Shown one piece after another: positions 1 through 64,000 of a stretch of DNA of 64,000 bases. The translations under genes and the position numbers were made by a program. How positions within the stretch are numbered: position 1 is the first letter of the stretch; every line of letters starts with the position of its first letter. The stretch spans positions 494,564-558,563 of the forward strand of contig JBAZNP010000001.1 in assembly GCA_041649155.1 (NCBI GenBank). Direction: 5' to 3'. The DNA comes from Patescibacteria group bacterium. Its GTDB lineage: Bacteria; Patescibacteriota; UBA1384; XYA2-FULL-43-10; 1-14-0-10-43-13. Below the pieces are notes generated by a model. The model was not told where the DNA came from. It saw nothing but the letters and a program-made list of their open reading frames with translations, and ran no database searches.

Positions 1-116
1 TTAGTTTTGACATTTTGGGGGATATCTGGTAAATTAGATTTAATATTAAATCATTAAGCTAGCTTGAATATGTGTTTGTGATAATTCTTGCTGGTCGAGA
101 ATTTTTTTAATGTTTT

Positions 117-193
117 GCGCGCTTAGCTCAGCTGGTTAGAGCATCTCGTTTACACCGAGAGGGTCGGGGGTTCGAATCCCTCAGCGCGCACCA
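117..193 (+). tRNA. tRNA-Val (anticodon TAC)
   Basis: Cloverleaf folds by eye. 7-bp acceptor GCGCGCT/AGCGCGC, anticodon loop tTACac, T-loop GGTTCGAATCC, encoded 3' CCA. Confidence 0.85.
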
Positions 194-312
194 TCCCACG
201 TTGCTCATCGAAGATGAGCGATGGGGAATGGTGCAAAGATTGATTCGAAAGTCGGAGGGCGGGTAGCCCGAGACGGGGTCGACGGATTTTTCAGCAGAAA
301 AATACCGGTGAC

Positions 313-333
313 CGAATCCCTCAGCGCGCACCA
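313..333 (+). repeat. 21-nt exact duplicate of the tRNA-Val 3' end (CGAATCCCTCAGCGCGCACCA)
   Basis: Same 21-mer at 173-193 and 313-333, seen directly. The intervening 119 bp has imperfect hairpins. Confidence 0.8.
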
Positions 334-490
334 AACTTCGCCCTTTGGGCTTCGCTTGGCGAGCCAAAGCAGAAGTTTGTCCAGCGAAGCTTTAGCGGAG
401 TTGGACATTTAATTAGAACGCCACTTTGTGGCTTTAGGATTTTTAGTCTAAAGTGCAGCGTTCTAAGTTCTAAAATCTAAAAACTAGATT

Positions 491-577
491 GGGCGGATGG
501 CGGAATTGGTAGACGCGCTACCTTGAGGTGGTAGTGAGAGAAATCTCGTGGAGGTTCAAGTCCTCTTTCGCCCACCA
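491..577 (+). tRNA. tRNA-Leu (anticodon GAG), type II with long variable arm
   Basis: Acceptor GGGCGGA/TTCGCCC, anticodon loop tTGAGgt, variable-arm hairpin, T-loop GGTTCAAGTCC, encoded CCA. Confidence 0.8.
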
Positions 578-595
578 CGTAAATAATATTTTTAC

Positions 596-994
596 ATGAC
601 AATATCTGAATTTTTTTCAAAAGATTATCTTTTCAATCCAAATACGCCGAGCGAAAGCAGATTATATGTTCCTTTAATCGCATTATTTGGAACATTGATT
701 GTATTTGCGATAATTACCAAACTTGTGCGTAACGTTGAGGTCAAGAAAATATCAGAAAGATTTTTTCTGTCTTTTCTGACCATGGGAGTCTTGGGCTTTT
801 TCTATCTGTTTTTCAGATATGAAGAACTGCCTTATCTTGGTTCTAGATTTTTTCTTTTATTAATTCTTGTTGTTTTGTTTGTGTGGGTTTTGATCGATGC
901 CATCTGGACATTACGATTTATGCCAAAATACAAGAAAGAGAAAAAGATAGAGGAAAGATACGAGAAATATTTACCAAAGAAAAAACGCAAGTGA
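596..994 (+). CDS. hypothetical small membrane protein with K-rich C-terminus
   Basis: 132-aa ORF with three hydrophobic segments and a lysine-rich tail. No recognisable family. Confidence 0.4.
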   Translation: MTISEFFSKDYLFNPNTPSESRLYVPLIALFGTLIVFAIITKLVRNVEVKKISERFFLSFLTMGVLGFFYLFFRYEELPYLGSRFFLLLILVVLFVWVLIDAIWTLRFMPKYKKEKKIEERYEKYLPKKKRK

Positions 995-999
995 CAGGA

Positions 1000-1031
1000 A
1001 CAATTGCTATATTGCTATATTGCTGTATTGC
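1000..1031 (+). repeat. tandem 8-mer repeat (ATTGCTNT x4) in rpsA leader
   Basis: attgctat attgctat attgctgt attgctgg read directly, followed by the palindrome CCGCCAGTTGGCGG (1047-1060). Confidence 0.7.
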
Positions 1032-1123
1032 TGGGGCTTCCCAACATCCGCCAGTTGGCGGAAACAATGTAACAATTTAACAATTAACGTGACAGGGGAT
1101 TCAGAATTGGAGAACAAAGGTTT

Positions 1124-2344
1124 ATGACAGAAGAAATTGAAAAGACAACGAAAAAAACTGAAACAATGGAAGATTTAATTAAAGAGCTTGGCGACAATCT
1201 TTTGCCTTTTGCAGAAGGTGACACTGTAGAAGCTACTATTTTGGCTGTTGGCGGAAATAGAATTTGGGTTGATGTTGCAGGTCAGTCACTTGGTTTTATC
1301 CCTGAGAAAGAAATTACAACAAAAACCGGCTTAAAAGTTGGAGATAAGTCTTATTGTACGGTTATTTCTATGGAAGATGATGCTGGAAATGTGGTTCTTT
1401 CAATGAAAAGAGCTGACAGAGAAAAATATTGGATTGATTTACAGCAAAAATTCGAGACAGGCGAGCCTGTTGCTATCAAAATTACTGACGCTAACAAGGG
1501 TGGTCTAATGACTGAACTTGGCGGCATTCAGGGCTTTTTGCCTGTATCTCAATTGTCTCCAGCTAACTACCCTAGAGTCACCGGCGGTGATAAAGACGAA
1601 ATTCTAAATCGATTGAGAAGATTTATCGGTCAGGAAGTGAATGTTAAAGTTATTAACTGCGACAAAGAGGGTAACAAGCTTATCTTCTCTGAAAAAGCAG
1701 TTAGAGCAACTGAAGTCAAAGCTAAAATTGATAAATATCATGTTAGTGATAAAGTTGTTGGCAAGATCACTGGCATTGTAGATTTTGGTCTGTTCATCAG
1801 TGTCGACCCTCAAATTGAAGGTCTTGTTCATATCTCTGAAGTGTCATGGAGCCGTGTAACTGACTTGAATAAAATATTCAAAGTTGGTCAGGAAGTTGAA
1901 ACAATGATTATCTCAGTTGATGATGGTAAGATTTCACTTTCTATAAAGCGTTTATTGCCGGATCCTTGGGTCAAAGCAGCTTCAAAATATAAAGTTGGAG
2001 ATGTTGTTAAGGGTGAAGTTACAAAAATCACTCCGTTTGGCGCTTTTGTTTCTCTTGATGAAGAAATTGACGGCTTGGTCCACATTTCAGAGCTTTCAAA
2101 AGACCACATTGTTGATCCTGGTCAAATTGTTGAACTTGGCAAGGAATATGAATTTAAGATTATCTCAATTGAACCTGATAGTCATAGATTGGGCTTGAGC
2201 TTAAAGACTGAAAAAGATTCAGGTGATAAGAAGGAAAAGAAAGCCAAGAAAGAGACTGAAGTAGAAGAGGTTGAAGAGACTGTTTCTGAGGAAAAAGAAG
2301 AGAAACCCAAGAAGTCGACTAAAAAAGCAAAAGAAGATAAATAA
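1124..2344 (+). CDS. rpsA: 30S ribosomal protein S1
   Basis: 406 aa with four repeated S1 RNA-binding domains (G.FV..G..GL.HISE pattern) and a K/E-rich tail. Confidence 0.85.
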   Translation: MTEEIEKTTKKTETMEDLIKELGDNLLPFAEGDTVEATILAVGGNRIWVDVAGQSLGFIPEKEITTKTGLKVGDKSYCTVISMEDDAGNVVLSMKRADREKYWIDLQQKFETGEPVAIKITDANKGGLMTELGGIQGFLPVSQLSPANYPRVTGGDKDEILNRLRRFIGQEVNVKVINCDKEGNKLIFSEKAVRATEVKAKIDKYHVSDKVVGKITGIVDFGLFISVDPQIEGLVHISEVSWSRVTDLNKIFKVGQEVETMIISVDDGKISLSIKRLLPDPWVKAASKYKVGDVVKGEVTKITPFGAFVSLDEEIDGLVHISELSKDHIVDPGQIVELGKEYEFKIISIEPDSHRLGLSLKTEKDSGDKKEKKAKKETEVEEVEETVSEEKEEKPKKSTKKAKEDK

Positions 2345-2377
2345 TCAGATTGTTCAGGACAATAATGAGGAGTGGTT

Positions 2378-2869
2378 ATGCAAATTAAATATTTGGGTAA
2401 TGAAAAATTTGAAGTTCGCACAAAGGATGTCAGAATTGATCTTGGTTACAAGATAAAAGTTAATGATTTTTCTTTTCCTGGTCCTGGAGAATATGAAAAA
2501 AACGGGATTTTTATCGAAGGAATTGTAAATAACGGAAATACTATTTATCTTGTACGTGCAGATGACATAAACATTTGTTATTTGGGAAATATTTCTCACG
2601 ATCTACGTGAAGACGAAGCGAAAGAGATCGGAGATGTTGATATATTGTTTGTTCCTATGGGAGAAGATGGTTCTCTTCCAACAAAAAAAGCTCTCGGATT
2701 GGTTTCTCTTATTGATCCCAAAATAGTTATTCCTATGTTGTATTCTGATCTTACTGAGTTTAAAAAGAGTGAAGGCATCAACGATGGGGAAATTGAAATT
2801 TTTAAGATCAAAAAAGCTGATTTGCCTATAAATGAACGACAAAATATTATTTTGACTCAGTCAAAATAA
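2378..2869 (+). CDS. hypothetical protein, possible metal-dependent hydrolase (beta-lactamase-fold-like)
   Basis: ORF 2372..2869. The ATG at 2378 follows GAGGAG. Weak resemblance to short MBL-fold hydrolases. Confidence 0.4.
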   Translation: MQIKYLGNEKFEVRTKDVRIDLGYKIKVNDFSFPGPGEYEKNGIFIEGIVNNGNTIYLVRADDINICYLGNISHDLREDEAKEIGDVDILFVPMGEDGSLPTKKALGLVSLIDPKIVIPMLYSDLTEFKKSEGINDGEIEIFKIKKADLPINERQNIILTQSK

Positions 2870-2920
2870 TATTCAATGTCAAAGTTCTAATATCTAATTC
2901 CTGCCTCGCCGGCAGGCGGG

Positions 2921-3000
2921 TCAAACAAAAATCCAAATTTCAAATTAATAAATACTCAATCATAAAGTTTATTAGTCATTAGAAATTAGGATTTAGAAAT
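2921..3000 (+). repeat. AT-rich intergenic repeat (AAAAATCCAAAT...TTAGAAATTAGGATTT family)
   Basis: Shares the ...cattagaaattaggattt... core with 23790-23914, 28540-28637 and 48110-48228. Confidence 0.55.
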
Positions 3001-3007
3001 TTAAACT

Positions 3008-3973
3008 ATGGGCTCCTTTACTAAATTAAAAGATATCCTTAATGGAGGGGATAGCTTTCTCTTGATTTGTCACAGAGATCCGGACGGTGATGCGCTTGGA
3101 TCGATTTTGGCTTTGAGTGAAGCGCTAAAAAATGAGGGCAAAAAAGTATCGATGGTTTGTTTGGACCGTGTTCCTGAAATATTTTCTTTTCTGCCTGACG
3201 TTTGCCAGTTGAAGAAAGACTTTTTGATTGGTAACTTTGATGCAATCGTGCTTTTGGATAATGGCGATCTTAGACGAACCGGCTTTCCGGAACGAATTAC
3301 GAGAATTAAAGAAAAGAACATTCCTTTAATTAATATTGATCATCACCCTAAGAATGATTTGTGGAAGTATGCCACTATTAATTATGTCAATGAATTGGCC
3401 TCATCTACTTCTGAGCTCATCTATGAGATTTTTAACGGGCTGGAGTGGAAAATTACGCCAAAGATTGCCACTGCTCTCTTGGCTGGTATTTTCTATGATA
3501 CCGGAGGATTTCAGCATACGAACACTTCAGTTGCTGTGTTAAATATTGTTTCAGATCTTCTTAAAAAAGGGGCAAAATTAAAAAAAGTTTCTGGAAGCAT
3601 TTCAAGCTCTCATTCAAACTCAATTACCCGACTGAAATTGTGGGGGATAGCCTTGGATCGCCTTTTAATAAACAGGCAATATGGCGTAGCATCTTCCTTT
3701 TTGCTTCGAAAAGAGATTGAAAAACTTAATGCATCGGATGACGAGGTATCTGGCTTGGTTAACTTAATCAGTGCTATTCCGGATACACAAGTGGCACTAT
3801 TGCTTTATGAGACGGAGGATGGTAAAATTAAAGGTAGTTTGAGAACGGAAAAAGACTCAGTTGATTTGTCAAAACTAGCTAGGATTTTGGGTGGTGGCGG
3901 ACATAAAAAAGCGGCAGGATTTTCTTTTTCTGGTCAGATTAAACAAATAAATAATATTTGGCAGATTGTTTGA
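3008..3973 (+). CDS. nrnA: DHH/DHHA1 phosphoesterase (NrnA-like oligoribonuclease/pAp phosphatase)
   Basis: DHH motif LICHRDPDGDALGS, a second IDHH motif and a C-terminal GGGH motif. Confidence 0.75.
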   Translation: MGSFTKLKDILNGGDSFLLICHRDPDGDALGSILALSEALKNEGKKVSMVCLDRVPEIFSFLPDVCQLKKDFLIGNFDAIVLLDNGDLRRTGFPERITRIKEKNIPLINIDHHPKNDLWKYATINYVNELASSTSELIYEIFNGLEWKITPKIATALLAGIFYDTGGFQHTNTSVAVLNIVSDLLKKGAKLKKVSGSISSSHSNSITRLKLWGIALDRLLINRQYGVASSFLLRKEIEKLNASDDEVSGLVNLISAIPDTQVALLLYETEDGKIKGSLRTEKDSVDLSKLARILGGGGHKKAAGFSFSGQIKQINNIWQIV

Positions 3974-3997
3974 GAGCAGTTATTAAACAGGCTCTAA

Positions 3998-4086
3998 GCC
4001 CGAGTGGTGGAATTGGTAGACACGCAAGACTTAAAATTTTGTGAGGGTTACACCTCGTGCCGGTTCGATTCCGGCCTCGGGCACCA
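3998..4086 (+). tRNA. tRNA-Leu (anticodon TAA), type II
   Basis: Acceptor GCCCGAG/CTCGGGC, anticodon loop cTTAAaa, long variable arm, T-loop GGTTCGATTCC, CCA. Confidence 0.8.
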
Positions 4087-4087
4087 A

Positions 4088-4122
4088 GAAAAAAAGACTA
4101 GATTATCTAGTCTTTTTTTCTT
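4088..4122. terminator. bidirectional rho-independent terminator
   Basis: Perfect hairpin AAAAAAAGACTAGAT-tat-CTAGTCTTTTTTTC, flanked by A and T runs. Confidence 0.8.
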
Positions 4123-4145
4123 GGTGCTCTTGCTTCCTCAACATC

Positions 4146-4174
4146 TTGAGTAGCTATCTTTGAACTGCTATCAT
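4146..4174 (+). promoter_or_regulatory. putative sigma-70 promoter (TTGAGT-N17-TATCAT)
   Basis: Hexamers read directly upstream of ORF 4225. Confidence 0.35.
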
Positions 4175-4224
4175 CAAAATAACCAATCAATCGGTCTGCC
4201 ATTGGGTAACGGAGGTGTATATAC

Positions 4225-4419
4225 ATGGTAAAAGAACTGCCGGTTTTAGAGCCAAGACCACAAAGTCAAAATCGAGTTTTCCAAGTGACCGAAGAACAGT
4301 TGGGTCATTACGCAGAAGAGATGTATGAACTGACGCATTCTGAACTAGAAAGGCTTGATCGTGATAGAATGCGTTCTGATGAAGCTGCCCATACCAGGAT
4401 GGTTCCTGGAGGAGTGTGA
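4225..4419 (+). CDS. small hypothetical protein (64 aa), paralog 1 of tandem pair
   Basis: ATG preceded by GGAGGTG. Product shares RVF..EE.G..A.E..EL...E.DR.DRM.S with the next ORF. Local GC about 48% against about 38% around. Confidence 0.5.
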   Translation: MVKELPVLEPRPQSQNRVFQVTEEQLGHYAEEMYELTHSELERLDRDRMRSDEAAHTRMVPGGV

Positions 4420-4432
4420 AGGAGGTCGGCAC

Positions 4433-4609
4433 ATGAAAGAAGCAAGTGGTTCATCGCAGAGGCACACAAGAGTATTTCGTGCGGACTCGGAAGAAGTAGG
4501 AAAACATGCAGATGAAATCTGTGAGCTAGTAGGTCCGAATATAGAAAGCGATAGGCGCGATAGAATGAGTTCTGCCACCGCCGTTCTCATTCGGGTAGTT
4601 TCCGGATGA
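4433..4609 (+). CDS. small hypothetical protein (58 aa), paralog 2 of tandem pair
   Basis: ATG at 4433 preceded by AAGGAGG. The sequence is paralogous to ORF 4225. Confidence 0.5.
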   Translation: MKEASGSSQRHTRVFRADSEEVGKHADEICELVGPNIESDRRDRMSSATAVLIRVVSG

Positions 4610-4689
4610 AAGTGACTTCTGGGGGGTAGGGCTTTTGCCTCGCCCCTTCCTTTTTATAAATAATTAGATTTTACATGTAATTATTATAG

Positions 4690-4722
4690 GAAAAAGCAGG
4701 TCCTGCAAGGACCTGCTTTTGA
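4690..4722. terminator. rho-independent terminator (serves minus-strand BCCP-like gene, also plus strand)
   Basis: Hairpin AAGCAGGTCC-tgca-AGGACCTGCTT with T-runs on both strands. Confidence 0.7.
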
Positions 4723-4739
4723 TGTTCTTTTAATGAAGT

Positions 4740-5045
4740 TTAAGCTTCCGGTGGCAGAAGTAAGACCAGATCGTCTCCTTCATGTACTAGTGTACCGTTC
4801 TCTACCATGATCTTGACGACCTTCATTGGCATAGGTCCATCAAACGGGATCGGGCTAAAGACTTTCATTGCCTCGATCAGGGCGACTTCATGCCCCGGTT
4901 CGATGATATCGCCGACTTTAATGAAAAGTGGTGTATTACCTGGACATGGAGAGTTGTAATAAAAGCCAACAAGCGGCGATTTGATGGCATACAACTTTTC
5001 TTTATCTGCTTCCGAAATGTCGAGACTTGCTTCAGTATTGGACAT
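4740..5045 (-). CDS. biotin-carboxyl-carrier-like protein (biotinyl/lipoyl domain, EAMKV motif)
   Basis: C-terminal SPLVGFYY...GDIIEPGHEVALIEAMKVFSPI...VHEGDDLVLL matches the BCCP biotinyl domain. Start set at the Met that begins the domain; the ORF is open further upstream. Confidence 0.65.
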   Translation of the reverse strand: MSNTEASLDISEADKEKLYAIKSPLVGFYYNSPCPGNTPLFIKVGDIIEPGHEVALIEAMKVFSPIPFDGPMPMKVVKIMVENGTLVHEGDDLVLLLPPEA

Positions 5046-5194
5046 TATTTTTCTATCTTCGCAGATGCTAGTTACTACAGCTGAGAGTGACACAAGAGAT
5101 TTTTCATCTAATCTCGTGATCTCTTTCGCAGCAGCATTGCTTAATCCAGCTGCTATCAAGACTCTAATATTGGCTTTATCTACTCTGTTTTCCA

Positions 5195-5761
5195 CTACGC
5201 ACCTCCTTCGAGCCAGCGGTGAAGCTTTATTCGATAGGGGCTGGCGATTGCGATCGCTAATGCGCACTTTGCTATGTCTGCAAGCACAAATGGCAGAACC
5301 CCAAAAGTTACTGCTTTGCCCAAGCCATGGACAAAGAACGACAGCCATATGGCTCCAAGTGTGTAGATAATCAATAGCCCAACTGCGGAAGCCAAAATCA
5401 TGGATGCAGGGCTTTTTGATCGCTCGCTAATTATTCCAATTGCTAGTGTAGCAAAAGGAAAAGCAATTAAATAACCTCCAGTCGGACCAAATAAAGCGCC
5501 TGGTCCTGATATTCCGGATGCTGCGATCATTCCTCCTGATCCAAGAACTACCCAGAAGCATGCTTGTGCCACTGAAGCTCCGCTTCCCAGCAAGAGACCA
5601 GATAGTACCACGACGAAAACCTGCATGGTTATTGGTACCGATGTGAATGGAAGATAGAGCGCCATTCGTGAAGACGCTACCATGGCGATTACTGTTAGTG
5701 CCATAAATAGAATGGCTCTGTCCCATAACAAAACCTTCGGTCGGACTAAAACCTGCGACAT
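5195..5761 (-). CDS. bioY: biotin transporter BioY (ECF S-component)
   Basis: 188-aa polytopic membrane protein with BioY motifs (VPIT.Q.F.V.L.G.LLG, GPTGGYL). RBS GAGGTGG present. Confidence 0.8.
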   Translation of the reverse strand: MSQVLVRPKVLLWDRAILFMALTVIAMVASSRMALYLPFTSVPITMQVFVVVLSGLLLGSGASVAQACFWVVLGSGGMIAASGISGPGALFGPTGGYLIAFPFATLAIGIISERSKSPASMILASAVGLLIIYTLGAIWLSFFVHGLGKAVTFGVLPFVLADIAKCALAIAIASPYRIKLHRWLEGGA

Positions 5762-5933
5762 TTGGTATCCACCTCATTTTCAAGATTGCATCAGGGATGC
5801 TCATAAAATAATAGGTAAAAAGATAATGTCTGTCAACCTATTTCAAAAATTAAAAGCGTTTATTTTTCTATTTTTTATATTTTTAAAATATGATATATAT
5901 ATACTGAGGCTAATAATTTAATATTCATAAATT

Positions 5934-6578
5934 ATGATCAAAAAGAGGGCGCTAGCTAAATACGGAGTAGCTGGAGTAGTAGTTTTGGCAGTGGCAACAA
6001 TGCTATATCTATATGTTCCGGTTTATTTCGGCGATACGGTGTATCCATTGAAATATGAGGAGTACATTAGAACGTATTCAACCAAATATGATGTTGACCC
6101 GACTTTAGTCGCGGCGGTTATTCTGCAGGAAAGCAGGTTTAATCCAAGTTCAGTTTCCAGCGTTGGAGCTCAAGGTTTGATGCAGTTTATGCCTGGCACT
6201 GCGGCAACGATGGCTAAAGAAACGGGCCGATGGCCGAATTATGACATTTTTGATCCCGAGACATCAGTTGAATTTGGGGCTGCTCATCTCAGGGACTTGC
6301 TGGTCAAGTATAATGGTAATGTTGATTTGGCTCTGTACGCATACAATACCGGAACCGGCAATGCGGCTAAGTACATTAATTCACCTTCGTCGATAGCTAA
6401 TTTTTCTTACGTTAAAAAAATACGAAATTATCAGACTGTATATCAATCAATGTATGCCAAGGAGCTTGGAACTGAGCCTATAAAAATTGAAAAAGTTGAT
6501 AATAATAAAGCGGAAGTCAGAGGATTTATCTGGTCACAAATATTTTCTAGTTTCTCAGACTACTTTGACAAGAACTAA
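5934..6578 (+). CDS. lytic transglycosylase (SLT domain) with N-terminal membrane anchor
   Basis: SLT motifs ES.FNP..VS..GA.GLMQFMP.TA and AYN.G. Confidence 0.8.
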   Translation: MIKKRALAKYGVAGVVVLAVATMLYLYVPVYFGDTVYPLKYEEYIRTYSTKYDVDPTLVAAVILQESRFNPSSVSSVGAQGLMQFMPGTAATMAKETGRWPNYDIFDPETSVEFGAAHLRDLLVKYNGNVDLALYAYNTGTGNAAKYINSPSSIANFSYVKKIRNYQTVYQSMYAKELGTEPIKIEKVDNNKAEVRGFIWSQIFSSFSDYFDKN

Positions 6579-6628
6579 AACAACAGATGACGAATCATAC
6601 AAAAAACAACAGATGACGAATTATACAG
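6579..6628 (+). repeat. tandem 23-nt direct repeat (AACAACAGATGACGAATYATACA x2) upstream of alaS
   Basis: Two copies, 6579-6601 and 6606-6628, with one mismatch, seen directly. Confidence 0.8.
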
Positions 6629-6644
6629 ATTATACAAATAATGA

Positions 6645-8456
6645 ATGATTATGAGAGCAAGTGAGTTAAGAAAATTATTTTTACAATATTTTGAAAAGAA
6701 GGGTCACAAAGTGATCCCTTCTGCTTCTTTGGTGCCTGAAAATGATCCGACAGTATTATTTACCACAGCGGGAATGCATCCGCTGGTTCCTTTTTTGATT
6801 GGTGAAAATCATCCTGAAGGAAAAAGGCTTGTTAATGCTCAGAGATGCATCCGAACGGACGATATTGATGAAGTGGGTGACAAGATCCATCATACTTTTT
6901 TTGAAATGCTTGGGAACTGGTCTCTGGGCGATTATTTTAAGGATGAAGCCATAGAAATGAGTTTTGAATTTTTAACTTCTCCTGAATGGTTAAATATTGA
7001 TAAGAGTAAATTTGCCGTATCGGTTTTTGTTGGTGACGACGATGCTCCTTTTGATCAGGAAGCTTACGATAAATGGATTTCACTAGGCATCGATCCGAAA
7101 AGAATTGCAAAATTACCAAAAAAGAATAACTGGTGGGGGCCTGCTGGTGAAACCGGACCTTGCGGTCCAGATACGGAAATGTTTTATTGGACGGGCGAAG
7201 GAGAAGTTCCTAAAATTTTTCAGGAAACCTGCGATGATCCGGATTGGGTTGAAATCTGGAATGATGTTTTCATGCAATATGATAAGACATCGGAAGGCAA
7301 ATTCGAGATATTGAAACAAAAAAATGTTGATACGGGCATGGGATTTGAACGAACGCTGGCTGTGATGAATGGATTGGATGATAATTATAGAACAGATCTC
7401 TTTTTACCGATCATTGAGAAAATTGAGGAGATTTCCGGTAAAAAATATAATGATAACGAAAAAGAATTCCGAATAATTGCTGATCACATAAAGGCGGCTG
7501 TCTTTGCGATTAATGACGGGGTTTTACCTTCAAACAAAGGCGCAGGCTATGTTGTTCGTCGTCTGATTCGTCGTGCGATTGTAAAGGGACAACAACTGGG
7601 AATTAAAGACAATTTCACTTCAAGGTTAGCTGATGTTGTTTTTGGGATTTATGACAGGGTTTATTATTCTTCGAGCGTAAGCGAGAAGTCTGACAGTTCT
7701 CGGCAAGTCTCGAACAATAAAAAGAATGACATTAAAAAAGAACTCGAAAAAGAAGAAGCAAAATTTAGAAAAACTCTTCAAGAGGGTTTGAAGATTATCG
7801 AAGAAAAAAAAGAAGTCTCAGGCAAAATATTATTCGATCTATATCAGTCATTTGGCTTACCATTGGAAATAAGCATTGAAGAATTTAAGCATAAAAATAT
7901 TGATGTTAATGACGAAGCAATACAGCAATATAACAATATGCTCGAAGAGCATAAACAGCTATCCAGAACTGCTTCTGCTGGCATGTTTAAGGGCGGACTG
8001 GCCGATGACGGTGAAATTGCTGTTAAATATCATACCGCTACTCATCTTTTGCATCAGGCTTTAAGACAGGTTCTGGGTGAACATGTCCAGCAAAAGGGCT
8101 CAAATATCAACTCGGAAAGATTGCGTTTTGATTTTACTCATACTGACAAAATGACGCCGGAACAAATTTCTGAAGTGGAAAATATTGTAAATGAGCAAAT
8201 TGAAAAGGATCTGTCAGTTACTATGGAGGAAATGTCGCCGGAAGAAGCGAAAAAACAAGGCGCACTTGGCTTTTTCGAGCACAAATACGGCGATAAAGTT
8301 AAAGTTTATACAATCGGCTCGGCTGATGATTATTTTTCACGTGAAATCTGCGGCGGCCCTCACGTTGAAAATATTGGAACCCTTGGACATTTTAAGATTA
8401 AAAAAGAAGAGTCCTCTTCGGCTGGTGTGAGGAGAATTAAAGCTGTTTTGGAATAA
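6645..8456 (+). CDS. alaS: alanine--tRNA ligase, minimal form lacking C-terminal C-Ala/DHHA1 domain
   Basis: N-terminal catalytic motifs (FLQYFEKKGHKVIPSASLVP, FTTAGM). Editing-domain HxxxH and CGGPHV motifs. Ends after GVRRIKAV at 603 aa. Confidence 0.85.
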   Translation: MIMRASELRKLFLQYFEKKGHKVIPSASLVPENDPTVLFTTAGMHPLVPFLIGENHPEGKRLVNAQRCIRTDDIDEVGDKIHHTFFEMLGNWSLGDYFKDEAIEMSFEFLTSPEWLNIDKSKFAVSVFVGDDDAPFDQEAYDKWISLGIDPKRIAKLPKKNNWWGPAGETGPCGPDTEMFYWTGEGEVPKIFQETCDDPDWVEIWNDVFMQYDKTSEGKFEILKQKNVDTGMGFERTLAVMNGLDDNYRTDLFLPIIEKIEEISGKKYNDNEKEFRIIADHIKAAVFAINDGVLPSNKGAGYVVRRLIRRAIVKGQQLGIKDNFTSRLADVVFGIYDRVYYSSSVSEKSDSSRQVSNNKKNDIKKELEKEEAKFRKTLQEGLKIIEEKKEVSGKILFDLYQSFGLPLEISIEEFKHKNIDVNDEAIQQYNNMLEEHKQLSRTASAGMFKGGLADDGEIAVKYHTATHLLHQALRQVLGEHVQQKGSNINSERLRFDFTHTDKMTPEQISEVENIVNEQIEKDLSVTMEEMSPEEAKKQGALGFFEHKYGDKVKVYTIGSADDYFSREICGGPHVENIGTLGHFKIKKEESSSAGVRRIKAVLE

Positions 8457-8463
8457 AATATTT

Positions 8464-8997
8464 ATGGAATATTTTGATATTCTTGACGAATCAGGTAGTC
8501 TCACAGGCAAACAAGCAACGCGCGAAGAGGCTCACGAAAAAGGTCTTTGGCATCGGGTTGCTCATATTTGGATAGTGAATTCTAAGGGAGAAGTCCTTAT
8601 TCAAAAGAGGTCACCTCAAAAAGATTCTTATCCAAATATGTGGTCAATGTCTTGTGAGGGGCATATTTCTGCTGGGCAAGAACCAATTCAAGGTGCTCTA
8701 CGCGAATTAAAAGAAGAATTGGACCTTGATTTAGAACAAAAACAACTTAGCTTGGCCTTTACTTATAAAAGAAGTGCGAGGCATTCCGATAGCTTTATTG
8801 GCAATCATTTTATTGACGTTTATGCAATCAAAAAAGATATTGATTTATCGGATCTTACAATTCAAGAAGAAGAAATATCGGAAGTTAAATGGATCAAAAT
8901 TGATGATTATGCTAACTCTGTAAAAAACAATGATCCAACTTTTCTAAACTATCCTGACGAGCTGAATAGGGTATTTGGAATATTGAAAAGCATTTAG
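8464..8997 (+). CDS. NUDIX hydrolase
   Basis: Nudix box GHISAGQEPIQGALRELKEELDL. Confidence 0.75.
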   Translation: MEYFDILDESGSLTGKQATREEAHEKGLWHRVAHIWIVNSKGEVLIQKRSPQKDSYPNMWSMSCEGHISAGQEPIQGALRELKEELDLDLEQKQLSLAFTYKRSARHSDSFIGNHFIDVYAIKKDIDLSDLTIQEEEISEVKWIKIDDYANSVKNNDPTFLNYPDELNRVFGILKSI

Positions 8998-9016
8998 GTT
9001 AATAGTATTAAATATA

Positions 9017-9048
9017 AGCTGTGTATACAACGGCTTTTTTTATTTGCT
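9017..9048 (+). terminator. putative rho-independent terminator after nudix gene
   Basis: Hairpin AGCTGT-gtatac-AACGGCT followed by TTTTTTT. Confidence 0.45.
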
Positions 9049-9106
9049 ATAATGTAATCAATGTGTTCTTAACTGAGGGGCATCCAATTTTTTTGGATGT
9101 GATAGA

Positions 9107-10357
9107 TTGTTTAAACTATTCAAAAATTCGACTAAGGATCATGCGATTGCTCTTGATATTGGAACTGAATTCGTAAAGGTTCTAGTTTATCGTATTGAGG
9201 GAGATAAAGCAGTTGTGGTCGGCAGCGGTCGGCAACACCAGAGTCTTTCTGATATGCAGGGTGGTCGTGTAACTGATATTTCCGGCGTTATCCGAAATTG
9301 TGAAATTGCTCTCGACAAAGCTTTTGAGGAAGCGGGAGTGACGCCGCGGCAATGTGTTATTGGAATTGCCGGTGAGCTTGTTAAAGGCACAACCACGACA
9401 GTTTATTATAAAAGAAAAGATCCTAAGGTCAGAATTGCAGTTAAGGAACTAAAAGAAATTATTGAACAGGTTCAGGCTAAGTCTTTTGAGAAAACCAGAT
9501 CAGAATTAGCTTGGGAAACGGGCCATTCTGAGATTGATGTTAAATTAGTTAATTCCGCGGTGGTTGATGTTAAGATTGACGGATATAAAGTTACAAATCC
9601 AGTAGGATTTCAGGGCAGGGACATTCAGGTGGGAATTTTCAATGCTTTTGCACCGATTGTTCATTTGGGAGCACTTCAGACTATTGCTGAAGGATTAAAC
9701 TTGGACTTGCTTGCAATTGCAGCCGAACCTTATGCAGTTGCCCAGTGTGTTGGTCTGGAGGATTCAGCAGAGTTTTCCTCTATATTTATCGATATTGGTG
9801 GCGGCACAACCGACATTGCAGTTGTGAGAAATGGCGGAGTTGAAGGTACGCGAATGTTTGCCATTGGCGGCAGATCGTTTACAAAATCAATTGCTGATAT
9901 GTTTGATCTGTCTTTCGCCGAAGCTGAAAAACTAAAACGCGATTATTCAACCGGAAAACTGGGAGAAAAAACCAAAACCCGTGAGAAAATTTCCCAAGCT
10001 TTGAAGAATGATTGCGAAGTCTGGCTTGCCGGTGTGCAAATTGCTTTAGAAGAATTCTCCAACGTTGATCTGCTGCCTTCTAAAATACTACTTTGCGGCG
10101 GCGGTTCGCTTTTACCTGACATTAAAGAATATTTAGAAAAAAAGTCATGGATAAAGGGCTTGCCTTTTGCTAAACAGCCAAAGGTTGATTTCATAAAGCC
10201 GTCGAGTGTGACTCATGTTAAAGATGAGACTGGCAAATTAACCGGATCGCAGGATGTGACTCCAATGGGGCTTGCTAATCTGGGAATTGATTTGGTTGGC
10301 GATCCGAGCATGGTTGACGGGATACTGGATAAGATTGTGGATGGAATTCGCTCGTAA
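9107..10357 (+). CDS. ftsA: actin-like ATPase, cell division protein FtsA-like
   Basis: N-terminal ALDIGTEFVKV, DIGGGTTDIAVV and a C-terminal LLCGGGS motif. TTG start inferred. Confidence 0.65.
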   Translation: MFKLFKNSTKDHAIALDIGTEFVKVLVYRIEGDKAVVVGSGRQHQSLSDMQGGRVTDISGVIRNCEIALDKAFEEAGVTPRQCVIGIAGELVKGTTTTVYYKRKDPKVRIAVKELKEIIEQVQAKSFEKTRSELAWETGHSEIDVKLVNSAVVDVKIDGYKVTNPVGFQGRDIQVGIFNAFAPIVHLGALQTIAEGLNLDLLAIAAEPYAVAQCVGLEDSAEFSSIFIDIGGGTTDIAVVRNGGVEGTRMFAIGGRSFTKSIADMFDLSFAEAEKLKRDYSTGKLGEKTKTREKISQALKNDCEVWLAGVQIALEEFSNVDLLPSKILLCGGGSLLPDIKEYLEKKSWIKGLPFAKQPKVDFIKPSSVTHVKDETGKLTGSQDVTPMGLANLGIDLVGDPSMVDGILDKIVDGIRS

Positions 10358-10379
10358 AGCGAATGATCAATTTTAAAAT

Positions 10380-10460
10380 GTCATTCCGACTCCCTGCGCT
10401 TTGTCGCAGGGGTGGAGAAATCTTATCAAAAGATTCCTCGACTGCGCTCGGGATGACAGC
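10380..10460 (+). repeat. palindromic element family 1 (GTCATTCCGAC...GCTCGGGATGAC), copy A
   Basis: 81 bp. Near-identical inverted copy at 12328-12408. Other copies listed below. Confidence 0.85.
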
Positions 10461-10519
10461 GTGTCGTTGCTTAAATTATAGGTTTAATTTTTTAAATCAA
10501 TATCTGTTATAATAATCTT

Positions 10520-12286
10520 ATGAATGAAATTATTTACTTAGAGCCATCAGAAGAAATTACTTCTGTAATTGACCGATTGAGAACCGTATCAGGAAATTCG
10601 GTTGCTTTTGTTATTCCGCGGGGCGCAACAATAGCTCAAAGTATTGTCAATTTAAAACTTCTGAAAAGAAGCGCAGCAGAGATGCAGAAAGAGATTTCAC
10701 TTGTGGCGACTGATAGGATTTCAAGAAATCTGGCTTCTCAAATTGGCCTAACGGTCTACTCGAAAGTCTCGGAAGCGGAAAAAGCTAAGCCTGTTGTTCC
10801 CGAAGCGAAAGTTGCGCAAAAAGATGAGCTTGATAGCGATAATGAAAATTCTCAGTTTAAAGTGAATAATTATTATCAGAATAAAAATAAAGAAGAGCCT
10901 GAAGAACCGGAAGAAGACGAAGAATTAAAAAGTGAAATCAAACAGATAGTCGAGGAACAGGATCAAGAAGAGGTTGGGGATACAGCAAAGCATGAGGTCC
11001 ATCATAATTCTTATAATGAGGAAGAAGATGATGAAGTTGAGATTAGAAAACGCCCAATCGTTGATAACGATCGCAACTATGAACCGCCAAAAGATAAAAA
11101 GATTATTCATCCAATGCCCAAGCCAAACGAAAAAAATTCTACTAACATAAAGGGATCAAGAAAAAAGATAATGATCTTTGTCTCTGTGTTTCTTCTGATT
11201 TCTCTAATTTCGTCTTATCTATTTTTACCTAGCGCTACAGCTAAAATACAAGTTAAAACTGAAGATTTTTCAACTGAAAAGGAAATTACGGTTGACCGTA
11301 GTGTAAAAGAGAAAAATACCAATAATCTAACTGTCTCAGGAAGTTTGCTTGAGCTGGAAAAAGAGAGTACAGAGCAATTTGATGCTACCGGTAAAAAAGA
11401 CATGGGAGAAAAGGCCACAGGAACATTAACTTTTAGTAATAATGCCGGCATTGATGATCAGATTGCTGCTGGTGCGATTGTAAAAAGTTCCGGTGGTGTG
11501 GAGTTTACTGTTGATCAGGCCGTGTCTGTACCAAAAGCATCATTAAATGCGGCAGGAGATAAGGTGGCCGGAAAATCATCCGGCAAAGTAACTGCCAAGA
11601 ACGCTGGCGAGAAGAGTAACCTGCCATCAACTTCCACTTATTCTGTGACTGGGAAAAACCTAATAACAGCATCAGGAGAAACTTCCGGAGGTGTCTCAAA
11701 AGAAGTTAAAATTGTAACAGAAGAGGATCTTACAAAGGCACAATTAGCTGTTAAAGAAATAATGTTAGATGCTGTTAAGAAAGATTTGGCCGATTTAGCC
11801 GATAAAGATAAGCTTTCTATTTTTGACAATGGTATTAGCAACGAGACGATCTCATTTAGCCCTTCTAAAAATATTAATGATGAAGCTGATAAATTTAGCT
11901 GCACGCTCAAATTGAAATTTTATGCGATCGGGTTTTCTAAAAAAGACCTGAATGATGTTTTGATTGCATCTTCAGAAAGTGGTCTTGGCGCTGATAAGAT
12001 GTTGATTGATCCAGAAGAAGCTGATATTACATATGACTTAATTGACAGCAGCAATGATAACGGAACTCTGAAGATTAAATCAAAATTAGTCGGCAAGTCC
12101 GGCCAGAAATTGGTTGAAGATACTATTAAAAATCAAATCAAAGGCAAGAGTGTAAATTCGGCTAAACAGATCATTCTGGGCAACAAAGATGTGGAGAAGG
12201 TGGATATAAGCGTTCGCTTTAGTCCGCTGAAGCGAATTCCACTCTTTGCTAAGAATATTAAGATAACTTTTGGGTTTGCAGAATAG
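10520..12286 (+). CDS. hypothetical bitopic membrane protein (acidic low-complexity linker, single TM, large extracytoplasmic domain)
   Basis: 588 aa. N-terminal globular segment, E/P-rich acidic stretch, TM IMIFVSVFLLISLISSYLFL. No recognisable family. Confidence 0.5.
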   Translation: MNEIIYLEPSEEITSVIDRLRTVSGNSVAFVIPRGATIAQSIVNLKLLKRSAAEMQKEISLVATDRISRNLASQIGLTVYSKVSEAEKAKPVVPEAKVAQKDELDSDNENSQFKVNNYYQNKNKEEPEEPEEDEELKSEIKQIVEEQDQEEVGDTAKHEVHHNSYNEEEDDEVEIRKRPIVDNDRNYEPPKDKKIIHPMPKPNEKNSTNIKGSRKKIMIFVSVFLLISLISSYLFLPSATAKIQVKTEDFSTEKEITVDRSVKEKNTNNLTVSGSLLELEKESTEQFDATGKKDMGEKATGTLTFSNNAGIDDQIAAGAIVKSSGGVEFTVDQAVSVPKASLNAAGDKVAGKSSGKVTAKNAGEKSNLPSTSTYSVTGKNLITASGETSGGVSKEVKIVTEEDLTKAQLAVKEIMLDAVKKDLADLADKDKLSIFDNGISNETISFSPSKNINDEADKFSCTLKLKFYAIGFSKKDLNDVLIASSESGLGADKMLIDPEEADITYDLIDSSNDNGTLKIKSKLVGKSGQKLVEDTIKNQIKGKSVNSAKQIILGNKDVEKVDISVRFSPLKRIPLFAKNIKITFGFAE

Positions 12287-12327
12287 AGACAATAAACTTT
12301 ATCAATAAATGTAATTGTTCATTCGCT

Positions 12328-12408
12328 CTGTCATCCCGAGCGAAGTCGAGGGATCTTTTGATAGGATTTCTCCACCCCTTCGACAAAGCTCAGGGAGTCG
12401 AAATGACA
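12328..12408 (-). repeat. palindromic element family 1, copy B (inverted relative to copy A)
   Basis: Its reverse complement matches 10380-10460 at about 90%. Confidence 0.85.
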
Positions 12409-12456
12409 ACAGGGTGAGCGCTTACTAATAAACAGATTGATACTTTAGATATTATT

Positions 12457-12879
12457 ATGATGTATTTAGGAATTGATTTTGGGAAGAAAAGAATTGGGTT
12501 GGCTTTGGGTCAATTGATTCCTAAGGGGGCAGGAGTAATTGACGGATTGAAAAGTCTGGAAGAAATTACTTCGACTATAAAAAATATTTGTCAAGAAAAT
12601 GAGGTTGATGAGATAGTCATCGGTTGGCCCAAAAAGCTGAGTGGGGATCCAGGCGATATTGCAGGGGATATAAAAATATTTTCCGAAAGTTTAAAAGAAA
12701 ATATTGGATTGCCAATTCGTTTTGAAGAAGAAGATCTAACCTCGGTTGAAGCGGAAGACATGATCAAGGAAAGCGGCAAGAGATTTAGCAGGGAAAGCGG
12801 CAAAACGGATGAGATTGCAGCTATACTCATACTTGAACGATATATTGATCATTTAAGCGAACCTAATAAGGAAAAGTGA
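12457..12879 (+). CDS. ruvX: Holliday junction resolvase-like RNase RuvX/YqgF
   Basis: YLGIDFGKKRIGLAL...IVIGWPKKLSGD pattern. 4-bp overlap with the downstream mltG, as in many bacteria. Confidence 0.85.
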   Translation: MMYLGIDFGKKRIGLALGQLIPKGAGVIDGLKSLEEITSTIKNICQENEVDEIVIGWPKKLSGDPGDIAGDIKIFSESLKENIGLPIRFEEEDLTSVEAEDMIKESGKRFSRESGKTDEIAAILILERYIDHLSEPNKEK

Positions 12880-13865
12880 TGAAGAAGACTATAAAAACTA
12901 TAATCACTTTGTTTTTAGTATTGTTGATTTTTTCAATTACCGGCTTTCTTTTCTATCTAAATTGGATCGTTCACACTCCTGTTGCTAAAGGAAGCAGCGA
13001 ATACAAGATTGTTGAGGTTAAAAAAGGCGAAGGCACTTTTCAAATTGCACAAAAATTGAAGAACAAAAATCTGGTTGCTTCTGACTGGGTTTTTTATTTA
13101 AATGCAAAGATTAAGTCAGGATCTCTTTCTGTCGGGTATTATAATCTGTCGCCAAGTATGACAATGCTTGATATTTATAACAAAATTTCTTCTGGGGACA
13201 CCAACATTGTGAAAGTCACTATTCCTGAAGGTTATCGCACAGAACAAATTGCACAAGTTCTAAATGAAAAAAGTGTGACAAATTATGAAAGTTTCATGGA
13301 AGCTGCTAAGAAATATGAAGGAAAGTTGTTTCCTGATACTTATTTTTTCCCAACCGGCATGTCAGATACTGATATTGTAAAAACAATGACCGATGATTTT
13401 TCCGAACGCACAAAAGATTTAAACGTTACAAATGAAGACCTTGTGATTGCTTCAATAGTTGAAAGGGAGACGATAAAAGATAATGAACGACCACTTATTG
13501 CCGGCGTTTATAAAAACAGGATAGTCAAGAGTATGAAACTGGAGGCTGACCCAACTGTCCAGTATGGGAAAGATAACTTGTCGGTCAAGTCTTTGTCTGG
13601 TGATGAACTTTTAAACTTCAAATTTTGGCAACCAATAACTTCTGCTGATTATAAAACAGTTGATTCTTCTTATAACACTTATTTAATATCCGGCCTTCCA
13701 CCGACGCCAATTTGCAATCCTGGCATCAAGAGCATTGAAGCAGCCATAAACTATGGGAAGCATAATTATATCTATTTCCTGCAGAACGGCGGCCAAATCT
13801 ACCCAAGCGAAACTCTTTCACAACATGACAAGTATAGACGAGACATTCTCGGGGCAAAGAACTAA
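12876..13865 (+). CDS. mltG: endolytic murein transglycosylase MltG (YceG family)
   Basis: N-terminal TM followed by a YceG-like domain (VTIPEGYRTEQIAQVL). Confidence 0.8.
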   Translation: MMKKTIKTIITLFLVLLIFSITGFLFYLNWIVHTPVAKGSSEYKIVEVKKGEGTFQIAQKLKNKNLVASDWVFYLNAKIKSGSLSVGYYNLSPSMTMLDIYNKISSGDTNIVKVTIPEGYRTEQIAQVLNEKSVTNYESFMEAAKKYEGKLFPDTYFFPTGMSDTDIVKTMTDDFSERTKDLNVTNEDLVIASIVERETIKDNERPLIAGVYKNRIVKSMKLEADPTVQYGKDNLSVKSLSGDELLNFKFWQPITSADYKTVDSSYNTYLISGLPPTPICNPGIKSIEAAINYGKHNYIYFLQNGGQIYPSETLSQHDKYRRDILGAKN

Positions 13866-13924
13866 AAGATTGGGCTAGTAATTTGATTTAGTTTGTATAT
13901 CGCTATCTTGGATACTTACTCTTA

Positions 13925-14021
13925 GCTTGACCGTTGGGATTTTTTGTGATGGACAATTAAGTCTAGATGTGTTATAAGTTTAATGGTGATTATTATTACT
14001 CAATGAGGGGGGGATTTGTGA
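13925..14021 (+). repeat. paralogous 5' leader (CTTGACCGTTGGGATTTTTT ... TTATAAGT ... GGGGGGATTTGTGAATG), copy 1
   Basis: Collinear similarity to the mreB leader at 14921-15007. Confidence 0.65.
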
Positions 14022-14861
14022 ATGTTGGAACAAAAAGCTATTGATTGCATCGTTTCTGAAGTTAGGCGAAAATTGGCCCTCCAGAAATCAGGAGAGCCGC
14101 AAACACGAACAACACAAACTGAATTTGCTACACTTTTGGATTTAAAAGCAAGAGAAGTTTGTCAGATTGTTAAAATTTGTCTTACAGAAAAGGAGCAACT
14201 GCAATGGCGGCGTCTTCCGTTGCAGCAGTGGCAGAGAGGGCCAAAGTTTTGGAAAATCATTGAATATGCTCGCTCATGTTTGGCGGAGGTCCGTCGAGGT
14301 AATCGATCATTTGTTCCCACTTTGAGATTTATCGGTAAGGAGTTCAATCTCTCTAGAGAGAGAGCCAGGCAAGTTCTTGCCGCCGGATTGACTGAGGTTG
14401 AGATTAGAGATTGGAAGAGATATAGCAGCAAGGGCCGTTCCAAGAAAGTAAAACAATTACGCGAGCAAAGCAAGGAAACCACAAACAAACAAAATGCGTC
14501 TAAGCGGCTGATTAGGTATTGTCGGTTTCTGATTCTACTTTTGAGAATTGGTAGGATCAAGAGGTTGCCTTCGATGCCGACAATCGCTAAGAAGTTAGAA
14601 ATTGGCCGTAGAGTCGGATGTTATCTCATGGAGAAGCTTTTAACTCTGGAAGAAAGGAGTTACTGGTCCAGATCGGTAACGATAAATCGGGTGTCTGCCT
14701 GTTTATCCGAAGAAGCGAAGCGGTTTCGTGACGGTGAAATTGATGTCTTGCCAGCAAAAAAAGACATTTGCGAGGAGTTTGGAGTATCTGGTTCGTATAT
14801 TTACTCCGTTGTTATTCCCAAGCTTTCCTCGGCGGACCAAAAAATTTGGAGAAGTTATTAA
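14022..14861 (+). CDS. hypothetical basic protein with three sigma-70-region-4-like HTH repeats
   Basis: Motifs FIGKEFNLSRERARQVL, PTIAKKLEIGRRVGCYL and ICEEFGVSGSYIYSVV. GC about 44%. Confidence 0.55.
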   Translation: MLEQKAIDCIVSEVRRKLALQKSGEPQTRTTQTEFATLLDLKAREVCQIVKICLTEKEQLQWRRLPLQQWQRGPKFWKIIEYARSCLAEVRRGNRSFVPTLRFIGKEFNLSRERARQVLAAGLTEVEIRDWKRYSSKGRSKKVKQLREQSKETTNKQNASKRLIRYCRFLILLLRIGRIKRLPSMPTIAKKLEIGRRVGCYLMEKLLTLEERSYWSRSVTINRVSACLSEEAKRFRDGEIDVLPAKKDICEEFGVSGSYIYSVVIPKLSSADQKIWRSY

Positions 14862-14920
14862 ACTGATGTAGAGTGAGCCGAAAGTTAGGCTCACTTCTTT
14901 TTTTGTTTGTAGAAGTTTCC

Positions 14921-15007
14921 TCCGTCTTGACCGTGGGGATTTTTTTATCTATGCTAAAAACAGTCGTCATTATAGTCAACGATGATTAATTCAGGGGTAT
15001 TTTTTGA
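14921..15007 (+). repeat. paralogous 5' leader copy 2 (mreB upstream; CTTGACCGTGGGGATTTTTTT-N-TATGCT)
   Basis: Contains a plausible -35 TTGACC and -10 TATGCT. Confidence 0.65.
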
Positions 15008-16060
15008 ATGAAAAATCCATTTAGCGCAATATTTAATAAGTTCTCACATGACATTGGCATTGACTTAGGTACTGCTAATACTTTGGTGTATGTTCGTGGT
15101 AGGGGGATCGCCATTGAAGAGCCTTCTGTTGTTGCGATCAATAAGCGAACTAAAGAAATCCTAGCCATCGGTCAGGAAGCAAAAAGAATGGTGGGGCGAA
15201 CTCCAGCCCATATCGTAGCGGTCAGGCCTCTGGTGGACGGGGTAATTTCTGATTTTGAAATAACCGAGCAGATGCTCAGATATTTTTTCGATCGGGTCCA
15301 TAAGGAAAAGTTTACTCTTCTTCCTCGTCCCCGAGTTGTGATCGGTATTCCTCATAGCGTTACTGAAGTTGAGAGAAGGGCGGTAGAGGAAGGGGCGATC
15401 AATGCCGGTGCCAGAGAAGTATTTCTTATCGAAGAACCAATTGCTGCCGCGATTGGTGCTCGTTTACCAATTCAGGACGCTTCCGGCAGCATGATCATCG
15501 ACATTGGCGGCGGCACAACAGAGGTGGCTGTAATGTCACTTGGCGGGGTTGTGGCTTCAAGATCGCTTCGAATTGCTGGAGATGAGATGAATGAAGATAT
15601 TATTCAATATGCAAGAGAAAAATTTAATCTGGTTTTGGGCGAAAGAACAGCCGAGGATATTAAAATCAAGATTGGTTCAGCTTGCGAGATGAAAGAGAAA
15701 CTGGAAACCCCGATGAGAGGAAGAAATCTTGTTACCGGTCTTCCTAAAGAAATCATTGTTAATGATGAGCAGATAAGGGAAGCAATTAAGAAATCTCTGA
15801 ATGCGATTATGGAAAGCATTCGGGTTACGATGGAAGAAACTCCACCTGAACTTTTGGCTGATATAATGGATAAGGGTATTGTTCTGGCTGGCGGCGGCGC
15901 TCTATTGCGCGGGTTGGATAAAAAAATATCTGAAGAGACAGAAACTCAGGTTCATATTGCAGATGATCCCTTAACTGCTGTGGTTAGGGGAACGGGAATA
16001 GTTCTGGAGGATTTGGATCTACTGTCCAATGTGCTTTTGCCGAAGGAATTTGGACGATAG
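15008..16060 (+). CDS. mreB: rod shape-determining protein MreB
   Basis: GIDLGTANTLVYV, DIGGGTTEVAV, LAGGGALLRGLD. Confidence 0.92.
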   Translation: MKNPFSAIFNKFSHDIGIDLGTANTLVYVRGRGIAIEEPSVVAINKRTKEILAIGQEAKRMVGRTPAHIVAVRPLVDGVISDFEITEQMLRYFFDRVHKEKFTLLPRPRVVIGIPHSVTEVERRAVEEGAINAGAREVFLIEEPIAAAIGARLPIQDASGSMIIDIGGGTTEVAVMSLGGVVASRSLRIAGDEMNEDIIQYAREKFNLVLGERTAEDIKIKIGSACEMKEKLETPMRGRNLVTGLPKEIIVNDEQIREAIKKSLNAIMESIRVTMEETPPELLADIMDKGIVLAGGGALLRGLDKKISEETETQVHIADDPLTAVVRGTGIVLEDLDLLSNVLLPKEFGR

Positions 16061-16163
16061 AAAAAGCTAAATGTTACTTTATTTACTTTATTGCTGCGGA
16101 ACTCGTTTTGCTCGAACAGTCCTCGCTAATAAAACCAACAAAATAACAGATAAATGCTGTGTT

Positions 16164-16252
16164 GTCATTCCCGCGAAGGCGGGAATCTAGAAACTATTAT
16201 ATGGATCCCAGGGCTTCACTCTCAAGCTGCACCGCCGAACCCGAGGATGACA
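16164..16252 (+). repeat. palindromic element family 1-related, copy F
   Basis: GTCATTCCCGCGAAGGCGGGAATC...CCGAGGATGACAG. Confidence 0.7.
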
Positions 16253-16259
16253 GAAGAGA

Positions 16260-17072
16260 ATGAGGTATCTGGCTCGAATAACAAATATCATCCTACTTAG
16301 TATGAAAAAGACAAAACTAATTTTAATTATCGTGGTTCTTTTAATTGTTTTAGTGGTTCCGTTCAAAAAAACCATTAATGTATTTTTAGTGAATAGTACG
16401 ACTGGCATTTCCAAAAGCTTCTCCAATGCGGGCAGAAAAACCAAAAGCGTGTTTTCTTTTGTTTCTGAAATATCCAGATTAAAAAAGCAGAATGCCGAAT
16501 TATCTGAAAAAATACTCTCTTTTGATGTCGATAGAAGCAAAATCTCCGAACTGGAGTATGAAAATTCCCTTCTCAAAAAAGAGCTCGGATATATGGAGGA
16601 GCACAAAGATTATTCTGTTATTCCATCAAGAATTATCGGAAGAGAGCCAACCAGTTTTCTTGACTATGTTATGATTGACAAGGGCTCAAAGGACGGAGTA
16701 ATTAAGGATGCGGCGGTGATATCGGGTGGGGCTTTGGTAGGTCAGATTAAAGAAGTATACGACAATCAATCAAAGGTAACTTTAATTACCAGCAAGGACT
16801 CAATTATTTTAGCCATGATACAAAAATGCCGATCAAAAGGAATATTGCGGGGAGGAATTTCCGGTCTTGTGCTTGAAGACATAACAAGAGAGGCGGAATA
16901 CCAACCTGGTGATTACATTGTAACTTCAGGTTTGGACGGCCAGATGAAAGAAGGAATTTTAATCGGCAAAGCAGGAAATTTGCAGTCGTCATCTTCTGAA
17001 TTATTTAAAAATATTTCTGTTGAGCCGGTTGCTGATTTGTCGAAGTTGGAATTAGTTTTTGTATTAAAATAA
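16260..17072 (+). CDS. mreC: rod shape-determining protein MreC
   Basis: N-terminal TM, coiled-coil LKKQNAELSEK..., C-terminal beta domain. Alternative start at 16302 (MKKTK). Confidence 0.8.
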   Translation: MRYLARITNIILLSMKKTKLILIIVVLLIVLVVPFKKTINVFLVNSTTGISKSFSNAGRKTKSVFSFVSEISRLKKQNAELSEKILSFDVDRSKISELEYENSLLKKELGYMEEHKDYSVIPSRIIGREPTSFLDYVMIDKGSKDGVIKDAAVISGGALVGQIKEVYDNQSKVTLITSKDSIILAMIQKCRSKGILRGGISGLVLEDITREAEYQPGDYIVTSGLDGQMKEGILIGKAGNLQSSSSELFKNISVEPVADLSKLELVFVLK

Positions 17073-17127
17073 AGATAGTGATTCCTTGTTATTTCATTGA
17101 AGAAGGGAATGATAAAAGACTATAAAA

Positions 17128-17628
17128 ATGAAATTTAATTTAACTAAAAGTTTATTTTTGGTTCTACTCGCCTTCATTTTGTCAATTTTAGACACATCTT
17201 TTTTTAGTTTTATCCCGATTTTAGGCGCGACTATAATTTCTTCATACATAACAATTATTAATTTTTCGATAACAGGCAAAACTAACGACTTTTTAATTTT
17301 TACAATCTCGGTTATTTTTTTCTTTTCAGCTTTTTCCTCTTTACCTGTTTGGATGATTGTTTTAACTTTTTTATTGATACCTTATTTAATTCATTATGTT
17401 AAAAATCATTTTTTCCCAGATCCATCAGCTCCATTCTCTATTGCATTTTTTATGGCTGGGACATTTTTATTTTCACTTATTTCACTTATCTACGGGAAAG
17501 AATGGAATATGACAGGAGTTATTTTAGTGTCCAGTTTTATTTTTGTTAATTCGTTGTTTGGAGTTTTTCTTTACTATATTTCCAGAAAGATTAAGAAAAA
17601 TTTTACCGGAAAGGATATTAACTTTTAA
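17128..17628 (+). CDS. mreD: rod shape-determining protein MreD-like membrane protein
   Basis: 166-aa polytopic ORF in the canonical mreBCD-mrdA position. Confidence 0.55.
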   Translation: MKFNLTKSLFLVLLAFILSILDTSFFSFIPILGATIISSYITIINFSITGKTNDFLIFTISVIFFFSAFSSLPVWMIVLTFLLIPYLIHYVKNHFFPDPSAPFSIAFFMAGTFLFSLISLIYGKEWNMTGVILVSSFIFVNSLFGVFLYYISRKIKKNFTGKDINF

Positions 17629-17629
17629 G

Positions 17630-19564
17630 ATGGATATTTTTGGAAATTTTTCTAAGTTAAAGGGCGATAAGAACAAGAGACGAATTCATAAAAAAGTCGA
17701 ACTAGATTATTCTTATTCTGAAACTGTTCTGAACTCAGTTGGCAAAGTGGAAGATAAGAGTTCGGCATCGACATCGTCCGGCAACATGAAAGCGCTTTTG
17801 CTTCTGTTTTTTTGTATATTGGGCGCAAGACTTTTTTTTCTTCAGGTGGTGAAAGGGGAATCAAATCAAAAGTTGGCTGAGGGTAATAGGGTGAGACCGA
17901 GAGTGATAGAATCAACAAGGGGGATTATTACTGATAAAGACGGGGTGTGGCTGGCCAGAAATGAACCGAACTTTGCTTTGGCTGTCTATCCTTCTGATCT
18001 ACCGAAAACTAAACCGGAACGTGAGGCGGTGTATGATAAACTATCAGAGATATCTGGAGAAACCGCTCAAGAGATAAAATCTTCTTCGGAGGAAAACGGT
18101 CTTTTGTCTCTTGATATGGTAACGATCAAGGACAATGTGTCTCATGACGACGCTTTAATTCTAGAGAAGAAGATAGCGGACCTACCAGGCGTTATTGTGG
18201 CAAAAAAAGCCAGTAGGGAATATACTATTTTACCAGGACTGGCTCACATACTGGGATATACAGGAAAAATTTCTCCGGAAGACATTGAAAATAACCCTGA
18301 TTATTTTCTATCGGATCGTGTTGGGAAAACCGGACTTGAGTACGAGTATGAAGAGTATCTACGCGGTAAACATGGTGTTGAACAGATTGAGGTTAATTCC
18401 AAAGGCAGTATTGTTAGGGTCCTGGTTCAGGATGGAAGTCGTGAACCGGTACCAGGTTATGATCTCTCTCTTTATCTTGATCGTGGTCTTCAGCAAAAAA
18501 CGGGTGACGCGTTAAAAAACGGAATTGAAGAAGCAAAAAAAATAACCGGTGATACTTCCATTAATTCTGGCGTGGCCATGGTTATGGACGTTAACTCGGG
18601 TGGAATTTTATCAATGGTTTCTTTGCCGGATTATGACAATAATCTTTTTTCGACCCAGATATCCTCGGCTGATTATCAGAAATTGATCAGTGATGAATCT
18701 TATCCGATGTTTGACAGGGCAACTAAAGGTACTTACCCACCGGGTTCGATTGTCAAAATTGTGATGGCTGCTGCTGGTTTGTCTGAAAAGGTGATCACGC
18801 CAAATACTTCATTTGATACTCCTTCTGAAATAAAAATTGGTGACTACACTTTTCCGGACTGGAAGGACCACGGTGTTACCGACATTGAAACGGCAATTGC
18901 GGAATCGAATAACATATTCTTTTATAGTATAGGTGGGGGCTACGATAAGATAAAAGGGATTGGCATAGACAGTATTAAAAAATATTGGGAACTTTTTGGC
19001 CTAGGAGAAAAAACGGGAGTAGATTTGCCTAACGAAGCGGAGGGTTTGCTTCCTGATTCGGAATGGAAAGAGAAGGTCAAGGGTGAACCTTGGTATATTG
19101 GCGATACCTATCATGTATCGATCGGTCAGGGTGATCTCTTGGTTACTCCAATTCAAATGTTAAGGGCAACTGCCACTATTGCGAATGGGGGGACATTATT
19201 GCAGCCTCAGCTTGTTCAAAAAATTAAAGACCAGGAAGGTAATATAGTAAAAGAGTTCGGACCAAGGGTAGAGAGAGAGAATTTTATTAGCTCTGATATT
19301 ATAAAGACAATTCAGGAGGGAATGAGATTAACTATTACTGGCGGTTCGGCCAAAAATTTGAATGATTTGCCTGTCTCAGTAGCTGGCAAGACGGGTACAG
19401 CTCAGTTTTTAAACAATCAGAAAACTCATGCATGGTTTGAATGTTATGCTCCATATGAAAATCCTGAAATTGCCATCGTAGTGTTAATCGATGGCGGCGG
19501 CGGCGGCCATGAAATTGCCGCTCCGGTGGCAAAGGAGATTTTAAACTATTATTTTACGAGATAA
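17630..19564 (+). CDS. mrdA: penicillin-binding protein 2 (transpeptidase)
   Basis: SxxK (GSIVK), SNN (ESNNIFF), KTG (AGKTGTAQ). Start ATG at 17630 is in-frame inside ORF 17543. Confidence 0.85.
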   Translation: MDIFGNFSKLKGDKNKRRIHKKVELDYSYSETVLNSVGKVEDKSSASTSSGNMKALLLLFFCILGARLFFLQVVKGESNQKLAEGNRVRPRVIESTRGIITDKDGVWLARNEPNFALAVYPSDLPKTKPEREAVYDKLSEISGETAQEIKSSSEENGLLSLDMVTIKDNVSHDDALILEKKIADLPGVIVAKKASREYTILPGLAHILGYTGKISPEDIENNPDYFLSDRVGKTGLEYEYEEYLRGKHGVEQIEVNSKGSIVRVLVQDGSREPVPGYDLSLYLDRGLQQKTGDALKNGIEEAKKITGDTSINSGVAMVMDVNSGGILSMVSLPDYDNNLFSTQISSADYQKLISDESYPMFDRATKGTYPPGSIVKIVMAAAGLSEKVITPNTSFDTPSEIKIGDYTFPDWKDHGVTDIETAIAESNNIFFYSIGGGYDKIKGIGIDSIKKYWELFGLGEKTGVDLPNEAEGLLPDSEWKEKVKGEPWYIGDTYHVSIGQGDLLVTPIQMLRATATIANGGTLLQPQLVQKIKDQEGNIVKEFGPRVERENFISSDIIKTIQEGMRLTITGGSAKNLNDLPVSVAGKTGTAQFLNNQKTHAWFECYAPYENPEIAIVVLIDGGGGGHEIAAPVAKEILNYYFTR

Positions 19565-19573
19565 CCATAAGGT

Positions 19574-19661
19574 GTCATTGCGATATCATGAAATGAAGAA
19601 GCAATCTATTTTATTCAAAGATTGCTTCGTCTCCAGTAAGAACTGGATGACTCGCAATGAC
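19574..19661 (+). repeat. palindromic element family 1 variant (GTCATTGCGA...TCGCAATGAC), copy M
   Basis: Inverted termini plus an internal hairpin GAAGCAATC...GATTGCTTC. Confidence 0.65.
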
Positions 19662-19675
19662 ATAGTTGCGTGCAC

Positions 19676-19705
19676 CATTGACAAAAATTGATCAAATAGG
19701 GTAGT
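19676..19705 (+). promoter_or_regulatory. putative promoter for greA (TTGACA-N18-TAGTAT)
   Basis: Hexamers read directly. Confidence 0.35.
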
Positions 19706-19774
19706 ATTCTGATGTTACTTGTTAAGTTGCACAAGATTTATATGCTTGTGTATTTATTTTTTCGGGGGTATACC

Positions 19775-20227
19775 ATGAGCAACATTTTAACCAAAGAGGG
19801 GCTAGAAAAACTTAAAAAAGAGCTTGATGAAATCAAGAACGTTAAGCTCAAAGAAGTGGCTGTAAAAATCAAAGAGGCGAAAGATCTTGGCGATTTATCT
19901 GAGAATGCTGAATACCATGAAGCAAAAAATGAGCAGTCATTTTTGTATGGTAGAGCCTTGAAACTAGAGCAAAAAATTAAAGATGCACAAGTCATAGAAA
20001 AACATGCAACCAATATTGTTGAAGCTGGTGCCGTTGTTGAAGTCGAAAATGATGGCGAGAAAATGAAGTTTGAAATTGTTGGTTCAGACGAATCAGATCC
20101 TCTTAACGGTAGAATTTCAATTGATTCTCCTATTGGTTTTGCTTTAGAGGGATGCAAAGTTGGCGACAAAGTTCCTGTAACAACTCCTGGCGGAAAAACT
20201 GAATACAAGATATTAAGCATAGCTTAA
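19775..20227 (+). CDS. greA: transcription elongation factor GreA
   Basis: LTKEGLEKLKKELDEI...GDLSENAEYHEAK. RBS GGGGGT precedes the ATG at 19775. Confidence 0.9.
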   Translation: MSNILTKEGLEKLKKELDEIKNVKLKEVAVKIKEAKDLGDLSENAEYHEAKNEQSFLYGRALKLEQKIKDAQVIEKHATNIVEAGAVVEVENDGEKMKFEIVGSDESDPLNGRISIDSPIGFALEGCKVGDKVPVTTPGGKTEYKILSIA

Positions 20228-20275
20228 TATCGGTATCAAGTATTAAGTATTACGTATCAAGTATTATATAAAAAT

Positions 20276-20301
20276 CGCCCGCGATAAGTTGGGCGTTTTT
20301 T
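20276..20301 (+). terminator. rho-independent terminator after greA
   Basis: CGCCC-gcgataagtt-GGGCG followed by TTTTTT. Confidence 0.7.
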
Positions 20302-20399
20302 GTATTTCCTGTGCCTAATATCTGATACTGAATACTAGATACTGGTTTTTGGTTATGCTATAGTGAAGTCAGAAAATAGTAATATTTGCAGGCAAAAAC

Positions 20400-21872
20400 A
20401 TGAACGAAAAAATTGGTGCAACTGAAAAAGAACTAATTGAATTTAGAAAAAAGAAACTGGCCGAAATAAAGGAATTGGGATCAAACCCTTATCCTTCAAA
20501 ATCTAGCAAGGATCATTCCGCCAAAGAAATATTGAATGAGCAAAAAGAGCTCATTTCTTCTGAAAAGAAAGTCACCGTTGCAGGCCGCTTGATGGCGCTT
20601 CGCGGTCATGGCAGGCTTGTTTTCGCGGACATTGCAGATGAATCAGGAAAAATGCAGGCAGTTTTGAAAGCGGATGAATTAACTAAAGATTTTAATCTTG
20701 TTTCCATGCTTGATCTTGGTGATTTCGTTGAGGTTTCCGGCACTGTTTTTGTGACCAAAGCTGGTGAAACTTCTGTTTTGGCTTCCGGTTTAAAAATATT
20801 GTCAAAAGCATTGAGACCGCTTCCTGAAAAACGCCATGGAATTCAGGACGAAGAAACTAAATTTCGAAAGAGATACTTGGAGTTTGCCATTAGTCCTGAA
20901 TCCAGAGAAATGTTTATTAGAAAAGCGAAGTTCTGGCAGGCAACCAGAGATTTTCTTGTTGAAAGAGGATTTTTAGAAGTTGAAACTCCTGTGCTTGAAA
21001 ATACTGCAGGCGGGGCAGACGCAAATCCATTTATCACTCATCATGACGCATTGGATATTGATGTATATTTGCGAATTTCAATGGGTGAGCTTTGGCAAAA
21101 GCGTTTGATGGTTGGCGGATTTGAAAAAACCTTTGAAATTGGCCGTCAATTTAGAAATGAGGGTATTTCCAGAGAGCATTTGCAGGATTACTCCCAAATG
21201 GAATTTTATTGGGCTTATGCCAACTACGAAGATTCGATGAAATTGGTTGAAGACATGTACAAATATATTGCCGAAAAAGCGTTTGGCACTCAAAAATTCA
21301 AAATCGGAGAATTTGACGTTGATTTAAGCGGAAAATGGGAGAAAATAGATTATGCGGAGACAATTAAGTCAAAGCAGGGCATTGATGTTCTAGCAGCTAC
21401 TGACGAAGAGATCAAAAATAAGCTTTCCGAGCTTAAAGTTAAATTTAATCCAAATGATCGTCGGGGACGTTTGATCGATACGCTTTGGAAGCAAATTAGA
21501 AAAGAAATTGCTGGTCCGGTATTTTTGATAAATCATCCAGTGGAAGTATCTCCATTGGCGAAGAGAAAAGAGGATAATTCAAAGCTAGTCGAGCGCTATC
21601 AGGTAATTTTGGCTGGCTCCGAAATGGGTAATGGTTACTCGGAGTTAAACGATCCAGAAGATCAGGCAGGAAGATTTCAGGAACAGGCCAAGATGCGAGA
21701 GGCTGGTGATAAGGAAGCTCAAATGCACGATGCAGACTTTATTGAAGCTCTCGAGTATGGAATGCCACCAACAACAGGTTTTGGTTTCTCAGAGAGATTA
21801 TTTTCATTTTTAGCTGACAAGTCAGCTCGCGAAACCCAAATGTTCCCGTTGATGCGACCAGATCACAAGTGA
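20400..21872 (+). CDS. lysS: lysine--tRNA ligase (class II)
   Basis: OB-fold N-terminus, motif 2 FEIGRQFRNEG, motif 3 GMPPTTGFGFSERL. Confidence 0.9.
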   Translation: MNEKIGATEKELIEFRKKKLAEIKELGSNPYPSKSSKDHSAKEILNEQKELISSEKKVTVAGRLMALRGHGRLVFADIADESGKMQAVLKADELTKDFNLVSMLDLGDFVEVSGTVFVTKAGETSVLASGLKILSKALRPLPEKRHGIQDEETKFRKRYLEFAISPESREMFIRKAKFWQATRDFLVERGFLEVETPVLENTAGGADANPFITHHDALDIDVYLRISMGELWQKRLMVGGFEKTFEIGRQFRNEGISREHLQDYSQMEFYWAYANYEDSMKLVEDMYKYIAEKAFGTQKFKIGEFDVDLSGKWEKIDYAETIKSKQGIDVLAATDEEIKNKLSELKVKFNPNDRRGRLIDTLWKQIRKEIAGPVFLINHPVEVSPLAKRKEDNSKLVERYQVILAGSEMGNGYSELNDPEDQAGRFQEQAKMREAGDKEAQMHDADFIEALEYGMPPTTGFGFSERLFSFLADKSARETQMFPLMRPDHK

Positions 21873-21983
21873 TTTATCATTTACCATTTATCAATTTTCA
21901 TTAATTTACCATTTGAAAATTGATCATTGAAAATTTATTGATAATTGAGAACTGAGCAATGATCATTGCTCCGAAGGAGCTCT

Positions 21984-23246
21984 ATGTTAGATATAAAATT
22001 TATTAGAGAAAATGTGGAGTTAGTTAAAACGAATGCCAAAAACAGGCTTTCAACCGTTTCGATTGATGAACTTTTGGAATTGGACAGAAAGAAAAGAGAG
22101 CTAGAAACTACAATAGATACTCTTAGAGCCGAAAGAAATGCTAATTCAAAAAATAAGCCTGATTCTAAAATTATATCCAAAATGAAAGAGTTAGGACTGA
22201 AAATATCTGATTTTGAAAAAGAATTGGGTCCAATTAATGAAAAATTTCAAGACCTTCTTTTGCAGGTGCCAAACTTAACTCATCCGGAGGTTAAAGTAAG
22301 TGAGGATGAGAATGATAATGTCATACTTGAAGAAAAATTCAAACCAACAAAATTTGATTTTATTCCGTTAGATCATGTTCAATTGGCGGAAAAACTAGAC
22401 CTTATAGATTTTGAACGAGGAATAAAAGTCTCCGGAGCAAAATTTTTCTACTTTAAAAATGAAGTTGCACTTCTGGAGCTCGCGTTAACACATTATGCTA
22501 TTGATGTTGCCATGAAGCATGGTTTTACTCCTATAATCACTCCTGACTTAGCTAAGAGGGATATTTTAGACAAAATGGGCTACAATCCACGTGGCGAATC
22601 AACACAAGTCTACAATATCGAAAATTCAGATTTAAGCTTAATCGGAACGGCAGAAATTACGATGGGCGGTTATCACAAAGACGAGGTATTAAAAGAGGAA
22701 GAATTGCCTAAAAAATATGTTGCGCTTTCACATTGTTTTAGAACGGAAGCCGGAGCTTATTCAAAGTTTTCTAAGGGAATTTTCAGGGTACATCAGTTTA
22801 CTAAAGTAGAGATGTTCGAATACACGACTCCTGAAAAATCGGAAGAAGCTCACAAAGAGTTGTTGGAAATTGAGAAAGAAATATTTGAAGGATTAAAAAT
22901 TTCTTTTCGTGTTATTGACCATTGTACTGCGGATTTAGGTGCGCCATCATATAGGACATACGACTTGGAAGCTTGGATGCCAGGGAAGCCGAACAGGGAA
23001 GGGAAACTTGGTGATTGGGCTGAGATTACTTCGACTTCAAATTGTACCGACTATCAAGCTCGTGGTCTGAATATTAAATATCAAACAAAAGATGGTGTAA
23101 AAAAATATTTGCATATGATCAACGGTACATCGATCGCAATGACGAGACCGATCATTGCAATACTGGAGAATTTTCAGCAAAAAGATGGTAGTATAGAAAT
23201 TCCGGAAGTTTTACATAAGTATTTATCGTTTAAAAAAATTGGTTAA
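21984..23246 (+). CDS. serS: serine--tRNA ligase
   Basis: MLDIKFIREN... coiled-coil N-terminus, class II core. RBS AAGGAG. Confidence 0.9.
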   Translation: MLDIKFIRENVELVKTNAKNRLSTVSIDELLELDRKKRELETTIDTLRAERNANSKNKPDSKIISKMKELGLKISDFEKELGPINEKFQDLLLQVPNLTHPEVKVSEDENDNVILEEKFKPTKFDFIPLDHVQLAEKLDLIDFERGIKVSGAKFFYFKNEVALLELALTHYAIDVAMKHGFTPIITPDLAKRDILDKMGYNPRGESTQVYNIENSDLSLIGTAEITMGGYHKDEVLKEEELPKKYVALSHCFRTEAGAYSKFSKGIFRVHQFTKVEMFEYTTPEKSEEAHKELLEIEKEIFEGLKISFRVIDHCTADLGAPSYRTYDLEAWMPGKPNREGKLGDWAEITSTSNCTDYQARGLNIKYQTKDGVKKYLHMINGTSIAMTRPIIAILENFQQKDGSIEIPEVLHKYLSFKKIG

Positions 23247-23372
23247 CTAGTTCGTTGGAGCCCTCCTTCGTTCTGGTTTAGCTCAAAACTTACAGGTTTG
23301 CAGCTAAATCTTCTCTACGGAGGGCGCGACAGGACTATTGTAAATTAACATTAAAGAGTCGCGGAGGTAATT

Positions 23373-23777
23373 ATGAAGATTGAGTTTCATACAAAAGGTG
23401 TAATTATAACGGCCAAGCAAAAGTCTTTGATGCAAAAGAAGCTTTTGAAGGTTAAAAAATATATTCCCGATGAAGAATTGATCGTAGATATTATTTTATG
23501 TGATGAAACAAGCCCAGAGAAGGGGGGAATTGATCAGGTTGTGAAATTGAGTGCTACTTTTGGTAAAGAAAAGGTCTATATTGAAGAAGCGGATAATCGG
23601 TTGATGAGAGCTTTTGCTATCGCCAATAAAAGATTTGATAGAAAACTCCAAGAATTTCATCGTGAAAAGACCGACAAAAATAAGAAAACTGGTGGTCTTC
23701 GCTGGGAAAAGGTAATGGGGGCACTAAGAATTAAGAGAAATAAAAAAGTTAATATTCAGGAAGAAGATCAAGAATAA
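23373..23777 (+). CDS. hpf: ribosome hibernation promoting factor / RaiA-like
   Basis: YfiA/HPF fold (MKIEFHTKGV...). Conserved position upstream of secA. Confidence 0.75.
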   Translation: MKIEFHTKGVIITAKQKSLMQKKLLKVKKYIPDEELIVDIILCDETSPEKGGIDQVVKLSATFGKEKVYIEEADNRLMRAFAIANKRFDRKLQEFHREKTDKNKKTGGLRWEKVMGALRIKRNKKVNIQEEDQE

Positions 23778-23789
23778 ACAGGTAAGAAA

Positions 23790-23914
23790 TAGTTAAAGTC
23801 CAAAATCCTAATTACAAATTACAAATAAAAATCTAAATTTCAAATTCTAAATTATTTGAACATTTAAGCATTTGGCATTTTATTTGAAATTAGATATTAG
23901 AGCTTAGAAATTTA
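23790..23914 (+). repeat. AT-rich intergenic repeat (same family as 2921-3000)
   Basis: aaattacaaattacaaataaaaatctaaat...ttggcattttatttgaaattagat. Confidence 0.55.
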
Positions 23915-23959
23915 TTGGGGAATTATAACTTGTTTCTTCGCCTTAAATGCAAGGAAATT

Positions 23960-26797
23960 ATGTCATTTTTAGATAAAATATTAGGTCATGCTGATAAAAA
24001 AGTTCTCTCACAATTGGGGTCTAAAGTTGAAGAAATAAACTCTTTTGAGCCGGCTTTTCAGAAATTAGCTGATAAAGAACTGAAAGATAAGACAAAAGAG
24101 TTTAGAAAAAAACTTCTTGAAGTAAAAGGTGATTACAATAAGGAAAACAAAATCAAGGAAGAAATTCTTCCTGAAGCTTTTGCTGTTATGCGAGAAGCTA
24201 TGAAGCGTGTTTGGGGGGAGCGTCATTTTGATGTGCAGATTATGGGCGGTATTGTGCTTCATCAAGGTAAAATTGCCGAGATGAAGACTGGTGAGGGAAA
24301 GACGATCGTGGCTGCTCTTTCTCTGTATCTCAATGCTTTAGCTGGCCATGGTGTTCATTTGGTCACGGTTAATGATTATTTAGCTCGACTGAACGGTGAG
24401 GGAATGGGCGAAGTCTACGACTTTTTGGGTCTTTCGACTGGCATTATTCAAAATAATCAGGAATCACATAGGTTTGTTAAAGAAAAGGACTACAAGCACT
24501 ATTCTGAGTGTGATGGAGGTAATCTAAAGCCTTGTTCCAGAACAGAGGCCTATGCCTGTGACATTACTTATGGCACGAACAATGAGTTTGGTTTTGATTA
24601 CCTAAGAGACAACATGGCTCCGGCTTTGCAATATTGCGTTCAAAGAGATTTGTATTATGCAATTGTTGATGAAGTAGACTCAATTTTAATCGATGAAGCC
24701 AGAACTCCTTTAATCATTTCGGCACCGGCGGAAGAATCAGCTAGTCTATATCAGCAATTTGCCGGACTAATACCAAAATTAAAGCCTGAAGACGACTACA
24801 TTGTTGACGAGAAAGATAGAGTGGCTACCTTGACGGACGGCGGTATTAAGAAAATGGAGCAGCTTCTTGGCGTTAAAAATATTTATGAAGCCGGTGGCAT
24901 TTCCATGGTTCATCATCTTGAGCAAGCGCTTAAAGCTCATACATTATTCAAAAAAGACAAGGACTATATTGTAAAAGACGGTGAAATTGTCATTGTCGAC
25001 GAATTCACTGGCCGTTTGATGGTCGGGCGTCGTTATTCCGAGGGGCTTCATCAGGCGATTGAAGCGAAAGAAGGAGTCGAGGTTAAACAAGAGTCGCAGA
25101 CAATGGCGACAATTTCATTCCAGAATTTATTTAGACTATATAAAAAACTGGCCGGCATGACTGGTACGGCTGCGACCGAAGCGGAAGAATTTTATAAAAT
25201 CTACAAACTTGATGTTGTTGAAATTCCGACTAATAAACCGGTTACAAGACGAGATCTTTCAGATCGGATTTACAAAAACGAAACTGGCAAATTGAAGGCG
25301 ATTGTCGATGAGGTAAAAAGTTTACAGGAAAAGGGTCAGCCGGTTTTGGTTGGAACTGTTTCCGTGCAGAAAAATGAATTAATCTCAAAAATGTTTAAGC
25401 GGGCGGGAATTAAGCACGAAGTTTTGAATGCTAAAAATCACGAACGTGAAGCAAAAATTGTCATGAAAGCTGGTCAAAAGGGAGCAGTTACGGTTGCCAC
25501 AAACATGGCTGGTCGAGGTACAGACATTAAGCTTGGAGAGGGTGTGGTTGAATTAGGCGGTCTTTTTGTCCTTGGTACCGAGCGTCATGAATCACGAAGA
25601 ATTGATAACCAGCTTCGAGGCCGAGCCGGACGACAGGGCGATCAGGGCGCTTCACAGTTTTATGTCTCAATGGACGACGATCTGATGCGTATTTTTGGTG
25701 GCGACAGAATGAAAAATTTGATGAATACTTTGGGTCTGCCCGAAGATATGCCGATTGAAAATAAAATGATTTCACGTTCGATTGAGTCATCGCAAAGAAG
25801 AGTGGAAGGGCACAATTTCGATATTCGAAAACATCTTGTTGAATATGACGACGTGATGAATAAGCACAGAGAGGTTATTTATCGAAAACGAAGAAAAATT
25901 CTTGAAGGGAATTTAGTTGAAGATGAAAGGCAGTCACCCCTTTCTTCTGTCATTTCGACTCCTCGAATTGATTCGAGGGTGGAGAAATCTCCTGTTGAAG
26001 ATCCCTCCACTTCGGTCGGGATGACAAGTAGTATTGAAGAACCTTTGACGATTAAGGACGAGGTATTGGGAATTATCGATGATGAAATCGAAGGTATCGT
26101 CAATTTAAATATTGAAGACAAAGAAAAGGCAAAAATAGAACTTGGTACATTACTTGGTGAGTCAAATGTTCCAGCTTCTTTGGATATTGAAGAGACAAAA
26201 AAAGCAGCTCGTAAGCTATATAAAGAACGGGAAGACAAATTCAGTCCGGAAGTAATGCGTAATGTTGAGAGAGCGGTTTATCTTAGAACGATTGATATTC
26301 TCTGGGTGGAACATCTAACGACGATGGACGAATTACGTACAGGCATCGGCCTTCGAGGGTATGGTCAGCGAGATCCTTTGGTTGAGTATAAACAAGAAGC
26401 TTATAGACTTTTTCAATCTCTTTTGGAAAATGTTGAGAGTTCGGTGGCTCGAATGATATTTAAGGTTGAAGTTCAAATGCCGGCGGTTACAACAGTAAGG
26501 CGTAAACCGCTTGAATATAAGGCACCGGATCCAGATGCAATCGGGGGAGTTGAAGATGAAGTAGAGGAAATTGGTCGGGAAAAGTCTGAAGTAAATTCTA
26601 ATTCTCAAATATTAAATGATAAAAATAGCAACGATGTGACTACTACAATTCGCCAAAAGGGAAAATCGGTCTATGAAAAAATGAGCGAGTATCAAACCGG
26701 TCCAAAATCTCAAGTAAAATCTGACAACAAAGTCGGCCGAAACGACCCCTGCCCATGCGGAAGCGGTAAGAAGTACAAAAAGTGTTGTGGAAAATAA
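23960..26797 (+). CDS. secA: preprotein translocase ATPase SecA (carries an in-frame palindromic-element insertion)
   Basis: DEAD-motor motifs and C-terminal zinc motif CPCGSGKKYKKCCG. Start MSFLDKILG at 23960 with RBS AAGGA. Confidence 0.9.
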   Translation: MSFLDKILGHADKKVLSQLGSKVEEINSFEPAFQKLADKELKDKTKEFRKKLLEVKGDYNKENKIKEEILPEAFAVMREAMKRVWGERHFDVQIMGGIVLHQGKIAEMKTGEGKTIVAALSLYLNALAGHGVHLVTVNDYLARLNGEGMGEVYDFLGLSTGIIQNNQESHRFVKEKDYKHYSECDGGNLKPCSRTEAYACDITYGTNNEFGFDYLRDNMAPALQYCVQRDLYYAIVDEVDSILIDEARTPLIISAPAEESASLYQQFAGLIPKLKPEDDYIVDEKDRVATLTDGGIKKMEQLLGVKNIYEAGGISMVHHLEQALKAHTLFKKDKDYIVKDGEIVIVDEFTGRLMVGRRYSEGLHQAIEAKEGVEVKQESQTMATISFQNLFRLYKKLAGMTGTAATEAEEFYKIYKLDVVEIPTNKPVTRRDLSDRIYKNETGKLKAIVDEVKSLQEKGQPVLVGTVSVQKNELISKMFKRAGIKHEVLNAKNHEREAKIVMKAGQKGAVTVATNMAGRGTDIKLGEGVVELGGLFVLGTERHESRRIDNQLRGRAGRQGDQGASQFYVSMDDDLMRIFGGDRMKNLMNTLGLPEDMPIENKMISRSIESSQRRVEGHNFDIRKHLVEYDDVMNKHREVIYRKRRKILEGNLVEDERQSPLSSVISTPRIDSRVEKSPVEDPSTSVGMTSSIEEPLTIKDEVLGIIDDEIEGIVNLNIEDKEKAKIELGTLLGESNVPASLDIEETKKAARKLYKEREDKFSPEVMRNVERAVYLRTIDILWVEHLTTMDELRTGIGLRGYGQRDPLVEYKQEAYRLFQSLLENVESSVARMIFKVEVQMPAVTTVRRKPLEYKAPDPDAIGGVEDEVEEIGREKSEVNSNSQILNDKNSNDVTTTIRQKGKSVYEKMSEYQTGPKSQVKSDNKVGRNDPCPCGSGKKYKKCCGK
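25949..26027 (+). repeat. palindromic element family 1, copy C, in-frame inside secA
   Basis: GTCATTTCGACTCC...GGTCGGGATGACAAG embedded in the continuous secA frame, encoding ...SVISTPRIDSRVEKSPVEDPSTSVGMTSS... Confidence 0.8.
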
Positions 26798-26930
26798 TGT
26801 AGTAAAAGAATAAATAAGCGGAGTCCTGCCGAAATGAAGTTTCGGTTGCGAGGTTGTAATCCTCGAACCGAACCTGAATGAAGGAGGGCGGAAGCGGCAA
26901 AAAGTATAAGAAATATTGTGGGAAGTGATA
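26798..26930 (+). repeat. hairpin insertion plus duplicated secA 3' end (mini-ORF MKEGGSGKKYKKYCGK)
   Basis: 26888-26928 is about 78% identical to the last 40 nt of secA. An 11-bp-stem hairpin TCGGTTGCGAGG..CCTCGAACCGA lies between. Confidence 0.7.
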
Positions 26931-26942
26931 TAAAGGAGGCAA

Positions 26943-27317
26943 ATGTCAGAAAATTTAAGTCCAGAATTTGAATCAAATAAAAGAATTTATAATAAATTGG
27001 TTCGTGATCAAATTCCGGAAATTATTGCTCGGGACAATGCTACTTGTGAAACACGAACAATGGAGCAGGAAGAATTTATAACTGCTCTTGCTGAAAAGTT
27101 AACAGAAGAATCAAAAGAATTTACTGAGGCTGAAGAAAAATCTGCACAGATAAAAGAGCTAGCCGATATTTCGGAAGTTATTAAGACAATCATGGCCGAA
27201 TTAGACATTGATCCCGATGAGGTAGAGGTTGTTCGCCAACAAAGACGAGATGAAAGAGGGGGATTTGAGAAAAGAATATTCTTGATCTCTACCGAGGGTG
27301 GAAACTACAAGAGTTAG
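26943..27317 (+). CDS. MazG/HisE-like nucleoside triphosphate pyrophosphohydrolase
   Basis: YNKLVRDQIPEII...ELADISEVI...RGGFEKRIFL matches the all-alpha NTP-PPase pattern. Confidence 0.65.
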   Translation: MSENLSPEFESNKRIYNKLVRDQIPEIIARDNATCETRTMEQEEFITALAEKLTEESKEFTEAEEKSAQIKELADISEVIKTIMAELDIDPDEVEVVRQQRRDERGGFEKRIFLISTEGGNYKS

Positions 27318-27360
27318 GTTAAGTTCTCTTTTTGGCGTTGATTAAGTGCGCTATGATCAT

Positions 27361-27445
27361 TTTGTAGTCCAGACTTTAGTCTGATAATTTTTTCAAGCTA
27401 AAACTTGCTCTGTATTACCGTTCGTAGTCTAAACTTTAGTTTGTC
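27361..27445 (+). promoter_or_regulatory. two 23-nt direct repeats (TTYGTAGTCYARACTTTAGTYTG) upstream of ftsE, candidate operator
   Basis: Copies at 27361-27383 and 27421-27443. Each holds the imperfect palindrome AGACTTTAGTCT. An extended -10 TGCTATAAT lies at about 27505-27513. Confidence 0.5.
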
Positions 27446-27550
27446 TTAACAAGATAAATCTTGTACTACGAACTACCTGTGGATTGGTGGGGTTGTCAAA
27501 TAGTGCTATAATGTTAAGTAGCTAATAAATGGTTATTTTAATGTTCGAAT

Positions 27551-27577
27551 GGATCCCCGATCAAGTCGGGGATGACG
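27551..27577 (+). repeat. palindromic unit GGATCCCCGATCAAGTCGGGGATGACG
   Basis: Near-identical to units at 57575-57601 and 58651-58677, and related to 35128-35152. Confidence 0.6.
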
Positions 27578-27587
27578 AGAGGGTTTG

Positions 27588-28520
27588 ATGGACGATGATA
27601 TAAAATTAAAAGAAGCCTCCTCTGATAAGGTTGCGGAGAATAAAAAAGAAGAGAAATCGGTTGAACCGGCGGCTTCTTCTATTGATCTAAAAACCGACGA
27701 CAAAGCAACTGCACCAGCCGAAAATAAACCAGAAAACGCCGCATCCGAAAAAGTCGAAGCAGGCGTCCCTGCTTCCGCTAAAAGTGGAATGCGGGAAAAG
27801 TCGGAAAAGCCTGTCCCTACCGTGAAAAGTGAAGGGGCGGTTATTGAATTTAAAAAAGTCTCAAAGACATATGGTAAGAATATTAAAGCTGTTGATAATA
27901 TCTCTTTTAAGATAGCACCAGGGGAATTTATTTCATTAGTGGGTCCTTCGGGAGCTGGTAAATCTACCCTTATTAAACTTTTGACTTGCGAAGAAACTCC
28001 AACGAGCGGACAGGTTCTAGTCTCCGAGAGAGATATCGCCAAACTAAAGAAGAAGGAATTACCATTTTATCGACGTAAAGTAGGTATAATTTTTCAGGAT
28101 TTCAAATTGTTGCCCAAAAAGACAGTTTATGAAAATGTGGCCTTTGCTTTGGAAGTGGCTGACTCAAAAAACAGTGAAATCGCGGATAGAGTACCAAAAA
28201 TTATTGAAATCGTTGGTTTGGGAAGTAGGACGAATGCGATGAGCGAAGAGCTTTCCGGCGGTGAGAAACAGAGAGTTTCTATCGCTAGAGCCTTGGTTCA
28301 TAAGCCAAAACTTTTAATTGCAGATGAGCCAACAGGGAACCTTGATCCCGTTACCACTTGGGAAATTATTGAGCTTCTGTTCAAAATCAACAATCAGGGA
28401 ACAATTGTTCTTCTGGCAACTCATGACAAGGAAGTTGTGGATGCGCTTCAGAGACGAGTAATTACCATGCGTGACGGTAAGATTATTTCAGATCAGGCAA
28501 AGGGGAAGTATATTCTTTAA
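27588..28520 (+). CDS. ftsE: cell division ATP-binding protein FtsE with roughly 85-aa low-complexity N-terminal extension
   Basis: Walker A GPSGAGKST, signature LSGGEKQR, Walker B LLIADEPT. Confidence 0.85.
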   Translation: MDDDIKLKEASSDKVAENKKEEKSVEPAASSIDLKTDDKATAPAENKPENAASEKVEAGVPASAKSGMREKSEKPVPTVKSEGAVIEFKKVSKTYGKNIKAVDNISFKIAPGEFISLVGPSGAGKSTLIKLLTCEETPTSGQVLVSERDIAKLKKKELPFYRRKVGIIFQDFKLLPKKTVYENVAFALEVADSKNSEIADRVPKIIEIVGLGSRTNAMSEELSGGEKQRVSIARALVHKPKLLIADEPTGNLDPVTTWEIIELLFKINNQGTIVLLATHDKEVVDALQRRVITMRDGKIISDQAKGKYIL

Positions 28521-28539
28521 TTGCAAAGCAATTAAAGAA

Positions 28540-28637
28540 TATGTCAAATTAAAAATTACAAATTACAAATAAAAATCCAAATGATCAAATTTCAATATAT
28601 TTGGCATTAGAAATTAGGAATTTAGGAATTATTAATA
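28540..28637 (+). repeat. AT-rich intergenic repeat (family of 2921-3000)
   Basis: aaattacaaattacaaataaaaatccaaat...ttggcattagaaattaggaatttagg. Confidence 0.55.
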
Positions 28638-29546
28638 ATGTTTCCACTAACTTTTTACAGAATAACTAAAATGTCGCTTGTTTCGTTTTGGCGTAATCGC
28701 TGGCTTTCTTTGGCTGCAACTTTGATTATGGTTCTGACTTTGATTACAATTTCATTTTTTGTAAGCATGATGCTGATTACAAACAGAACGACAGAGTCTT
28801 TGAAAGATAAAGTGGACATGTCTGTTTATTTTAACGATGACGCTTCAAAAGATCAGATTACAGCTATTCAAAATATTTTATTATCCCGCAGCGATATAAA
28901 AAGTGTTGATTATATTTCAAAAGAGAAGGCACTTGAGTCGTGGCGTAGTAGAAATAAAGATAATGAGGGAATTCGGGATTTGATTTCTGACACTGACAAT
29001 CCATTACCAAGGAGTCTTGAAATAAAAACTCAGGATCCCGAGGATTTGGAAAAAATCAACACCTTTTTAAGTTCTAAAGATTATCAATCCTTGATTAAAG
29101 AGATCAGTTACAAGAAAAACAAAGATTTGGTTGACCGTCTCGTTAAGATCACAAATTTTCTTAAAATTGCCGGTTGGTCAATGTCGTTATTGTTTGTGCT
29201 AATTTCCATATTGGTGATTTATAATACAATTCGATTAACAATTTTTGCACGTTCTGACGAAATTGAAATCATGAAACTTGTTGGCGCCTCCGATCTTTAT
29301 GTGCGGGGTCCATTTGTGTTTGAAGGAATGGCCTACGGTCTGATTGGTGCTATAATTTCATCAATTATATTTATATTTACTTTCAGGTTGACTGTCCCAG
29401 CAGCAGAAAATTATCTTGGTCTTTCAAACCTAAACTCCAATTATCTTGGCATTAGCTTAGCTTTAATAATTGGTTTGCAGTTTTTGGTGGGTTTGGCCTT
29501 GGGCATTTTCTGTTCTGTAATGGCGATTAAGAAACACCTAAAATGA
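28638..29546 (+). CDS. ftsX: cell division permease FtsX
   Basis: N-terminal TM, extracytoplasmic loop, three C-terminal TMs. Immediately follows ftsE. Confidence 0.8.
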   Translation: MFPLTFYRITKMSLVSFWRNRWLSLAATLIMVLTLITISFFVSMMLITNRTTESLKDKVDMSVYFNDDASKDQITAIQNILLSRSDIKSVDYISKEKALESWRSRNKDNEGIRDLISDTDNPLPRSLEIKTQDPEDLEKINTFLSSKDYQSLIKEISYKKNKDLVDRLVKITNFLKIAGWSMSLLFVLISILVIYNTIRLTIFARSDEIEIMKLVGASDLYVRGPFVFEGMAYGLIGAIISSIIFIFTFRLTVPAAENYLGLSNLNSNYLGISLALIIGLQFLVGLALGIFCSVMAIKKHLK

Positions 29547-29554
29547 CACGGAGT

Positions 29555-29659
29555 GTCATCTCGAGCAGAGTGTAACGGAGTCGAGTGATCTTTGAATAGT
29601 AATTCAATTAATTAGAAGATTCCTCCACCCTTGGACAAAGCCAAGGAGTCGGAATGACA
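29555..29659 (-). repeat. palindromic element family 1, copy D
   Basis: GTCATCTCGAGCAGAG...GAGTCGGAATGACAT. Confidence 0.75.
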
Positions 29660-29669
29660 TCTAAAAATA

Positions 29670-30866
29670 ATGAAAAATATAAAATTACAAATATTTGGAT
29701 CCAAAATAATTGCATTAATACTATGCTTTGCTTTTGTGCTGATACCTACAAATGTATTTGCTTTAACAAAGGCTCAACTGCAAGCACAAAGTGATTATTA
29801 TGCCGCTCAAGCTAAAGCTGCAGCCGCAGCTGCAGCTCAAAAACAAAAAGAAGCTGATGATGCTAAACGTCAGATGAATACTATCTCTGCAGATATTAAT
29901 TCAACGCAGCAAGATCTTAATTCGACCAAAGATGCAATGAGCAGTACTCAAGACAAGATTGATGAGCTGAGTGAAAAAATTAAGACGGAAGAGGATAATT
30001 TAACGCGTGAAAAAGCCAAAATGAATAATATTTTAGCTTCATGGTATATGGAAGGAGAAGATGGTCTGCTTGAAGCGATGATCGGGGCAAATAATTTATC
30101 GGAAATTGTTGATAAGCAGGAATACTATGACTCGATAAAGCAGCAAATTCAAACTGGTATGGATAAAATTGACGCCTTAAAAAAAGAATTAGATGCTCAG
30201 AAAAATCAACAAAATGAACAGTTGCAAGGTTTATCGATTTTGGAAGCAGACCAAGAAGAACAAAAGAAGACGCTTCAAAATCAGCAAGTTATGAAACAGC
30301 GTCTTTTAACTGATACCACTAATGCGGTTAAAGAGCTAAATGCACAAGAGCAAGAAGCGCTGAAAAAAGAAAAGGAAGCACAAGGGGAAATTCAGCGAAT
30401 GGAACAGATCGCTCAAGGTGGAAGTAATTGGGTTAGATCTGGAAGCAGTGCCTTTGGATTCATGTGGCCAGTCCCAGGAGCCTCAAAAGGGTGTGGTTTT
30501 GGATTTAGCAGTTGTTATTTTACGGGTGTTTTTCACACGGGAATTGATTTAAAACGATACTTAGGTGCTCCAGTTGTTGCTTCTAAGGCAGGAAGAGTTA
30601 TTGTAGTGAAAGACGGAATAGGCAATACGTATCCTTCGTCAAAAAGTTATGGAAATTATGTTCAAATAGAACATGAGGGCGGGGTCACTACGCTTTATGG
30701 CCATCTAAAAAGTGGTTCTCTCAGAGTCAGAGTTGGTGATAATGTTCAGCAAGGACAAGAAATTGGGGCGATGGGGAACACTGGATTTTCAACTGGTACA
30801 CACACACACTTTGAAATGAGAGATCCTTACGGAGTTGCAGTAGATCCGGCTCCATCTCTTCCATAG
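29670..30866 (+). CDS. M23 peptidase with N-terminal coiled coil (EnvC-like)
   Basis: Signal/TM, long Q/E/K coiled coil, M23 motifs HTGIDL and GYGNYVQIEH..G..TLYGHL. Confidence 0.8.
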   Translation: MKNIKLQIFGSKIIALILCFAFVLIPTNVFALTKAQLQAQSDYYAAQAKAAAAAAAQKQKEADDAKRQMNTISADINSTQQDLNSTKDAMSSTQDKIDELSEKIKTEEDNLTREKAKMNNILASWYMEGEDGLLEAMIGANNLSEIVDKQEYYDSIKQQIQTGMDKIDALKKELDAQKNQQNEQLQGLSILEADQEEQKKTLQNQQVMKQRLLTDTTNAVKELNAQEQEALKKEKEAQGEIQRMEQIAQGGSNWVRSGSSAFGFMWPVPGASKGCGFGFSSCYFTGVFHTGIDLKRYLGAPVVASKAGRVIVVKDGIGNTYPSSKSYGNYVQIEHEGGVTTLYGHLKSGSLRVRVGDNVQQGQEIGAMGNTGFSTGTHTHFEMRDPYGVAVDPAPSLP

Positions 30867-30964
30867 ATATTTTGAACTCCAAACTAAATAATAAGATTAT
30901 TTGTTCATTTCTGATGTCTGCTTGGTTGTTTTAATAGCCAATAACTTTATGATATTATGGACAC

Positions 30965-32194
30965 ATGGAAAAAAATCAAGAAAATGTGAAAAACACTAAA
31001 CAATTAAGAGCAAAAAGATTATTCTTTTTCGTTTTAATTCTTTTGGGTTTGTATATAATTTTTACGGTCGGATATTCTTTGGGGCAAAAAGGTGTTCCAA
31101 TTATTGCACCAAAAAGTCTTGTTAACTCTGACTCAACCCAACCGAAAGATGTGGATTTTTCTTTGTTCTGGGAGGCTTGGAATAAGTTAAAGGATCGATC
31201 GGACCAAAGCTTGGATTCTAACAAACTCGAAGAAGGGGCAATTTCAGGTATGCTTTCTTCGCTTGGCGATCCTTACACGGTTTACATGTCAAAAAACGAT
31301 AACCAACGTTTTCGGGAAGATATTCAAGGAGAATTTTCTGGTATTGGAATAGAGATTATTCAAAAAGACAATATGCCAACTGTAGTTGCTCCGTTATCGG
31401 GCTCTCCTGCGGAAAAAGCCGGATTGAAAGCAGGGGACATTATTTTGGAAGTCGATGGTCAGGATACAACAAAAATCGGGTTTGATGAAGTTATAAATAA
31501 AATCAGGGGCGAAGAAGGGTCAACAGTTAAGCTTTCAATTGCAAGAGAGGGAGCAAGTGACAAACAAACTTTTGAAGTGACACGCTCAAAAATTACAGTT
31601 AAAAGTGTTGAATGGGACTATAAAAATGAATCGGGAAAGAAAATATTATATGTAAAATTGAAGCAGTTCGGGGATGATACTGACGGGTTATTCAGCCAAA
31701 TGGCGAAAGAAGCTGTGAAGAATAAACCTGATGGAATAATATTGGATTTGAGAAATAATCCTGGTGGATACTTGGACACAGCCGTCAACGTTGCAAGTTA
31801 CTTTATTGAGGACGGTATTGTTGTTTCTGAAAAAGGAAAAACATCCAAAGACTATAAGGCTAAAGGCGGCGCGACATTAAAAGATTTCAATGTTACAGTT
31901 TTGGTTAATGGAGGTTCTGCTTCTGCTTCAGAAATAGTAACTGGCGCACTTAGAGACAGAAAAGGAAGTAAGATAATCGGCGAAAAAACATTTGGTAAAG
32001 GTAGCGTTCAGGAGCTTGTTGATTTGTCTAATGGATCAGCAGTAAAAATTACTGTTGCCAAGTGGTATACACCGAATGGTAGCCAGATAAATGGAGAGGG
32101 AATTAAGCCAAATATTGAAATTATTAAAGACGAAAACTTAAAAGATGATAATCAGCTAAATAGGGCGATAGAATTTCTAGTAAAAGGACAATAA
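30965..32194 (+). CDS. ctpA: carboxy-terminal processing protease (S41, PDZ domain)
   Basis: PDZ (GIGIEI...GSPAEKAGLKAGDIIL) and S41 catalytic region (SASASE, TFGKGSVQ). Confidence 0.85.
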   Translation: MEKNQENVKNTKQLRAKRLFFFVLILLGLYIIFTVGYSLGQKGVPIIAPKSLVNSDSTQPKDVDFSLFWEAWNKLKDRSDQSLDSNKLEEGAISGMLSSLGDPYTVYMSKNDNQRFREDIQGEFSGIGIEIIQKDNMPTVVAPLSGSPAEKAGLKAGDIILEVDGQDTTKIGFDEVINKIRGEEGSTVKLSIAREGASDKQTFEVTRSKITVKSVEWDYKNESGKKILYVKLKQFGDDTDGLFSQMAKEAVKNKPDGIILDLRNNPGGYLDTAVNVASYFIEDGIVVSEKGKTSKDYKAKGGATLKDFNVTVLVNGGSASASEIVTGALRDRKGSKIIGEKTFGKGSVQELVDLSNGSAVKITVAKWYTPNGSQINGEGIKPNIEIIKDENLKDDNQLNRAIEFLVKGQ

Positions 32195-32238
32195 GTTTCT
32201 GTTATAATATAGATAGCTTTTTGTGATAAAGGAGGGAC

Positions 32239-34428
32239 TTGGCGATTGATCCAAACAATCAAATTGGTGGTGTGCAAAATTCTACCGATCAAAACACTCC
32301 TGTTTCAGGTAGCCCATGGGAGGAGGAACTTGATTTACCCGAAACTCCATCCAAGAAAGAACCTGCTATTTTAGGTTCGCTTGATCCTAGCAACAATACT
32401 GACACTGAACAGCCAGTTCCTTTTAACGTACCGCAAAATATCGAAGAAAAAGTCGGTCAAAAAGTTCCGGCCGAAAATTATATTGTTCCAAAAGAACCTG
32501 CGATTGTGGGTGAACCAATGTCTATCGCTAAGCCTGCAGTGCCAGCTAATGAAAATATTCCAGTGTCTGAACCATTGGAGAATATGGCGAAAATTGAGAC
32601 TGTATCGCCAACGCAACCCGATTTTTTTGCTGGTAATGTAAGTCAGTCTTTATCCGAAGCACCTTCAGCATCTTTGTCTGATCAAATAAGCAACGGCGGC
32701 GGTCCTTCTAATCCCCCTGTTCCCCCAAAGCCTAAAAAAAATATTTTCAATGTATTTAGCAAATTTTCAAGAAAGAAGACGCCTGTTACAGAAAAGAGTG
32801 ATCCTGTCTTGTCCGCAAAAGAAATAGCTCCAGCGTTTCCTCCTTCTCCCTTTGAAAATAAAGGTCTTTTACCAGAAAAACAGAAATCAGAGGTTGTATC
32901 GACAAAAGATCTTACTCCGGCAAAGAGATTTAATTTCTTTAAAAACAGTCGCCGATTGGTTCCGGTTTTCGGCGTTCTGGTATTTTTCGTGTTTTTAATT
33001 GGGCTAACGGAATTGGGATTGTTGTCGCTGGGAGTGGAAAAAATTTATGGGGCTGTTGGTTTAGAAAAAATATGGGGTGGCTTGTCTGCTAATCCGGAAC
33101 AGGCCTTTTTGAAATCAGCACTGGAAATGCAAAAACACCCAAATTTCAAAATTAGCGGTAATATTACAATGTCTGTTGATAGCTCGATCGATTCACCAAT
33201 AACATCTCCTTTGTTGTCGGCAGCAGTTCAAAAAAATACTTTCGCGAAAAAAGATCAGAATGTTTCAAGGTCAACCAAGGCGATAAAAACAGCAACCGAT
33301 AGTACTGATGACATCTACGACATGTATGATCAAAGTACATCAACTGATTCAAGCACGGACAGCACGGTTGATACAAGCGAGGCAGATAGCTCAGAAAGTA
33401 GCTCATCAACAGCTGATACTAGTTCGTCGGACAGTTCTTCTTCTGCCGATAATAGCTCTTCCTCTGACACGACGGCTACATCCAGTAGTTCTGATTTTAC
33501 TGATGAGACCGATACTATTCAGGAGATTTCAGCTTCTTTTCAAACAAAGTCTAACGTTGATAGTCTTGAGACAAACGTAAGTGTGAATGGCGCATCAGAA
33601 ACATCAGAAGTTGATTTGCTTTTGAATAATGACAACCTCTTGGTTAAGAGCAGCGCCTTTAAATTTAGTAATAACGATGAAACCGATAAATGGTTATCTT
33701 ATTCTATCGCTAGTCTTAAAGAAAAGTCTTTGCAAAATAGCTTTTTTTCAATCAATTCAGACTCCGGTGTTTCAGTAATCGGAGAAAGAAGCTCCAATGA
33801 AAAAATTGGAGGAGTTAGATGTTATAAGTATGCGATCAGTAGCATTGAGATTGGAAGCGCTTTGTCATCAATTGGGATTACGTCTGATATGGTTCAAGGC
33901 ATATCGGGCGATATATGGATTGGTGTAAATGATAAATTAATCAGAAAAGCAGACTTAAAATTCATAACACCTGTTTCTTCTTCCGTGTCGTCATTTACCA
34001 TAACTTTGGAATTTTCCGACTTTGATGTTGAAAACAAGATAAGTCTACCGGATGATTCTGAGATAAAAGTTGTTTCGGAAAGTGCTTCAAATGACCAATC
34101 AGTTGTGACAACTACCAGTAAAGATCAGCAGAGAAAAAGCGATGTGGCTAAATTGTTGGATGCTTTAAAAGAATATAAAAAAGACCATAATAGCTATCCA
34201 ACATCAAATAGCCTATTGAAATTAAATACAACAGATAATATGATTAAAAAAGCGTTGGTGCCGGAATACATTTCGGAATGGCCTGCGGATCCGGTTGATG
34301 GATGGTATTATGCTTACAAGTCTGACGGTAAAAAGTGTTCAATCAGCGCTCGTCTTGAAAACCCAAGTGATTCCGAGGGGCAGATAATAGGTGGCGTGTT
34401 CCTGTACCTTAAGTACAACAACGAATAA
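32239..34428 (+). CDS. large hypothetical surface protein (P-rich N-region, TM, S/T/D-rich linker, pseudopilin-like C-terminal domain)
   Basis: 729 aa. TM LVPVFGVLVFFVFLIGL. Low-complexity STDSSTDS... region. C-terminus WPADPVDGWYYAYKSDGKKCSISARLENP resembles the GspG/type IV pilin C-terminal fold. TTG start inferred. Confidence 0.5.
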   Translation: MAIDPNNQIGGVQNSTDQNTPVSGSPWEEELDLPETPSKKEPAILGSLDPSNNTDTEQPVPFNVPQNIEEKVGQKVPAENYIVPKEPAIVGEPMSIAKPAVPANENIPVSEPLENMAKIETVSPTQPDFFAGNVSQSLSEAPSASLSDQISNGGGPSNPPVPPKPKKNIFNVFSKFSRKKTPVTEKSDPVLSAKEIAPAFPPSPFENKGLLPEKQKSEVVSTKDLTPAKRFNFFKNSRRLVPVFGVLVFFVFLIGLTELGLLSLGVEKIYGAVGLEKIWGGLSANPEQAFLKSALEMQKHPNFKISGNITMSVDSSIDSPITSPLLSAAVQKNTFAKKDQNVSRSTKAIKTATDSTDDIYDMYDQSTSTDSSTDSTVDTSEADSSESSSSTADTSSSDSSSSADNSSSSDTTATSSSSDFTDETDTIQEISASFQTKSNVDSLETNVSVNGASETSEVDLLLNNDNLLVKSSAFKFSNNDETDKWLSYSIASLKEKSLQNSFFSINSDSGVSVIGERSSNEKIGGVRCYKYAISSIEIGSALSSIGITSDMVQGISGDIWIGVNDKLIRKADLKFITPVSSSVSSFTITLEFSDFDVENKISLPDDSEIKVVSESASNDQSVVTTTSKDQQRKSDVAKLLDALKEYKKDHNSYPTSNSLLKLNTTDNMIKKALVPEYISEWPADPVDGWYYAYKSDGKKCSISARLENPSDSEGQIIGGVFLYLKYNNE

Positions 34429-34491
34429 ATAAGGAAAACCCCAGTTAAATAATTTCTCTTTGGTTAATATTTAACGGGGTAAAGGAGAATT

Positions 34492-35049
34492 ATGACAATA
34501 GTTTGGATTTTAGTGGGAATTATCGTGGTCTTGGTCTTGGTTGTGGTTTCGATGTATAATCGATTGGTTCAACTTAACATTAGAAGCGATGAAGCTTGGA
34601 GCGATATTGACGTTCAATTGAAACGAAGGTATGATTTAATCCCTAACCTAGTTGAAACAGTAAAGGGATATGCAAAACACGAAAAAGGTGTTTTTGAGGA
34701 AGTAACAAAAGCACGATCGGAAGCTTTGAGCGCTAAAGGGATTAAGTCAAAATCTGAGGCAGAAAACAAAATTTCTGAGGCTTTAAAGTCAATATTCGCT
34801 GTTGCGGAGGCCTATCCAGATCTCAAAGCTAGCCAAAATTTTAGCCAGTTACAAGACGAGTTAACTGATACAGAAGATAAAATTCAGGCTGCTAGAAGGT
34901 TCTACAACGCGAATGTTAGGGACTTAAATATTGCAGTTCAAAGTTTCCCAACCAACATTATTGCCAACATGTTTAGCTATAAAAAGAGAGAGCTATTCGG
35001 TTTGGAAGAAGCTGCAGCAAAAGAGCCGGTTAAAGTGAAATTCGAGTGA
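34492..35049 (+). CDS. lemA: LemA family protein
   Basis: N-terminal TM then YNRLVQL...EAWSDIDVQLKRRYDLIPNLV. Confidence 0.85.
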   Translation: MTIVWILVGIIVVLVLVVVSMYNRLVQLNIRSDEAWSDIDVQLKRRYDLIPNLVETVKGYAKHEKGVFEEVTKARSEALSAKGIKSKSEAENKISEALKSIFAVAEAYPDLKASQNFSQLQDELTDTEDKIQAARRFYNANVRDLNIAVQSFPTNIIANMFSYKKRELFGLEEAAAKEPVKVKFE

Positions 35050-35057
35050 AATTAGAA

Positions 35058-35211
35058 TTTCATCCTGAGCGAAGTCGAAGGATTTGTTCCTAATTCGACG
35101 ATAAATAATTAATACTGCCCCCTACGGTTTATCATCCCCGTGAAGACGGGGATCCAAGATAGTTTCAACTATTAGTAGATTCCCGCCTTCGCGGGAATGA
35201 CATAAAAAAAG
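35058..35211 (+). repeat. composite palindromic repeat cluster (family 1-related units)
   Basis: CATCCTGAGCGAAGTCGAAGGAT, ATCCCCGTGAAGACGGGGATCC, TCCCGCCTTCGCGGGAATGACAT. Confidence 0.65.
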
Positions 35212-35621
35212 TGGGAATGGCAGTGAATAATATTGCTAATAAAAGAAAAGGATTAAATATGAAAAAAATAAATTTTGGTAAAATCAAGCCAAATTTAAAT
35301 CTCAAAAAGATTAACTGGCCTAGCATAAAAGATTTAAGGAAAGATGCATTACTTGCCGTGCTATCTTATTTGCATGTTTTGGTCTTAATTCCTCTTATTT
35401 TTGGCAAAAAAGATGAGTTTGTGCATTATCATGCAAAACAAGGGTTCTTTCTTTTGATCATCTGGATTTTGGCAGGCTTTGCTTTTTACCTGCCTTACCT
35501 ACCATGGATATTTCTGATTGTATTATTTGTAGACATTCTGTTTGGCGTTCTTCATGTTATTTTTGGAAAAACCAGACCAATGCCTCTTTTCGGCAAGTTG
35601 GCCGAAAAAATAAACATTTAA
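35211..35621 (+). CDS. hypothetical membrane protein (DUF4870-like)
   Basis: Two hydrophobic helices, YHAKQGFFL motif. Alternative start MKKINFGK at 35259. Confidence 0.45.
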   Translation: MGMAVNNIANKRKGLNMKKINFGKIKPNLNLKKINWPSIKDLRKDALLAVLSYLHVLVLIPLIFGKKDEFVHYHAKQGFFLLIIWILAGFAFYLPYLPWIFLIVLFVDILFGVLHVIFGKTRPMPLFGKLAEKINI

Positions 35622-35627
35622 ATAAGA

Positions 35628-36524
35628 ATGACTTTTTACGATCAAATAGAATCAAATAAAAGAAAGTCGGTATTTTTTCTGACTCTCTTTTTGGTTTTTG
35701 TAATACTTTTGGGTTGGCTTTTTTCCCGTGTTTTCAATTCACCCATAATTTTATGGGTTGCAGTTGCTATAAGTGTTATTCAGGCTTTGGTCAGTTACTA
35801 TTCCGGTGACAAAATTGCTCTCTCGATTTCGGGCGCCAGAGAGATTGAAAAGAAAGACAACCCTCGTTTGTGGAATGCTGTTGAAAATTTGTGTATTACG
35901 GCTGGTATTCCGATGCCTAAGGTTCATATTATCAATGATCCCGCTCCAAATGCTTTTGCTACGGGAAGAGACCCTAAGCATGCTTCGATAGCTGTTACGA
36001 GCGGTCTTTTAGACACTATGTCTGATTCGGAATTAGCCGGTGTTTTAGCTCATGAAATCTCTCATATCAATAACTATGACATTCGTCTCATGACCATCAT
36101 TGTTGTTTTGGTCGGAGTCGTGACATTATTATCAGACTTTTTTTTGAGGTCAAGAATATTTGGTTTTGGCAGACGGGATAACAACAATGATGGCGGGCAA
36201 ATCCAACTAATATTATTAGTTGTGGCAATTGTCGCCTCAATATTAGCTCCTATTGCTGCAACGTTAATTCAACTTTCGATTTCGCGTAAGAGGGAATTCC
36301 TAGCTGACTCTTCCGGAGTTTCTTTGACTCGTTATCCTGAAGGTCTGGCCTCAGCATTGGAAAAAATTTCACAGTATAAGGCGCCAATGAAGAATGCCAG
36401 CGGAGCTATGGCTCACATGTATATTTCAAATCCTCTCGGTAAAAAACAATCTTATTTATCTAAAATATTTTCGACTCATCCTCCAATAGAGGAGAGAGTT
36501 CTTGCACTAAAGAAAATGAGCTAA
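35628..36524 (+). CDS. htpX: M48 zinc metalloprotease HtpX
   Basis: HEISHINNYD (HExxH), four TMs. The lemA-htpX neighbourhood is conserved. Confidence 0.85.
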   Translation: MTFYDQIESNKRKSVFFLTLFLVFVILLGWLFSRVFNSPIILWVAVAISVIQALVSYYSGDKIALSISGAREIEKKDNPRLWNAVENLCITAGIPMPKVHIINDPAPNAFATGRDPKHASIAVTSGLLDTMSDSELAGVLAHEISHINNYDIRLMTIIVVLVGVVTLLSDFFLRSRIFGFGRRDNNNDGGQIQLILLVVAIVASILAPIAATLIQLSISRKREFLADSSGVSLTRYPEGLASALEKISQYKAPMKNASGAMAHMYISNPLGKKQSYLSKIFSTHPPIEERVLALKKMS

Positions 36525-36527
36525 AAA

Positions 36528-36560
36528 AGAAAAGGACGTACGCCGCTTGGCACGTCCTTT
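36528..36560. terminator. hairpin terminator between convergent htpX and sigma-factor genes
   Basis: AAAGGACGT-acgccgcttggc-ACGTCCTTT with flanking A/T runs. Confidence 0.55.
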
Positions 36561-36709
36561 GGTCTGAGAAACTTCCGCTTCTGTTTTTTGATCCGATTTT
36601 TCGCTTGTCGGATCATAGAAAAACAAGTTTATAGTATCATATTTACAAAATTATTCAATATCATATTAACAAAACATTATTATTTTCTCATTAAGTATCT
36701 TTTCTGCGA

Positions 36710-36760
36710 TAAAAAAATCGCTGCATGCGGTGTTGCTTAAGCAACTGTGCATGCAGCGAT
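36710..36760 (-). terminator. rho-independent terminator of sigma-factor gene
   Basis: Nested palindrome ATCGCTGCATGC-GGTGTTGCTTAAGCAACTGT-GCATGCAGCGAT followed on the minus strand by TTTTTTT. Confidence 0.85.
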
Positions 36761-36790
36761 GTGGAGCAGAGATATTTCTGCATTGTCCAA

Positions 36791-37684
36791 TCAAAACTCA
36801 AAATATGTTTCGAGTCGACTGGCGGTAACGGCGCATCGGAGCTTCTTTTTGGCTCTTATCTCCAGCTGTCTTATGCGTTCACGTGTTACTTTGAATTCTT
36901 CCCCGACTTCTTCCAGTGTAGAGGTCATTTCGTCTTTTAGCCCGAATCGTTTTTCGATAATCAGTTTTTCTTGGGGACTAAGCCACAACATCAGTTCATT
37001 GAGGACTTTTGTGTCTTCGCATTTGAACATTTCTGTCATAGGGTCTACTGACCTTGGATCTATGAGTCGTTCTTGAAGCGACCTGTTATTGTCGTCTTCA
37101 ACTCGTTCGTCCAGCGAAACGAGTGCCTCTGACGCCTTGATCAAACGCAGTACCTTCTCTCCTGACAAATGAGTTAACTTGCATAGTTCCTCCATAGTTG
37201 GTTTCTTTCCATGCTCATCGGCAAAGGAGGATTCTATTTCGTGAAGTTTTCTGATGGATTGAATCACATAGCTTGGCAACCTGATAGCGCGTTCCTGACG
37301 TTCGATTGCCCTTGTGACAGCTTGTCGAATCCAGTTAGTTGCATAGGTCGAGAACCTGAATCCTTTGTTTGGATTAAAGCTCTCAACTGCTTTGAAAAGA
37401 CCAATATTGCCTTCCTGAATCAGATCAGGCAATGGCACTCCGGATCGTGAGTAAACTTTGGCCACGCTCACCACGAGCTTTAGGTTTGACTCGATTAACT
37501 TGTTCCTTGCTGTTTCGTTTCCCGACTGGGCTTTTCTTGCCAGATCACGTTCTTCTTCAACCCCTAAGAGGGGCCATCGGCCGATCTGAGCAAGATACAT
37601 ATCCATCGAATCACCTACACCTGAAACTCCCGGCATTTCCTCTTCTGTTTCTGGTTCTGGCAACTCAAGTAAACAACTATCCAT
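36791..37684 (-). CDS. RNA polymerase sigma-70 family factor (RpoD/SigA-like, compact)
   Basis: Region 2 (YLAQIGRWPLL, TYATNWIRQAVTRAI), region 3, region 4 (TLEEVGEEFKVTRERIRQLE). Start at 37684 has RBS GGAGGG; ORF open to 37717. Confidence 0.85.
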   Translation of the reverse strand: MDSCLLELPEPETEEEMPGVSGVGDSMDMYLAQIGRWPLLGVEEERDLARKAQSGNETARNKLIESNLKLVVSVAKVYSRSGVPLPDLIQEGNIGLFKAVESFNPNKGFRFSTYATNWIRQAVTRAIERQERAIRLPSYVIQSIRKLHEIESSFADEHGKKPTMEELCKLTHLSGEKVLRLIKASEALVSLDERVEDDNNRSLQERLIDPRSVDPMTEMFKCEDTKVLNELMLWLSPQEKLIIEKRFGLKDEMTSTLEEVGEEFKVTRERIRQLEIRAKKKLRCAVTASRLETYFEF

Positions 37685-37853
37685 TATTGCTAACCCTCCT
37701 CTTGGATGCATTTTCATACTTGTTTCTTCTATCAGATATGTGTCCGGTGATCATATTTATACACTTTTGTCATTAATTTGTCAATATTTAAAAATTTGCT
37801 ACTAGCCTAATTTTTTTCTTAATCTATTGAATTTGAAAGGTGAGCAAGGGTAG

Positions 37854-39893
<2,040 letters not shown>

Positions 39894-39898
39894 GTTTG

Positions 39899-39960
39899 TT
39901 CTTACGATTTTGGACGATCGGGGGATAATCGTAAGAATGGTTTGGCATTTTTGTTTTTTA
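39899..39960 (+). terminator. putative terminator after ligA
   Basis: Hairpin TTCTTACGATT...AATCGTAAGAA followed by a T-rich tract. Confidence 0.5.
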
Positions 39961-40051
39961 ATATCTCCTAGTTTTGGCACGGTCTATATAAGTAAAACGA
40001 CTTCCAGGGCGGAAGTCGTCGGCTTTAATGCATGGATTGTACTACGTGGTG

Positions 40052-40423
40052 TTATGCAGCGGGCGGGAGAGGATCAATAAGATCGGATATTGAAGCAACG
40101 GCTTCTTCGACAGTGGCATAGATGTCGAAAGTTTTGTTGAGGTCAGTATAATTGAAAACGTTGAGAATTCGTGGAGAGGAGCAAGCGAGGGCTAGATTCC
40201 CGTCTTGCTCTCTAATACGCCTCAAGCTACTGAGCATAACGCCAAGACCGGTGGTGTCTAAGTAATCGACCTTGTTTAAATCGACTATCAGATTGACCCC
40301 GTCTTCTTTCATGGTATCCATGATCTGCTGTTTAAGCTGTGGGGAAGTATAGATATCCACTTCGCCTTCAAGGCTTATAACGGGGAAGATACTTGCGGTG
40401 CTGACCTCCATTTTGAAAGCCAT
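40052..40423 (-). CDS. STAS-domain anti-sigma-factor antagonist paralog 1 (SpoIIAA-like; Thr at phospho-site position)
   Basis: VDLNKVDYLDTTGLGVMLS is the STAS signature. RBS AAGGAGGTG. Confidence 0.75.
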   Translation of the reverse strand: MAFKMEVSTASIFPVISLEGEVDIYTSPQLKQQIMDTMKEDGVNLIVDLNKVDYLDTTGLGVMLSSLRRIREQDGNLALACSSPRILNVFNYTDLNKTFDIYATVEEAVASISDLIDPLPPAA

Positions 40424-40449
40424 TTTTTTCACCTCCTTTTCAATTCCAT

Positions 40450-40821
40450 TCAAGTTGAGAAGATAGCGCAGTAGGCATCTTGCAAAGATCCATAAACATT
40501 CATGGTCTTTTGGGCTCTAGCTATTTCAAATATCCTTTCTATCTCTGGTGAGATAATAACATGGAATTCTACTTTGGCATTTAATACAGCCAATCTATTT
40601 CTGAGCCAATTTAACGATCCAAAACCAGCTACATCCATGTAACTAATTTCGCCCAAGTCTAAGATTAGCTTAGAGTTATTGGTTAGATACTCCTGGTTGC
40701 TTTCGAGATAATCGCGAACAGTCAGTTTGAAGTGATCTCTGGTCTCAAAATCCAGTATTCCCTTCACATTAATGACATAACCATCTTCTTTGTAGTGATG
40801 CCACTTGATTTCGATATCCAA
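40450..40821 (-). CDS. STAS-domain protein paralog 2 (non-phosphorylatable: MDVAGFG)
   Basis: STAS fold pattern LILDLGEISYMDVAGFGSL. Confidence 0.65.
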   Translation of the reverse strand: MDIEIKWHHYKEDGYVINVKGILDFETRDHFKLTVRDYLESNQEYLTNNSKLILDLGEISYMDVAGFGSLNWLRNRLAVLNAKVEFHVIISPEIERIFEIARAQKTMNVYGSLQDAYCAIFST

Positions 40822-40894
40822 TTTTCATCCTCCATGAAACATATTTGTCCCATGTGTTTATAACATAAATTAAATATTCTGTCTATACTAATAA

Positions 40895-40925
40895 GAAAAT
40901 GGCCTCTGCACTCAGAGGCCATTAC
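40895..40925 (-). terminator. rho-independent terminator
   Basis: AATGGCCTCTG-agtgc-AGAGGCCATT followed on the minus strand by TTCTTATT. Confidence 0.65.
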
Positions 40926-40952
40926 GGGTCATGATTGATAACCAATAAGCTA

Positions 40953-41309
40953 TCAATCGGGTGCTTGGTCAGCTTCTTCGACTGAAGGAAAAATTTTGAA
41001 GAAACGAAGCATACCTGTTATTTCTAGAAAATCTTTTATTCGTGAGCTAAGTCCAAATAATCGCAAGTCTCCGTCGCAGTCCCTAAGTCTTTTAAGCTGA
41101 CTGACTATCTCTTGCAAGACAATATTGTCTATAAAAACGATATTGGTCATGTCGATGATCACAATCGTTTTCCCTAGACCTAATTGTTCCGAGATTACGT
41201 CTTTAAACTTAGACGCATATTCCTTTTTTACTTCTCCTTGATCATTCTGCTCGGGCAAGATAACTGCATTGCCGTTCGGTGTTTCTTGGACTTGTATTCC
41301 TTTAAACAT
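40953..41309 (-). CDS. STAS-domain protein paralog 3 (Asn at phospho-site position)
   Basis: IVIIDMTNIVFIDNIVLQEIVSQL. ORF open to the TTG at 41345; ATG 41309 has an upstream AGGAGG. Confidence 0.6.
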   Translation of the reverse strand: MFKGIQVQETPNGNAVILPEQNDQGEVKKEYASKFKDVISEQLGLGKTIVIIDMTNIVFIDNIVLQEIVSQLKRLRDCDGDLRLFGLSSRIKDFLEITGMLRFFKIFPSVEEADQAPD

Positions 41310-41504
41310 TTCCCCTTTTATTCCTCCTGTGAGTTCAGTCTGCAATTACTTTTAGAGTACCATAGCCTGGCGACAGAAAAAAATAACAATGTAAAATAAT
41401 AAATTCAGATTACTAAATTTGATATCAAGTGAACCGAAAATATTATACGAGGCTTAAAACATAAAGATGTTGAACTCAAGCTCTAGAGGTGCTAATATTT
41501 AAAC

Positions 41505-41798
41505 ATGGCGAAATTGGATATTTCTCAAATAGAACATATTGCAAAGCTCTCAAGATTGGAATTAACCGATGAGGAAAAAAAGTTGTATTCAGAACAGCTT
41601 TCTTCTGTGCTTGATTATGTTGAGCAGCTTTCCGAAGTAGATACGGACAATGTCGAAGCGACGGCAAATATCACAGGACTTAAAAATGTCTTTCGGGAAG
41701 ATGAAGTCGAAGAGAGCGGTGTTTCTCATGATGATATAAAATTAAACGCTCCAGAATTTAAGAGTGATAGTTTCGTTGTGCCAGGTGTGTTTGAGTAA
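41505..41798 (+). CDS. gatC: Asp/Glu-tRNA amidotransferase subunit C
   Basis: Typical GatC sequence IEHIAKLSRLELTDEE.... Confidence 0.9.
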   Translation: MAKLDISQIEHIAKLSRLELTDEEKKLYSEQLSSVLDYVEQLSEVDTDNVEATANITGLKNVFREDEVEESGVSHDDIKLNAPEFKSDSFVVPGVFE

Positions 41799-41844
41799 CT
41801 AGAAAACAACAGATTACGAATTATACTAATAATACAGATCACAT

Positions 41845-43398
41845 ATGAAGTTACATGAACTAACAATTAAAGAGGCGAGTGAGAAGCTGGCGAATGGCGA
41901 AATCACTTCAGTTGAATTGACTGAGGCTGTTTTTGAACGGATCAATGCTGTTGAGCCAAGAGTCGGTGCATATATTACTTTATGTAAAGAAAAAGCGCTG
42001 GAAATGGCCGAAGCTTCGGACGAAAGAAGAAGAGACGGCAATATTTTAAGTGAAATTGACGGTATCCCAATTGCAGTAAAAGATTTGTTTTTAACCAAAG
42101 GTGTAAAAACCACTGCCGCTTCAAACATTTTAAACGACTTTATCCCTATTCACGAGTCAACTTCGACAAAAAATCTATGGAAAGCCGGAGCGGTTTTGAT
42201 TGGCAAGACCAATCTTGATCAGTTTGCTATGGGTTCTTCAACGGAAACTTCAGCTTATAAAACATCAAAAGAATTTAATTCAACTACCAGAAATCCTTGG
42301 GACCTAGAAAGAGTTCCCGGCGGTTCATCGGGTGGTTCTGCGGCGGCTGTGGCGGCAGATGAGTGCATTGCTGCGGTTGGTACGGATACCGGTGGCTCAA
42401 TTCGCCAGCCAGCTAGCCTTTGCAGTATCACAGGTTTGAAACCAACTTATGGCCGCGTTTCCCGTTATGGAGTAATGGCGATGGCATCTTCTCTTGATCA
42501 GGTTGGTCCGATGACTAAAACAGTGGAAGATGCTGCGATATTATTAAAATATTTATCCGGATGGGACAAATATGATTCGACAAGTTCAAAAAAAGATGTA
42601 CCAGACTATATAAAATCTATAAACAAAGATATTAAGGGTTTAAAAATTGGCGTTCCTAAAGAATTTTTTGCTGAAGGATTATCACCGGAGGTAAAAGAAA
42701 TTGTAGAAGAGGGAATAAATAAGCTTAAATCGCTTGGAGCTGAGATCGTTGATGTTTCTTTGCCAATAGCAAAATATGCTTTAGCTGTTTATTATATTTT
42801 AATGCCGGCGGAAGTTAGCTCAAATTTGGCCAGGTTTGATGGTATTAGGTATGGTCTATCGACCATCAAGAAACAAGATGCAAATATCAAAAATCTGGAG
42901 GAGGTTTATTCAAAGTCACGAGCGGAAGGTTTTGGTGATGAAGCCAAAAGAAGAATAATGCTTGGAAGTTATGTTCTATCAGCTGGCTACTATGATGCAT
43001 ATTACAAAAAAGCTCAGAAAGTTAGAACGCTGGTAAAAAAAGAATTTGAAGAGATATTCTCCAAGGTAGATGTGATTGTTACTCCTGTGACACCGACGCC
43101 TGCCTTTAAGTTCGGTGAAAAAGTTGCAGATCCTCTGTCAATGTATTTGTCTGACGTAATGACCGTACCGGTAAATCCGGCGGGCTTGCCTGCAATGTCA
43201 ATTCCGGCTGGATTTGTTAACGCCGCATCCACCGAAGGTGGAGCAGGCGCCCCTGCTTCCGAAGGAATGCGGGGAAATAAAGAACTTCCAGTCGGTATGC
43301 AATTAATTGGTCCAATGTGGGGAGAGCAAACTTTATTAAACGTTGGATCTGCATTTCAGGATGCAACAGAATTTCATAAAAAGAAACCTTCCTTATAA
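41845..43398 (+). CDS. gatA: Asp/Glu-tRNA amidotransferase subunit A (with in-frame palindromic insertion)
   Basis: Amidase signature GGSSGGSAAAVAA. Confidence 0.9.
   Translation: MKLHELTIKEASEKLANGEITSVELTEAVFERINAVEPRVGAYITLCKEKALEMAEASDERRRDGNILSEIDGIPIAVKDLFLTKGVKTTAASNILNDFIPIHESTSTKNLWKAGAVLIGKTNLDQFAMGSSTETSAYKTSKEFNSTTRNPWDLERVPGGSSGGSAAAVAADECIAAVGTDTGGSIRQPASLCSITGLKPTYGRVSRYGVMAMASSLDQVGPMTKTVEDAAILLKYLSGWDKYDSTSSKKDVPDYIKSINKDIKGLKIGVPKEFFAEGLSPEVKEIVEEGINKLKSLGAEIVDVSLPIAKYALAVYYILMPAEVSSNLARFDGIRYGLSTIKKQDANIKNLEEVYSKSRAEGFGDEAKRRIMLGSYVLSAGYYDAYYKKAQKVRTLVKKEFEEIFSKVDVIVTPVTPTPAFKFGEKVADPLSMYLSDVMTVPVNPAGLPAMSIPAGFVNAASTEGGAGAPASEGMRGNKELPVGMQLIGPMWGEQTLLNVGSAFQDATEFHKKKPSL
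43227..43275 (+). repeat. in-frame palindromic element family 3 (CCACCGAAGGTGG-GCAGGCGCCCCTGC), copy in gatA
   Basis: Encodes ASTEGGAGAPASEGMRG. A near-identical nucleotide segment is at 56477-56531. Confidence 0.8.
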
Positions 43399-43423
43399 GA
43401 AGTTTAAGGTCTATCTAATTTCT

Positions 43424-43470
43424 AGCCCCGATGTCATATCGGGGTTGCAACCGTCGAAATTCGACAAACC
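43424..43470 (+). repeat. intergenic repeat family 2 (CCCGATGTCATATCGGGG...TCGAAATTCGACAA)
   Basis: Second copy at 52457-52506. Confidence 0.7.
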
Positions 43471-43504
43471 TTAAACTTTACACTGGTATATTAATGGAAA
43501 AACG

Positions 43505-44158
43505 ATGGGAAAAAGAGCAAGAATAAGAAAACAGAAGATTGAGCAGGAAAAGATCGAGCGCAAAGAGATGCTTGAAAAAATTTACTATGAAAAAAATCCA
43601 TGGTTGAAATTTTGGAAAAGAATAGATTTCTGGATTTATACAGTTTGTCTCTTGGCTGTTATTGCTTATCCGTTTGCGATGAAAGGAAAAATTAACATGA
43701 ATGACAGGGCAATTATTCATACTTCAATGGGTGATATTGAGATTGAATTGTACGGAAAAGATGCACCTAAAACAGTTGATAATTTTGAAAAGCTTGCCAA
43801 AGAAGGTTTCTATGATGGTCTTTTATGGCATCGTGTTGTTGAAGGCTTTGTAATCCAGACAGGTGATCCAAACGGAGATGGAACTGGCGGTCCGGGTTAT
43901 CAATTTGACGATGAGATAAACAGTCAAAAATTTGTCACGGGATCAGTGGGTATGGCAAATGCCGGCGAAAACACAAACGGCAGCCAGTTTTTTATTACGA
44001 CTAGCGCAGAGGCTGAACAGTCATTGGATGGTAAATATACTAATTTTGGATTGGTTGTCAGGGGACTGGATGTAGTGCAGGCAATAGGCGTTGCTCCGGT
44101 TGATGAAAATGACAAGCCGCTTAGTGATATTACAGTTGAAAGTATTGAGATTAAATAA
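43505..44158 (+). CDS. ppiB: cyclophilin-type peptidyl-prolyl isomerase with N-terminal basic/TM anchor
   Basis: HRVV.GF..QTGDP, GPGYQFDDE, MANAGENTNGSQFFIT. Confidence 0.85.
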   Translation: MGKRARIRKQKIEQEKIERKEMLEKIYYEKNPWLKFWKRIDFWIYTVCLLAVIAYPFAMKGKINMNDRAIIHTSMGDIEIELYGKDAPKTVDNFEKLAKEGFYDGLLWHRVVEGFVIQTGDPNGDGTGGPGYQFDDEINSQKFVTGSVGMANAGENTNGSQFFITTSAEAEQSLDGKYTNFGLVVRGLDVVQAIGVAPVDENDKPLSDITVESIEIK

Positions 44159-44233
44159 TTTAAATTACCAAATGTTTAAACATTGTAAATTTAGATTTTT
44201 AATTCATTTTAAATTTTAAATTATAAATTAAAG

Positions 44234-44689
44234 ATGTCATATCAAAAACATTCTAAAAAACAGAGCAAAACATTTCTCGAGATAGCACTTGTTGGCATTA
44301 TGAGGGCTTTATGGTTTTTAATAAAACTTCCTTTCAAGGGTATGGCAAAAAAGAAGGGCATTTCGGTTGCAGAGCGAAATGAAATTACGTTAAGAAGACA
44401 TAAAATTGAAAGCCTTTTAAATAGTAATAGCGAAATTGAATTAAAACACGCTGTTTTAGAAGCAGATAAACTAGTTGATCACATTCTAAAATTGAAGGGT
44501 TATGAAGGCGACACTTTCGCGGACAAATTGAGATCAGCGGAAGAAAGCATGAGCCACTTAACATATAATGAAATCTGGCAGGGTCACAAAATCAGAAATC
44601 GTATTGCTCATGAGAATGAATTAAGAATCACGAATCAAGAATTAAGAACAGCCGCAGACAAGCTATTAAAATTCACAAAGAGTATTTAA
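44234..44689 (+). CDS. hypothetical HEPN-like domain protein with N-terminal hydrophobic helix
   Basis: 151 aa. C-terminal helical region with R-x4-H (RNRIAHE). Confidence 0.45.
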   Translation: MSYQKHSKKQSKTFLEIALVGIMRALWFLIKLPFKGMAKKKGISVAERNEITLRRHKIESLLNSNSEIELKHAVLEADKLVDHILKLKGYEGDTFADKLRSAEESMSHLTYNEIWQGHKIRNRIAHENELRITNQELRTAADKLLKFTKSI

Positions 44690-44788
44690 GCCATACAGAA
44701 AGCTAATATAACGAATTTAAACAAAAATTATTAAACGGTTAGTTTTTATTAGTTGTATTCGCCTTTTGTATAGAAGTAAGGAATATTT

Positions 44789-46186
44789 ATGCCAAATCTT
44801 AAAACTACAATCGGACTGGAAATTCATGTTCAGCTCAAAACAAAGAGCAAAATGTTTTGTCGTTGCGACAACAATGCTGAAAATAAAGCGCCAAATACGA
44901 CTGTCTGTCCGATCTGCTTAGGAATGCCGGGAACACTTCCTGTTATGAATAAACAGGCGGTTTTGTGGACGATTAAAACCGGTTTAGCTGTGAACTGTAC
45001 TATTCCCAAAATTGCCAAGTTTGACCGTAAACATTACTTTTATCCCGACTTACCAAAGGGTTACCAGATTAGCCAGTATGACGAACCGTTTTGTGTCGGT
45101 GGATATCTTGAAGTAGATGGCGCAAAAGTGCGATTTAATAGAATCCATCTAGAAGAAGATGCTGGAAAATTGATCCATTCAGACGGAAAAAGTCTGGTTG
45201 ATTTAAATCGTGCCGGCACGCCATTAATGGAAATAGTTACTGAGCCGGATATAACATCTCCAAAACAAGCAGGTGATTTTTTACGTGAACTCCAGAAAAT
45301 TGTTCGTGATGTTGTGCAGGTTTCTGATGCGAATATGGAGAAAGGGCATTTGCGTTGCGATGCCAACATTTCTATTACTGACGGTGAACGGATGTCAGAA
45401 ATTGTCGAGTTAAAAAACATTAATTCATTTCGTTTTGTCGAACGTGCGCTCATTCTCGAAGAAGAAAGATTGAAAGCAGAATATCCAAATTGGCCGGAGA
45501 AGAAAGGCAAGGTTACCAGAGGCTATGATAGCAAAAAGAATAGTACGTATGCCCAGAGGACAAAAGAGGAAGCGGCTGATTACAGATACTTTCCGGAGCC
45601 TGATTTGCCACCGATTGATACTAGCGAATTCAATCTGGAAGAATTAAAATCAGAAATCGGTGAAGACGAGAAAACCAAAATCGATAAATATATTAAATTG
45701 GGCATTAATGAGTCCGATGCCAAGGTATTGACCACCAATTCTAATAAAGAGAAAATGTTTATTAATATTTCAGAGCATTTAAAATCGAATAATTTATTTT
45801 CTATTCTTGCTACTGCAATAGTTCATAATTACTTTGGTTTTGAAGACATCACCATGGATAAATCCAATGATTATGCTGGAGCGATCGAGGCCTTGGTTGA
45901 CAAGAAAATATCAAAGAATGTCTTATCTCAAATTGTTGGTCAAATTCATGACAGTAACATCTCCTTTGAGGAGGCCTTCAGCAAATTCTCAGGTGAGAAT
46001 GAAAATATTGATTTAGACGAAATAATTTCAAAAATAATTTCCGATAATACTAAAGAAGTTGAGGCATATAAATCGGGTAAGAAGCAGCTGTTTGGATTTT
46101 TCATGGGACAAGTGATGAGAGAAACTGGCGGTAAAGTCGATCCTGCTCTTGTAAATAAAACGCTTCACGATAAGTTGGACAACTAA
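44789..46186 (+). CDS. gatB: Asp/Glu-tRNA amidotransferase subunit B
   Basis: TIGLEIHVQL, CRCDNN, C-terminal GatB/YqeY. Confidence 0.9.
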   Translation: MPNLKTTIGLEIHVQLKTKSKMFCRCDNNAENKAPNTTVCPICLGMPGTLPVMNKQAVLWTIKTGLAVNCTIPKIAKFDRKHYFYPDLPKGYQISQYDEPFCVGGYLEVDGAKVRFNRIHLEEDAGKLIHSDGKSLVDLNRAGTPLMEIVTEPDITSPKQAGDFLRELQKIVRDVVQVSDANMEKGHLRCDANISITDGERMSEIVELKNINSFRFVERALILEEERLKAEYPNWPEKKGKVTRGYDSKKNSTYAQRTKEEAADYRYFPEPDLPPIDTSEFNLEELKSEIGEDEKTKIDKYIKLGINESDAKVLTTNSNKEKMFINISEHLKSNNLFSILATAIVHNYFGFEDITMDKSNDYAGAIEALVDKKISKNVLSQIVGQIHDSNISFEEAFSKFSGENENIDLDEIISKIISDNTKEVEAYKSGKKQLFGFFMGQVMRETGGKVDPALVNKTLHDKLDN

Positions 46187-46338
46187 TAATCCTCGCAATG
46201 ACAAAGGAAGTTTTTACAAAATCACATTGCTTAAACAGTAATTTGGTAATATAATTAGAACTACTTAGGCTTTATATCTTATAGATTAAAAATTTGGGCT
46301 AAAGGCCCATCAGCCTCTGGCTGAAAATTGGAGGGGAA

Positions 46339-46608
46339 ATGATAATTGATGTTCTTATTCAAATCTTGATAGTGGTTGCCATAGTTGCAATTACGCTTCT
46401 GATTATTGTTCTTTGGAAAACAAATATAGTACTGGATGATTTCAAGGAAACCAGCAAGATTGCAAAGAGGAGAGTAAAGCAGCTAGATAGCTGCCTTGAT
46501 GGTCTAGAAAATGCAATTAACAATGCTTCGAGTGTAATTAAAGGATTTTGTTCTTCTTTGGAGACCGGTCAAAAAATTAAAGAAAAATTAAAAAGTTTTT
46601 GGGAATAA
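46339..46608 (+). CDS. DUF948-like small membrane protein
   Basis: N-terminal TM plus coiled coil. Pairs with the downstream YtxH-like gene. Confidence 0.5.
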   Translation: MIIDVLIQILIVVAIVAITLLIIVLWKTNIVLDDFKETSKIAKRRVKQLDSCLDGLENAINNASSVIKGFCSSLETGQKIKEKLKSFWE

Positions 46609-46620
46609 GGAAGGAAAATC

Positions 46621-46854
46621 ATGACAAATAAACCGGAAGGATCTAATGGTAAATTTGTAATTGGCGCTGTGCTTGGCGTATTGGCTGGTGCAGTTGCAGG
46701 AGTTTTGCTTGCGCCGCGAAGTGGTAAAGAAACCAGAAAAATCGTAGCAAGCAAGACAAAAGAATATAAAAAGAGCGGAACGGAGTTTGTCGCGAAAGAA
46801 GCGAGTGTCGCTAAGAAAGCTATTGAAGATACTGTTGATAAAATTAAAAAATAA
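46621..46854 (+). CDS. YtxH-like protein
   Basis: GAVLGVLAGAVAGVLLAPRSGKETR is the YtxH signature. Confidence 0.65.
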   Translation: MTNKPEGSNGKFVIGAVLGVLAGAVAGVLLAPRSGKETRKIVASKTKEYKKSGTEFVAKEASVAKKAIEDTVDKIKK

Positions 46855-46868
46855 ATAGGTGAGGTTAT

Positions 46869-48077
46869 ATGAAAAAAGTTGAATATGAAGATTCAATTGA
46901 TGATGATTTGAGAGGTGATGTAAAACCAAAAAGACGTAGGTGGGCTCTTTTTATTGCAATAGTTGTTATTGCCTTTATTGTTGGAGTCATCGGTGGGTTG
47001 GGTGGAATTTTAGTTCTGTCGGCAGATAACGGAAATATAGCTAAAAAATTGGGACTTAATTTTTCCGAGCTTTCAATTCCAACTATAAAAACTGAAAAGC
47101 TGGTTTTGGAAGAATCCAATGCAGTTATTGATGCTTCCGCTAAAGTATCGTCGGCGGTTGTTTCAATTCAGCAAAAATCAACTGTTCAGGATCAATTTGG
47201 CCAAACATATGAGACAGGTGGATCTGGTACTGGTTTTATTATTACAAATGATGGCTTAATTCTAACAAATAAACATGTGGTTACTGATACAACTGCAAAA
47301 TATACAGTAACAATGGACGATGGTAAAATATACGATGCTGTCGTGCAATCGGTTGATCCTTTTCAGGATATTGCGGTAATAAAAATCGATGCTAAAAATT
47401 TACCGGTTGTTGAACTGGGAGATTCAGATGAATTGAAGGTGGGGCAGTGGGTGGTCGCTGTAGGAAACGCTTTGGGTAAATTTGAGAATACTGTAACGGT
47501 CGGAATTATTTCTGCTAGAAATAGAACAATTGAAGCTACCGATGACCAAGGTAATAATTCTGAATCTATGGACAATGTTATACAAACAGATGCCGCAATT
47601 AATTCCGGTAATTCTGGCGGTCCGTTGGTTAATCTGAAAGGTCAGGTTATTGGGATAAATACTGCAGTTGCTGCTGATGCACAAGGTATTGGGTTTGCTA
47701 TTCCTATTAACGAAGCGAAATCAGCAATCGACAGTATTAAAAAAACCGGCAGAATTATAAGGCCCTATCTGGGGGTTAGATATCTGCCTATTACAAAAGA
47801 AATTGCCACAGCTAATAAATACCCTGTTGATTATGGGGCACTGATAGTGAAGGGCAGTTCGGATAGTCAGGTTGCAGTTGTGCCTAGTTCGCCTGCGGAT
47901 AAAGCGGGAATTACTGAAAACGATATTATTCTAGAAGTTAACGGCGATAAAATTGACGAGAATAACGGATTGATAAAGCTTATTCAACAATATCAAGTTG
48001 GGGACACAGTGGAACTAAAAGTTCTTTCTAACGGTGATGAGAAGACGGTTAAGGTCAAGTTAGAAGAAGGAAAGTAA
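46869..48077 (+). CDS. htrA: HtrA/DegP trypsin-like serine protease with PDZ
   Basis: GSGTGFIIT...LTNKHVV (His), D, GNSGGPLVN (Ser), C-terminal PDZ. Confidence 0.9.
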   Translation: MKKVEYEDSIDDDLRGDVKPKRRRWALFIAIVVIAFIVGVIGGLGGILVLSADNGNIAKKLGLNFSELSIPTIKTEKLVLEESNAVIDASAKVSSAVVSIQQKSTVQDQFGQTYETGGSGTGFIITNDGLILTNKHVVTDTTAKYTVTMDDGKIYDAVVQSVDPFQDIAVIKIDAKNLPVVELGDSDELKVGQWVVAVGNALGKFENTVTVGIISARNRTIEATDDQGNNSESMDNVIQTDAAINSGNSGGPLVNLKGQVIGINTAVAADAQGIGFAIPINEAKSAIDSIKKTGRIIRPYLGVRYLPITKEIATANKYPVDYGALIVKGSSDSQVAVVPSSPADKAGITENDIILEVNGDKIDENNGLIKLIQQYQVGDTVELKVLSNGDEKTVKVKLEEGK

Positions 48078-48078
48078 G

Positions 48079-48107
48079 AAAAAAATCCGCCTAGAGCGGA
48101 TTTTTTT
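48079..48107. terminator. bidirectional rho-independent terminator
   Basis: AAAAAAATCCGC-ctaga-GCGGATTTTTTT. Confidence 0.8.
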
Positions 48108-48109
48108 AA

Positions 48110-48228
48110 ATGTCTAAACCTTAATGCCTAATGACTAATAAAAATCTAAATGACAAATTTATAAATTTAATAATTGGACATTTTATTTGAAATTAGAAAT
48201 TAGGATTTTGGATTTAAATGATTGATGC
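48110..48228 (+). repeat. AT-rich intergenic repeat (family of 2921-3000)
   Basis: ttggacattttatttgaaattagaaattaggattttggattt. Lies between convergent genes. Confidence 0.55.
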
Positions 48229-48259
48229 TTGTTTGGGTTAATTAGAATAATTAGGTCAA

Positions 48260-49171
48260 TTAGACATTTATTTCTACATATCGATCTAAGCCGGCCAAAT
48301 CTTTTATTAGTTCCACCTCAGAGTGGGGGAATTGTTTTTTTGCAAATTCCAAAATTGATTTTGCGTTACGGCAGTCAAGTTCTAGCAATATTAATCCGTC
48401 TTGAACAACGTGACTTTTTGCTTCAATTAAAAATCTTTTAACAATCGCCATGCCGTCATCATCGGCAAAAATTGCACTTTGTGGCTCAAAGGAAATGCCT
48501 TCTTTAATTCCATGATTCATAATTCTAGATTCATGATTCTGGTGGCGGGGGACGTATGGTAAATTTGCGGTGATTAAATCAAATTTTTTATTTAAAAATC
48601 GGTTGGAGAATAGATCGGAATTATAAAATTTAATATAGTTATCAACTTTATGATTTTTTGAATTTTTTTTAGCAACCGCTATCGCCTTCTTCGAAATATC
48701 TGTCGCATAAAATGCGACAGAATCATGAATCATGAATCTTGAATCAAGGAGGGATTTAATAAGCGAAATTATGATACAACCAGAACCAGTTCCCACATCG
48801 AGAATATTTATTTTCTCATAATTCTTGATTCTAGATTCTTGATTCTGAAAAAAAACTATGCTTTTTTCCACCAGCCATTCGGTCTCTGGCCGCGGGATGA
48901 GTACATTTTTATTTACTATAAAATCATTGCCAAAGAATTCTTTGTGCCCTAAAATGTAGGCGATTGGCTCCCCTATTTTTCGTTTTCTGATATGGTGGCG
49001 GAAACGATAATATTGTGAGTTTGTAATTAAGTACTCTGGATGAGAGAAGATAAAAACATCATTTTTGGAGGTAGTTTTCATCAAAAGCAATTTAGCATCA
49101 ATTTCTGCCGATTTAATGCCGGCATTTTTTAGCTCGAGAATTGATTTATTTAAAAGAGATTGAAGTGTCAT
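48260..49171 (-). CDS. prmC: release factor glutamine methyltransferase PrmC/HemK
   Basis: N-terminal MTLQSLLNKS. SAM motif ILDVGTGSGCI and NLPY (NPPY-type). The ORF stays open upstream to the ATG at 49312, through a palindromic element. Confidence 0.8.
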   Translation of the reverse strand: MTLQSLLNKSILELKNAGIKSAEIDAKLLLMKTTSKNDVFIFSHPEYLITNSQYYRFRHHIRKRKIGEPIAYILGHKEFFGNDFIVNKNVLIPRPETEWLVEKSIVFFQNQESRIKNYEKINILDVGTGSGCIIISLIKSLLDSRFMIHDSVAFYATDISKKAIAVAKKNSKNHKVDNYIKFYNSDLFSNRFLNKKFDLITANLPYVPRHQNHESRIMNHGIKEGISFEPQSAIFADDDGMAIVKRFLIEAKSHVVQDGLILLELDCRNAKSILEFAKKQFPHSEVELIKDLAGLDRYVEINV

Positions 49172-49177
49172 TGATAT

Positions 49178-49312
49178 GTCATTTCGAGCCATTCCGAACC
49201 CGCTGCTGGGCGGATTTGAGGAAGGCGACCTGCCTGCCGGCAGGCAGGGAAATCCTATCGCATACGCGATGACGGGATCCCTCGACTCGCATTCACTCGC
49301 TCGGGATGACAT
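49178..49312 (-). repeat. palindromic element family 1, copy G (135 bp), in-frame upstream extension of prmC
   Basis: GTCATTTCGAGCC...GCTCGGGATGACAT with an internal palindrome GACCTGCCTGCCGGCAGGCAGG. Confidence 0.8.
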
Positions 49313-49319
49313 TTAATTG

Positions 49320-50384
49320 TTAGCTTTGTTGTGCAAGCTTTAAGGCTTGGTCTTCGTCTATTAGAGCGGTAATTATTGGTTCAATGTCGCCGTTCATAAT
49401 TTTAGGCAGGGAATGCCAAGACTGGTTAATTCTATGATCTGTAATGCGATCCTGAGGGAAATTGTAGGTTCTAATCTTTTCTGATCTGTCACCTGTTCCA
49501 ATCTGGGATTTTCTTGCGTCCCCTCTTTCTTTCGCCAGTCTTTCTTCTTCTGCCACAAGCAAACGCGAGCGTAAAATACTCATGGCTTTAGCTTTGTTCT
49601 TTAGCTGGCTTTTTTCATCCTGACAACTTACCACCAAGCCTGTTGGTAAATGAGTTATCCGGACAGCAGAATCAGTTGTATTCACTGACTGTCCGCCAGG
49701 TCCAGATGAACGGAACACATCTATTCTGATTTCGTCTGGTTTTATTTCGATATCTGCTTCTTCTGCTTCAGGGAGAACAGCCACGGTAATTGTGGAGGTG
49801 TGAATTCGACCTGACTTTTCTGTTTCAGGAACACGCTGAACCCTGTGAACTCCACTTTCATATTTCATTTTTGAATAGACTTTTTCACCTTTTACTTCAA
49901 GTGCCATGTATTTGACACCGCCGACTCCCGATGTTTGAGATGATAAAATGCCAATATGCCAGCCTAGTGTTTCGGCGTAATGTGAGTACATTCGGAAAAT
50001 TTCTGCGGCAAAGAGCTCTGACTCTTCTCCGCCCGCTGCTGGCCGTATTTCAATTATAACGTTCTTTTCGTCCAATGGATCTTTCGGCAATAATTCAAGC
50101 TCAAGTTCTTTTTCGAGAACCTGTTTTTCGTTTTCTAGATCAGATAGTTCTTCTTGCGCAATTTCTTTTAGTTCTTCGTCTTCGCTTTGCAGTATTTCTT
50201 TATTTTCCTTGATATTTTTTTGTACAACGAAAAATCGCTCGGTTTTCTTAGCAAAATCTTCAGATGCTGACTTCTCTTTAGCCAGTTTTGCGTATTCTGA
50301 AGGATCGCCCTGAATTGCAGGGTCATTAAGCTTATTCTCGAGTTCTTTGTACCGGTCTAAAATTTTTTGTAATTTATCATTCAT
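49320..50384 (-). CDS. prfA: peptide chain release factor 1
   Basis: GGQ motif ([23 protein letters not shown]), RF1-type PxT region. Start [12 protein letters not shown] at 50384; ORF open to 50471. Confidence 0.88.
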
Positions 50385-50435
50385 ATAAATAAAAATTGCT
50401 ACATTGCTAAATTGTTGAATTGCTAGGATTACCCA

Positions 50436-50482
50436 ACAATATAACAATAAAACAATATAACAATATAACAATATAACAATTA
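50436..50482 (+). repeat. tandem 8-mer microsatellite (ACAATATA)n
   Basis: acaatataacaataaaacaatataacaatataacaatataacaat. Confidence 0.75.
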
Positions 50483-50489
50483 ATTAAAG

Positions 50490-50759
50490 TTATTTATCGT
50501 CTTTTTTGTTTGAACCGTTGTTGTTCTTTTTTTCTGTTTTGGCTTCTTTAGCTTTGCTGGCTGCTTCCATTCTGGCTTTAAACTTGTCTACGCGTCCGGC
50601 AGTATCAACTAACTTTTGCTTGCCTGTGTAGAATGGGTGACATTGAGAGCAGATTTCAACCTTGATTTCCTTTTCGGTTGATCCAACAGAAAATACTGCG
50701 CCGCAAGCGCATTTAACTTCTGCATCGTTGTAGTATGTTGGATGAATTCCTTGTTTCAT
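50490..50759 (-). CDS. rpmE: 50S ribosomal protein L31 with K-rich C-terminal tail
   Basis: [10 protein letters not shown]...CxC...CxxCHPFYTG. Confidence 0.9.
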
Positions 50760-51002
50760 TTCATTCTCCGATTGAATTTACTCAATAAGATTAACACAAA
50801 CCTTGTCCTGCGTCAATATTTATGCTAAAGTAATCTTGTTTTTAATAAATCGTCCCGACGTTCATCGGGATAATACACACGCCTATCTCAAAATTCTTCC
50901 CGTCTGGTGGGAGCCAGCCGAGGATTGTTAGGCGGAAGTATAAAGAATTTAATCGATCCCACGTCGCCCCTAGGGGGCTATGCGGGACAGAAAGGAATTG
51001 TT

Positions 51003-51707
51003 ATGGTAAATTTACCGTCTCTACGCGAGATGCTTGATGCTGGTGTTCATTTTGGTCACAAGACCTCTAGATGGCACCCAAAAATGGAGCCTTACATTTT
51101 TATGGCTAAGAACGGGGTTTCTGTTATCAATCTGGAAAAAACAGAGGAAGAACTTAAAAAAGCTGTTGACTATGTTCGTGATTTGGCTGTTTCTGGTAAA
51201 ACCATTGTTTTTATTGGTTCGAAGAAGCAAGCTGGGGAAATTGTTAAAAAGGCAGCAGTTAATTGTGGTATGCCCTACGTTAACTTTCGTTGGGTTGGTG
51301 GAACTTTAACAAACTTTGAGACTGTTAAAGTTGCAATTAAAAAATTCAAAGCACAGAAAGAAGAATTGGAAACATCTAACGCAAAACTTTCCAAAAAGGA
51401 ATTATCCAAGCTTAGAGAAGTTGTTGAAAAAGGCGAAAAACTTTTTGGCGGAATGGTGAATCTTGAAAGAAAGCCTGACGCCTTAATTCTTTTGGGTGTT
51501 CATGATGAAAGAAACGCCTTAAGAGAAGCCAACTTAGAAAAAATTCCTGTTGTTGGTATGGTTGATACAAATATGGATCCAACCAATGTCGCATATCCGG
51601 TTCCTGCAAATGACGATGCTACAAAGTCAATTGAACTATTTGCTAATTTATTTTCACGAGTGATAAAGGAAAATAAAGGCTTGGCTAAAGCTAAAGAAGA
51701 AAAATAA
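51003..51707 (+). CDS. rpsB: 30S ribosomal protein S2
   Basis: MVNLPSLREMLDAGVHFGHKTSRW. RBS AAAGGA. The ORF extends upstream to 50907 with no supporting signals. Confidence 0.9.
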   Translation: MVNLPSLREMLDAGVHFGHKTSRWHPKMEPYIFMAKNGVSVINLEKTEEELKKAVDYVRDLAVSGKTIVFIGSKKQAGEIVKKAAVNCGMPYVNFRWVGGTLTNFETVKVAIKKFKAQKEELETSNAKLSKKELSKLREVVEKGEKLFGGMVNLERKPDALILLGVHDERNALREANLEKIPVVGMVDTNMDPTNVAYPVPANDDATKSIELFANLFSRVIKENKGLAKAKEEK

Positions 51708-51830
51708 ACATACAAAAGGCGAATAAAACGAATAAAAGCTAAAAGTTAAATTCGTTTTTCGCTCAAATTAGTTATATTAGCTTTCTGTATGGTTTTAAAC
51801 AATTAAGAAAGCAATAAATCTTAAAGGAGT
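51703..51830 (+). repeat. conserved leader element shared by tsf and gap (GCGAATAAAACGAATAAAA...TTCGCTYAAATTAGTTATATTAGCTTTCTGTAT)
   Basis: Second copy at 60523-60615. Confidence 0.7.
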
Positions 51831-51833
51831 ATT

Positions 51834-52424
51834 ATGACTATAACTGCAAAACAAATCGCTGAGTTTAGAGCCAAGACTGGTCTTCCTATGATGGAGTGCA
51901 AAAAAGCCCTGACTGAAACAAGTGGCGATGAAGAAAAGGCGTTAGAATTTTTAAGAAAAAAAGGCATAGTTAAAGCAGCGGAGAAATCAGAACGGGACAC
52001 TAAAGCTGGTTTGATTGAGTCTTACATTCATAATGGTGGAAGAATCGGGGTTTTGGTTGAAGTTCTATCTGAAACCGATTTTGTAGCCAAGAATGAGGAA
52101 TTTAAATCATTTGTTCATGACATAGCTCTTCATATCGCAGCTGTAAATCCAAAATATGTCTCGAAAGAAGAAGTTCCAGCTGAAGAGATTAAAGAGCAAA
52201 AGAAAAATTTAGAAGAACAAGTTGCTGGCGAAAACAAGCCTGCTGAGATTGTTGAAAAAATCATTAGCGGTAAACTTGAAAAATATTATTCTGAAATTTG
52301 TCTTTTAAACCAGCCCTATGTCAAAGATCCGGATATTACTGTTGGCGAGCTTCTTTCTAGTAAGATACAAAAAATTGGTGAAAATATTGTAATTTCCCGT
52401 TTTGTTCGATTTGAAATTGCTTAG
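51834..52424 (+). CDS. tsf: elongation factor Ts (short form)
   Basis: ITAKQIAEFRAKTGLPMMECKKAL is the UBA-like N-terminus. Confidence 0.9.
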   Translation: MTITAKQIAEFRAKTGLPMMECKKALTETSGDEEKALEFLRKKGIVKAAEKSERDTKAGLIESYIHNGGRIGVLVEVLSETDFVAKNEEFKSFVHDIALHIAAVNPKYVSKEEVPAEEIKEQKKNLEEQVAGENKPAEIVEKIISGKLEKYYSEICLLNQPYVKDPDITVGELLSSKIQKIGENIVISRFVRFEIA

Positions 52425-52456
52425 TAGTGTGTTAGAATTAGGTGAGGATATCAAAT

Positions 52457-52506
52457 TTTAGTCCCGATGTAATATCGGAATTGCAATCGTTGAAATTCGA
52501 CAATCC
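52457..52506 (+). repeat. intergenic repeat family 2, copy 2
   Basis: GTCCCGATGTAATATCGGAATTGCAATCGTTGAAATTCGACAATCC. Confidence 0.7.
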
Positions 52507-52531
52507 TTACCTAATTTTGAACAGGAATATC

Positions 52532-53245
52532 ATGGCAAAATTAAAATACAAACGCGTACTATTAAAACTCTCAGGGGAAGTTCTTTTGGGGTCACAGGAT
52601 TTTGGTATTGATCCGGAGGTTGCTGATTTTATCGCCTCTGAAATAAAAGACCTTGTAAAAATTAAGGCGAAAGTCGTGATCGTTTTTGGCGGTGGCAATA
52701 TTTCAAGAGGTCGTGATGCACATCATAAAGGATATGACAGGATTACTGGTGATCGAATTGGGATGCTTGGAATTGTTATGAATTCCCTGGCTCTAGGTAA
52801 TGCTTTAAGCAAGATTGACGTTGCCAATAAAGTATATTCTGCTGTTGATATGCCAAAAATCTGTGCCAGCTATTCTCACGAGAAAGCTTTAGATGATCTG
52901 GAAGATGGTAAAGTAGTGATCATCGGTGGCGGGACAGGTAGCTTTCATTTTTCGACTGATACTGCGGCGGCGCTTAGGGCATGCGAACTTGATTGCCAAG
53001 TGGTTTTAAAGGCAACCAAGGTTGACGGTGTCTACGATAAAGATCCGCAAAAATTTTCCGAAGCTAAAAAGATTTCTGAACTGCATTATCTTGATCTTAT
53101 TAATAATGATTATAAGGTAATGGATTTTACAGCTGTAACATTGTGCATGGACAACAAACTACCTATTCTGGTATTTGAATTAATGAAACGAGGAAACATT
53201 AAAAGAGCAGTTTCTGGTGAAAAAATTGGAACAATAATCGATTAG
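52532..53245 (+). CDS. pyrH: UMP kinase
   Basis: KYKRVLLKLSGE, GGGN. RBS AGGAA. The ORF extends upstream through a repeat. Confidence 0.9.
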   Translation: MAKLKYKRVLLKLSGEVLLGSQDFGIDPEVADFIASEIKDLVKIKAKVVIVFGGGNISRGRDAHHKGYDRITGDRIGMLGIVMNSLALGNALSKIDVANKVYSAVDMPKICASYSHEKALDDLEDGKVVIIGGGTGSFHFSTDTAAALRACELDCQVVLKATKVDGVYDKDPQKFSEAKKISELHYLDLINNDYKVMDFTAVTLCMDNKLPILVFELMKRGNIKRAVSGEKIGTIID

Positions 53246-53353
53246 CAATACTAATTACAAATATACAAATTATTACAAAAAGTACGTGAAAGAATTAATA
53301 CCCCAGTTAAATAATTTCCCTTTGGTCAATATTTAACGGGGCAAGGGAGTAAC

Positions 53354-53911
53354 ATGATAGATCAAATAATTACAGATATTAAGCCAAAAATGAAGAGCGC
53401 TATTGACAATTTAACTACTGAATTACAGAGAGTCAGGACTGGAAGAGCGAACGCCAGTATTTTGGATGGAATTTCAGTCCCATATTATGGGTCTACTTCT
53501 TCGATCAGAGAAATGGCTTCAATCACAATTCCAGAACCTACTGTGATTGCAATTAAACCTTGGGACAGGAATGCTTTATCTGACATTGAAACGGCGATCA
53601 GGTCCTCTGACATTGGTTTGTCTCCCATCAATGATGGTGTTCAGGTAAGATTGGTTTTGCCTCAAATGACCGAAGAAAGAAGGAAGGAAATAGTCGGTCA
53701 AGTGAAGAAAATGGGGGAAGATGCCAAAGTTTCAATTAGAAATGTTCGTGGCGACGCATGGACAAAGGTTCAACAGGCGGTGAAGAAAAATGAGGCAACC
53801 GAAGATGATAAATACGGTGCCGAAGAAGAGTTGAACAAATTGACATTGGAAAAAAACAAAGAAATTGACAAAATAATTTCTGACAAAGAAATAGAAATAA
53901 TGAAGATTTAA
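53354..53911 (+). CDS. frr: ribosome recycling factor
   Basis: RRF pattern and the rpsB-tsf-pyrH-frr gene order. Confidence 0.9.
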   Translation: MIDQIITDIKPKMKSAIDNLTTELQRVRTGRANASILDGISVPYYGSTSSIREMASITIPEPTVIAIKPWDRNALSDIETAIRSSDIGLSPINDGVQVRLVLPQMTEERRKEIVGQVKKMGEDAKVSIRNVRGDAWTKVQQAVKKNEATEDDKYGAEEELNKLTLEKNKEIDKIISDKEIEIMKI

Positions 53912-53924
53912 TAGAGATTTTTAT

Positions 53925-55010
53925 ATGATTCTCACTATAGTTGTGTTTTTGCTTGTAATCGGTGTTTTAATTCTGGTTCATGAATTTGGCCATTTTATTA
54001 TGGCTAAAAAAGTCGGCGTTAAAGTCGAGGAATTTGCTATCGGGTTTCCTCCAAGATTGTTTTCAAAGAAAAAAGGTGAAACCGAATATTCTATAAATGC
54101 TATTCCGCTTGGCGGTTATGTTAAAATGCTTGGCGAGCTTGAGCATTCAAAAGATAAACGGGCATTTGAAAATCAGACTCCTGGAAAACGTTTTTCTATT
54201 GCGGTAGCCGGCGTGGTAATGAACTTAATTTTAGCTTGGGTTATATTAACCATTGGTTTTGCAGCCGGAATGTCGCCGATCGTTTCTTCGCCGGATGCAA
54301 TTCCAGGCAAGAAACTTTCTTCTGAAATTATTTTTGCTGACGTTAGTCCTAACTCTTCTGCTGAAAAAGCCGGAATTTTGTCCGGAGATGTGGCAATATC
54401 TGCTACATCGAGCGGAGAATTGGTGGAATTTTCATCCTTAGACCAATTTGATAAATATAACAGCGATCACAAAAATCAGGTTGTAAAATATCAGATCAAA
54501 AGAGACGGTAATACGATTGAAAAAGAGGCCGCGCTCTCTGACGATAGTGATTCACAACTGGGAGTGGCAATTATTGAGAAAGCGGTCATAAGGGTTCCAT
54601 GGTACAAGGCTCCTTATGTTGCATTGCATGAGACATATGAAATTGTAAAATTGACATTCGAATTTTTCGGCAGCTTTGTAAGTAAGTTATTCTCAACTGG
54701 GACGGTGGAAGAGGGTGTCGGCGGTCCGGTTGCGATCTATGTCTATACTGGCATGGCGGTTAAGGCAGGAGCAATGGTGCTTTTACAATTCGTTGCTCTT
54801 CTTTCAATCAATTTAGCAGTTATAAATATTTTACCTTTTCCGGCTTTGGATGGCGGAAGATTGGTATTTATTTTACTTGAGAAAATCTTTAAAAAAAGAG
54901 TAGTTAAAGAGAAGGTTGAAAACACTATTCATCTTGTCGGCTATGCCCTACTCATTCTTCTAATAGTAGCCATCACATATAGAGATATCGCAAATTTATT
55001 TCACAAATAA
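53925..55010 (+). CDS. rseP: site-2 protease RseP (M50 with PDZ)
   Basis: HEFGHFIMAK (HExxH), PDZ, LDGG motif. Confidence 0.85.
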   Translation: MILTIVVFLLVIGVLILVHEFGHFIMAKKVGVKVEEFAIGFPPRLFSKKKGETEYSINAIPLGGYVKMLGELEHSKDKRAFENQTPGKRFSIAVAGVVMNLILAWVILTIGFAAGMSPIVSSPDAIPGKKLSSEIIFADVSPNSSAEKAGILSGDVAISATSSGELVEFSSLDQFDKYNSDHKNQVVKYQIKRDGNTIEKEAALSDDSDSQLGVAIIEKAVIRVPWYKAPYVALHETYEIVKLTFEFFGSFVSKLFSTGTVEEGVGGPVAIYVYTGMAVKAGAMVLLQFVALLSINLAVINILPFPALDGGRLVFILLEKIFKKRVVKEKVENTIHLVGYALLILLIVAITYRDIANLFHK

Positions 55011-55034
55011 CCCCCCATCTAGTTTATATTAAAT

Positions 55035-55108
55035 GTCATTTCGACCCCCCGGCTTGTCGGGGTTGGAGAAATTTTATCAAAAGATCCCTCGACTACGCTC
55101 GGGATGAC
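55035..55108 (+). repeat. palindromic element family 1, copy H
   Basis: GTCATTTCGACCCCCCGGCTTGTCGGGGTTGGAGAAATTTTATCAAAAGATCCCTCGACTACGCTCGGGATGACAATGG. Confidence 0.85.
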
Positions 55109-55120
55109 AATGGAGAAACT

Positions 55121-56344
55121 ATGAAACAATCACAACTTTTCTTCAAAACCCGAAAAGAGGTTCCTGCTGATGCCGATTCAATAAACGCATCTTATTTGGT
55201 GCGGGCTGGTTTTGTTCATAAACATATGGCTGGTGTGTATGCGCTTCTGCCGCTTGGCTCAAGAGTTTATCGTAAAATTGAAAATATTATTCGAGAGGAA
55301 ATGGACGCTGTTGGCGGACAAGAAATACTAATGAATGTATTGCAGCCGAAAGAACTCTGGGAAGAAACAAATCGATGGGAGTCGGCGATTGATGTTTTTT
55401 ATAAATTAAAAGACAGTCGTGGCAAAGAGTTAAATTTAGCTCCGACACACGAAGAAGAAGTTACGGATATTGTTCGAAAAAATATTGGATCATATAAAGA
55501 ATTACCGTTTAGCTTGTATCAGATCCAAACCAAGTTCCGAAATGAACCAAGAGTTAAGTCCGGTCTTTTACGCGGCCGTGAATTTATAATGAAAGATATG
55601 TACAGCTTTTCGGAAAGTCAGGAACAACACGACAAATTTTATGAAAAAGTCATACCATCTTACTTTAATGTTTTCAAAAGACTTGGTTTGAATGCCAAAC
55701 TTGTGGAGGCATCGGGCGGTATTTTTTCCAAATATTCTCATGAATTTCAGGTTATAACCCCAGTTGGCGAAGATACAATTTTTTATTGTGACAAATGTGA
55801 TTTTGCTCAGAATAAAGAGATTGCGGAAGTCAAAGATGGCGATAAATGTCCAAAATGCGATGGGAAAATTAAGAGTGATCGTGGGATTGAAGTCGGCAAT
55901 ATTTTTCCTCTTAAAAACAGATTTTCTGAACCAATGAAAGCAACTTTCCTTGATAAAGACGGCAAAGAACAGAATTTTATTATGGGATGCTACGGTATCG
56001 GTTTGACTAGGAGTCTGGCCACTATTGTTGAAATATATTATGATTCGACAAAAAACAAGATGATCTGGCCGGAGGAAGTTGCTCCATATCAAATTCATCT
56101 ATTGTCTTTAAATAAAAACGAAGAAGCTGATAAATTGTATGAAAAACTCATAAAAGACGGTGTTGAAGTTTTGTATGACGATAGAAACATGTCAGCTGGA
56201 GAAAAATTTGCAGAAGCTGATTTGGTTGGTTGTCCAAAAAGAATTATTGTTTCTGAAAAGTCTCTAAAAAGTGGTGGCGTTGAAGTAACTGATGTAAAGA
56301 CGAGCAAATCAGAAATCCAGAAAATAGAATCACTTAAGATATAA
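55121..56344 (+). CDS. proS: proline--tRNA ligase, minimal form without INS editing domain, with Cys4 insert
   Basis: Class II motifs (FRNEPRVKSGLLRGREFIMKDMYSF) and a C-terminal anticodon-binding domain, at 407 aa. Confidence 0.8.
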   Translation: MKQSQLFFKTRKEVPADADSINASYLVRAGFVHKHMAGVYALLPLGSRVYRKIENIIREEMDAVGGQEILMNVLQPKELWEETNRWESAIDVFYKLKDSRGKELNLAPTHEEEVTDIVRKNIGSYKELPFSLYQIQTKFRNEPRVKSGLLRGREFIMKDMYSFSESQEQHDKFYEKVIPSYFNVFKRLGLNAKLVEASGGIFSKYSHEFQVITPVGEDTIFYCDKCDFAQNKEIAEVKDGDKCPKCDGKIKSDRGIEVGNIFPLKNRFSEPMKATFLDKDGKEQNFIMGCYGIGLTRSLATIVEIYYDSTKNKMIWPEEVAPYQIHLLSLNKNEEADKLYEKLIKDGVEVLYDDRNMSAGEKFAEADLVGCPKRIIVSEKSLKSGGVEVTDVKTSKSEIQKIESLKI

Positions 56345-56451
56345 ATATAGTTTAACCGATCATGGAAAAGTATAACTCAGACTAAAATACGAGTTATACT
56401 TTTTTTGCAGTATCATGGTTTTTCGATTCAATAAGTGTTATATAGTTAGTA

Positions 56452-57942
56452 ATGACAAAAAAAATATCAGACGTCGCATCCACCGAAGATGGAGCAGGCG
56501 CCCCTGCTCTCGATGAAAGCGAAATGCGGGGAAAAATCAAAGACTTTCCCAAAGCTCCGGGGATTTATCAATTTATCGATGATGACGGTAAGATTTTGTA
56601 TATTGGCAAAGCGAAAAATCTGCAGAATAGGATAAAATCATACTTTTTAAAAGAAGTTGGCAGGGGTCCGGCAATTGATTTAATGATCCAACTAGCAAAA
56701 GATATCAAATGGACAACAACGGAGAGCGAGATTGAAGCCATTTTGCTTGAAGCGGAATTAATTAATAAACTGAAACCGAAGTATAATGTTCGTTTGAGGG
56801 ATGATAAGTCATTCTTGGTAATTAAGATTGCCAAGAAAATTTCTAATTCCAAATATTCTTCGAGCGATAGCGAGAAGTCTGGAAATAGAGTTCTCGGCAA
56901 AGCCTCGAACAATAATATTGATAATTGGCAAAATTTTCCATGTGTTGAGCTTGTTCGATTTAAGGATGTTGATTTTTCTGACAAGTCCGCGGATTACTTT
57001 GGGCCGTACCCATCGGGACTGCTTTTAAAGAAATCGATAAATTATTTAAGAAAAGTATTTCCTTTTCGGGATTGTTCTAAAACAAAATATAATACATACC
57101 GCAAAAAAGGCCGACCCTGCATTTATGGTGACATACGGGTTTGCACCGCGCCTTGTGTCGGCTGGGTAAATGAGAAAGAATATCAAAAAAATATTAATTA
57201 CTTTAAAGACTTTTTGCGCGGTAAAAAGGGGTCTATTATTAAAAAATTAAAAACTCAAATGCAAGATCTTAGTAAGGCTAAGCGTTTTGAAGAAGCTGGT
57301 CTTGTTCGAAATAAGCTTAATGCTTTGGATCACATGAAAGATGTTGCGGTTGGCTTGCGAGACGATGCTTTTAACGGTGAAAACATTATTTTTCCAAGAA
57401 TTGAGTGTTACGACATTTCAAATATTGGGGAGTCATATGTTGTTGGTTCCATGGTTGTATTTAAAGACGGAAAACCTAGCACAGACGATTATCGTAAATT
57501 TAAGATTAAGAATAAACCTACATTGTCATTCCAGCCTGTAGCTCGAGAGCTGGAATCCAGGAAAGGGGAAACTGGATCCCAGATCGAGTCTGGGATGACG
57601 CATAGTGGAGAAAGCGATTTATCAAGATTGAACGAAATGCTAGACCGCCGTTTTAAAAACGATTGGCCGCTTCCAAATTTGATCGTGATTGATGGTGGAG
57701 AAAATCAGTTAAGAGTGGCAACAGATATATTAAAAAAACATAGCTTAAATATTCCGGCAGTTTCTATTTCAAAAGGGAAAAGAAGAGATAAAAACGAATT
57801 TCATTTTTCTGATGAAGCAACCGCAAAATATATTAGTAAAAATGTTTCTTTGCAAAATGTGCTGATTCAAGCACGTGACGAAGCCCATCGCTTTGCCATA
57901 AATTATTATCGATCTCTGCATAAAAAAGGGTTGTTTAAATGA
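56452..57942 (+). CDS. uvrC: UvrC-like excinuclease (GIY-YIG + UvrC core + RNase H-like domain; no C-terminal HhH2)
   Basis: GIYQFIDDDGKILYIGKAKNL, UVR-like FEEAGLVRNKLNAL, ECYDISNIGESYVVGSMVVFKDGKP, IDGGENQL, RDEAHRFAI. Carries two in-frame repeat elements. Confidence 0.8.
   Translation: MTKKISDVASTEDGAGAPALDESEMRGKIKDFPKAPGIYQFIDDDGKILYIGKAKNLQNRIKSYFLKEVGRGPAIDLMIQLAKDIKWTTTESEIEAILLEAELINKLKPKYNVRLRDDKSFLVIKIAKKISNSKYSSSDSEKSGNRVLGKASNNNIDNWQNFPCVELVRFKDVDFSDKSADYFGPYPSGLLLKKSINYLRKVFPFRDCSKTKYNTYRKKGRPCIYGDIRVCTAPCVGWVNEKEYQKNINYFKDFLRGKKGSIIKKLKTQMQDLSKAKRFEEAGLVRNKLNALDHMKDVAVGLRDDAFNGENIIFPRIECYDISNIGESYVVGSMVVFKDGKPSTDDYRKFKIKNKPTLSFQPVARELESRKGETGSQIESGMTHSGESDLSRLNEMLDRRFKNDWPLPNLIVIDGGENQLRVATDILKKHSLNIPAVSISKGKRRDKNEFHFSDEATAKYISKNVSLQNVLIQARDEAHRFAINYYRSLHKKGLFK
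56477..56531 (+). repeat. in-frame palindromic element family 3, copy in the UvrC-like gene N-terminus
   Basis: CATCCACCGAAGATGGAGCAGGCGCCCCTGCTCTCGATGAAAGCGAAATGCGGGGA encodes ASTEDGAGAPALDESEMRG. Confidence 0.8.
57525..57603 (+). repeat. palindromic element family 1-related, copy I, in-frame inside the UvrC-like gene
   Basis: GTCATTCCAGCCTGTAGCTCGAGAGCTGGAATC...GGATCCCAGATCGAGTCTGGGATGACGCAT, close to the intergenic copy at 58601-58677. Confidence 0.8.
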
Positions 57943-57949
57943 GAAAAAC

Positions 57950-57980
57950 CCGCCTTTTTGGGGCGGGCCTTCGGTGGCAG
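57950..57980 (-). terminator. rho-independent terminator (lipoprotein gene; also ends the UvrC-like transcript)
   Basis: CCCGCC-tttttg-GGGCGGG with AAAAA/TTTTT flanks. Confidence 0.7.
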
Positions 57981-57985
57981 AAAGA

Positions 57986-58441
57986 TCACTTCGTAGCACG
58001 TGCATGTTCAATGGCCTTCACCTTCCACTCCGTGCCGATAGTATCGGCTACTTCCTGAGCGAAGCCTATCGCGTCTATGTTGTCGGTAAGGTTCTCATGG
58101 AAAGTGTTACCGTTCTTGTCGGTAATAGTCACATTTGTGCTAAGTGAGCTAGGCTTAGAGGTGATTACCAGACTAGCAGTTTTCCTTGAGGCTCGCTGAG
58201 CTCCATTCATGATAAGGACCTCAAATACCTTTGTGGGGATTTCTTGCCCTTTCGATGCATTGAATATAGTCTCGTGCACCAGATTATTAGCAAGAAGAGC
58301 GTACTGGGCCGACACAGGGAGTTTTTTGAACTCCTTGACCATGGCGACTTGTTCGATAGTAAGAGGCTTTGTTTCCTCTTTGTTGCCACAACCGGCAATA
58401 ATGACGATAATTACTACTAAAATTGCTAATCTCAGTCTCAT
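57986..58441 (-). CDS. hypothetical lipoprotein
   Basis: Signal peptide MRLRLAILVVIIVIIAGC with a lipobox. RBS GAAAGG. The ORF extends to 58492. Confidence 0.55.
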   Translation of the reverse strand: MRLRLAILVVIIVIIAGCGNKEETKPLTIEQVAMVKEFKKLPVSAQYALLANNLVHETIFNASKGQEIPTKVFEVLIMNGAQRASRKTASLVITSKPSSLSTNVTITDKNGNTFHENLTDNIDAIGFAQEVADTIGTEWKVKAIEHARATK

Positions 58442-58600
58442 AGTTACCTTTCGATTCCACACCTCGTTCCGAGGCCAGTGGAGTGAAAACACTATTTACC
58501 TTATATCATATTTATATGTTTTTGTCAATATTTATTCAATTCTGGATTGCGAAAAGGTAATTAGCGTATTATAATGGAAGTACTTAAATAAAATTCGGTC

Positions 58601-58677
58601 GTCATTCCAGTCTGTGGCTTGGAGCTGGAATCTATATAAATAATCTTCTGGATCCCAGATCAAGTCTGGGATGACGC
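58601..58677 (+). repeat. palindromic element family 1-related, copy J
   Basis: GTCATTCCAGTCTGTGGCTTGGAGCTGGAATC...GGATCCCAGATCAAGTCTGGGATGACGC. Confidence 0.8.
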
Positions 58678-58692
58678 TAAAGGCACAATTTT

Positions 58693-59727
58693 ATGGTTAA
58701 ATCTTTTCTAAAAAAATGGTGGAATGATCTCAAATATGATCCGGGTGATCCTCGTCAATTGGCTGGCGGGCGTATTCGTGTTGCTGCAATTGGTGGAGGT
58801 ACAGGATTGGCCACATTGCTTCGTGGTTTGAAGGATTATTCTAATGATATTTCAGCAATTGTCTCAGTAGCAGACAACGGAGCTTCTTCGGGAGAAATCA
58901 GGAAAGAGTTCGACATATTGCCCCCTGGCGATATCCGTAAATGCATTTCGGCTTTGGCTTATGATGAGAAACTAGTTTCTGAACTATTAGAATATAGATT
59001 TGAAAAGGGCAATAATTCTTTTTCCGGCCATACGTTAGGAAACATCTGGATTACTGGACTTGCAAACTATTTTGGATCATTTGAAAAAGCACTTGAAGTA
59101 ACGACCGAACTTTTCAAAACTGCCGGCAAAGTTTTACCTGCCACACTTGATGATATTGATATAAAAATAGAGTATGAAGACGGAGATGTCTTAACCGGTG
59201 AAGTTCACTTAGACGAAGTCTTGAAAAAAATAAAAAAGATATTCCTAAGCAAGGAAAGTCCTAAGGCTTATGATGGCTCTCTCAGGGCTTTAGCGGAGGC
59301 TGATTTAATTATTATTGGTCCTGGCAGTTTGTATGGTAGTATAATTCCCAATTTGCTTATTCCTGGGATAAAAAAGGCAATTTTAAACAATAAAAAAGCG
59401 ATAAAGGTTTATATAGCCAATTCTTCTACTGAAAGAACTCAGACTCGGGATTATTCTATAGACGATCATATTAAAGTCATAAATGATCATACTTTGGAAA
59501 GACTGTTTGATTATTGCTTGGTTAATGATAAGGTTCTTAAAAGTTCATCGGAACAGTCCAAACTTGGAGAGATAAATAATATTACTACAGATAAAGAAAA
59601 AATCGATGAAGTGCAGATAGTTAAGGGTGATTTAATAAACGAGAAAAATCCTCTTTATCATGATTCGGAAAAATTATCTAAAGCGGTTGTTGAGTTATAC
59701 AATAAATTTAAAGATAACAGAATATAG
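58693..59727 (+). CDS. YvcK/CofD-like gluconeogenesis factor family protein (UPF0052)
   Basis: RVAAIGGGTGLATLLRGLK...VADNGASSGEIR is the YvcK signature. Confidence 0.85.
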   Translation: MVKSFLKKWWNDLKYDPGDPRQLAGGRIRVAAIGGGTGLATLLRGLKDYSNDISAIVSVADNGASSGEIRKEFDILPPGDIRKCISALAYDEKLVSELLEYRFEKGNNSFSGHTLGNIWITGLANYFGSFEKALEVTTELFKTAGKVLPATLDDIDIKIEYEDGDVLTGEVHLDEVLKKIKKIFLSKESPKAYDGSLRALAEADLIIIGPGSLYGSIIPNLLIPGIKKAILNNKKAIKVYIANSSTERTQTRDYSIDDHIKVINDHTLERLFDYCLVNDKVLKSSSEQSKLGEINNITTDKEKIDEVQIVKGDLINEKNPLYHDSEKLSKAVVELYNKFKDNRI

Positions 59728-59778
59728 ATAACTGTTATCCGTCCAACTGTATTCTGTTTACTAAAAAAGGAGGGGAAT

Positions 59779-60519
59779 ATGAGAAGACCAATGGTGGTGG
59801 GGAACTGGAAAATGTATACAGAGGCATCAGATGCTCATGTTTTGGCTACTTCAATAAGAAACTATGTTTCCAATATTAAAGAAATTGAGATAGTCCTTTG
59901 TCCTCCAATAATTTGGCTTTCTGAAATTTTGTCGATTGTCGGGAAAGGCGGAAGAATTGAACTGGGTGCGCAGAATATGTTCTATGAAAAAGAGGGTCCT
60001 TATACTGGTGAAATTTCCCCTATGATGATTAAAAATCTGGCCAAGTATGTAATTATTGGTCATTCTGAGAGAAGAGAGCATTTTGGAGAAACAAATCTAG
60101 ATGTCAACGAAAAAGTAATCGTTGCATTGCGGGCTGGACTTTATCCGATTATTTGTGTTGGGGAAAAGAAAAAATCTGTTAATTATCCGACAAGTGTAGT
60201 AAACCAGCTTAAGGAAGCTTTGGCTCATGTGCCTAAAAAATATTACGCACAAGTAGTGATAGCCTATGAGCCTGTTTGGGCGATTGGTACTGGAGAAAAT
60301 GCCGATCCTGAGTATGCAGCCAAGGTAATTTCGCAATTAAGGCAGCTTGTTTTACGTGATTCCCCTATTTTATATGGCGGAAGTGTTAATTCGAAAAATG
60401 CGGCAGGATTTGCAAACAGACCGGAAATTGACGGTTTATTGGTCGGCGGTGCAAGTTTAAGGGCATCTGAATTTGTTAAAATTTGCTCAACATGGGCAGA
60501 GAAGAAAAGTTTTAAGTAA
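59779..60519 (+). CDS. tpiA: triosephosphate isomerase
   Basis: VVGNWKM, IIGHSERR, YEPVWAIGTG. Confidence 0.9.
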   Translation: MRRPMVVGNWKMYTEASDAHVLATSIRNYVSNIKEIEIVLCPPIIWLSEILSIVGKGGRIELGAQNMFYEKEGPYTGEISPMMIKNLAKYVIIGHSERREHFGETNLDVNEKVIVALRAGLYPIICVGEKKKSVNYPTSVVNQLKEALAHVPKKYYAQVVIAYEPVWAIGTGENADPEYAAKVISQLRQLVLRDSPILYGGSVNSKNAAGFANRPEIDGLLVGGASLRASEFVKICSTWAEKKSFK

Positions 60520-60522
60520 TTA

Positions 60523-60615
60523 TACAGATAGCGAATAAAACGAATAAAAACTAATAACTATTTAATAAATCTTCGCTTAAATTAGTTATATTAGCTTTCT
60601 GTATTGAAGGAGGAG
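60523..60615 (+). repeat. conserved leader element (copy 2; upstream of gap)
   Basis: GCGAATAAAACGAATAAAAACTA...TTCGCTTAAATTAGTTATATTAGCTTTCTGTATTG then RBS GGAGGAGG. Confidence 0.7.
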
Positions 60616-60620
60616 GAAAT

Positions 60621-61610
60621 ATGAAAATTGCAATCAATGGTTTTGGCAGGATCGGCAGGGCGGCTGCAAAAATTATTTTAGATAAACCTAATCTCGAGCT
60701 TGTGGCGGTCAATGACTTAGGCGATTTGCCAACTTTGGCTCACTTATTGAAATATGATAGCTGCTATGGCGTTTATTGCAAAGAGGTCGGATATGATGAA
60801 AACGAAATCATCATAAATAATCATAAGGTTTTGTTCTATTCCGAAAAAGATCCTTCCAAATTGCCATGGGCGGAGCTTGGAGTAGATGTAGTGATCGAGT
60901 CAACTGGTATATTTTTAACAAAAGAAGCTGCGAAGGCTCACTTGGATGCCGGTGCTAAAAAAGTGGTTCTTTCTGCTCCTGCGAAAGATGAGACACCGAC
61001 TTTTGTGATTGGTGTCAATGAAAAGAAATATGCTGGTGAAAAAATTGTCTCAAATGCATCTTGTACGACGAACTGTATAGCACCTGTGATGAAAGTTCTG
61101 GAAGATTGCTTTGGTGTCGAGAAATCGTTAATGACAACGATCCATTCTTATACTGCTGACCAAAATCTTGTTGATGGTCCACACAAGGATTTGAGAAGAG
61201 CAAGGGCAGCGGCAGTTAATATTGTGCCCACTACCACAGGAGCAGCAAAGGCAGCTTTTAAAACCATCCCTACTCTTGAGGGCAGGTTTGATGGATTGGC
61301 AATTAGAGTTCCGACTCCGGTTGTTTCTCTAGCTGATATCACAGCAGTTCTAAAAAAGAATACTTCAATTGAAGAAATTAATAAGAAATTTTCTGAGGCA
61401 AGTGAAGGAGAATATTCTGATATTTTTATTACTAGCGAAGAACCATTGGTTTCTTCTGATCTGGTTATGAATCCAGCTTCTTCGATAGTCGATTTACCGC
61501 TAACACAAGTTGTTAAAGGTGACTTGGTTAAGGTTGTTGCTTGGTACGATAATGAATGGGGATACTCCAATCGACTCGTTGAGCTAGCTCAACTCGTCTC
61601 AAATTATTAA
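60621..61610 (+). CDS. gap: glyceraldehyde-3-phosphate dehydrogenase
   Basis: INGFGRIGR, ASCTTNCIAP, WYDNEWGYS. Confidence 0.9.
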   Translation: MKIAINGFGRIGRAAAKIILDKPNLELVAVNDLGDLPTLAHLLKYDSCYGVYCKEVGYDENEIIINNHKVLFYSEKDPSKLPWAELGVDVVIESTGIFLTKEAAKAHLDAGAKKVVLSAPAKDETPTFVIGVNEKKYAGEKIVSNASCTTNCIAPVMKVLEDCFGVEKSLMTTIHSYTADQNLVDGPHKDLRRARAAAVNIVPTTTGAAKAAFKTIPTLEGRFDGLAIRVPTPVVSLADITAVLKKNTSIEEINKKFSEASEGEYSDIFITSEEPLVSSDLVMNPASSIVDLPLTQVVKGDLVKVVAWYDNEWGYSNRLVELAQLVSNY

Positions 61611-61660
61611 TTTTCAATTTATAATTTATAAAAAATTTTAAATTTTAAATTCCACTGGAG

Positions 61661-61888
61661 GTGGACATGTGTTTAGCTGTTCCTGGAAAAGTTAAAAAAA
61701 TTGAAGAAAGTTTTGCTTATTTTGATTTTGACAATAAAGAATACAAGGCAGATATTTCTTTGGCGCCAGAAGTAAAGGTTGGCGATTGGATTTTAATGCA
61801 TGACGGAAGAGCTTTGTCTAAAATTTCTCAAAAAGAAGCAAGAGAAAACCTGGAGTTTATTAAAACCCACGAAGAGATGGCCAAATAG
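61661..61888 (+). CDS. hypC: [NiFe]-hydrogenase maturation chaperone HypC/HupF family
   Basis: N-terminal MCLAVPGKV. Alignable to the HypC consensus (DF...VGDW.L.H.G.A......EA.E.L). Confidence 0.7.
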   Translation: MDMCLAVPGKVKKIEESFAYFDFDNKEYKADISLAPEVKVGDWILMHDGRALSKISQKEARENLEFIKTHEEMAK

Positions 61889-61917
61889 TGGAAGGTGGAA
61901 GGTAGAGGGTGGAAGGG
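61888..61917 (+). repeat. left inverted repeat of four-helix-bundle cassette (GTGGAAGG tandem heptamers)
   Basis: GTGGAAGGTGGAAGGTAGAGGGTGGAAGGG. Partner at 62285-62307 reads GTGGAGGGTAGAAGGTAGAAAGG in reverse complement. Confidence 0.6.
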
Positions 61918-61919
61918 AA

Positions 61920-62276
61920 TTATTTTGCTTTTCTATTATTAATCAAAGCCGATATCATTCGACTCAGAGGTTTTCTGATTTTATCAAGGCAATCAAATTC
62001 GATCTGAGATATATATTTCAATTCTTTCGCAATGGTAAATAATGTATCTAGTTCATTACAGGAACCCAATGCGATATATAAAAACTGTATAAATTCTTTG
62101 TTTGAATTTCGACCGTATCCTTCAGCAATATTCGCAGGTATCGATACTGCTGCCCTATTGATCTGAGAGATAAGACCATAAATTTCTGATTTCGGAAATT
62201 TTGAGGTTGCCTCATAACACAAAATCGTTAACTCTATTCCGTCTTGCCAGATCTTCAAATTTCTATAACCTCCCAC
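61920..62276 (-). CDS. four-helix-bundle protein (23S rRNA intervening-sequence protein family, TIGR02436-like)
   Basis: ISQINRAAVSIPANIAEGYGRNSNKEFIQFLYIALGSCNELDT matches the family consensus. Confidence 0.75.
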   Translation of the reverse strand: MGGYRNLKIWQDGIELTILCYEATSKFPKSEIYGLISQINRAAVSIPANIAEGYGRNSNKEFIQFLYIALGSCNELDTLFTIAKELKYISQIEFDCLDKIRKPLSRMISALINNRKAK

Positions 62277-62284
62277 ACTAAAAT

Positions 62285-62307
62285 CCTTTCTACCTTCTAC
62301 CCTCCAC
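62285..62307 (+). repeat. right inverted repeat of four-helix-bundle cassette
   Basis: CCTTTCTACCTTCTACCCTCCAC. Confidence 0.6.
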
Positions 62308-62309
62308 TT

Positions 62310-63104
62310 TTAGAGATCTTTATTTTTAAAGATAAATATAGAACTAATCAATCCCGCTAGTAATATTCCTAGCAGTATTTCAATGTGCAATAAATTTAAA
62401 TTGCCTGTTTCGAGGAGTTTTTGTGGGTCGTAAGTATAAAAGAGAGAAAACTTGTCATAATCTTTTAATTTATCAACTAATTTTGTCATAGCGGTAAAAA
62501 CATATAGGCCTATTACGATAGAAAGTGTGGCTGAGGCGACGGTAATTTTACTCTTTACCAGGGAAGAAATTAAAATAGCGATTCCATATATTGACCATAA
62601 AAATATTATTGCCATAATCGAGAAGGCAATCAAGCCTTTAAAACTAATATCCACGTTGTAAAGTTTGCATAGGATAAAAATGGAAAGACTTGTGGCCTTA
62701 ACCAATAAGGCAGTGTAAAAGAGGCTGACGACAGCTTCAGACAGAACTAATTTTGTTCTCGAAATTGGCTGGGAAAGCTGGAATTCAATAGTTTTCTTCT
62801 CGATTGCTCCGGCAATAGTGGAACCGGCAGATGAAGCGACATAAAAAGCAATGATGATAATAAAAAATAGTGATAAAAATTCCATTGAGATAAATCCCTC
62901 GAATTTGGCAAGACTTATCATGTCGCTTGCGCCGAAAAATTTCAAAAGTTCCTTTGGATAGGCTGCATACATTTTTTCCAAGTCTACCTGTTGTATTGTG
63001 GGATAAAGTCCAACGATCATCCAAGCGTACGCAAAAAGACCGGTGAAATAATAAATTATACTTTTGAATTGCTCTTTAATTTTTTGAATAATGATGTTGA
63101 ACAT
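62310..63104 (-). CDS. ABC-2 type transporter permease
   Basis: Six predicted TMs. Start MFNIIIQKI at 63104; ORF open to 63167. Confidence 0.65.
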   Translation of the reverse strand: MFNIIIQKIKEQFKSIIYYFTGLFAYAWMIVGLYPTIQQVDLEKMYAAYPKELLKFFGASDMISLAKFEGFISMEFLSLFFIIIIAFYVASSAGSTIAGAIEKKTIEFQLSQPISRTKLVLSEAVVSLFYTALLVKATSLSIFILCKLYNVDISFKGLIAFSIMAIIFLWSIYGIAILISSLVKSKITVASATLSIVIGLYVFTAMTKLVDKLKDYDKFSLFYTYDPQKLLETGNLNLLHIEILLGILLAGLISSIFIFKNKDL

Positions 63105-63241
63105 AGTATTTTTCAGAAATGGATAGCGAATGTGTACTAATGGCAAATATGCGAATTTTAACCTCACCCAACCTCTCCTTGTAAAGGAGAGGAGCTATTA
63201 GTAAATTAGCTATTGGTTCAATTAGCCATCCATTGTTAATT

Positions 63242-64000
63242 TTATTTATAATAATGCATAAATATGTCTTCAAGCGATGGTTCGGAAATTTTAATGTCCG
63301 AAATGTTGAACTTGGAGATTCTCTTAATTATGTCTCCATTATTGCCAACCGTAATCAAATTATAACCGTTTCTTACTCGCTCAATTTTTTTTACGCCCGC
63401 GCTTCGAAGTTTTAGCAGGGGAATGGCCTCGGCGGTTTCTATATATACATTTCGGATATTTTTATTTCTGAAATCTTCAATGTTTTCTATTCTTAATAAT
63501 TTACCATTTTTTATAATTCCAACACGATCACAGGTTTTTTCAGCTTCTTCTAGAATGTGCGTAGAAAAAAAAGTGGTCGCTCCCCATTCTTTAGCCTCCA
63601 AAATTAAATCGTAGAAAGTTTGCTGGTTGAGTGGATCAAGTCCAGAAGTTGGTTCGTCCAAAATCAGGAGTTTCGGTTTGTGCATCATTGCCAAAATTAT
63701 TGCCAGTTTCTGTTTGTTGCCCTTAGAATAATCACCAACTTTTCTGTTTACATCAAGGCCCAATTTTTTGATTATTGATTTTAAATATTTTTTATCGATA
63801 TTTTTCTTGAAACCGGAAATATATTTAATACATTTTATTCCTGTCATATTTTCGGGTAAATATATTTCTCCTGGCAGAAAACCAATGTTCTGACGTATTT
63901 TGATAGAGCTTTTAATAGTATCTAAACCAAATATACGGACTGATCCTTTTGTTGGCCTAACTAAGTCGAGAAGAAGCTTGATGGTTGTGGTCTTTCCTGC
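63242..64000 (-). CDS. ABC transporter ATP-binding protein (5' end beyond window)
   Basis: The frame continues to the window edge. Walker A AGKTTTIK on the reverse strand at about 63975, signature YSKGNKQKL, Walker B LLILDEPTSGLD. Confidence 0.85.
   Translation of the reverse strand, partial: AGKTTTIKLLLDLVRPTKGSVRIFGLDTIKSSIKIRQNIGFLPGEIYLPENMTGIKCIKYISGFKKNIDKKYLKSIIKKLGLDVNRKVGDYSKGNKQKLAIILAMMHKPKLLILDEPTSGLDPLNQQTFYDLILEAKEWGATTFFSTHILEEAEKTCDRVGIIKNGKLLRIENIEDFRNKNIRNVYIETAEAIPLLKLRSAGVKKIERVRNGYNLITVGNNGDIIKRISKFNISDIKISEPSLEDIFMHYYK

What the first reader, a model, noticed from the sequence alone, without database searches (positions are those of the whole stretch)
4123..4665. GC-richer mini-island beside tRNA-Leu(TAA) with two tandem, mutually paralogous small-protein genes
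A pair of ORFs of 64 and 58 aa sits directly downstream of a tRNA and its terminator. Each has a strong Shine-Dalgarno (GGAGGTG, AAGGAGG). They share a conserved core (RVF-x4-EE-x-G-x(H/K)-A-(E/D)E-x3-EL-x5-E-x-DR-x-DRM-x-S). Local GC is about 48% against a background of about 38%. The unit has its own promoter-like hexamers (TTGAGT-N17-TATCAT) and is bounded by terminators on both sides. The composition shift, the tRNA adjacency and the lack of any family match suggest a small horizontally acquired module. Possibilities include a toxin/antitoxin-like or regulator pair, or peptide precursors.
Basis: partly seen in the sequence, partly recalled or inferred. Interest (0 to 1): 0.55.

Follow-up and report, generated by a model that had tools for sequence, protein, structure and literature searches.

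The report
Orphan tandem small-protein genes beside tRNA-Leu
Two neighbouring genes for related ~60-residue helical proteins are real and sit in a strain-specific 1.7-kb insertion next to a tRNA gene of a Patescibacteria (Berkelbacteria-like) genome. They belong to a family seen in only two organisms, and their function is still a guess.

Summary
ORF1 (4225-4419, 64 aa) and ORF2 (4433-4609, 58 aa, not the TTG-extended form) are tandem paralogues (39% identity, E 4e-11). Each has a strong Shine-Dalgarno site, and promoter-like hexamers and a terminator flank the pair. Both are truly coding: nucleotide identity by codon position is 0.61/0.71/0.35.

An exhaustive HMMER search of 1.84 billion representative proteins found one further relative, in another groundwater Patescibacteria contig. 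Pfam, NCBIfam, PHROGs, PADLOC, PDB and Rfam gave nothing.

Synteny in 38 relatives shows an ancestral order DHH, tRNA-Leu(taa), SLT, AlaRS. The five closest relatives have only 50-128 bp between the tRNA and SLT. The window carries a ~1.7-kb insertion there (about 4128-5850) holding the two small genes and a convergent BioY/BCCP-like pair. Other relatives carry methylase, toxin-antitoxin and homing-endonuclease cargo at the same junction, so it is a hotspot.

The GC rise is not a foreign signature for the small genes. GC3 is 0.34, equal to the host; the excess lies at codon positions 1-2.

AlphaFold2 predicts a disordered N-terminus plus one long helix. The best guess is a coiled-coil (hetero)dimer acting as an accessory adaptor or regulator. 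This is an ordinary orphan islet of modest interest.

The parts
3998..4086 (+). tRNA-Leu(taa). It forms the conserved left border of the variable junction.
   Evidence: ARAGORN and Rfam tRNA at 58 bits. The same tRNA follows the DHH gene in 38 relatives.
4081..4127 (.). Perfect 23-bp inverted repeat with A-tract and T-tract. It looks like a bidirectional terminator, and its 5' arm includes the tRNA 3' end GCACCA.
   Evidence: fold -37.6 kcal/mol, z = -11.4.
4128..5850 (.). Strain-specific insertion of about 1.7 kb relative to the closest relatives. It holds ORF1, ORF2, the BCCP-like gene and BioY. The right border is approximate (5845-5870).
   Evidence: Flank alignment to L004 and L005. The tRNA-to-SLT gap is 50-128 bp in the five closest relatives. 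No flanking direct repeats and no integrase.
4146..4174 (+). Sigma-70-like promoter candidate TTGAGT-N17-TATCAT, with TG before the -10 element.
   Evidence: This is a consensus match only (2 found against 0.9 expected).
4211..4217 (+). Shine-Dalgarno GGAGGTG of ORF1, 7 nt before the ATG.
   Evidence: Sequence read.
4225..4419 (+). ORF1, 64 aa, acidic (pI 5.05). Predicted as a disordered N-terminus plus one helix over residues 23-57, ending ...RMVPGGV.
   Evidence: called as a gene in three assemblies; AlphaFold2, pLDDT 72.5, core about 90; coding signature.
4419..4425 (+). Shine-Dalgarno AAGGAGG of ORF2. It overlaps the ORF1 stop codon, which suggests translational coupling.
   Evidence: Sequence read.
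4433..4609 (+). ORF2, 58 aa, paralogue of ORF1. Predicted helix over residues 19-57, ending ...RVVSG.
4622..4658 (+). Terminator-like G+C-rich hairpin (4622-4647) followed by a U-run, closing the two-gene unit.
   Evidence: The consensus scanner did not call it because the stem has a mismatch.
4692..4720 (.). 13-bp perfect hairpin between the convergent units. It is the likely terminator of the BCCP-like/BioY operon.
   Evidence: z = -4.4.
4740..5195 (-). Biotin carboxyl carrier-like protein, 151 aa, with an EAMKV biotinyl-lysine motif. It is part of the same insertion.
   Evidence: Pfam Biotin_lipoyl, E = 3e-8; gene call; GC3 0.41.
5195..5761 (-). BioY biotin transporter S-component, 188 aa. 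It is part of the same insertion.
   Evidence: Pfam BioY, E = 8e-31. The nearest database homologues are only 38-43% identical.

Best explanation
The pair is a small two-gene operon with its own promoter-like site, two strong ribosome-binding sites and its own terminator. It encodes two anciently duplicated paralogues of a near-orphan family of ~60-residue soluble proteins.

Each protein has a variable, disordered N-terminus and a short RVF-type motif. These are followed by one long amphipathic helix of about 35-39 residues. The N-half of the helix is acidic, and the C-half carries the invariant R-D/A-R-M/L-x-S...A...R-x-V-(P/S)-G motif.

The operon lies in a ~1.7-kb strain-specific insertion at the junction between tRNA-Leu(taa) and the SLT gene. 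In Berkelbacteria-like genomes this junction is a hotspot for accessory, mobile and defence-type cargo.

Inferred mechanism, not shown: the two helices pair as a coiled-coil heterodimer and/or homodimers. The acidic N-half may lie against the Arg-rich C-half of the partner chain. The dimer would act as a non-enzymatic adaptor or regulator, binding a larger host protein or nucleic acid through the conserved Arg/Ser face. The role would be dispensable and strain-specific.

Shown here: the genes, their paralogy, purifying selection, rarity, accessory location and host-like synonymous composition. Inferred: dimerisation, the binding partner and the biological role.
For: - Paralogy: BLASTP E = 4e-11.
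- Coding under purifying selection: nucleotide identity by codon position is 0.61/0.71/0.35 for ORF1 against ORF2 (Fisher p = 5e-4), and 0.57/0.70/0.24 for ORF1 against the outside homologue P0003 (p = 2.4e-5). GC1 > GC2 > GC3 in the stated frames.
- No RNA alternative: the RNA fold has z = -0.81, and Rfam finds only the tRNA.
- Rarity: HMMER over 1.84e9 representative proteins finds only ORF1, ORF2 and P0003. The word-index profile search finds the same three. None is found in 60 relatives' loci, JGI metagenome contigs, IMG/VR, phage or plasmid records.
- Accessory location: 17 of 38 syntenic relatives, including the five closest, have tRNA-Leu(taa) directly followed by SLT. The others carry unrelated cargo at the junction: N6_N4 methylase, a DUF4258/DUF2283 pair, GIY-YIG, LAGLIDADG, Bro-N and Schlafen/AlbA_2.
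- The outside homologue is also in variable DNA: a strain with an identical IF-1 protein and a conserved infA promoter region has an IS remnant in its place.
- Structure: AlphaFold2 gives one long helix for both proteins, residues 23-57 and 19-57, with core pLDDT about 85-91.
- Charge split along the helix: the N-half is -3 to -5 and the C-half is -1 to +1, with conserved Arg residues.
- Operon signals.
Against: - No experiment or expression data were available.
- The AlphaFold2 models rest on a three-sequence alignment (pTM 0.35) and on monomers, so oligomeric state and any helix break cannot be judged. ORF2 has Gly-Pro in the middle of the predicted helix.
- No conserved gene neighbour exists to suggest a partner. 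P0003 sits next to infA, while the window pair sits next to BioY/BCCP.
- With only three sequences, the conserved 'face' is weakly defined.
- The promoter match is no better than about twice the chance expectation.
- Host-like GC3 fits an old resident or a donor of similar GC, but does not tell how or when the genes arrived.
Confidence: 0.6

Rival explanations
1. The proteins are ribbon-helix-helix-type (CopG/Arc/MetJ-like) DNA-binding proteins. The RVF motif would be the N-terminal beta-strand, followed by helix A (about 22-37), a turn at T-H-S / G-P-N, and helix B. They would dimerise to form a small transcriptional repressor, or an antitoxin-like regulator.
For: - The lengths and order of the elements fit an RHH fold.
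- 'ELTHSELERL' resembles the G-x-S/T-x-S-E-L motif at the start of RHH helix B. This comes from my own knowledge of the family and was not tested.
- ORF2 has Gly-Pro exactly at the putative turn.
- Arg residues are conserved.
- The P0003 homologue carries an N-terminal Cys-rich knuckle, CHGANECPECGG.
Against: - No RHH family appears in Pfam even at E <= 10, and none in NCBIfam.
- The PDB profile search finds no RHH structure.
- AlphaFold2 predicts an uninterrupted helix through the putative turn with high local confidence, and a coil for the RVF segment.
- Putative helix B has too few conserved hydrophobic residues for an RHH dimer core.
- There is no toxin partner.
Confidence: 0.1
2. The proteins are cargo of a mobile element or defence island. 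They would be small acidic helical proteins that act in conflict, for example as anti-restriction or DNA-mimic factors or as modulators of a defence system. This would fit what the same hotspot carries in relatives.
For: - The junction carries a methylase next to an unassigned 250-aa ORF (a possible restriction-modification unit), a toxin-antitoxin pair, GIY-YIG, LAGLIDADG, Bro-N and Schlafen/AlbA_2 genes in relatives.
- Both known loci of the family are variable between close strains.
- ORF1 is acidic (pI 5.05), with an acidic N-half of the helix.
- Extreme rarity is typical of fast-evolving conflict genes.
Against: - There are no PADLOC or PHROGs hits.
- The family is absent from IMG/VR, INPHARED phages and PLSDB plasmids.
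- The insertion has no integrase, no att repeats and no defence gene.
- The neighbouring cargo here is metabolic (BioY and BCCP-like).
Confidence: 0.15
3. The proteins are ribosomally synthesised peptide precursors (RiPP or two-peptide bacteriocin), or ubiquitin/Pup-like tags that use the conserved C-terminal glycine.
For: - Tandem paralogous small genes are typical of precursor peptides.
- All three family members end in or near Gly: VPGGV, VVSG and RVPG.
- ORF1 is 64 aa, disordered plus helical, as Pup is (own knowledge).
Against: - No maturase, transporter, E1-like, PafA/Dop-like or protease gene lies within +/-10 kb.
- There is no double-glycine or other leader motif.
- The proteins are highly charged and not Cys/Ser/Thr-rich.
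- There are no Pfam or NCBIfam precursor hits.
- A glycine at a helix C-cap is common and needs no special explanation.
Confidence: 0.04
4. The feature is not two protein genes. It would be either chance ORFs inside a G+C-rich structured RNA, or frame-shifted fragments of one larger gene.
For: - G+C-rich patches in A+T-rich genomes are often RNA genes.
- The two ORFs are in different frames.
Against: - The RNA fold is no better than shuffles (z = -0.81), and no Rfam family matches.
- Third codon positions are saturated while positions 1 and 2 are conserved between the paralogues and with P0003.
- Each ORF contains the whole conserved domain with its own SD and start, so they are duplicates, not halves.
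- No longer homologue exists among 1.84e9 representative proteins.
Confidence: 0.02

Closest known systems
tRNA-flanking genomic islets / integration hotspots
   Same: The insertion lies immediately 3' of a tRNA gene. It is present in this strain and absent in the closest relatives, and different cargo occupies the same junction in other relatives.
   Different: It has no integrase, no direct repeat of the tRNA 3' end at the far border and no mobility gene. It is only about 1.7 kb. The small genes have host-like GC3.
Taxonomically restricted (orphan) small proteins of bacteria
   Same: The proteins are under 70 aa, cytosolic and charged. They have no family assignment and are found in two organisms only.
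   Different: The coding status is unusually well supported for an orphan, by an internal paralogue and one outside homologue that show purifying selection.
Ribbon-helix-helix regulators and antitoxins (CopG/Arc/MetJ superfamily)
   Same: They share the size, the order 'short N-terminal strand-like motif, then helices', the conserved arginines and the expectation of dimer function.
   Different: There is no sequence-profile match. AlphaFold2 predicts one continuous helix, and there is no partner toxin.
WXG100 (ESAT-6/CFP-10) tandem paralogue pairs
   Same: Both are adjacent paralogous genes for small, all-helical proteins that would be expected to heterodimerise.
   Different: WXG100 proteins are about 100 aa helix-turn-helix hairpins with a WXG motif and type VII secretion neighbours. 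None of that is present here.
Pup / UBact prokaryotic ubiquitin-like tags
   Same: They are about 60 aa, largely disordered with a helix-forming C-half, and have a Gly-containing C-terminus.
   Different: There is no GGQ/GGE or R-T-G-E end, no ligase, deamidase or proteasome genes nearby, and no sequence similarity.

Membership tests
tRNA-linked integrative genomic island | Located at the 3' side of a tRNA gene and variably present among relatives. | tested here: met
tRNA-linked integrative genomic island | Tyrosine or serine integrase gene inside the island. | tested here: not met
   Only four genes lie in the insert (two small ORFs, BCCP-like and BioY), and none is a recombinase.
tRNA-linked integrative genomic island | Direct repeat of the tRNA 3' end (attL/attR) bounding the island. 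| tested here: not met
   The repeat finder on 3950-5960 shows no such repeat.
tRNA-linked integrative genomic island | Atypical nucleotide composition at synonymous sites. | tested here: inconclusive
   BioY plus BCCP-like have GC3 0.41, above all 10,000 host chunks. ORF1 plus ORF2 have GC3 0.339, equal to the host mean of 0.338.
Type II toxin-antitoxin pair | Two different proteins, one with a toxin fold and one antitoxin with a DNA-binding domain. | tested here: not met
   The two proteins are paralogues. There is no toxin or antitoxin family in Pfam or PADLOC.
Ribbon-helix-helix superfamily | Profile match to an RHH family, or a beta-alpha-alpha fold. | tested here: not met
   There is no RHH hit at E <= 10. 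AlphaFold2 monomer models show a single long helix.
RiPP / bacteriocin precursor | Adjacent maturation enzyme or dedicated transporter, and a leader/core organisation. | tested here: not met
   The neighbours are DHH, the tRNA, BCCP-like, BioY, SLT and AlaRS. No leader family is found in Pfam or NCBIfam.
Pup/ubiquitin-like modifier | C-terminal GG(Q/E) or GG end, plus a ligase or E1-like enzyme in the genome. | tested here: inconclusive
   The ends are VPGGV, VVSG and RVPG. No ligase lies within +/-10 kb. The rest of the 0.8-Mb genome was not available.
Structured non-coding RNA | Folding energy or covariation beyond chance, or an Rfam match. | tested here: not met
   z = -0.81. Rfam finds only the tRNA.

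The most novel reading that the evidence does not exclude
ORF1, ORF2 and P0003 would be the first sampled members of a mobile, fast-evolving family of Patescibacteria-specific small coiled-coil effectors. They would move between variable loci. Their conserved Arg-rich helix and C-terminal R-x-V-P-G end would either disarm a host or episymbiont defence or partner protein, or serve as a C-terminal-glycine conjugation tag.
Probability: 0.07. Interest if true: 0.6.

Novelty: new member of a known kind. Interest (0 to 1): 0.27.

Why it matters
If the reading is right, this is a clean and well-supported example of a taxonomically restricted small-protein family in an ultra-small Patescibacteria genome. 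It is duplicated, under purifying selection, and lodged in a tRNA-flanking hotspot. Such genomes have very little accessory DNA, so what they keep in their few variable sites may hint at strain-specific interactions with hosts or phages.

The case also carries a methodological caution. A local G+C rise in an A+T-rich genome can come entirely from amino-acid composition (codon positions 1-2) and is not by itself a sign of horizontal transfer. Here synteny, not composition, carries that argument.

By itself the pair does not open a long-standing question.

Tried and rejected
**Non-coding RNA reading**
- Rfam at the gathering threshold and at E <= 10, plus an MFE z-score: rejected.

**Family assignment**
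- Pfam, NCBIfam, PHROGs and PADLOC gave no hit for ORF1 or ORF2 apart from two weak Pfam matches for ORF1 (SNF5 E = 0.15, Fur_reg_FbpA E = 0.18, both below Pfam's cut-offs). P0003 gave only weak PHROGs hits on its Cys knuckle (best E = 0.02).
- The PDB sequence-profile search gave one designed mini-protein at E = 0.1, which is not meaningful.
- Foldseek of both AlphaFold2 models against the PDB gave 0 hits, as expected for a single helix.

**More family members**
- The word-index search with one protein and with a profile, and the exhaustive HMMER search, found only three sequences.
- The alignment-based scans of JGI metagenome contigs and IMG/VR found none.
- A back-translated ELTHxE[IL]ExxxRxR[ML]xS DNA pattern matched six metagenome contigs. 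All are chance matches inside unrelated ORFs.
- tblastn against phages and plasmids found none.

**Heterodimer model**

**Donor of the insertion**
- The nearest BioY homologues are only 38-43% identical and sit in unrelated contexts, so the donor is unknown.

**att-type repeats around the insertion**
- None were found.

**Polymorphism between three assemblies of the same organism**
- There were 0 differences, so no population-level dN/dS could be calculated.

**Literature search for small proteins in Berkelbacteria**
- Nothing specific turned up.

Full report
**1. What is there**

The window comes from a Patescibacteria (CPR) metagenome-assembled genome. Both small proteins are deposited as 'hypothetical protein' WC536_02640 and WC536_02645, on a 798,787-bp contig.

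- tRNA-Leu(taa) occupies 3998-4086.
- Its 3' end is part of a perfect 23-bp inverted repeat at 4081-4127, flanked by A- and T-tracts (-37.6 kcal/mol, z = -11.4).
- A sigma-70-like match, TTGAGT-N17-TATCAT, lies at 4146-4174.
- ORF1 is 4225-4419 (64 aa), preceded by GGAGGTG at 4211-4217.
- ORF2 is 4433-4609 (58 aa). Its AAGGAGG at 4419-4425 overlaps the ORF1 stop codon.
- The mechanical ORF list extends ORF2 to a TTG at 4355.
- A G+C-rich hairpin at 4622-4647 followed by a U-run closes the unit. A second hairpin at 4692-4720 belongs to the convergent operon.

**2. Are they real genes?**

Yes.

- The two proteins are paralogues, with 20/51 identities and E = 4e-11. A 33-nt stretch is still 76% identical at the DNA level.
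- Codon-aligned nucleotide identity is 0.61, 0.71 and 0.35 at positions 1, 2 and 3 (Fisher p = 5e-4).
- Against the only outside homologue the values are 0.57, 0.70 and 0.24 (p = 2.4e-5).
- Synonymous sites are therefore saturated while the protein is conserved. That is the signature of old, selected coding sequence.
- The alternative of a structured RNA fails. The fold has z = -0.81, and Rfam finds nothing but the tRNA, even at E <= 10.
- They are not halves of one gene. Each contains the whole conserved domain, and no longer homologue exists.

**3. How rare is the family?**

- HMMER with a profile of the two paralogues, read against all 1.84 billion representative proteins, returned ORF1, ORF2 and one more protein, P0003 (E = 4.5e-4).
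- A profile of the three in the word-indexed 5.8-billion set returned the same three.
- Pattern-plus-tblastn scans of JGI metagenome contigs and IMG/VR found none.
- A specific back-translated motif gave only chance matches.
- Phage and plasmid collections gave nothing.
- P0003 is called as 109 aa, but probably starts at an SD-preceded ATG, giving 83 aa. It has an N-terminal Cys-rich knuckle (CHGANECPECGG) and the same C-terminal domain, ending RRVPG, with its own terminator.
- It lies upstream of infA on a 1.3-kb groundwater contig. A strain with an identical IF-1 protein and a conserved infA promoter region carries an IS remnant (HTH_28/HTH_32 plus an integrase-core fragment) in its place.
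- The family is therefore in variable DNA in both organisms where it is known.

**4. Context and origin**

I used the upstream DHH/DHHA1 protein to fetch 60 related loci from GTDB species representatives. All the closer ones are Berkelbacteria-like.

- Thirty-eight of them keep the order DHH, tRNA-Leu(taa), SLT (lytic transglycosylase), AlaRS.
- In 17 of these the tRNA-to-SLT gap is under 250 bp. These include the five closest: L004 (78% DHH identity) has 110 bp, L005 has 122, L006 has 56, L007 has 128 and L010 has 50.
- The window has 1.85 kb at that place.
- Alignment of the flanks to L004 puts the insertion at about 4128 to about 5850. The SLT promoter region to the right is conserved.
- The insertion holds two convergent units: ORF1-ORF2, and a BCCP-like biotinyl-domain gene plus BioY.
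- There is no integrase and no att-type repeat.
- None of the 60 loci contains a family member in any frame.
- Other relatives carry 0.4-5.5 kb of unrelated cargo at the same junction: an N6/N4 DNA methylase next to an unassigned 250-aa ORF, a DUF4258/DUF2283 pair, GIY-YIG and LAGLIDADG endonucleases, Bro-N, Schlafen/AlbA_2, and ORFs that look like an ABC transporter and a glycosyltransferase from their sequence only.

**5. The composition argument does not hold for the small genes**

- The 543-bp region is 45.9% G+C against 38.2% for the window, which places it in the top 1.9% of windows.
- Split by codon position, ORF1 plus ORF2 are 0.62/0.43/0.34. Host genes are 0.48/0.35/0.34. GC3 sits exactly on the host mean: 49% of host chunks are as high.
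- The excess reflects a Glu/Asp/Arg/Gly/Ala-rich protein, not foreign DNA.
- BioY plus the BCCP-like gene, by contrast, have GC3 0.41, higher than all 10,000 host chunks.
- The two halves of the insertion may therefore have different histories. Alternatively, the small genes came from a donor of similar G+C, or have resided in the lineage longer.
- ORF1, ORF2 and P0003 are roughly equidistant from each other at 33-42% identity. The duplication is thus about as old as the split from P0003. This fits an old, mobile family better than a recent local birth.

**6. What the proteins look like**

- AlphaFold2, with only a three-sequence alignment, predicts for both a low-confidence N-terminus and one long helix. 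The helix spans residues 23-57 in ORF1 and 19-57 in ORF2.
- Mean pLDDT is 72-76, and the core is about 85-91.
- Foldseek finds nothing.
- The N-half of the helix is acidic, with net charge -3 to -5. The C-half carries the invariant R46, R48, S51, A54, R58, V60 and G62 (ORF1 numbering).
- There is no signal peptide and no hydrophobic segment. GRAVY is -0.6 to -0.9.

**7. Most likely mechanism**

- I commit to a small soluble coiled-coil (hetero)dimer that acts as an adaptor or regulator by binding a larger partner or nucleic acid.
- This is inferred from the amphipathic single-helix prediction, the complementary charge of the two halves, the tandem paralogue arrangement with coupled translation signals, and what cytosolic small proteins generally do.
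- It is not shown. The genomic facts I hold at about 0.85-0.9, and the functional reading at about 0.3.

Rivals:
- An RHH-type DNA binder is attractive from the motif order, but no profile supports it and neither do the models.
- A conflict-related role, such as anti-restriction or defence modulation, is suggested only by the company kept at this hotspot.
- Peptide precursor or Pup-like tag readings lack any enzyme neighbour.
- Spurious ORFs are refuted.

**8. Comparison and novelty**

The feature is best filed as a tRNA-flanking variable islet that carries an orphan small-protein family. It fails the defining tests of an integrase-borne island, a toxin-antitoxin pair, an RHH protein and a RiPP locus (see the membership table). 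The protein family is new to the databases, but the kind of thing is familiar.

**9. Side observation**

The G+C-rich spacer between tRNA-Val and tRNA-Leu(gag) (window 194-490) is more unusual than the finding itself.

- It folds far better than shuffles, with z = -6.9.
- It contains an ~80-nt three-way-junction motif at 240-319. A covariance model finds six copies of this motif in 607 kb of Berkelbacteria-like DNA, each shortly downstream of a tRNA gene.
- In those copies, 17 of 28 base pairs show compensatory changes, 96% of cells are paired, and 0 of 500 shuffles reach the observed values.
- In five of the six copies the motif is followed by a duplicate of the 3' end of the preceding tRNA: an exact 21-nt copy in four, and 20 of 21 nt in L017.
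- It has no Rfam match.
- It was only partly followed up.

Noticed in passing
window 194-333 (core 240-319); also L006 3410-3489 and 3679-3758, L012 135-214, L024 3347-3429, L017 325-406: An ~80-nt conserved three-way-junction motif lies shortly 3' of tRNA genes (Val-tac, Leu-gag, Leu-cag) in Berkelbacteria-like genomes. In 5 of 6 copies it is directly followed by a duplicate of the 3' end (T-loop to CCA) of that particular tRNA: an exact 21-nt copy in four, and 20 of 21 nt in L017. In the window the repeat CGAATCCCTCAGCGCGCACCA is at 173-193 and 313-333. Covariation is strong: 17 of 28 pairs carry compensatory changes, 96% of cells are paired, and 0 of 500 shuffles reach the observed values. 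There is no Rfam match even at E <= 1, and the motif is absent from IMG/VR. It could be a miniature element that targets tRNA 3' ends, or a tRNA-linked processed RNA or ribozyme. It looks new and deserves its own study.
   Followed up: partly
window 334-420; L005 2477-2567 and 2705-2779: A second G+C-rich hairpin element (AACTTCGCCCTTTGGGCTTCGC...GTTGGACA) directly follows the duplicated tRNA-Val end in the window. It recurs right after the CCA of tRNA-Val and of tRNA-Leu(gag) in L005 (nhmmer E = 9e-14 and 4e-9). The whole spacer 194-490 folds with z = -6.9.
   Followed up: partly
junction between tRNA-Leu(taa) and the SLT gene: window 4087-5933 and the same place in L009, L013, L016, L018, L026, L035, L037, L051 and others: This junction is a hotspot of variable cargo across Berkelbacteria-like genomes, with inserts of 0 to 5.5 kb. 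The cargo includes an N6_N4 methylase next to an unassigned 250-aa ORF, a DUF4258/DUF2283 pair, GIY-YIG, LAGLIDADG_3, Bro-N, Schlafen/AlbA_2, and ORFs that look like an ABC transporter and a glycosyltransferase from sequence alone.
   Followed up: partly
window 4740-5761 (- strand): A BioY biotin transporter and a 151-aa BCCP-like biotinyl-domain protein (EAMKV motif) form the other half of the insertion. Their GC3 (0.41) exceeds that of every sampled host chunk. The nearest BioY homologues among 5.8 billion proteins are only 38-43% identical. This is an acquired, highly divergent biotin uptake and carrier pair in a reduced genome.
   Followed up: partly
window 4081-4127; compare window 189-234, L012 ~76-120, L017 ~266-310: tRNA genes in these genomes are often followed by a long hairpin whose 5' arm begins inside the acceptor 3' strand and CCA (…CACCA…) and whose 3' arm ends in TGGTG. 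The hairpin would therefore sequester the tRNA 3' end. The one after tRNA-Leu(taa) is a perfect 23-bp stem.
   Followed up: no
L003 659-910 (P0003) and L070 1325-2353: The only outside homologue of the family has an N-terminal Cys-rich knuckle (CHGANECPECGG). It occupies a site upstream of infA that holds an IS remnant (HTH_28/HTH_32 plus an integrase-core fragment) in a strain with an identical IF-1 protein.
   Followed up: partly

What the first reader, a model, noticed from the sequence alone, without database searches (positions are those of the whole stretch)
9107..12408. FtsA-like gene followed by an unknown 588-aa bitopic membrane protein bracketed by inverted copies of the palindromic element
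Copies A (10380-10460) and B (12328-12408) are about 90% identical but inverted, and they exactly flank ORF 10520-12286. That ORF has a roughly 95-residue N-terminal globular segment, an E/P-rich acidic linker, one TM and a large external domain, and matches no family I recognise. It directly follows the only ftsA-like gene; no ftsZ is in the window. Two hypotheses: (a) a composite, potentially mobile or invertible cassette defined by the inverted elements; (b) a lineage-specific FtsA-associated divisome or pilus-like membrane partner.
Basis: partly seen in the sequence, partly recalled or inferred. Interest (0 to 1): 0.55.

Follow-up and report, generated by a model that had tools for sequence, protein, structure and literature searches.

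The report
Conserved actin-like gene and membrane partner
The inverted repeats are two stray copies of a common 80-base palindromic element, not a mobile cassette; the gene between them is an uncharacterised membrane protein that ultra-small (Patescibacteria) bacteria nearly always encode directly after a special FtsA-like cytoskeletal gene.

Summary
An 81-nt inverted repeat (10379-10459 / 12328-12408, 93% complementary) sits in the two spacers around ORF 10520-12286. That ORF encodes a 588-aa bitopic protein.

The cassette idea fails. The repeat is a dispersed ~80-nt palindromic element, with further copies inside secA and at 55034-55109, and its arm occurs in at least 117 metagenome contigs. 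Orthologous loci at 80%, 80% and 62% identity keep the gene order but lack both copies. A second long assembly has the same orientation.

The partner idea holds, with changes. In 75 of 75 Patescibacteria loci with enough upstream sequence, an FtsA/PilM-class actin-like gene lies directly upstream (median gap 17 nt). In 74 of 79, ruvX follows directly. The cluster is alaS–[FtsA-like–X588]–ruvX–mltG–mreBCD–pbp2.

The protein is not family-less. Its ectodomain is a remote baseplate J/gp6-like module (GlxA-type barrel E 3e-11; Foldseek E about 1e-6).

In Southlakia epibionticum the same cluster exists alongside a canonical ftsA-ftsZ pair and a pilus PilM, so this actin is a third paralog there. 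Published Tn-seq calls the membrane protein class II essential.

Its function is uncharacterised. I propose a transmembrane adaptor that links the actin-like ATPase to the cell envelope.

The parts
9107..10357 (+). FtsA/PilM-class actin-like ATPase paralog, 416 aa, TTG start. Phosphate-1 (DIGTEFVK), phosphate-2 (DIGGGTTD) and adenosine (GGGS) motifs are intact. It has a C-terminal amphipathic helix at residues 401-415.
   Evidence: Pfam FtsA E 9e-18. TIGR01174 scores 107.8 bits, below the 175.85 cut-off, and TIGR01175 pilM scores 45.6, below 133. Foldseek on the AF2 model: FtsA 7q6i E 4e-28 with TMq 0.59; PilM 5eox E 6e-23. The best 120 homologs are 70-100% identical. It lies upstream of the partner gene in 75/75 loci. 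Hydrophobic moment of the C-terminal helix is 0.66.
10379..10459 (+). Palindromic element, copy A: TGTCATTCCGAC ... GTCGGGATGACA-type terminal inverted repeats with two internal hairpins.
   Evidence: RNA fold -38 kcal/mol, z -4.9. Absent from the same spacer in L001, L004 and L005.
10505..10513 (+). Extended -10-like box TGtTATAAT, ending 6 nt before the ATG. It may be an own promoter that gives a leaderless or near-leaderless mRNA. This is inferred, not shown.
   Evidence: Read from the sequence. The same GGTATAATG box lies 7-8 nt before the ATG in L001, L004 and L005. The consensus scan did not report it because there is no -35 box.
10520..12286 (+). The 588-aa bitopic membrane protein ('X588'), a Patescibacteria-wide family that some sources annotate as 'baseplate J/gp47 family protein'.
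   Evidence: 100% identical to NCBI MAG protein WC536_02680.
10520..10795 (+). Cytoplasmic N-terminal alpha/beta domain, residues 1-92, with four strand-helix units. Y6, L7, E8 and S41 are invariant.
   Evidence: pLDDT about 90. Conservation. No Pfam or PDB sequence match. Weak fold hits to flavodoxin-like and STAS domains. The Southlakia ortholog is assigned 'SpoIIaa-like' in Table S2 of PMC10633639.
10802..11146 (+). Disordered acidic linker, residues 95-209. It holds a short motif F-x-V-N-x-Y at residues 113-118 that is conserved only among the closer relatives.
   Evidence: pLDDT below 50. Composition and charge. Motif conservation is 54-84% in alignment A1. A relaxed form ([FYL]-x-[VI]-x-x-Y) matched 24 of 81 broader loci, four of which are hydrophobic LLI..Y strings (probably transmembrane segments); the strict form matched 7.
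11159..11224 (+). Single transmembrane helix, residues about 214-236, N-terminus inside.
   Evidence: AF2 helix 214-235. Kyte-Doolittle peak at 215-223. Charge is +5 before the helix and 0 after.
11231..12283 (+). Extracytoplasmic domain, residues 238-588: a beta-barrel (about 285-377) followed by alpha/beta domains, remotely baseplate J/gp6-like.
   Evidence: pLDDT above 90. Family profile against PDB: GlxA barrel 4unm E 3e-11. Homologs pass the Pfam cut-offs for PF21110 and PF04865. Foldseek: 8kea_d E 1.3e-6 and BFVD baseplate J proteins E 5e-7, probability 1.0 but TM only 0.13-0.23.
12329..12408 (-). Palindromic element, copy B, inverted relative to copy A.
   Evidence: RNA fold -31 kcal/mol. 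In relatives this spacer is an overlap (L001/L002), 24 nt (L004) or 26 nt (L005).
12457..12879 (+). ruvX (YqgF-type nuclease). It is the next gene in the conserved cluster.
   Evidence: Pfam RuvX E 2e-30. Directly downstream in 74/79 loci, median gap 0.
12876..13865 (+). mltG/yceG, an endolytic transglycosylase.
   Evidence: Pfam YceG E 9e-77. Conserved downstream.
25948..26026 (+). Third copy of the element, inside the uninterrupted secA reading frame.
55034..55109 (+). Fourth copy of the element, in the spacer between the M50 peptidase gene and a class II tRNA synthetase gene.

Best explanation
Two unrelated things are superimposed here.

(1) The repeats. The inverted copies are two separate insertions of a dispersed, non-coding, ~80-nt palindromic element of the REP/MITE kind. 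They landed in the two short spacers around one gene, recently, in this lineage only. They do not define a mobile or invertible unit. At most they add stable hairpins to the ends of the transcript.

(2) The gene. It is the window's copy of a Patescibacteria-wide two-gene module. The first gene is a very slowly evolving FtsA/PilM-class actin-like ATPase. The second gene, usually abutting or nearly abutting the first and overlapping ruvX downstream, encodes a bitopic membrane protein.

Proposed mechanism (inferred, not shown). The conserved cytoplasmic N-terminal domain of the membrane protein docks on the actin-like ATPase; in closer relatives the FxVNxY linker motif may contribute. The long acidic linker and the single transmembrane helix carry that connection across the membrane. 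On the outside sits a baseplate-J/gp6-like module that can probably oligomerise. The pair would therefore work like PilM-PilN, MreB-RodZ or FtsA-FtsN: a cytoskeletal ATPase positioning or regulating something outside the membrane.

The fixed position between alaS and ruvX-mltG-mreBCD-pbp2 makes cell-wall growth or cell morphogenesis the most likely process.

What is shown: the repeat family, its absence in orthologous loci, the synteny, the topology, the folds, and the fitness phenotype of the presumed Southlakia ortholog. What is inferred: physical binding, and the process served.
For: Element:
- Four copies in the window with conserved terminal inverted repeats, and hairpin stems that differ in sequence between copies while remaining self-complementary in each.
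- One copy lies in frame inside secA, and one lies inside alaS of relative L001.
- The arm pattern occurs in at least 117 metagenome contigs.
- No Rfam family matches it.
- It is absent on both sides of the gene in L001, L004 and L005, and no other locus has the motif flanking the gene in the same way.
- An independent 603-kb assembly has the same arrangement.

Module:
- 219 or more homologs in the word-indexed search, and 478 representatives of 50%-identity clusters at E <= 1e-30.
- 418 species genomes carry a relative. The 80 fetched loci span Berkelbacteria, Saccharimonadia, CPR2, WS2 and Parcubacteria.
- The FtsA-like gene is upstream in 75/75 loci, median gap 17 nt. ruvX is downstream in 74/79, median gap 0.
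- Conservation falls from inside to outside: median identity to the window is 62% for FtsA-like, 52% for the N-domain and 31% for the ectodomain.
- Topology and folds.

Southlakia epibionticum (Table S1/S2 of PMC10633639):
- Same order: alaS / SEML1_0656 (KEGG K03590, named 'PilM') / SEML1_0655 ('baseplate J/gp47') / RuvX / MltG.
- Both genes are flagged as core and Patescibacteria-enriched families.
- Tn-seq calls are NE/ES/ES for 0655 (normalised reads 373 to 34 to 24) and NE/NE/GD for 0656 (2427 to 660 to 221).
- A canonical FtsA with an SHS2 domain (0174) sits next to FtsZ (0175), and a pilus PilM (0104) lies elsewhere.
Against: - No direct evidence of binding.
- The FxVNxY motif is not family-wide.
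- The N-domain has no significant sequence relative of known function.
- Whole-ectodomain TM-scores to baseplate proteins are low, 0.13-0.23. Only the barrel is supported at sequence level.
- Gene neighbourhood is weak evidence for the process served. alaS and ruvX are not envelope genes, and in Southlakia mltG itself is non-essential.
- Orthology of SEML1_0655 and 0656 to the window genes rests on gene order, length and domain layout. I did not have their sequences.
- I could not check whether the window's own genome has a canonical ftsA-ftsZ elsewhere.
Confidence: 0.65

Rival explanations
1. The two inverted elements make the ORF a composite mobile or invertible cassette, for example a phase-variable switch or a MITE-bounded transposable unit.
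For: An 81-nt inverted repeat, 93% complementary, brackets a single gene. A short Logan contig (L087, 1974 nt) begins and ends inside the two elements. That is what population heterogeneity at these sites could also produce.
Against: - The same element occurs elsewhere in the window and in many metagenomes.
- No recombinase or transposase lies in or next to the segment.
- The gene sits at the same place and in the same orientation, without the elements, in orthologous loci. All 75 related loci with enough upstream sequence show the same orientation.
- Two long assemblies agree on orientation.
- Contig ends inside repeats are the normal result of repeat-induced assembly breaks.
Confidence: 0.03
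2. The pair is an accessory of a type IV pilus, competence pilus or other surface filament: a PilM-like ATPase with a PilN-like bitopic partner whose ectodomain binds or anchors the filament.
For: - The actin-like protein also matches PilM (Pfam PilM_2 E 2e-9; Foldseek PilM E 6e-23).
- Type IV pili are prominent and enriched in these bacteria (PMC6744442).
Against: - No pil genes adjoin the pair in any of the 85 loci. The neighbours are always alaS, ruvX and mltG, and usually mreB.
- FtsA is the better match by both sequence and fold.
- Southlakia has a separate PilM (SEML1_0104), followed by a gene whose fold match is named PilN.
- The partner has none of PilN's features: PilN has a short N-terminal peptide and a ferredoxin-like periplasmic domain.
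Confidence: 0.15
3. The two genes are merely co-transcribed housekeeping genes with no physical coupling. The membrane protein acts alone or with MltG or RuvX, for example as a surface or cell-wall protein.
For: - The gene is packed just as tightly against ruvX (median gap 0) as against the FtsA-like gene.
- The Southlakia Tn-seq phenotypes differ in strength: ES for the membrane protein, GD for the actin-like gene.
- In the window's subclade the gene appears to have its own -10 box.
Against: - 75/75 co-occurrence with abutting or overlapping reading frames across very divergent lineages.
- The cytoplasmic N-domain is far better conserved than the ectodomain and tracks the extreme conservation of the actin-like protein.
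- A conserved globular cytoplasmic domain on a bitopic protein needs a cytoplasmic ligand.
Confidence: 0.15
4. The ORF is a remnant of a prophage or a tailocin baseplate gene.
For: Pfam Baseplate_J and Foldseek hits to phage and tailocin baseplate wedge proteins.
Against: - No sheath, tube, spike or other tail genes in the window or in any locus.
- Universal chromosomal synteny in a housekeeping cluster.
- It has a transmembrane helix and a cytoplasmic domain, which virion baseplate proteins lack.
- GC content is the same as the surroundings.
Confidence: 0.02

Closest known systems
PilM-PilN (type IV pilus alignment subcomplex), FtsA-FtsN and MreB-RodZ
   Same: An actin-fold ATPase on the cytoplasmic face is paired with a bitopic membrane protein. 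That protein's N-terminus is cytoplasmic and its C-terminal domain is outside the membrane. The two genes are adjacent. The ATPase here has the FtsA/PilM architecture (Foldseek).
   Different: The partner shares no sequence or fold with PilN, FtsN or RodZ. Its cytoplasmic part is a ~90-residue alpha/beta domain plus a ~115-residue acidic linker, not a short peptide or a helix-turn-helix. Its ectodomain is baseplate-J-like. Binding has not been shown.
Baseplate J / gp47 / T4 gp6 wedge proteins (Pfam PF04865) and the GlxA beta-barrel (PF21110)
   Same: The barrel at residues about 285-377 is homologous at profile level (E 3e-11 to GlxA; homologs pass the Pfam cut-offs). The order of the following domains resembles baseplate wedge proteins (Foldseek probability 1.0; gp6 domain III assignment for the Southlakia ortholog).
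   Different: It is membrane-anchored, has a cytoplasmic domain, is chromosomal and lineage-universal, and has no tail genes nearby. The window protein itself does not reach any Pfam threshold. Global TM-scores are low.
Canonical FtsA (TIGR01174)
   Same: Best sequence and fold match. Nucleotide-binding motifs are intact. There is an inserted region between residues 88 and 185 at the position of FtsA's 1C domain (the Southlakia ortholog's best fold matches are named SHS2 domain-containing proteins), and a C-terminal amphipathic helix after a flexible stretch.
   Different: It scores well below the equivalog cut-off (107.8 against 175.85). It is not next to ftsZ or ftsQ. Southlakia carries a separate canonical ftsA-ftsZ. 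It is unusually conserved: 70-100% identity among the best 120 homologs.
REP/BIME, Correia, RUP and Rickettsia palindromic elements (small non-autonomous palindromic repeats)
   Same: About 80 nt, terminal inverted repeats, stable hairpin, no coding capacity, many dispersed copies, mostly in spacers. As with Rickettsia palindromic elements, some copies sit in frame inside genes (secA here, alaS in L001).
   Different: The sequence is unrelated to those families as far as tested (no Rfam match). No target-site duplication was evident. The transposase that moves it, if any, is unknown.

Membership tests
Invertible segment / composite mobile cassette | Inverted repeats flanking the segment | tested here: met
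   81 nt, 93% complementary.
Invertible segment / composite mobile cassette | A recombinase or transposase in or next to the segment | tested here: not met
   The segment holds only the 588-aa ORF. The neighbours are FtsA-like, RuvX and YceG.
Invertible segment / composite mobile cassette | Both orientations, or presence/absence of the whole unit, among assemblies and relatives | tested here: not met
   Same orientation in the second long assembly L086 and in all 75 related loci that have enough upstream sequence to show it. Close relatives have the gene without the repeats. Raw reads could not be examined.
Small palindromic repeat elements (REP/MITE-like) | Short, non-coding, with terminal inverted repeats and a stable hairpin | tested here: met
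   76-81 nt. The TGTCATTYCGAC / GTCGGGATGACA ends are conserved. Fold energies are -25 to -38 kcal/mol, with z down to -4.9.
Small palindromic repeat elements (REP/MITE-like) | Many dispersed copies within and between genomes | tested here: met
   Four copies in 64 kb, copies in L001 and other loci, and at least 117 metagenome contigs with the arm pattern.
Baseplate J / gp47 (PF04865) | Sequence match to the family model | tested here: inconclusive
   The window protein has no hit at E <= 0.1. Homolog P0005 scores 27.4 bits against a 21.1 cut-off, covering only profile positions 19-98 of 255. The family profile matches the related GlxA barrel at E 3e-11, but gp47 only at E 1.5.
Baseplate J / gp47 (PF04865) | Overall fold of a baseplate wedge protein | tested here: inconclusive
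   Foldseek E 1e-6 to 5e-7, probability 1.0, alignments of about 350 columns, but TM 0.13-0.23 and large rmsd.
Baseplate J / gp47 (PF04865) | Encoded within a contractile-tail or baseplate gene cluster | tested here: not met
   Housekeeping neighbours in the window and in all 85 related loci fetched for the synteny analysis.
FtsA (TIGR01174 equivalog), for the upstream gene | Score at or above the curated cut-off | tested here: not met
   107.8 bits against 175.85.
FtsA (TIGR01174 equivalog), for the upstream gene | FtsA/PilM-type actin fold with a 1C (SHS2) insert and no 1B domain | tested here: met
   Foldseek top hits are FtsA, then PilM, over about 400 columns, TMq 0.5-0.6. There is an insert between residues 88 and 185.
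FtsA (TIGR01174 equivalog), for the upstream gene | Adjacent to ftsZ or in the dcw cluster | tested here: not met
   No ftsZ in the window ORFs scanned. No FtsA-like hit apart from this gene and the presumed MreB gene was found in any locus; ftsZ itself was not searched for there. Southlakia has a separate ftsA-ftsZ pair.
PilM (TIGR01175), for the upstream gene | Score at or above the cut-off, and adjacency to pilN/pilO | tested here: not met
   45.6 bits against 133. The downstream gene is not PilN-like, and no pil genes are nearby.
STAS / SpoIIAA-like domain, for the N-terminal domain | Sequence or fold match to STAS | tested here: inconclusive
   No Pfam or PDB sequence match. Only weak local Foldseek hits: prestin STAS E 0.41, B12-binding domains E about 0.3. 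The Southlakia ortholog's 'SpoIIaa-like' assignment has probability 0.888.

The most novel reading that the evidence does not exclude
Patescibacteria possess a third, lineage-wide FtsA/PilM-class cytoskeletal ATPase. Its dedicated transmembrane partner carries an ectodomain recruited from a phage-type baseplate wedge protein. Together they form a previously undescribed envelope machine. It would be needed for growth and would organise cell-wall synthesis, budding-type division or host attachment in bacteria that lack many standard morphogenesis factors.
Probability: 0.3. Interest if true: 0.75.

Novelty: new variant of a known kind. Interest (0 to 1): 0.5.

Why it matters
Patescibacteria make up a large share of bacterial diversity, and their cell biology is almost unknown. 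This is a gene pair present in essentially all of them, in a fixed place next to the cell-wall elongation genes. One partner is among the most conserved proteins of the group. The other is required for sustained growth in the only Tn-seq data set available. That makes it a concrete, testable entry point into how these ultra-small cells build or divide their envelope. It would also be a clear case of a phage baseplate fold reused as a cellular membrane protein. The repeat elements matter mainly as a warning: in these genomes, inverted copies around a gene are not evidence of a cassette.

Tried and rejected
1. A structure prediction of the FtsA-like protein fused by a Gly-Ser linker to X588 residues 1-135, meant to see whether the N-domain or motif docks.
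2. A mixed alignment of both families on a full-length fusion. It was visibly misaligned and was not used.
3. Sequence searches for the N-terminal domain. The profile against PDB gave only E >= 0.24, and Pfam on 21 members gave scattered chance hits. No family was assigned.
4. Rfam for the element, at gathering thresholds and at E <= 1. Nothing relevant.
5. Treating the FxVNxY linker motif as the universal docking peptide. Rejected, because it is confined to the closer relatives.
6. The 15-nt match 10358-10372 / 12313-12327 (I7) as an extension of the repeat. Its geometry does not fit an inverted unit, and matches of that size are common in the region, so I treat it as chance.
7. Literature searches for any description of this pair. 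I found none beyond the supplementary tables of PMC10633639.
8. Intrinsic terminators formed by the elements. Neither element is followed by a T-run. The scan found only a weak hairpin at 10346-10364, over the FtsA-like stop codon.
9. Whether the window's own genome carries a canonical ftsA-ftsZ. This could not be tested, because only the 64-kb window and 10-kb flanks are accessible.

Full report
**What is in the sequence**

The window is from a Patescibacteria (CPR) genome. The 588-aa ORF is 100% identical to an NCBI MAG protein (WC536_02680) on a 798,787-bp contig.

The gene order around the finding is as follows:
- SLT transglycosylase (5934-6578)
- alaS (6645-8456)
- a NUDIX gene (8464-8997)
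- the FtsA-like gene (9107-10357)
- the 588-aa ORF (10520-12286)
- ruvX (12457-12879)
- yceG/mltG (12876-13865)
- a 279-aa ORF
- mreB (15008-16060), mreC, a probable mreD, and a PBP2-type transpeptidase

- The AF2 model, built on 57 homologs, has mean pLDDT 81.5. It shows a folded alpha/beta domain at residues 1-90 and disorder at 95-209.
- It shows one helix at 214-235 and a well-folded C-terminal domain at 238-588, pLDDT above 90.
- The linker is 21% Glu, 10% Asp and 7% Pro, with net charge -18.
- The only hydrophobic window is 215-236. Charge is +5 before it and 0 after, so the N-terminus is cytoplasmic.

**The repeats are copies of a dispersed palindromic element**

The same element occurs at 25948-26026 and 55034-55109. 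A degenerate 24-nt arm pattern gives 4 matches where 0.02 are expected.

Aligned copies share the ends TGTCATTYCGAC ... GTCGGGATGACA. Their two internal hairpins have stems that differ in sequence between copies but stay complementary within each copy. Three of the four copies fold much better than shuffled controls, at -38, -38 and -31 kcal/mol. No Rfam family matches.

The copy at 25948-26026 lies inside the uninterrupted secA reading frame and adds a peptide to the wing/scaffold domain. The close relative L001 has a copy inside alaS.

The window also holds other GC-rich palindromic families (D4, D7 and D10). A distant relative, L042, has a different GTCAT...ATGAC element in the same X588-ruvX spacer. 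In these genomes such elements are ordinary fillers of spacers.

**The cassette hypothesis fails**

Loci that encode the closest homologs keep the order FtsA-like, X588, RuvX, YceG, MreB, MreC, PBP2. These are P0002 and P0003 at 80% identity and P0005 at 62%.
- Their upstream spacers are AT-rich and contain no element.
- Their downstream spacers are an overlap (L001/L002), 24 nt (L004) or 26 nt (L005), so no element fits.
- The pattern search finds no copy next to the gene in them.

Across the 85 related loci, no other locus has the motif on both sides of the gene. The window's spacers of 162 and 170 nt are simply the usual short spacers plus 81 nt.

No recombinase lies in or beside the segment. 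A second long assembly (L086, a 603-kb contig) is identical in arrangement and orientation. A 1974-nt contig from another run (L087) begins and ends inside the two elements, which is what assemblers do at repeats. With four copies in orientations +,-,+,+, an inverted neighbouring pair has no statistical weight.

**The gene pair is a lineage-wide module**

The 588-aa protein has 219 homologs at E <= 0.001 in the word-indexed search. In the exhaustive search it has 5948 cluster representatives at E <= 0.001 and 478 at E <= 1e-30. The weaker hits are probably barrel-only matches.

A scan of one genome per species found 418 genomes that encode a relative. The best 80 include Berkelbacteria, Saccharimonadia, CPR2, WS2 and Parcubacteria.

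I called ORFs in all loci and searched them with the window's proteins:
- In 75 of 75 loci with at least 1400 nt upstream, the FtsA-like gene lies upstream on the same strand. The median gap is 17 nt, and 39 gaps are 20 nt or less.
- In 74 of 79 loci with room downstream, ruvX follows. The median gap is 0, and many are ATGA overlaps.
- alaS lies further upstream, and mltG and usually mreB lie downstream.

Conservation relative to the window falls from inside to outside. Median identity is 62% for the FtsA-like protein (minimum 53%), 52% for the X588 N-domain and 31% for the ectodomain. Among its best 120 homologs the FtsA-like protein is 70-100% identical, whereas their partners are 30-80% identical.

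**What the two proteins are**

The upstream protein has the FtsA/PilM form of the actin fold.
- Foldseek on its model (pLDDT 74) ranks FtsA structures first (7q6i E 4e-28, TMq 0.59). PilM follows (5eox E 6e-23), then EutJ, DnaK and MreB far behind.
- By sequence it is nearest FtsA in the PDB (E 2e-11).
- It is far below the TIGR01174 and TIGR01175 cut-offs.
- Its nucleotide-binding motifs are intact (read from the sequence).
- It ends in a strongly amphipathic helix. The hydrophobic pattern of that helix is conserved, but its charge varies between lineages.

The membrane protein itself hits no Pfam or NCBIfam model, but the family does.
- Many homologs carry PF21110 (GlxA beta-barrel) and/or PF04865 (Baseplate_J) above threshold.
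- The family profile matches the barrel of Streptomyces GlxA at E 3e-11 over positions 285-377.
- The whole model matches baseplate wedge proteins of phages and tailocins. Examples are 8kea E 1.3e-6, diffocin 8v3w, Mu 9ki1, and BFVD 'baseplate J like' proteins at E 5e-7. Alignments run about 350 columns at probability 1.0.
- TM-scores are only 0.13-0.23. I read this as the same domains in a different arrangement, or as partial similarity.

The N-terminal domain has no significant sequence relative and only weak flavodoxin-like or STAS-like fold hits.

**Evidence from a cultivated relative**

The supplementary tables of Wang et al. 2023 (PMC10633639) list the same order in Southlakia epibionticum: alaS (SEML1_0657), SEML1_0656, SEML1_0655, RuvX (0654) and MltG (0653).
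- SEML1_0656 is named 'pilus assembly protein PilM' and assigned KEGG K03590. SEML1_0655 is named 'baseplate J/gp47 family protein' and is 556 aa.
- Both are marked as core and Patescibacteria-enriched families.
- The domain assignments for 0655 are: SpoIIaa-like at 6-105, a beta-barrel at 256-365, a G3P-like domain, and gp6 domain III.
- The same genome has a canonical FtsA with an SHS2 domain (0174) next to FtsZ (0175). It also has a pilus PilM (0104), followed by a gene whose fold match is named PilN.
- The Tn-seq calls at T0/T1/T2 are NE/ES/ES for 0655 (normalised reads 373, 34, 24). This is the paper's class II essential category. For 0656 they are NE/NE/GD (2427, 660, 221).

The main text of that paper does not discuss these genes. 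Neither does the protein-family paper it builds on, nor anything else my searches found. I infer orthology to the window genes from gene order, sizes and domain layout. I did not have the sequences.

**Mechanism**

Shown: the two genes are inherited and almost certainly expressed together. One product is a cytoplasmic actin-fold ATPase. The other spans the membrane once, with a conserved folded domain inside and a baseplate-J-like domain outside. Loss of the membrane protein is strongly counter-selected in the presumed Southlakia ortholog.

Inferred: the cytoplasmic N-domain binds the ATPase, with help in closer relatives from the FxVNxY motif at residues 113-118. The pair would then link a cytoplasmic filament or ATPase cycle to an extracellular assembly, in the manner of PilM-PilN, MreB-RodZ or FtsA-FtsN.

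The fixed neighbourhood is mltG, mreBCD and pbp2, with an SLT transglycosylase upstream here. It points to cell-wall growth or morphogenesis rather than pili, but that is the weakest step. I put about 0.9 on the element conclusion, about 0.7 on functional coupling of the two proteins, and about 0.4 on the envelope-morphogenesis assignment.

**Comparison and novelty**

The repeat element is a new member of a familiar kind (REP/MITE-like, with Rickettsia-like in-frame copies). The gene pair works like known actin-plus-bitopic-partner systems, but it is not a member of any of them:
- The ATPase fails the FtsA and PilM equivalog thresholds and their context tests.
- The partner is unrelated to PilN, RodZ or FtsN.
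- The partner is at most a remote, membrane-anchored derivative of the baseplate J family, outside any tail gene cluster.

Public annotation already names the family, and a Tn-seq table already flags it, so its existence is not new. Its conserved pairing, architecture and possible role have not been described in the literature I could search. I rate it a new variant of a known kind, of moderate interest.

Noticed in passing
window 25948-26026 (inside secA, 23915-26797 +): A copy of the palindromic element lies in frame inside secA. It adds roughly the peptide VISTPRIDSRVEKSPVEDPSTSVGMT to the wing/scaffold domain. The Pfam SecA_SW match spans 240 residues against a 200-position profile. This recalls Rickettsia palindromic elements inside genes.
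   Followed up: partly
L001 2382-2462; L006 986-1084; L023 284-561: Relatives carry one or more copies of the same element motif inside, or apparently inside, their alaS reading frames. The AlaS ORFs in L001 and L006 are 641-642 aa, against 603 aa in the window. Whether these are one old insertion or several was not examined.
   Followed up: no
window 14022-14861 (+): A 279-aa ORF lies between mltG and mreB. It has only a weak sigma-70 region 4 / HTH match (E 7e-4), and local GC is higher (0.435 against about 0.38). It is absent from that position in L001 and L004 and present in the same-strain assembly L086. It is possibly a recent insertion.
   Followed up: partly
window 27736-27783, 43220-43267, 56471-56518; 27549-27578, 57572-57601, 58648-58677; 43417-43473, 52453-52509: At least three further families of short repeats are scattered through the window's spacers (D4, D7 and D10); D4 and D7 are GC-rich and visibly palindromic.
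   Followed up: no
L042 7455-7565: A distant relative has a different element with the same GTCAT...ATGAC ends (GTCATGCTGAACTTGTTTCAGCATC...). It sits in the spacer between its X588 homolog and ruvX. This is an independent insertion at the equivalent place.
   Followed up: partly
window 10505-10519; L001 5985-6000; L004 1484-1498; L005 5987-6000: A conserved extended -10 box (TGnTATAAT) ends only 6-8 nt before the ATG of the membrane-protein gene, and there is no room for a Shine-Dalgarno sequence. This suggests a leaderless transcript in this subclade.
   Followed up: no
L087 (1974-nt contig of run SRR8542065): This contig carries exactly the 588-aa gene and ends inside both flanking elements. 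It is most simply a repeat-induced assembly break, but it is the one observation that read mapping should check for heterogeneity.
   Followed up: partly
window 27585-32194 and 32239-34428: FtsE-like ABC ATPase, FtsX, an M23 peptidase and a CtpB-like S41 peptidase lie in a row, forming a septal hydrolase control module. They are followed by a 729-aa protein with a T2SSG pilin-like C-terminal domain.
   Followed up: no
window 6645-8456: AlaS is only 603 aa here and 622-642 aa in the three closest relatives whose gene calls were listed (L001, L005) or whose ORF was called here (L006). That is much shorter than the usual bacterial enzyme, so a C-terminal part is probably missing.
   Followed up: no
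window 9107-10357, residues 401-415: The C-terminal amphipathic helix of the FtsA-like protein keeps its hydrophobic pattern in all lineages. Its charge, however, changes from net acidic (this clade, VDGILDKIVDGIRS) to basic (for example DILHRALRKVVKIMQT). It is unclear whether it binds membrane or protein.
   Followed up: partly

Follow-up and report, generated by a model that had tools for sequence, protein, structure and literature searches.

We conclude that the palindromic repeats scattered through this 64-kb stretch of DNA (the window, part of a metagenome contig from a Berkelbacteria-like member of the Patescibacteria) are probably non-autonomous inverted pairs of Ssn-related hairpin motifs of the NTS/dRS3 kind, a reading to which we assign a probability of roughly 0.7. 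Elements of this kind are already known; what is new is the host lineage, together with a behaviour in coding sequence like that of the Rickettsia palindromic elements (RPE; Ogata et al. 2000, as reviewed in PMC10969869). The Ssn-related motifs (SRM) and NTS, a group that takes in the Neisseria dRS3 repeat and the NIME arrays, have been described together with the SsnA GIY-YIG nucleases, which act on single-stranded DNA (ssDNA) (Chenal et al., Nat Commun 2025, PMC11893778).

The first-pass annotation of the window had counted at least 11 copies of one element. A palindromic element is indeed present at all 11 places listed, and there is in addition a solo hairpin module. The motif GTCATYCCGAS, allowing one mismatch, occurs 17 times in the window against 2.03 expected, a count reached by none of 100 shuffles. 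The repeat "family" is, however, heterogeneous. By nhmmer, one subfamily, F1, comprises 10380-10459, 12328-12407 (-), 25949-26026, 55035-55109 and 29554-29658 (-), with E-values of 1e-25 to 8e-13, and 49247-49311 is a partial F1 match; a second, F2, comprises 57525-57602, 58601-58677, 16164-16231 and 35132-35201 (-), with E-values of 3e-21 to 6e-6. The copy at 19574-19661, with termini GTCATTGCGA...TCGCAATGAC, is a third subtype. Because the copies split in this way, the terminus consensus originally proposed, GTCATYCCGAS...STCGGRATGAC, suits F1 alone and fails for F2 and the third subtype. Orientation is mixed, the copies at 12328 and 29555 being reversed. Most elements are tight inverted pairs without a gene, 57-135 bp in size. 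Most had been described as sitting at gene boundaries; all except the secA, uvrC and prmC-frame copies sit in intergenic spacers, and 10 of the 12 copies lie in short spacers with co-directional genes on either side. The letters C, I and G given to the secA, uvrC and prmC copies disagree with that annotation's own coordinate order, in which they are the fifth, tenth and eighth entries; hereafter, copy G means the composite copy at 35058-35202, not the prmC copy. The copies are as follows.

10380-10459, + strand: F1 doublet in the spacer that separates a PilM/MreB-like gene (end 10357) from the next gene (start 10520); nhmmer E 1.3e-24; left module GTCATTCCGAC..GGAGAAATC on the + strand, right module GTCATCCCGAGCGCAGTCGAGGAATC on the - strand; ssDNA fold -19.5 kcal/mol, z -4.5
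12328-12407, - strand: F1 doublet, reversed, in the spacer that precedes the RuvX gene; nhmmer E 4.6e-25; modules 12330-12355 (+) and 12373-12407 (-)
16164-16251, + strand: F2 doublet in the mreB-mreC spacer; nhmmer E 4.5e-14; SRM pattern match
19574-19661, + strand: third-subtype doublet in the PBP2-greA spacer; basal stem ATTGC/GCAAT; ssDNA fold -25.3 kcal/mol, z -9.9
25949-26026, + strand: F1 doublet of 78 nt, in frame in secA
27552-27576, - strand: solo module GTCATCCCCGACTTGATCGGGGATC upstream of an ftsE-like gene; SRM pattern match
29555-29658, - strand: longer, diverged F1 doublet in the spacer between ftsX and an M23 peptidase gene; nhmmer E 8e-13
35058-35202, - strand: composite copy G; degenerate module 35058-35086 plus the two ends of a gene-less ssn unit, 35127-35202
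49178-49310, + strand: doublet of 133 nt in the spacer between prfA and prmC, which both lie on the - strand; nested 20-nt GC-rich palindrome at 49229-49248; ssDNA fold z -4.0
55035-55108, + strand: F1 doublet flanked by the genes for an M50 peptidase and a class II tRNA synthetase; nhmmer E 1.3e-23
57525-57599, + strand: F2 doublet of 75 nt, in frame in a UvrC-like gene
58601-58675, + strand: F2 doublet upstream of a CofD-family gene; nhmmer E 2.9e-20; ssDNA fold z -3.3

Each element consists of two convergent hairpin modules, one per strand. A module is built from 5'-GTC, a stem-loop and a C; the stem is usually AT plus 6 bp, or else a 5-bp basal stem with a variable inner hairpin, and a short loop of the GAAG or CTTGA type is followed by the return arm and then the C. 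With its modules on opposite strands and both facing inward, the pair looks as if it had a terminal inverted repeat, GTCAT...ATGAC. The conserved order of GTC, palindrome and C is present in every true module of the window, and most copies fold better as ssDNA than shuffled sequence does, which supports hairpin formation. We also looked for selection on the hairpin among partner modules elsewhere. Of 130 matches to the F2 right module listed in metagenome contigs, 67 are preceded by a GTCAT no more than 130 nt away, and among the 58 distinct 28-mers that begin at that GTCAT, 59% carry an 8-bp hairpin at position 4, compared with 7% of shuffled sequences; many different stem sequences are used. 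In 49 of these 28-mers, chosen irrespective of pairing, the paired cells amounted to 61.5% and 53.8% for two loop geometries (26-41% when the partner columns were slid), with covariation scores of 0.26 and 0.21 (0.06-0.13 with slid columns), and none of 500 shuffles reached the observed pairing or covariation values. Even in this unselected set, then, stems change in a compensatory manner within a fixed geometry, a pattern indicating that the module hairpin is under selection.

The resemblance to the published motifs is close. Cutting by SsnA depends most on the three bases before the palindrome, and binding most on the C after it (PMC11893778); the GTC and the C that never vary in the window modules are precisely these bases. 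The published patterns are CGTCATTCCCGCGMAVGCGGGAATCYRG for NTS and HGTCWYN(0-2)YYVSBRHN(0-5)WNVSBRGN(0-2)RNCYNB for SRM. Three window modules match the SRM pattern (16163-16190, 27549-27577 and 35175-35202), against 0.1 expected. The first of them, TGTCATTCCCGCGAAGGCGGGAATCTAG, which is the left module of the 16164-16251 doublet, departs from the 28-base NTS consensus only in its first base, a match of 27 in 28, and BLAST finds copies of it in Neisseria, Azospirillum and Sphingobium at 94-100% identity. The SRM pattern is not matched by the other approximately 20 window modules, including all F1 modules. Nor does it match most of the modules found beside ssn genes in other contigs, so the family is broader than the published pattern.

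The elements are also spread far beyond this lineage. Full-length F1 copies occur in Saccharibacteria, Vampirococcus, Clostridia, Bacteroidales, Micavibrio, Deltaproteobacteria, Binatia and others, and the F2 module is very common in metagenome contigs, with at least 130 matches to its right half-element. It had been suggested that a lineage-specific palindromic family arose independently here, convergent with the RPE. The RPE-like in-frame behaviour (PMC10969869) would favour that idea, but the near-identical elements in many phyla, the module with the 27/28 NTS match and the relatives of that module in Neisseria, Azospirillum and Sphingobium all speak against it. Since near-identical elements exist in so many phyla, an independent origin of the family in this bacterium is extremely unlikely.

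Gene-carrying units in other genomes link the modules to Ssn. A GIY-YIG ORF of ~95 aa is present in 14 of the 118 loci listed via the F2 module, and in 12 of these 14 it is directly adjoined by modules, mostly convergent ones. Convergent modules around a 94-95 aa GIY-YIG gene were seen in other contigs, among them the Berkelbacteria units in loci L243 and L251. By the published criterion, ssn is a single-domain GIY-YIG gene (cd10448, ~94 aa) with modules on both sides; we judged it here by 51% identity to SsnA. Specifically, the GIY-YIG protein P0121 is 51% identical (E 2e-23) to a 94-aa Neisseria gonorrhoeae ORF that is surrounded by nine NTS copies in 2.7 kb. That ORF has Y6, Y17 and E64, the residues mutated in PMC11893778, and P0121 has Y7, Y18 and E65.

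Comparison with these units bears directly on two copies in the present genome. The segment 35127-35202, ATCATCCCCGTGAAGACGGGGATCCAAGATAGTT..TATTAGTAGATTCCCGCCTTCGCGGGAATGACA, agrees at each end with the Berkelbacteria ssn unit of L251; the agreement extends to non-hairpin subterminal bases and to the stop-codon region, and the 285-nt ORF is missing. Judged from its sequence, this part of copy G is an internal-deletion derivative of an ssn unit, of the MITE type (miniature non-autonomous transposable element). A doublet in rsmA of the same genome (locus L249) retains ACTATAGTGGATCC; in the L243 ssn unit these bases come after the stop codon, immediately inward of the right-hand module. In L243 a complete module-ssn-module unit lies between a G5-domain gene and rsmA, and the same place in L249 is without it. 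A search for ssn, DUF123 and transposase genes found none in the 64-kb window and none in the 21 kb of L249, the latter judged by precomputed Pfam labels only; this makes 85 kb of a genome whose contig is ~520 kb longer, and we infer that an ssn gene is present somewhere in it. Among the fetched loci, no F1 element stood beside an Ssn-type gene, and just one gene, a DUF123 gene, had F1-like modules on both sides. In both Berkelbacteria (many samples) and Neisseria, ssn occupies one stable locus, and in this it resembles a host gene more than an active insertion sequence. No target-site duplication was detected at any window copy, in a comparison that had no clean empty site because the flanks of the relatives have diverged.

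Several copies lie within coding sequence. In secA (true start ATG 23960, 945 aa), the copy at 25949-26026 contributes 26 codons, residues 664-689 (VISTPRIDSRVEKSPVEDPSTSVGMT), in agreement with the roughly 26 added residues first reported. The segment is shared with a 91%-identical relative and absent from relatives that are 82-90% identical. AlphaFold2 gives residues 653-694 a pLDDT below 50 and no secondary structure, between helices 602-649 and 698-716; the insert is predicted to occupy a disordered linker, at low confidence in the structure model. The copy at 57525-57599 is in frame in the UvrC-like gene, again as first described. Its 25 codons, encoding (L)SFQPVARELESRKGETGSQIESGM(T) between YRKFKIK and SDLSRLNEML, interrupt the UvrC RNase H domain between two stretches, and the segment is absent from 36 of 39 homologs. 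Ortholog comparison shows both segments to be lineage-specific in-frame insertions (78 and 75 nt) rather than conserved ancestral sequence. RsmA of the same genome (L249) has an in-frame, lineage-specific copy of 60 nt, and RsmA homologs across the lineage carry many different element-encoded peptides in the same loops. The three coding copies use three different frames, and short copies are free of stops in two to four of the six. The RPE-like behaviour that had been noticed, lineage-specific insertion of a palindromic repeat in frame, is confirmed for SecA and UvrC and extends to RsmA. The supposed extension of prmC fared differently. The longest prmC ORF opens with 45 codons contributed by positions 49178-49310, and its first ATG is the element's own ATGAC terminus; the Pfam domain PrmC_N starts at residue 53, and another ATG (M48) lies 6 nt after the element. 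M48 is likely the true prmC start, and the element an intergenic copy that is open upstream of it.

Copies turn over quickly among close relatives, those with 90-91% SecA identity holding differing sets. One relative, L002, has no copies in 15.5 kb. The site of 16164-16251 is empty in both L002 and another relative, L003; the copy at 19574-19661 is absent in L002 and present in L003 with a nested 13-nt palindrome. L003 also conserves the solo module at 27552-27576, carries another, different doublet in the 29555-29658 spacer, and is empty at the spacer of 35058-35202.

A further proposal was that the elements supply structured RNA where genes of an operon meet, serving to terminate or attenuate transcription or to stabilise mRNA. 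Their folding and the 10 of 12 copies in short co-directional spacers would suit such a role, but they stand in both orientations (12328 and 29555 are reversed), no T-run comes after any of them, no terminator-like site within 9500-29499 overlaps a copy, ordinary terminators are present elsewhere (for example, 14871 and 20276), and no element has an Rfam match. SsnA, moreover, binds ssDNA and not the RNA form (PMC11893778), and the coding-sequence copies and the same sequences in unrelated phyla favour an element that acts at the level of DNA. We consider an RNA function improbable. Still less can be said for REP/REPIN-type repeats moved by a RAYT (an IS200/IS605-like Y1 transposase) or for target hairpins of an IS110-type recombinase: although the inverted pair resembles a REPIN and dRS3 is a known phage recombinase target (PMC11893778), the modules begin with GTC(A/G)T and not GTAG, no Y1 transposase or IS110 gene lies in the window or beside the elements in ~240 fetched loci, and the only recurrent neighbour in those loci is the GIY-YIG gene. 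This explanation is very unlikely.

A different possibility, which we hold to be rather doubtful, is that the hairpins are target sites kept by the host, at which a chromosomal Ssn cuts incoming or exposed ssDNA and so tunes transformation or recombination, the sites spreading mainly by recombination. In N. meningitidis, NTS and SsnA do tune natural transformation and recombination through ssDNA cutting (PMC11893778); the single stable ssn locus in many Berkelbacteria samples, and the DNA-uptake-type functions encoded in the window and L249 (PilM-like and T2SSE proteins), are consistent with a similar role. It leaves unaccounted for, however, the paired inverted modules with remnants of a deleted gene, the insertions in essential genes and the rapid site-to-site gain and loss in 90-91% relatives, and the 85 kb surveyed contain no visible ssn gene. 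Host-kept sites and mobile pairs are not mutually exclusive.

We favour mobile inverted pairs, and propose the following mechanism. The window copies are the gene-less form of a module-GIY-YIG-module unit, at least copy G being an internal-deletion derivative. Modules would fold whenever DNA becomes single-stranded, in replication, repair or uptake, and an Ssn-type nuclease would bind the folded module through its GTC, palindrome and 3' C, cutting a few bases beyond it. If both modules were cut in this way, each on its own strand, the entire pair would be nicked or released, and copies could spread and turn over in trans. This mobilisation by Ssn would go beyond ssDNA cutting to transposition or joining, cutting being the only activity shown for Ssn (PMC11893778). 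Coding copies would persist only if their length is a multiple of 3, the frame used is stop-free and the site is a tolerant surface linker; the survivors add 20-26 residues to SecA, UvrC and RsmA.

These results link unexplained palindromic repeats of an uncultivated, reduced genome to an enzyme-repeat system characterised in 2025. Ssn units have been suggested to behave like insertion sequences (PMC11893778), and the gene-less derivatives, the syntenic presence and absence of the gene unit and the rapid turnover fit that view. RPE-like protein remodelling extends beyond Rickettsia, with element-encoded peptides in SecA, UvrC and RsmA. For metagenome annotation, the repeats yield spurious ORFs and false N-terminal extensions (prmC here), enlarge "hypothetical protein" families by adding SFRPKGEI, LGMT, RGNDK and similar peptides, and probably also break assemblies. 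More speculatively, Ssn units might be a new class of mobile element with a small ssDNA-specific GIY-YIG nuclease as "transposase" and the hairpin pairs as their MITEs, a general source of in-frame peptides that is pervasive in Patescibacteria and possibly the origin of the RPE; Rickettsia carries more than 300 SRM copies (PMC11893778).

Among known systems, the elements are closest in anatomy to NTS/SRM. They share the module of GTC, palindrome and C, the bracketing of a 94-95 aa single-domain GIY-YIG gene by convergent modules (in other genomes), and a spread over many phyla with abundance in small-genome bacteria. They differ in being mostly tight inverted pairs of 57-135 bp without a gene (and with no ssn gene seen in 85 kb), in stems that are mostly CCCAGA, or TTCGAC with an inner hairpin, outside the SRM pattern, in lying in frame within essential genes, of which PMC11893778 describes no case, and in their host, Patescibacteria being unmentioned there. 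Small size, terminal inverted repeats (GTCAT...ATGAC), the hairpin doublet and the internal-deletion relation of copy G to a gene-carrying unit with the same ends recall MITEs and REPINs, whereas the associated gene is a GIY-YIG nuclease and not a DDE or Y1 transposase. Finally, although RPE belong to a different host phylum, measure ~150 bp rather than 57-135 bp and use one conserved peptide frame rather than three, they too are short palindromic repeats in many copies in a small genome, lying in frame in unrelated housekeeping genes and adding peptides at tolerant sites.

A palindromic element is present at all 11 intervals in which the first-pass annotation had placed one, although the copy letters of that annotation are out of step with its own coordinate list; letters used here follow coordinate order. 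The motif is dense: GTCATYCCGAS, with at most one mismatch, has 17 matches in the window versus 2.0 expected, and no shuffle reached 17. That one family shares this terminus is true for F1 only and fails for the other subfamilies, because profile searches divide the copies as follows.

Palindromic elements and example modules in the window
10380: F1 copy
12328: F1 copy, reversed
16164 (element C): F2 copy
19574-19661 (element D): copy of a third subtype, set apart by profile searches
25949: F1 copy
27552-27576: solo hairpin, additional to the 11 copies
29555: F1 copy, reversed, longer
35058-35202 (element G): composite, F2 in part
49178 (element H): partial match to the F1 model
55035: F1 copy
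57525: F2 copy
58601: F2 copy
16164, + strand: example module GTCATTCCCGCGAAGGCGGGAATC
57575-57599, - strand: example module GTCATCCCAGACTCGATCTGGGATC

Single terminus-like matches at 25032, 34367, 46192 and 60059 were set aside as chance matches or partnerless remnants.

The window has a GC content of about 38%, a GC skew that is positive over its full length, and nearly all genes on the + strand. It lies at about 494.4-558.4 kb of the 603-kb contig k141_656675 (ENA metagenome ERZ27247363); its SecA is identical to a "Patescibacteria group bacterium" protein, the nearest named relatives being Candidatus Berkelbacteria. Several other genes deserve mention. The alanyl-tRNA synthetase ORF (6645-8456) encodes 603 aa with tRNA-synt_2c and tRNA_SAD domains; the usual bacterial enzyme is much longer. 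An ORF at 61920-62276 (-) matches PF05635 (E 2e-38), the family of 23S rRNA-intervening-sequence proteins, and stands alone beside ABC transporter genes. A sigma-70 family gene and three consecutive STAS-domain ORFs occupy 36791-37717 (-) and 40052-41345 (-), in surroundings otherwise on the + strand.

Each element consists of two modules on opposite strands, both reading inward. A module begins 5'-GTC, continues through a stem starting AT(T/C)(T/C)C, a loop and a return arm ending (G/A)(G/A)AT, and closes with C; its centre is either an inner hairpin, which varies, or a short loop of the GAAG or CTTGA type. The GTCAT...ATGAC terminal inverted repeat is only apparent, being the heads of the two modules. 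Folded as ssDNA, into one long hairpin or two module hairpins, most copies beat their shuffled versions (z -2.4 to -4.5; -9.9 for the 19574 copy). We also compared 28-mers beginning at the nearest GTCAT upstream of each F2-pattern match listed, a choice in which pairing played no part. An 8-bp hairpin from position 4 is present in 59% of them versus 7% of shuffled sequences, with stem sequences that are many and different. Among 49 of these 28-mers, 61.5% (4-nt loop) and 53.8% (5-nt loop) of cells are paired, versus 26-41% in other registers, and covariation scores are 0.26 and 0.21 versus 0.06-0.13, the observed values being reached by none of 500 shuffles. These sequence comparisons indicate that the module hairpin is under selection.

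The Neisseria Transformation Sequence (NTS), CGTCATTCCCGCGMAVGCGGGAATCYRG, extends the long-known dRS3 repeat, and the Ssn-related motifs (SRM) are a broader class defined beside it (Chenal et al., 2025, PMC11893778). SsnA, a 94-aa GIY-YIG nuclease, binds these hairpins solely in single-stranded form, and its cut falls a few bases upstream; cutting depends most on the three bases before the palindrome, binding most on the C after it (PMC11893778). Window positions 16163-16190 agree with the NTS consensus at 27 of 28 bases, and the published SRM pattern matches three window modules versus 0.1 expected. Most modules beside ssn genes, which encode the nuclease, escape that pattern, so it is unusable for deciding membership. 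A BLAST search with an NTS-type doublet (two convergent modules) found modules 94-100% identical in Neisseria gonorrhoeae, Azospirillum, Sphingobium and others. We conclude that the elements are a known kind of repeat, namely the Ssn system's NTS/SRM hairpins, here paired in a form resembling miniature non-autonomous transposable elements (MITEs) and in a lineage for which such repeats had not been described; our literature search found no paper on such repeats in Patescibacteria.

Among the matches listed, an ORF of about 95 aa of the GIY-YIG type occurs in 14 of 118 F2-module loci, and modules directly adjoin it in 12 of those 14, chiefly in the order module (+), gene, module (-). The family of these small proteins is very large, and short contigs carry many members. 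One of them, P0121, shares 51% identity (E 2e-23) with a 94-aa N. gonorrhoeae ORF that stands amid nine NTS copies within 2.7 kb. The gonococcal ORF has Y6, Y17 and E64, the residues mutated in PMC11893778, and the counterparts in P0121 are Y7, Y18 and E65. This comparison was possible because gonococcal chromosomes are misfiled as PLSDB plasmids, two such records (NZ_CP119140.1 and NZ_CP119142.1) being 2.17-Mb chromosomes. Because P0121 resembles the gonococcal ORF and has the matching residues, the small GIY-YIG proteins of the CPR are, by homology, members of the Ssn family. NCBIfam and PDB sequence searches with such a protein gave weak matches only, and a regular expression for GIY-YIG motifs gave none. 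The 64-kb window yielded no nuclease or transposase gene, none was seen among the precomputed Pfam labels of L249 (21 kb of the window's own genome), and an Ssn-type gene was never seen beside F1 modules. On a Deltaproteobacteria contig (L051, 4220-5040), a DUF123 gene (PF01986, GIY-YIG clan, E 8e-24) lies between F1-like modules, the sole gene so bracketed; from this single case, its product is a candidate nuclease partner for F1-type elements. Ssn would mobilise the elements; experiments have shown cutting alone.

Part of element G resembles an ssn unit from which the gene has gone. In the Berkelbacteria contig L251, the left flank of ssn reads ...ATCCCCGTGCAGACGGGGATCCAAAATAGTT, and on the right, ...TATTTAG ends in the ssn stop codon, TAG, and TAGATTCCCGCCTTCGCGGGAATGACA comes immediately after it. 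Window positions 35127-35202 read ATCATCCCCGTGAAGACGGGGATCCAAGATAGTT-TCAAC-TATTAGTAGATTCCCGCCTTCGCGGGAATGACA: both ends agree with the L251 unit, and the agreement extends to the stop-codon region and to bases that are not part of a hairpin; the 285-nt ORF itself is missing. The stretch bears the sequence signature of a MITE made by internal deletion. Similarly, a doublet inside rsmA in the window's genome retains ACTATAGTGGATCC, the bases just inside the right-hand module of the unit in L243, a Berkelbacteria-like contig, past the stop codon. The ssn-carrying unit is polymorphic, lying between a G5-domain gene and rsmA in L243, whereas the same two genes are adjacent in L249. L243 was rejected as a close relative: it is of a different lineage, with a GC content of 47.7% and RsmA 57% identical.

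Three copies lie within coding sequence, in three different reading frames. In secA, whose true start is ATG 23960 within a 960-aa ORF, the copy contributes 78 nt, or SecA residues 664-689. As had been predicted, the insertion is lineage specific, being present in the window and in a relative whose SecA is 91% identical (two independent assemblies) and absent in four homologs 82-90% identical; in more distant homologs, similar peptides recur at the same loop. In an AlphaFold2 model, residues 653-694 form no secondary structure and have pLDDT <50; the scaffold helix before them is long (602-649), and the next helix spans 698-716. Alignment to structures of B. subtilis SecA is interrupted at the insert position. 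The uvrC copy, 75 nt, falls between YRKFKIK and the SDLxxLxEML helix within the RNase H-like endonuclease domain; also lineage specific, its segment is missing in 36 of 39 homologs, and one homolog (64% identical) shares the insert, with a further, nested segment ACLPAGR. The rsmA copy, on the window's contig in L249, is 60 nt long and encodes CHSRSSRESTIVDPRLRGDD, and in RsmA homologs of the lineage, two or three loops are hotspots where element-derived peptides of many kinds occur. Two to four of six frames are free of stops in short copies; length needs to be divisible by 3 in the coding copies alone, and in all three it is. The in-frame extension proposed for prmC is not supported: the PrmC_N domain starts at residue 53, and an ATG (M48) lies 6 nt past the element. 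The element fills the prfA-prmC spacer, and the longest prmC ORF opens at its own ATGAC; we read this sequence as an intergenic copy that stays open, probably adding nothing to the protein.

Other intragenic cases were seen. A UvrD-like helicase gene and a TP_methylase gene in L249 each contain a solo module, at 8359-8385 and 12897-12921 respectively. In another Berkelbacteria-like lineage, RsmA (L243 1976-3067; also L198 1925-3067) has at least three in-frame element-derived segments, including VISTPRGQSGVEKS.. and CHSRLDLESKLVDPSLRWDDK, with the ssn unit directly upstream. An NTS-type module inside ileS of a Sphingopyxis indica replicon (H5 in NZ_CP076395.1) places intragenic copies outside Patescibacteria too.

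Locus L003, from the 91% relative, has in common with the window the copies in secA and at 19574 and the solo module. It is without the copies at 16164 and 35058, its ftsX-M23 spacer holds another doublet, and it carries several copies that the window does not have. In L002, whose SecA is 90% identical, 15.5 kb of syntenic DNA holds 0 modules. Alignments with these two loci gave no clean empty site or target duplication, because their flanks have diverged. The mreC gene downstream of element C opens with codons wholly unlike those of the 91% relative (MRYLARITN.. at 16252-16300 versus MKKTKLILI.. at L003 about 2170-2230); insertion there may have replaced the mreC start. A GC-rich perfect mini-palindrome, CCTGCCTGCCGGCAGGCAGG, is nested in element H (49229-49248), and related ones occur in L003 within its copy of element D (TCCGCCAGCTGGCGGA, about 5520-5535), in an L002 spacer and at L249 1236-1249. 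Some homologs of SecA and UvrC have matching peptides, PPAGG and CLPAGR, as short insertions. The nested palindromes appear to be another class of inserted palindrome, smaller than the first.

The family had been called independently evolved. We scanned species-representative genomes for the F1 core, with a loose pattern that matched about half of the loci by chance. Full-length F1 elements were found in Saccharibacteria, Vampirococcus, Komeilibacteria, Clostridia, Bacteroidales, Micavibrio, Deltaproteobacteria, Syntrophobacter, Binatia, Planctomycetes and others, and a 57-nt minimal form, GTCATTTCGACCGAAGGGAGAAATCTTTCTTAGATCCCTCGCATTCGCTCGGGATGAC, recurs. When metagenomes were scanned for the right module of F2, many of the matches listed were doublets with an NTS-type left module. 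Because F1 and F2 elements recur across groups, the family is no independent invention of this lineage. BLAST of one F1 copy against plasmids gave no match. Clustering of ORFs near elements returned chiefly spurious ORFs translating the repeat; in the loci of both scans (L005-L124, L125-L242), the recurrent peptides SFRPKGEIFLRSLAFARDDG, CHFDRREKSFLDPSHSLGMTG and SSRANARDLRKISPFGRNDK form spurious "protein families" over unrelated phyla.

Could the elements serve another purpose? The first-pass annotation had favoured structured RNA at operon junctions, but a role as RNA structures or terminators is unsupported: copies stand in both orientations and have no T-runs, terminator-like sites overlap no copy (9500-29499), and an Rfam gathering scan of the window returned three tRNAs only, with no match at the elements. 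A tie to REP/RAYT or IS110 is also unsupported, since the modules have no GTAG head and no RAYT or IS110 genes lie in the window or near the elements of about 240 loci. By analogy with Neisseria, the host could keep the sites as Ssn targets that modulate transformation, which would fit the position of ssn at one stable locus in Berkelbacteria but leaves the deletion derivatives and coding insertions unexplained. If Ssn units were a new class of transposable element, the finding would be of greater interest.

Overall, the elements of the window share with Rickettsia palindromic elements the in-frame insertion into essential genes. In the NTS/SsnA system, the bases that weigh most in cutting and binding are precisely the invariant parts of the window modules.
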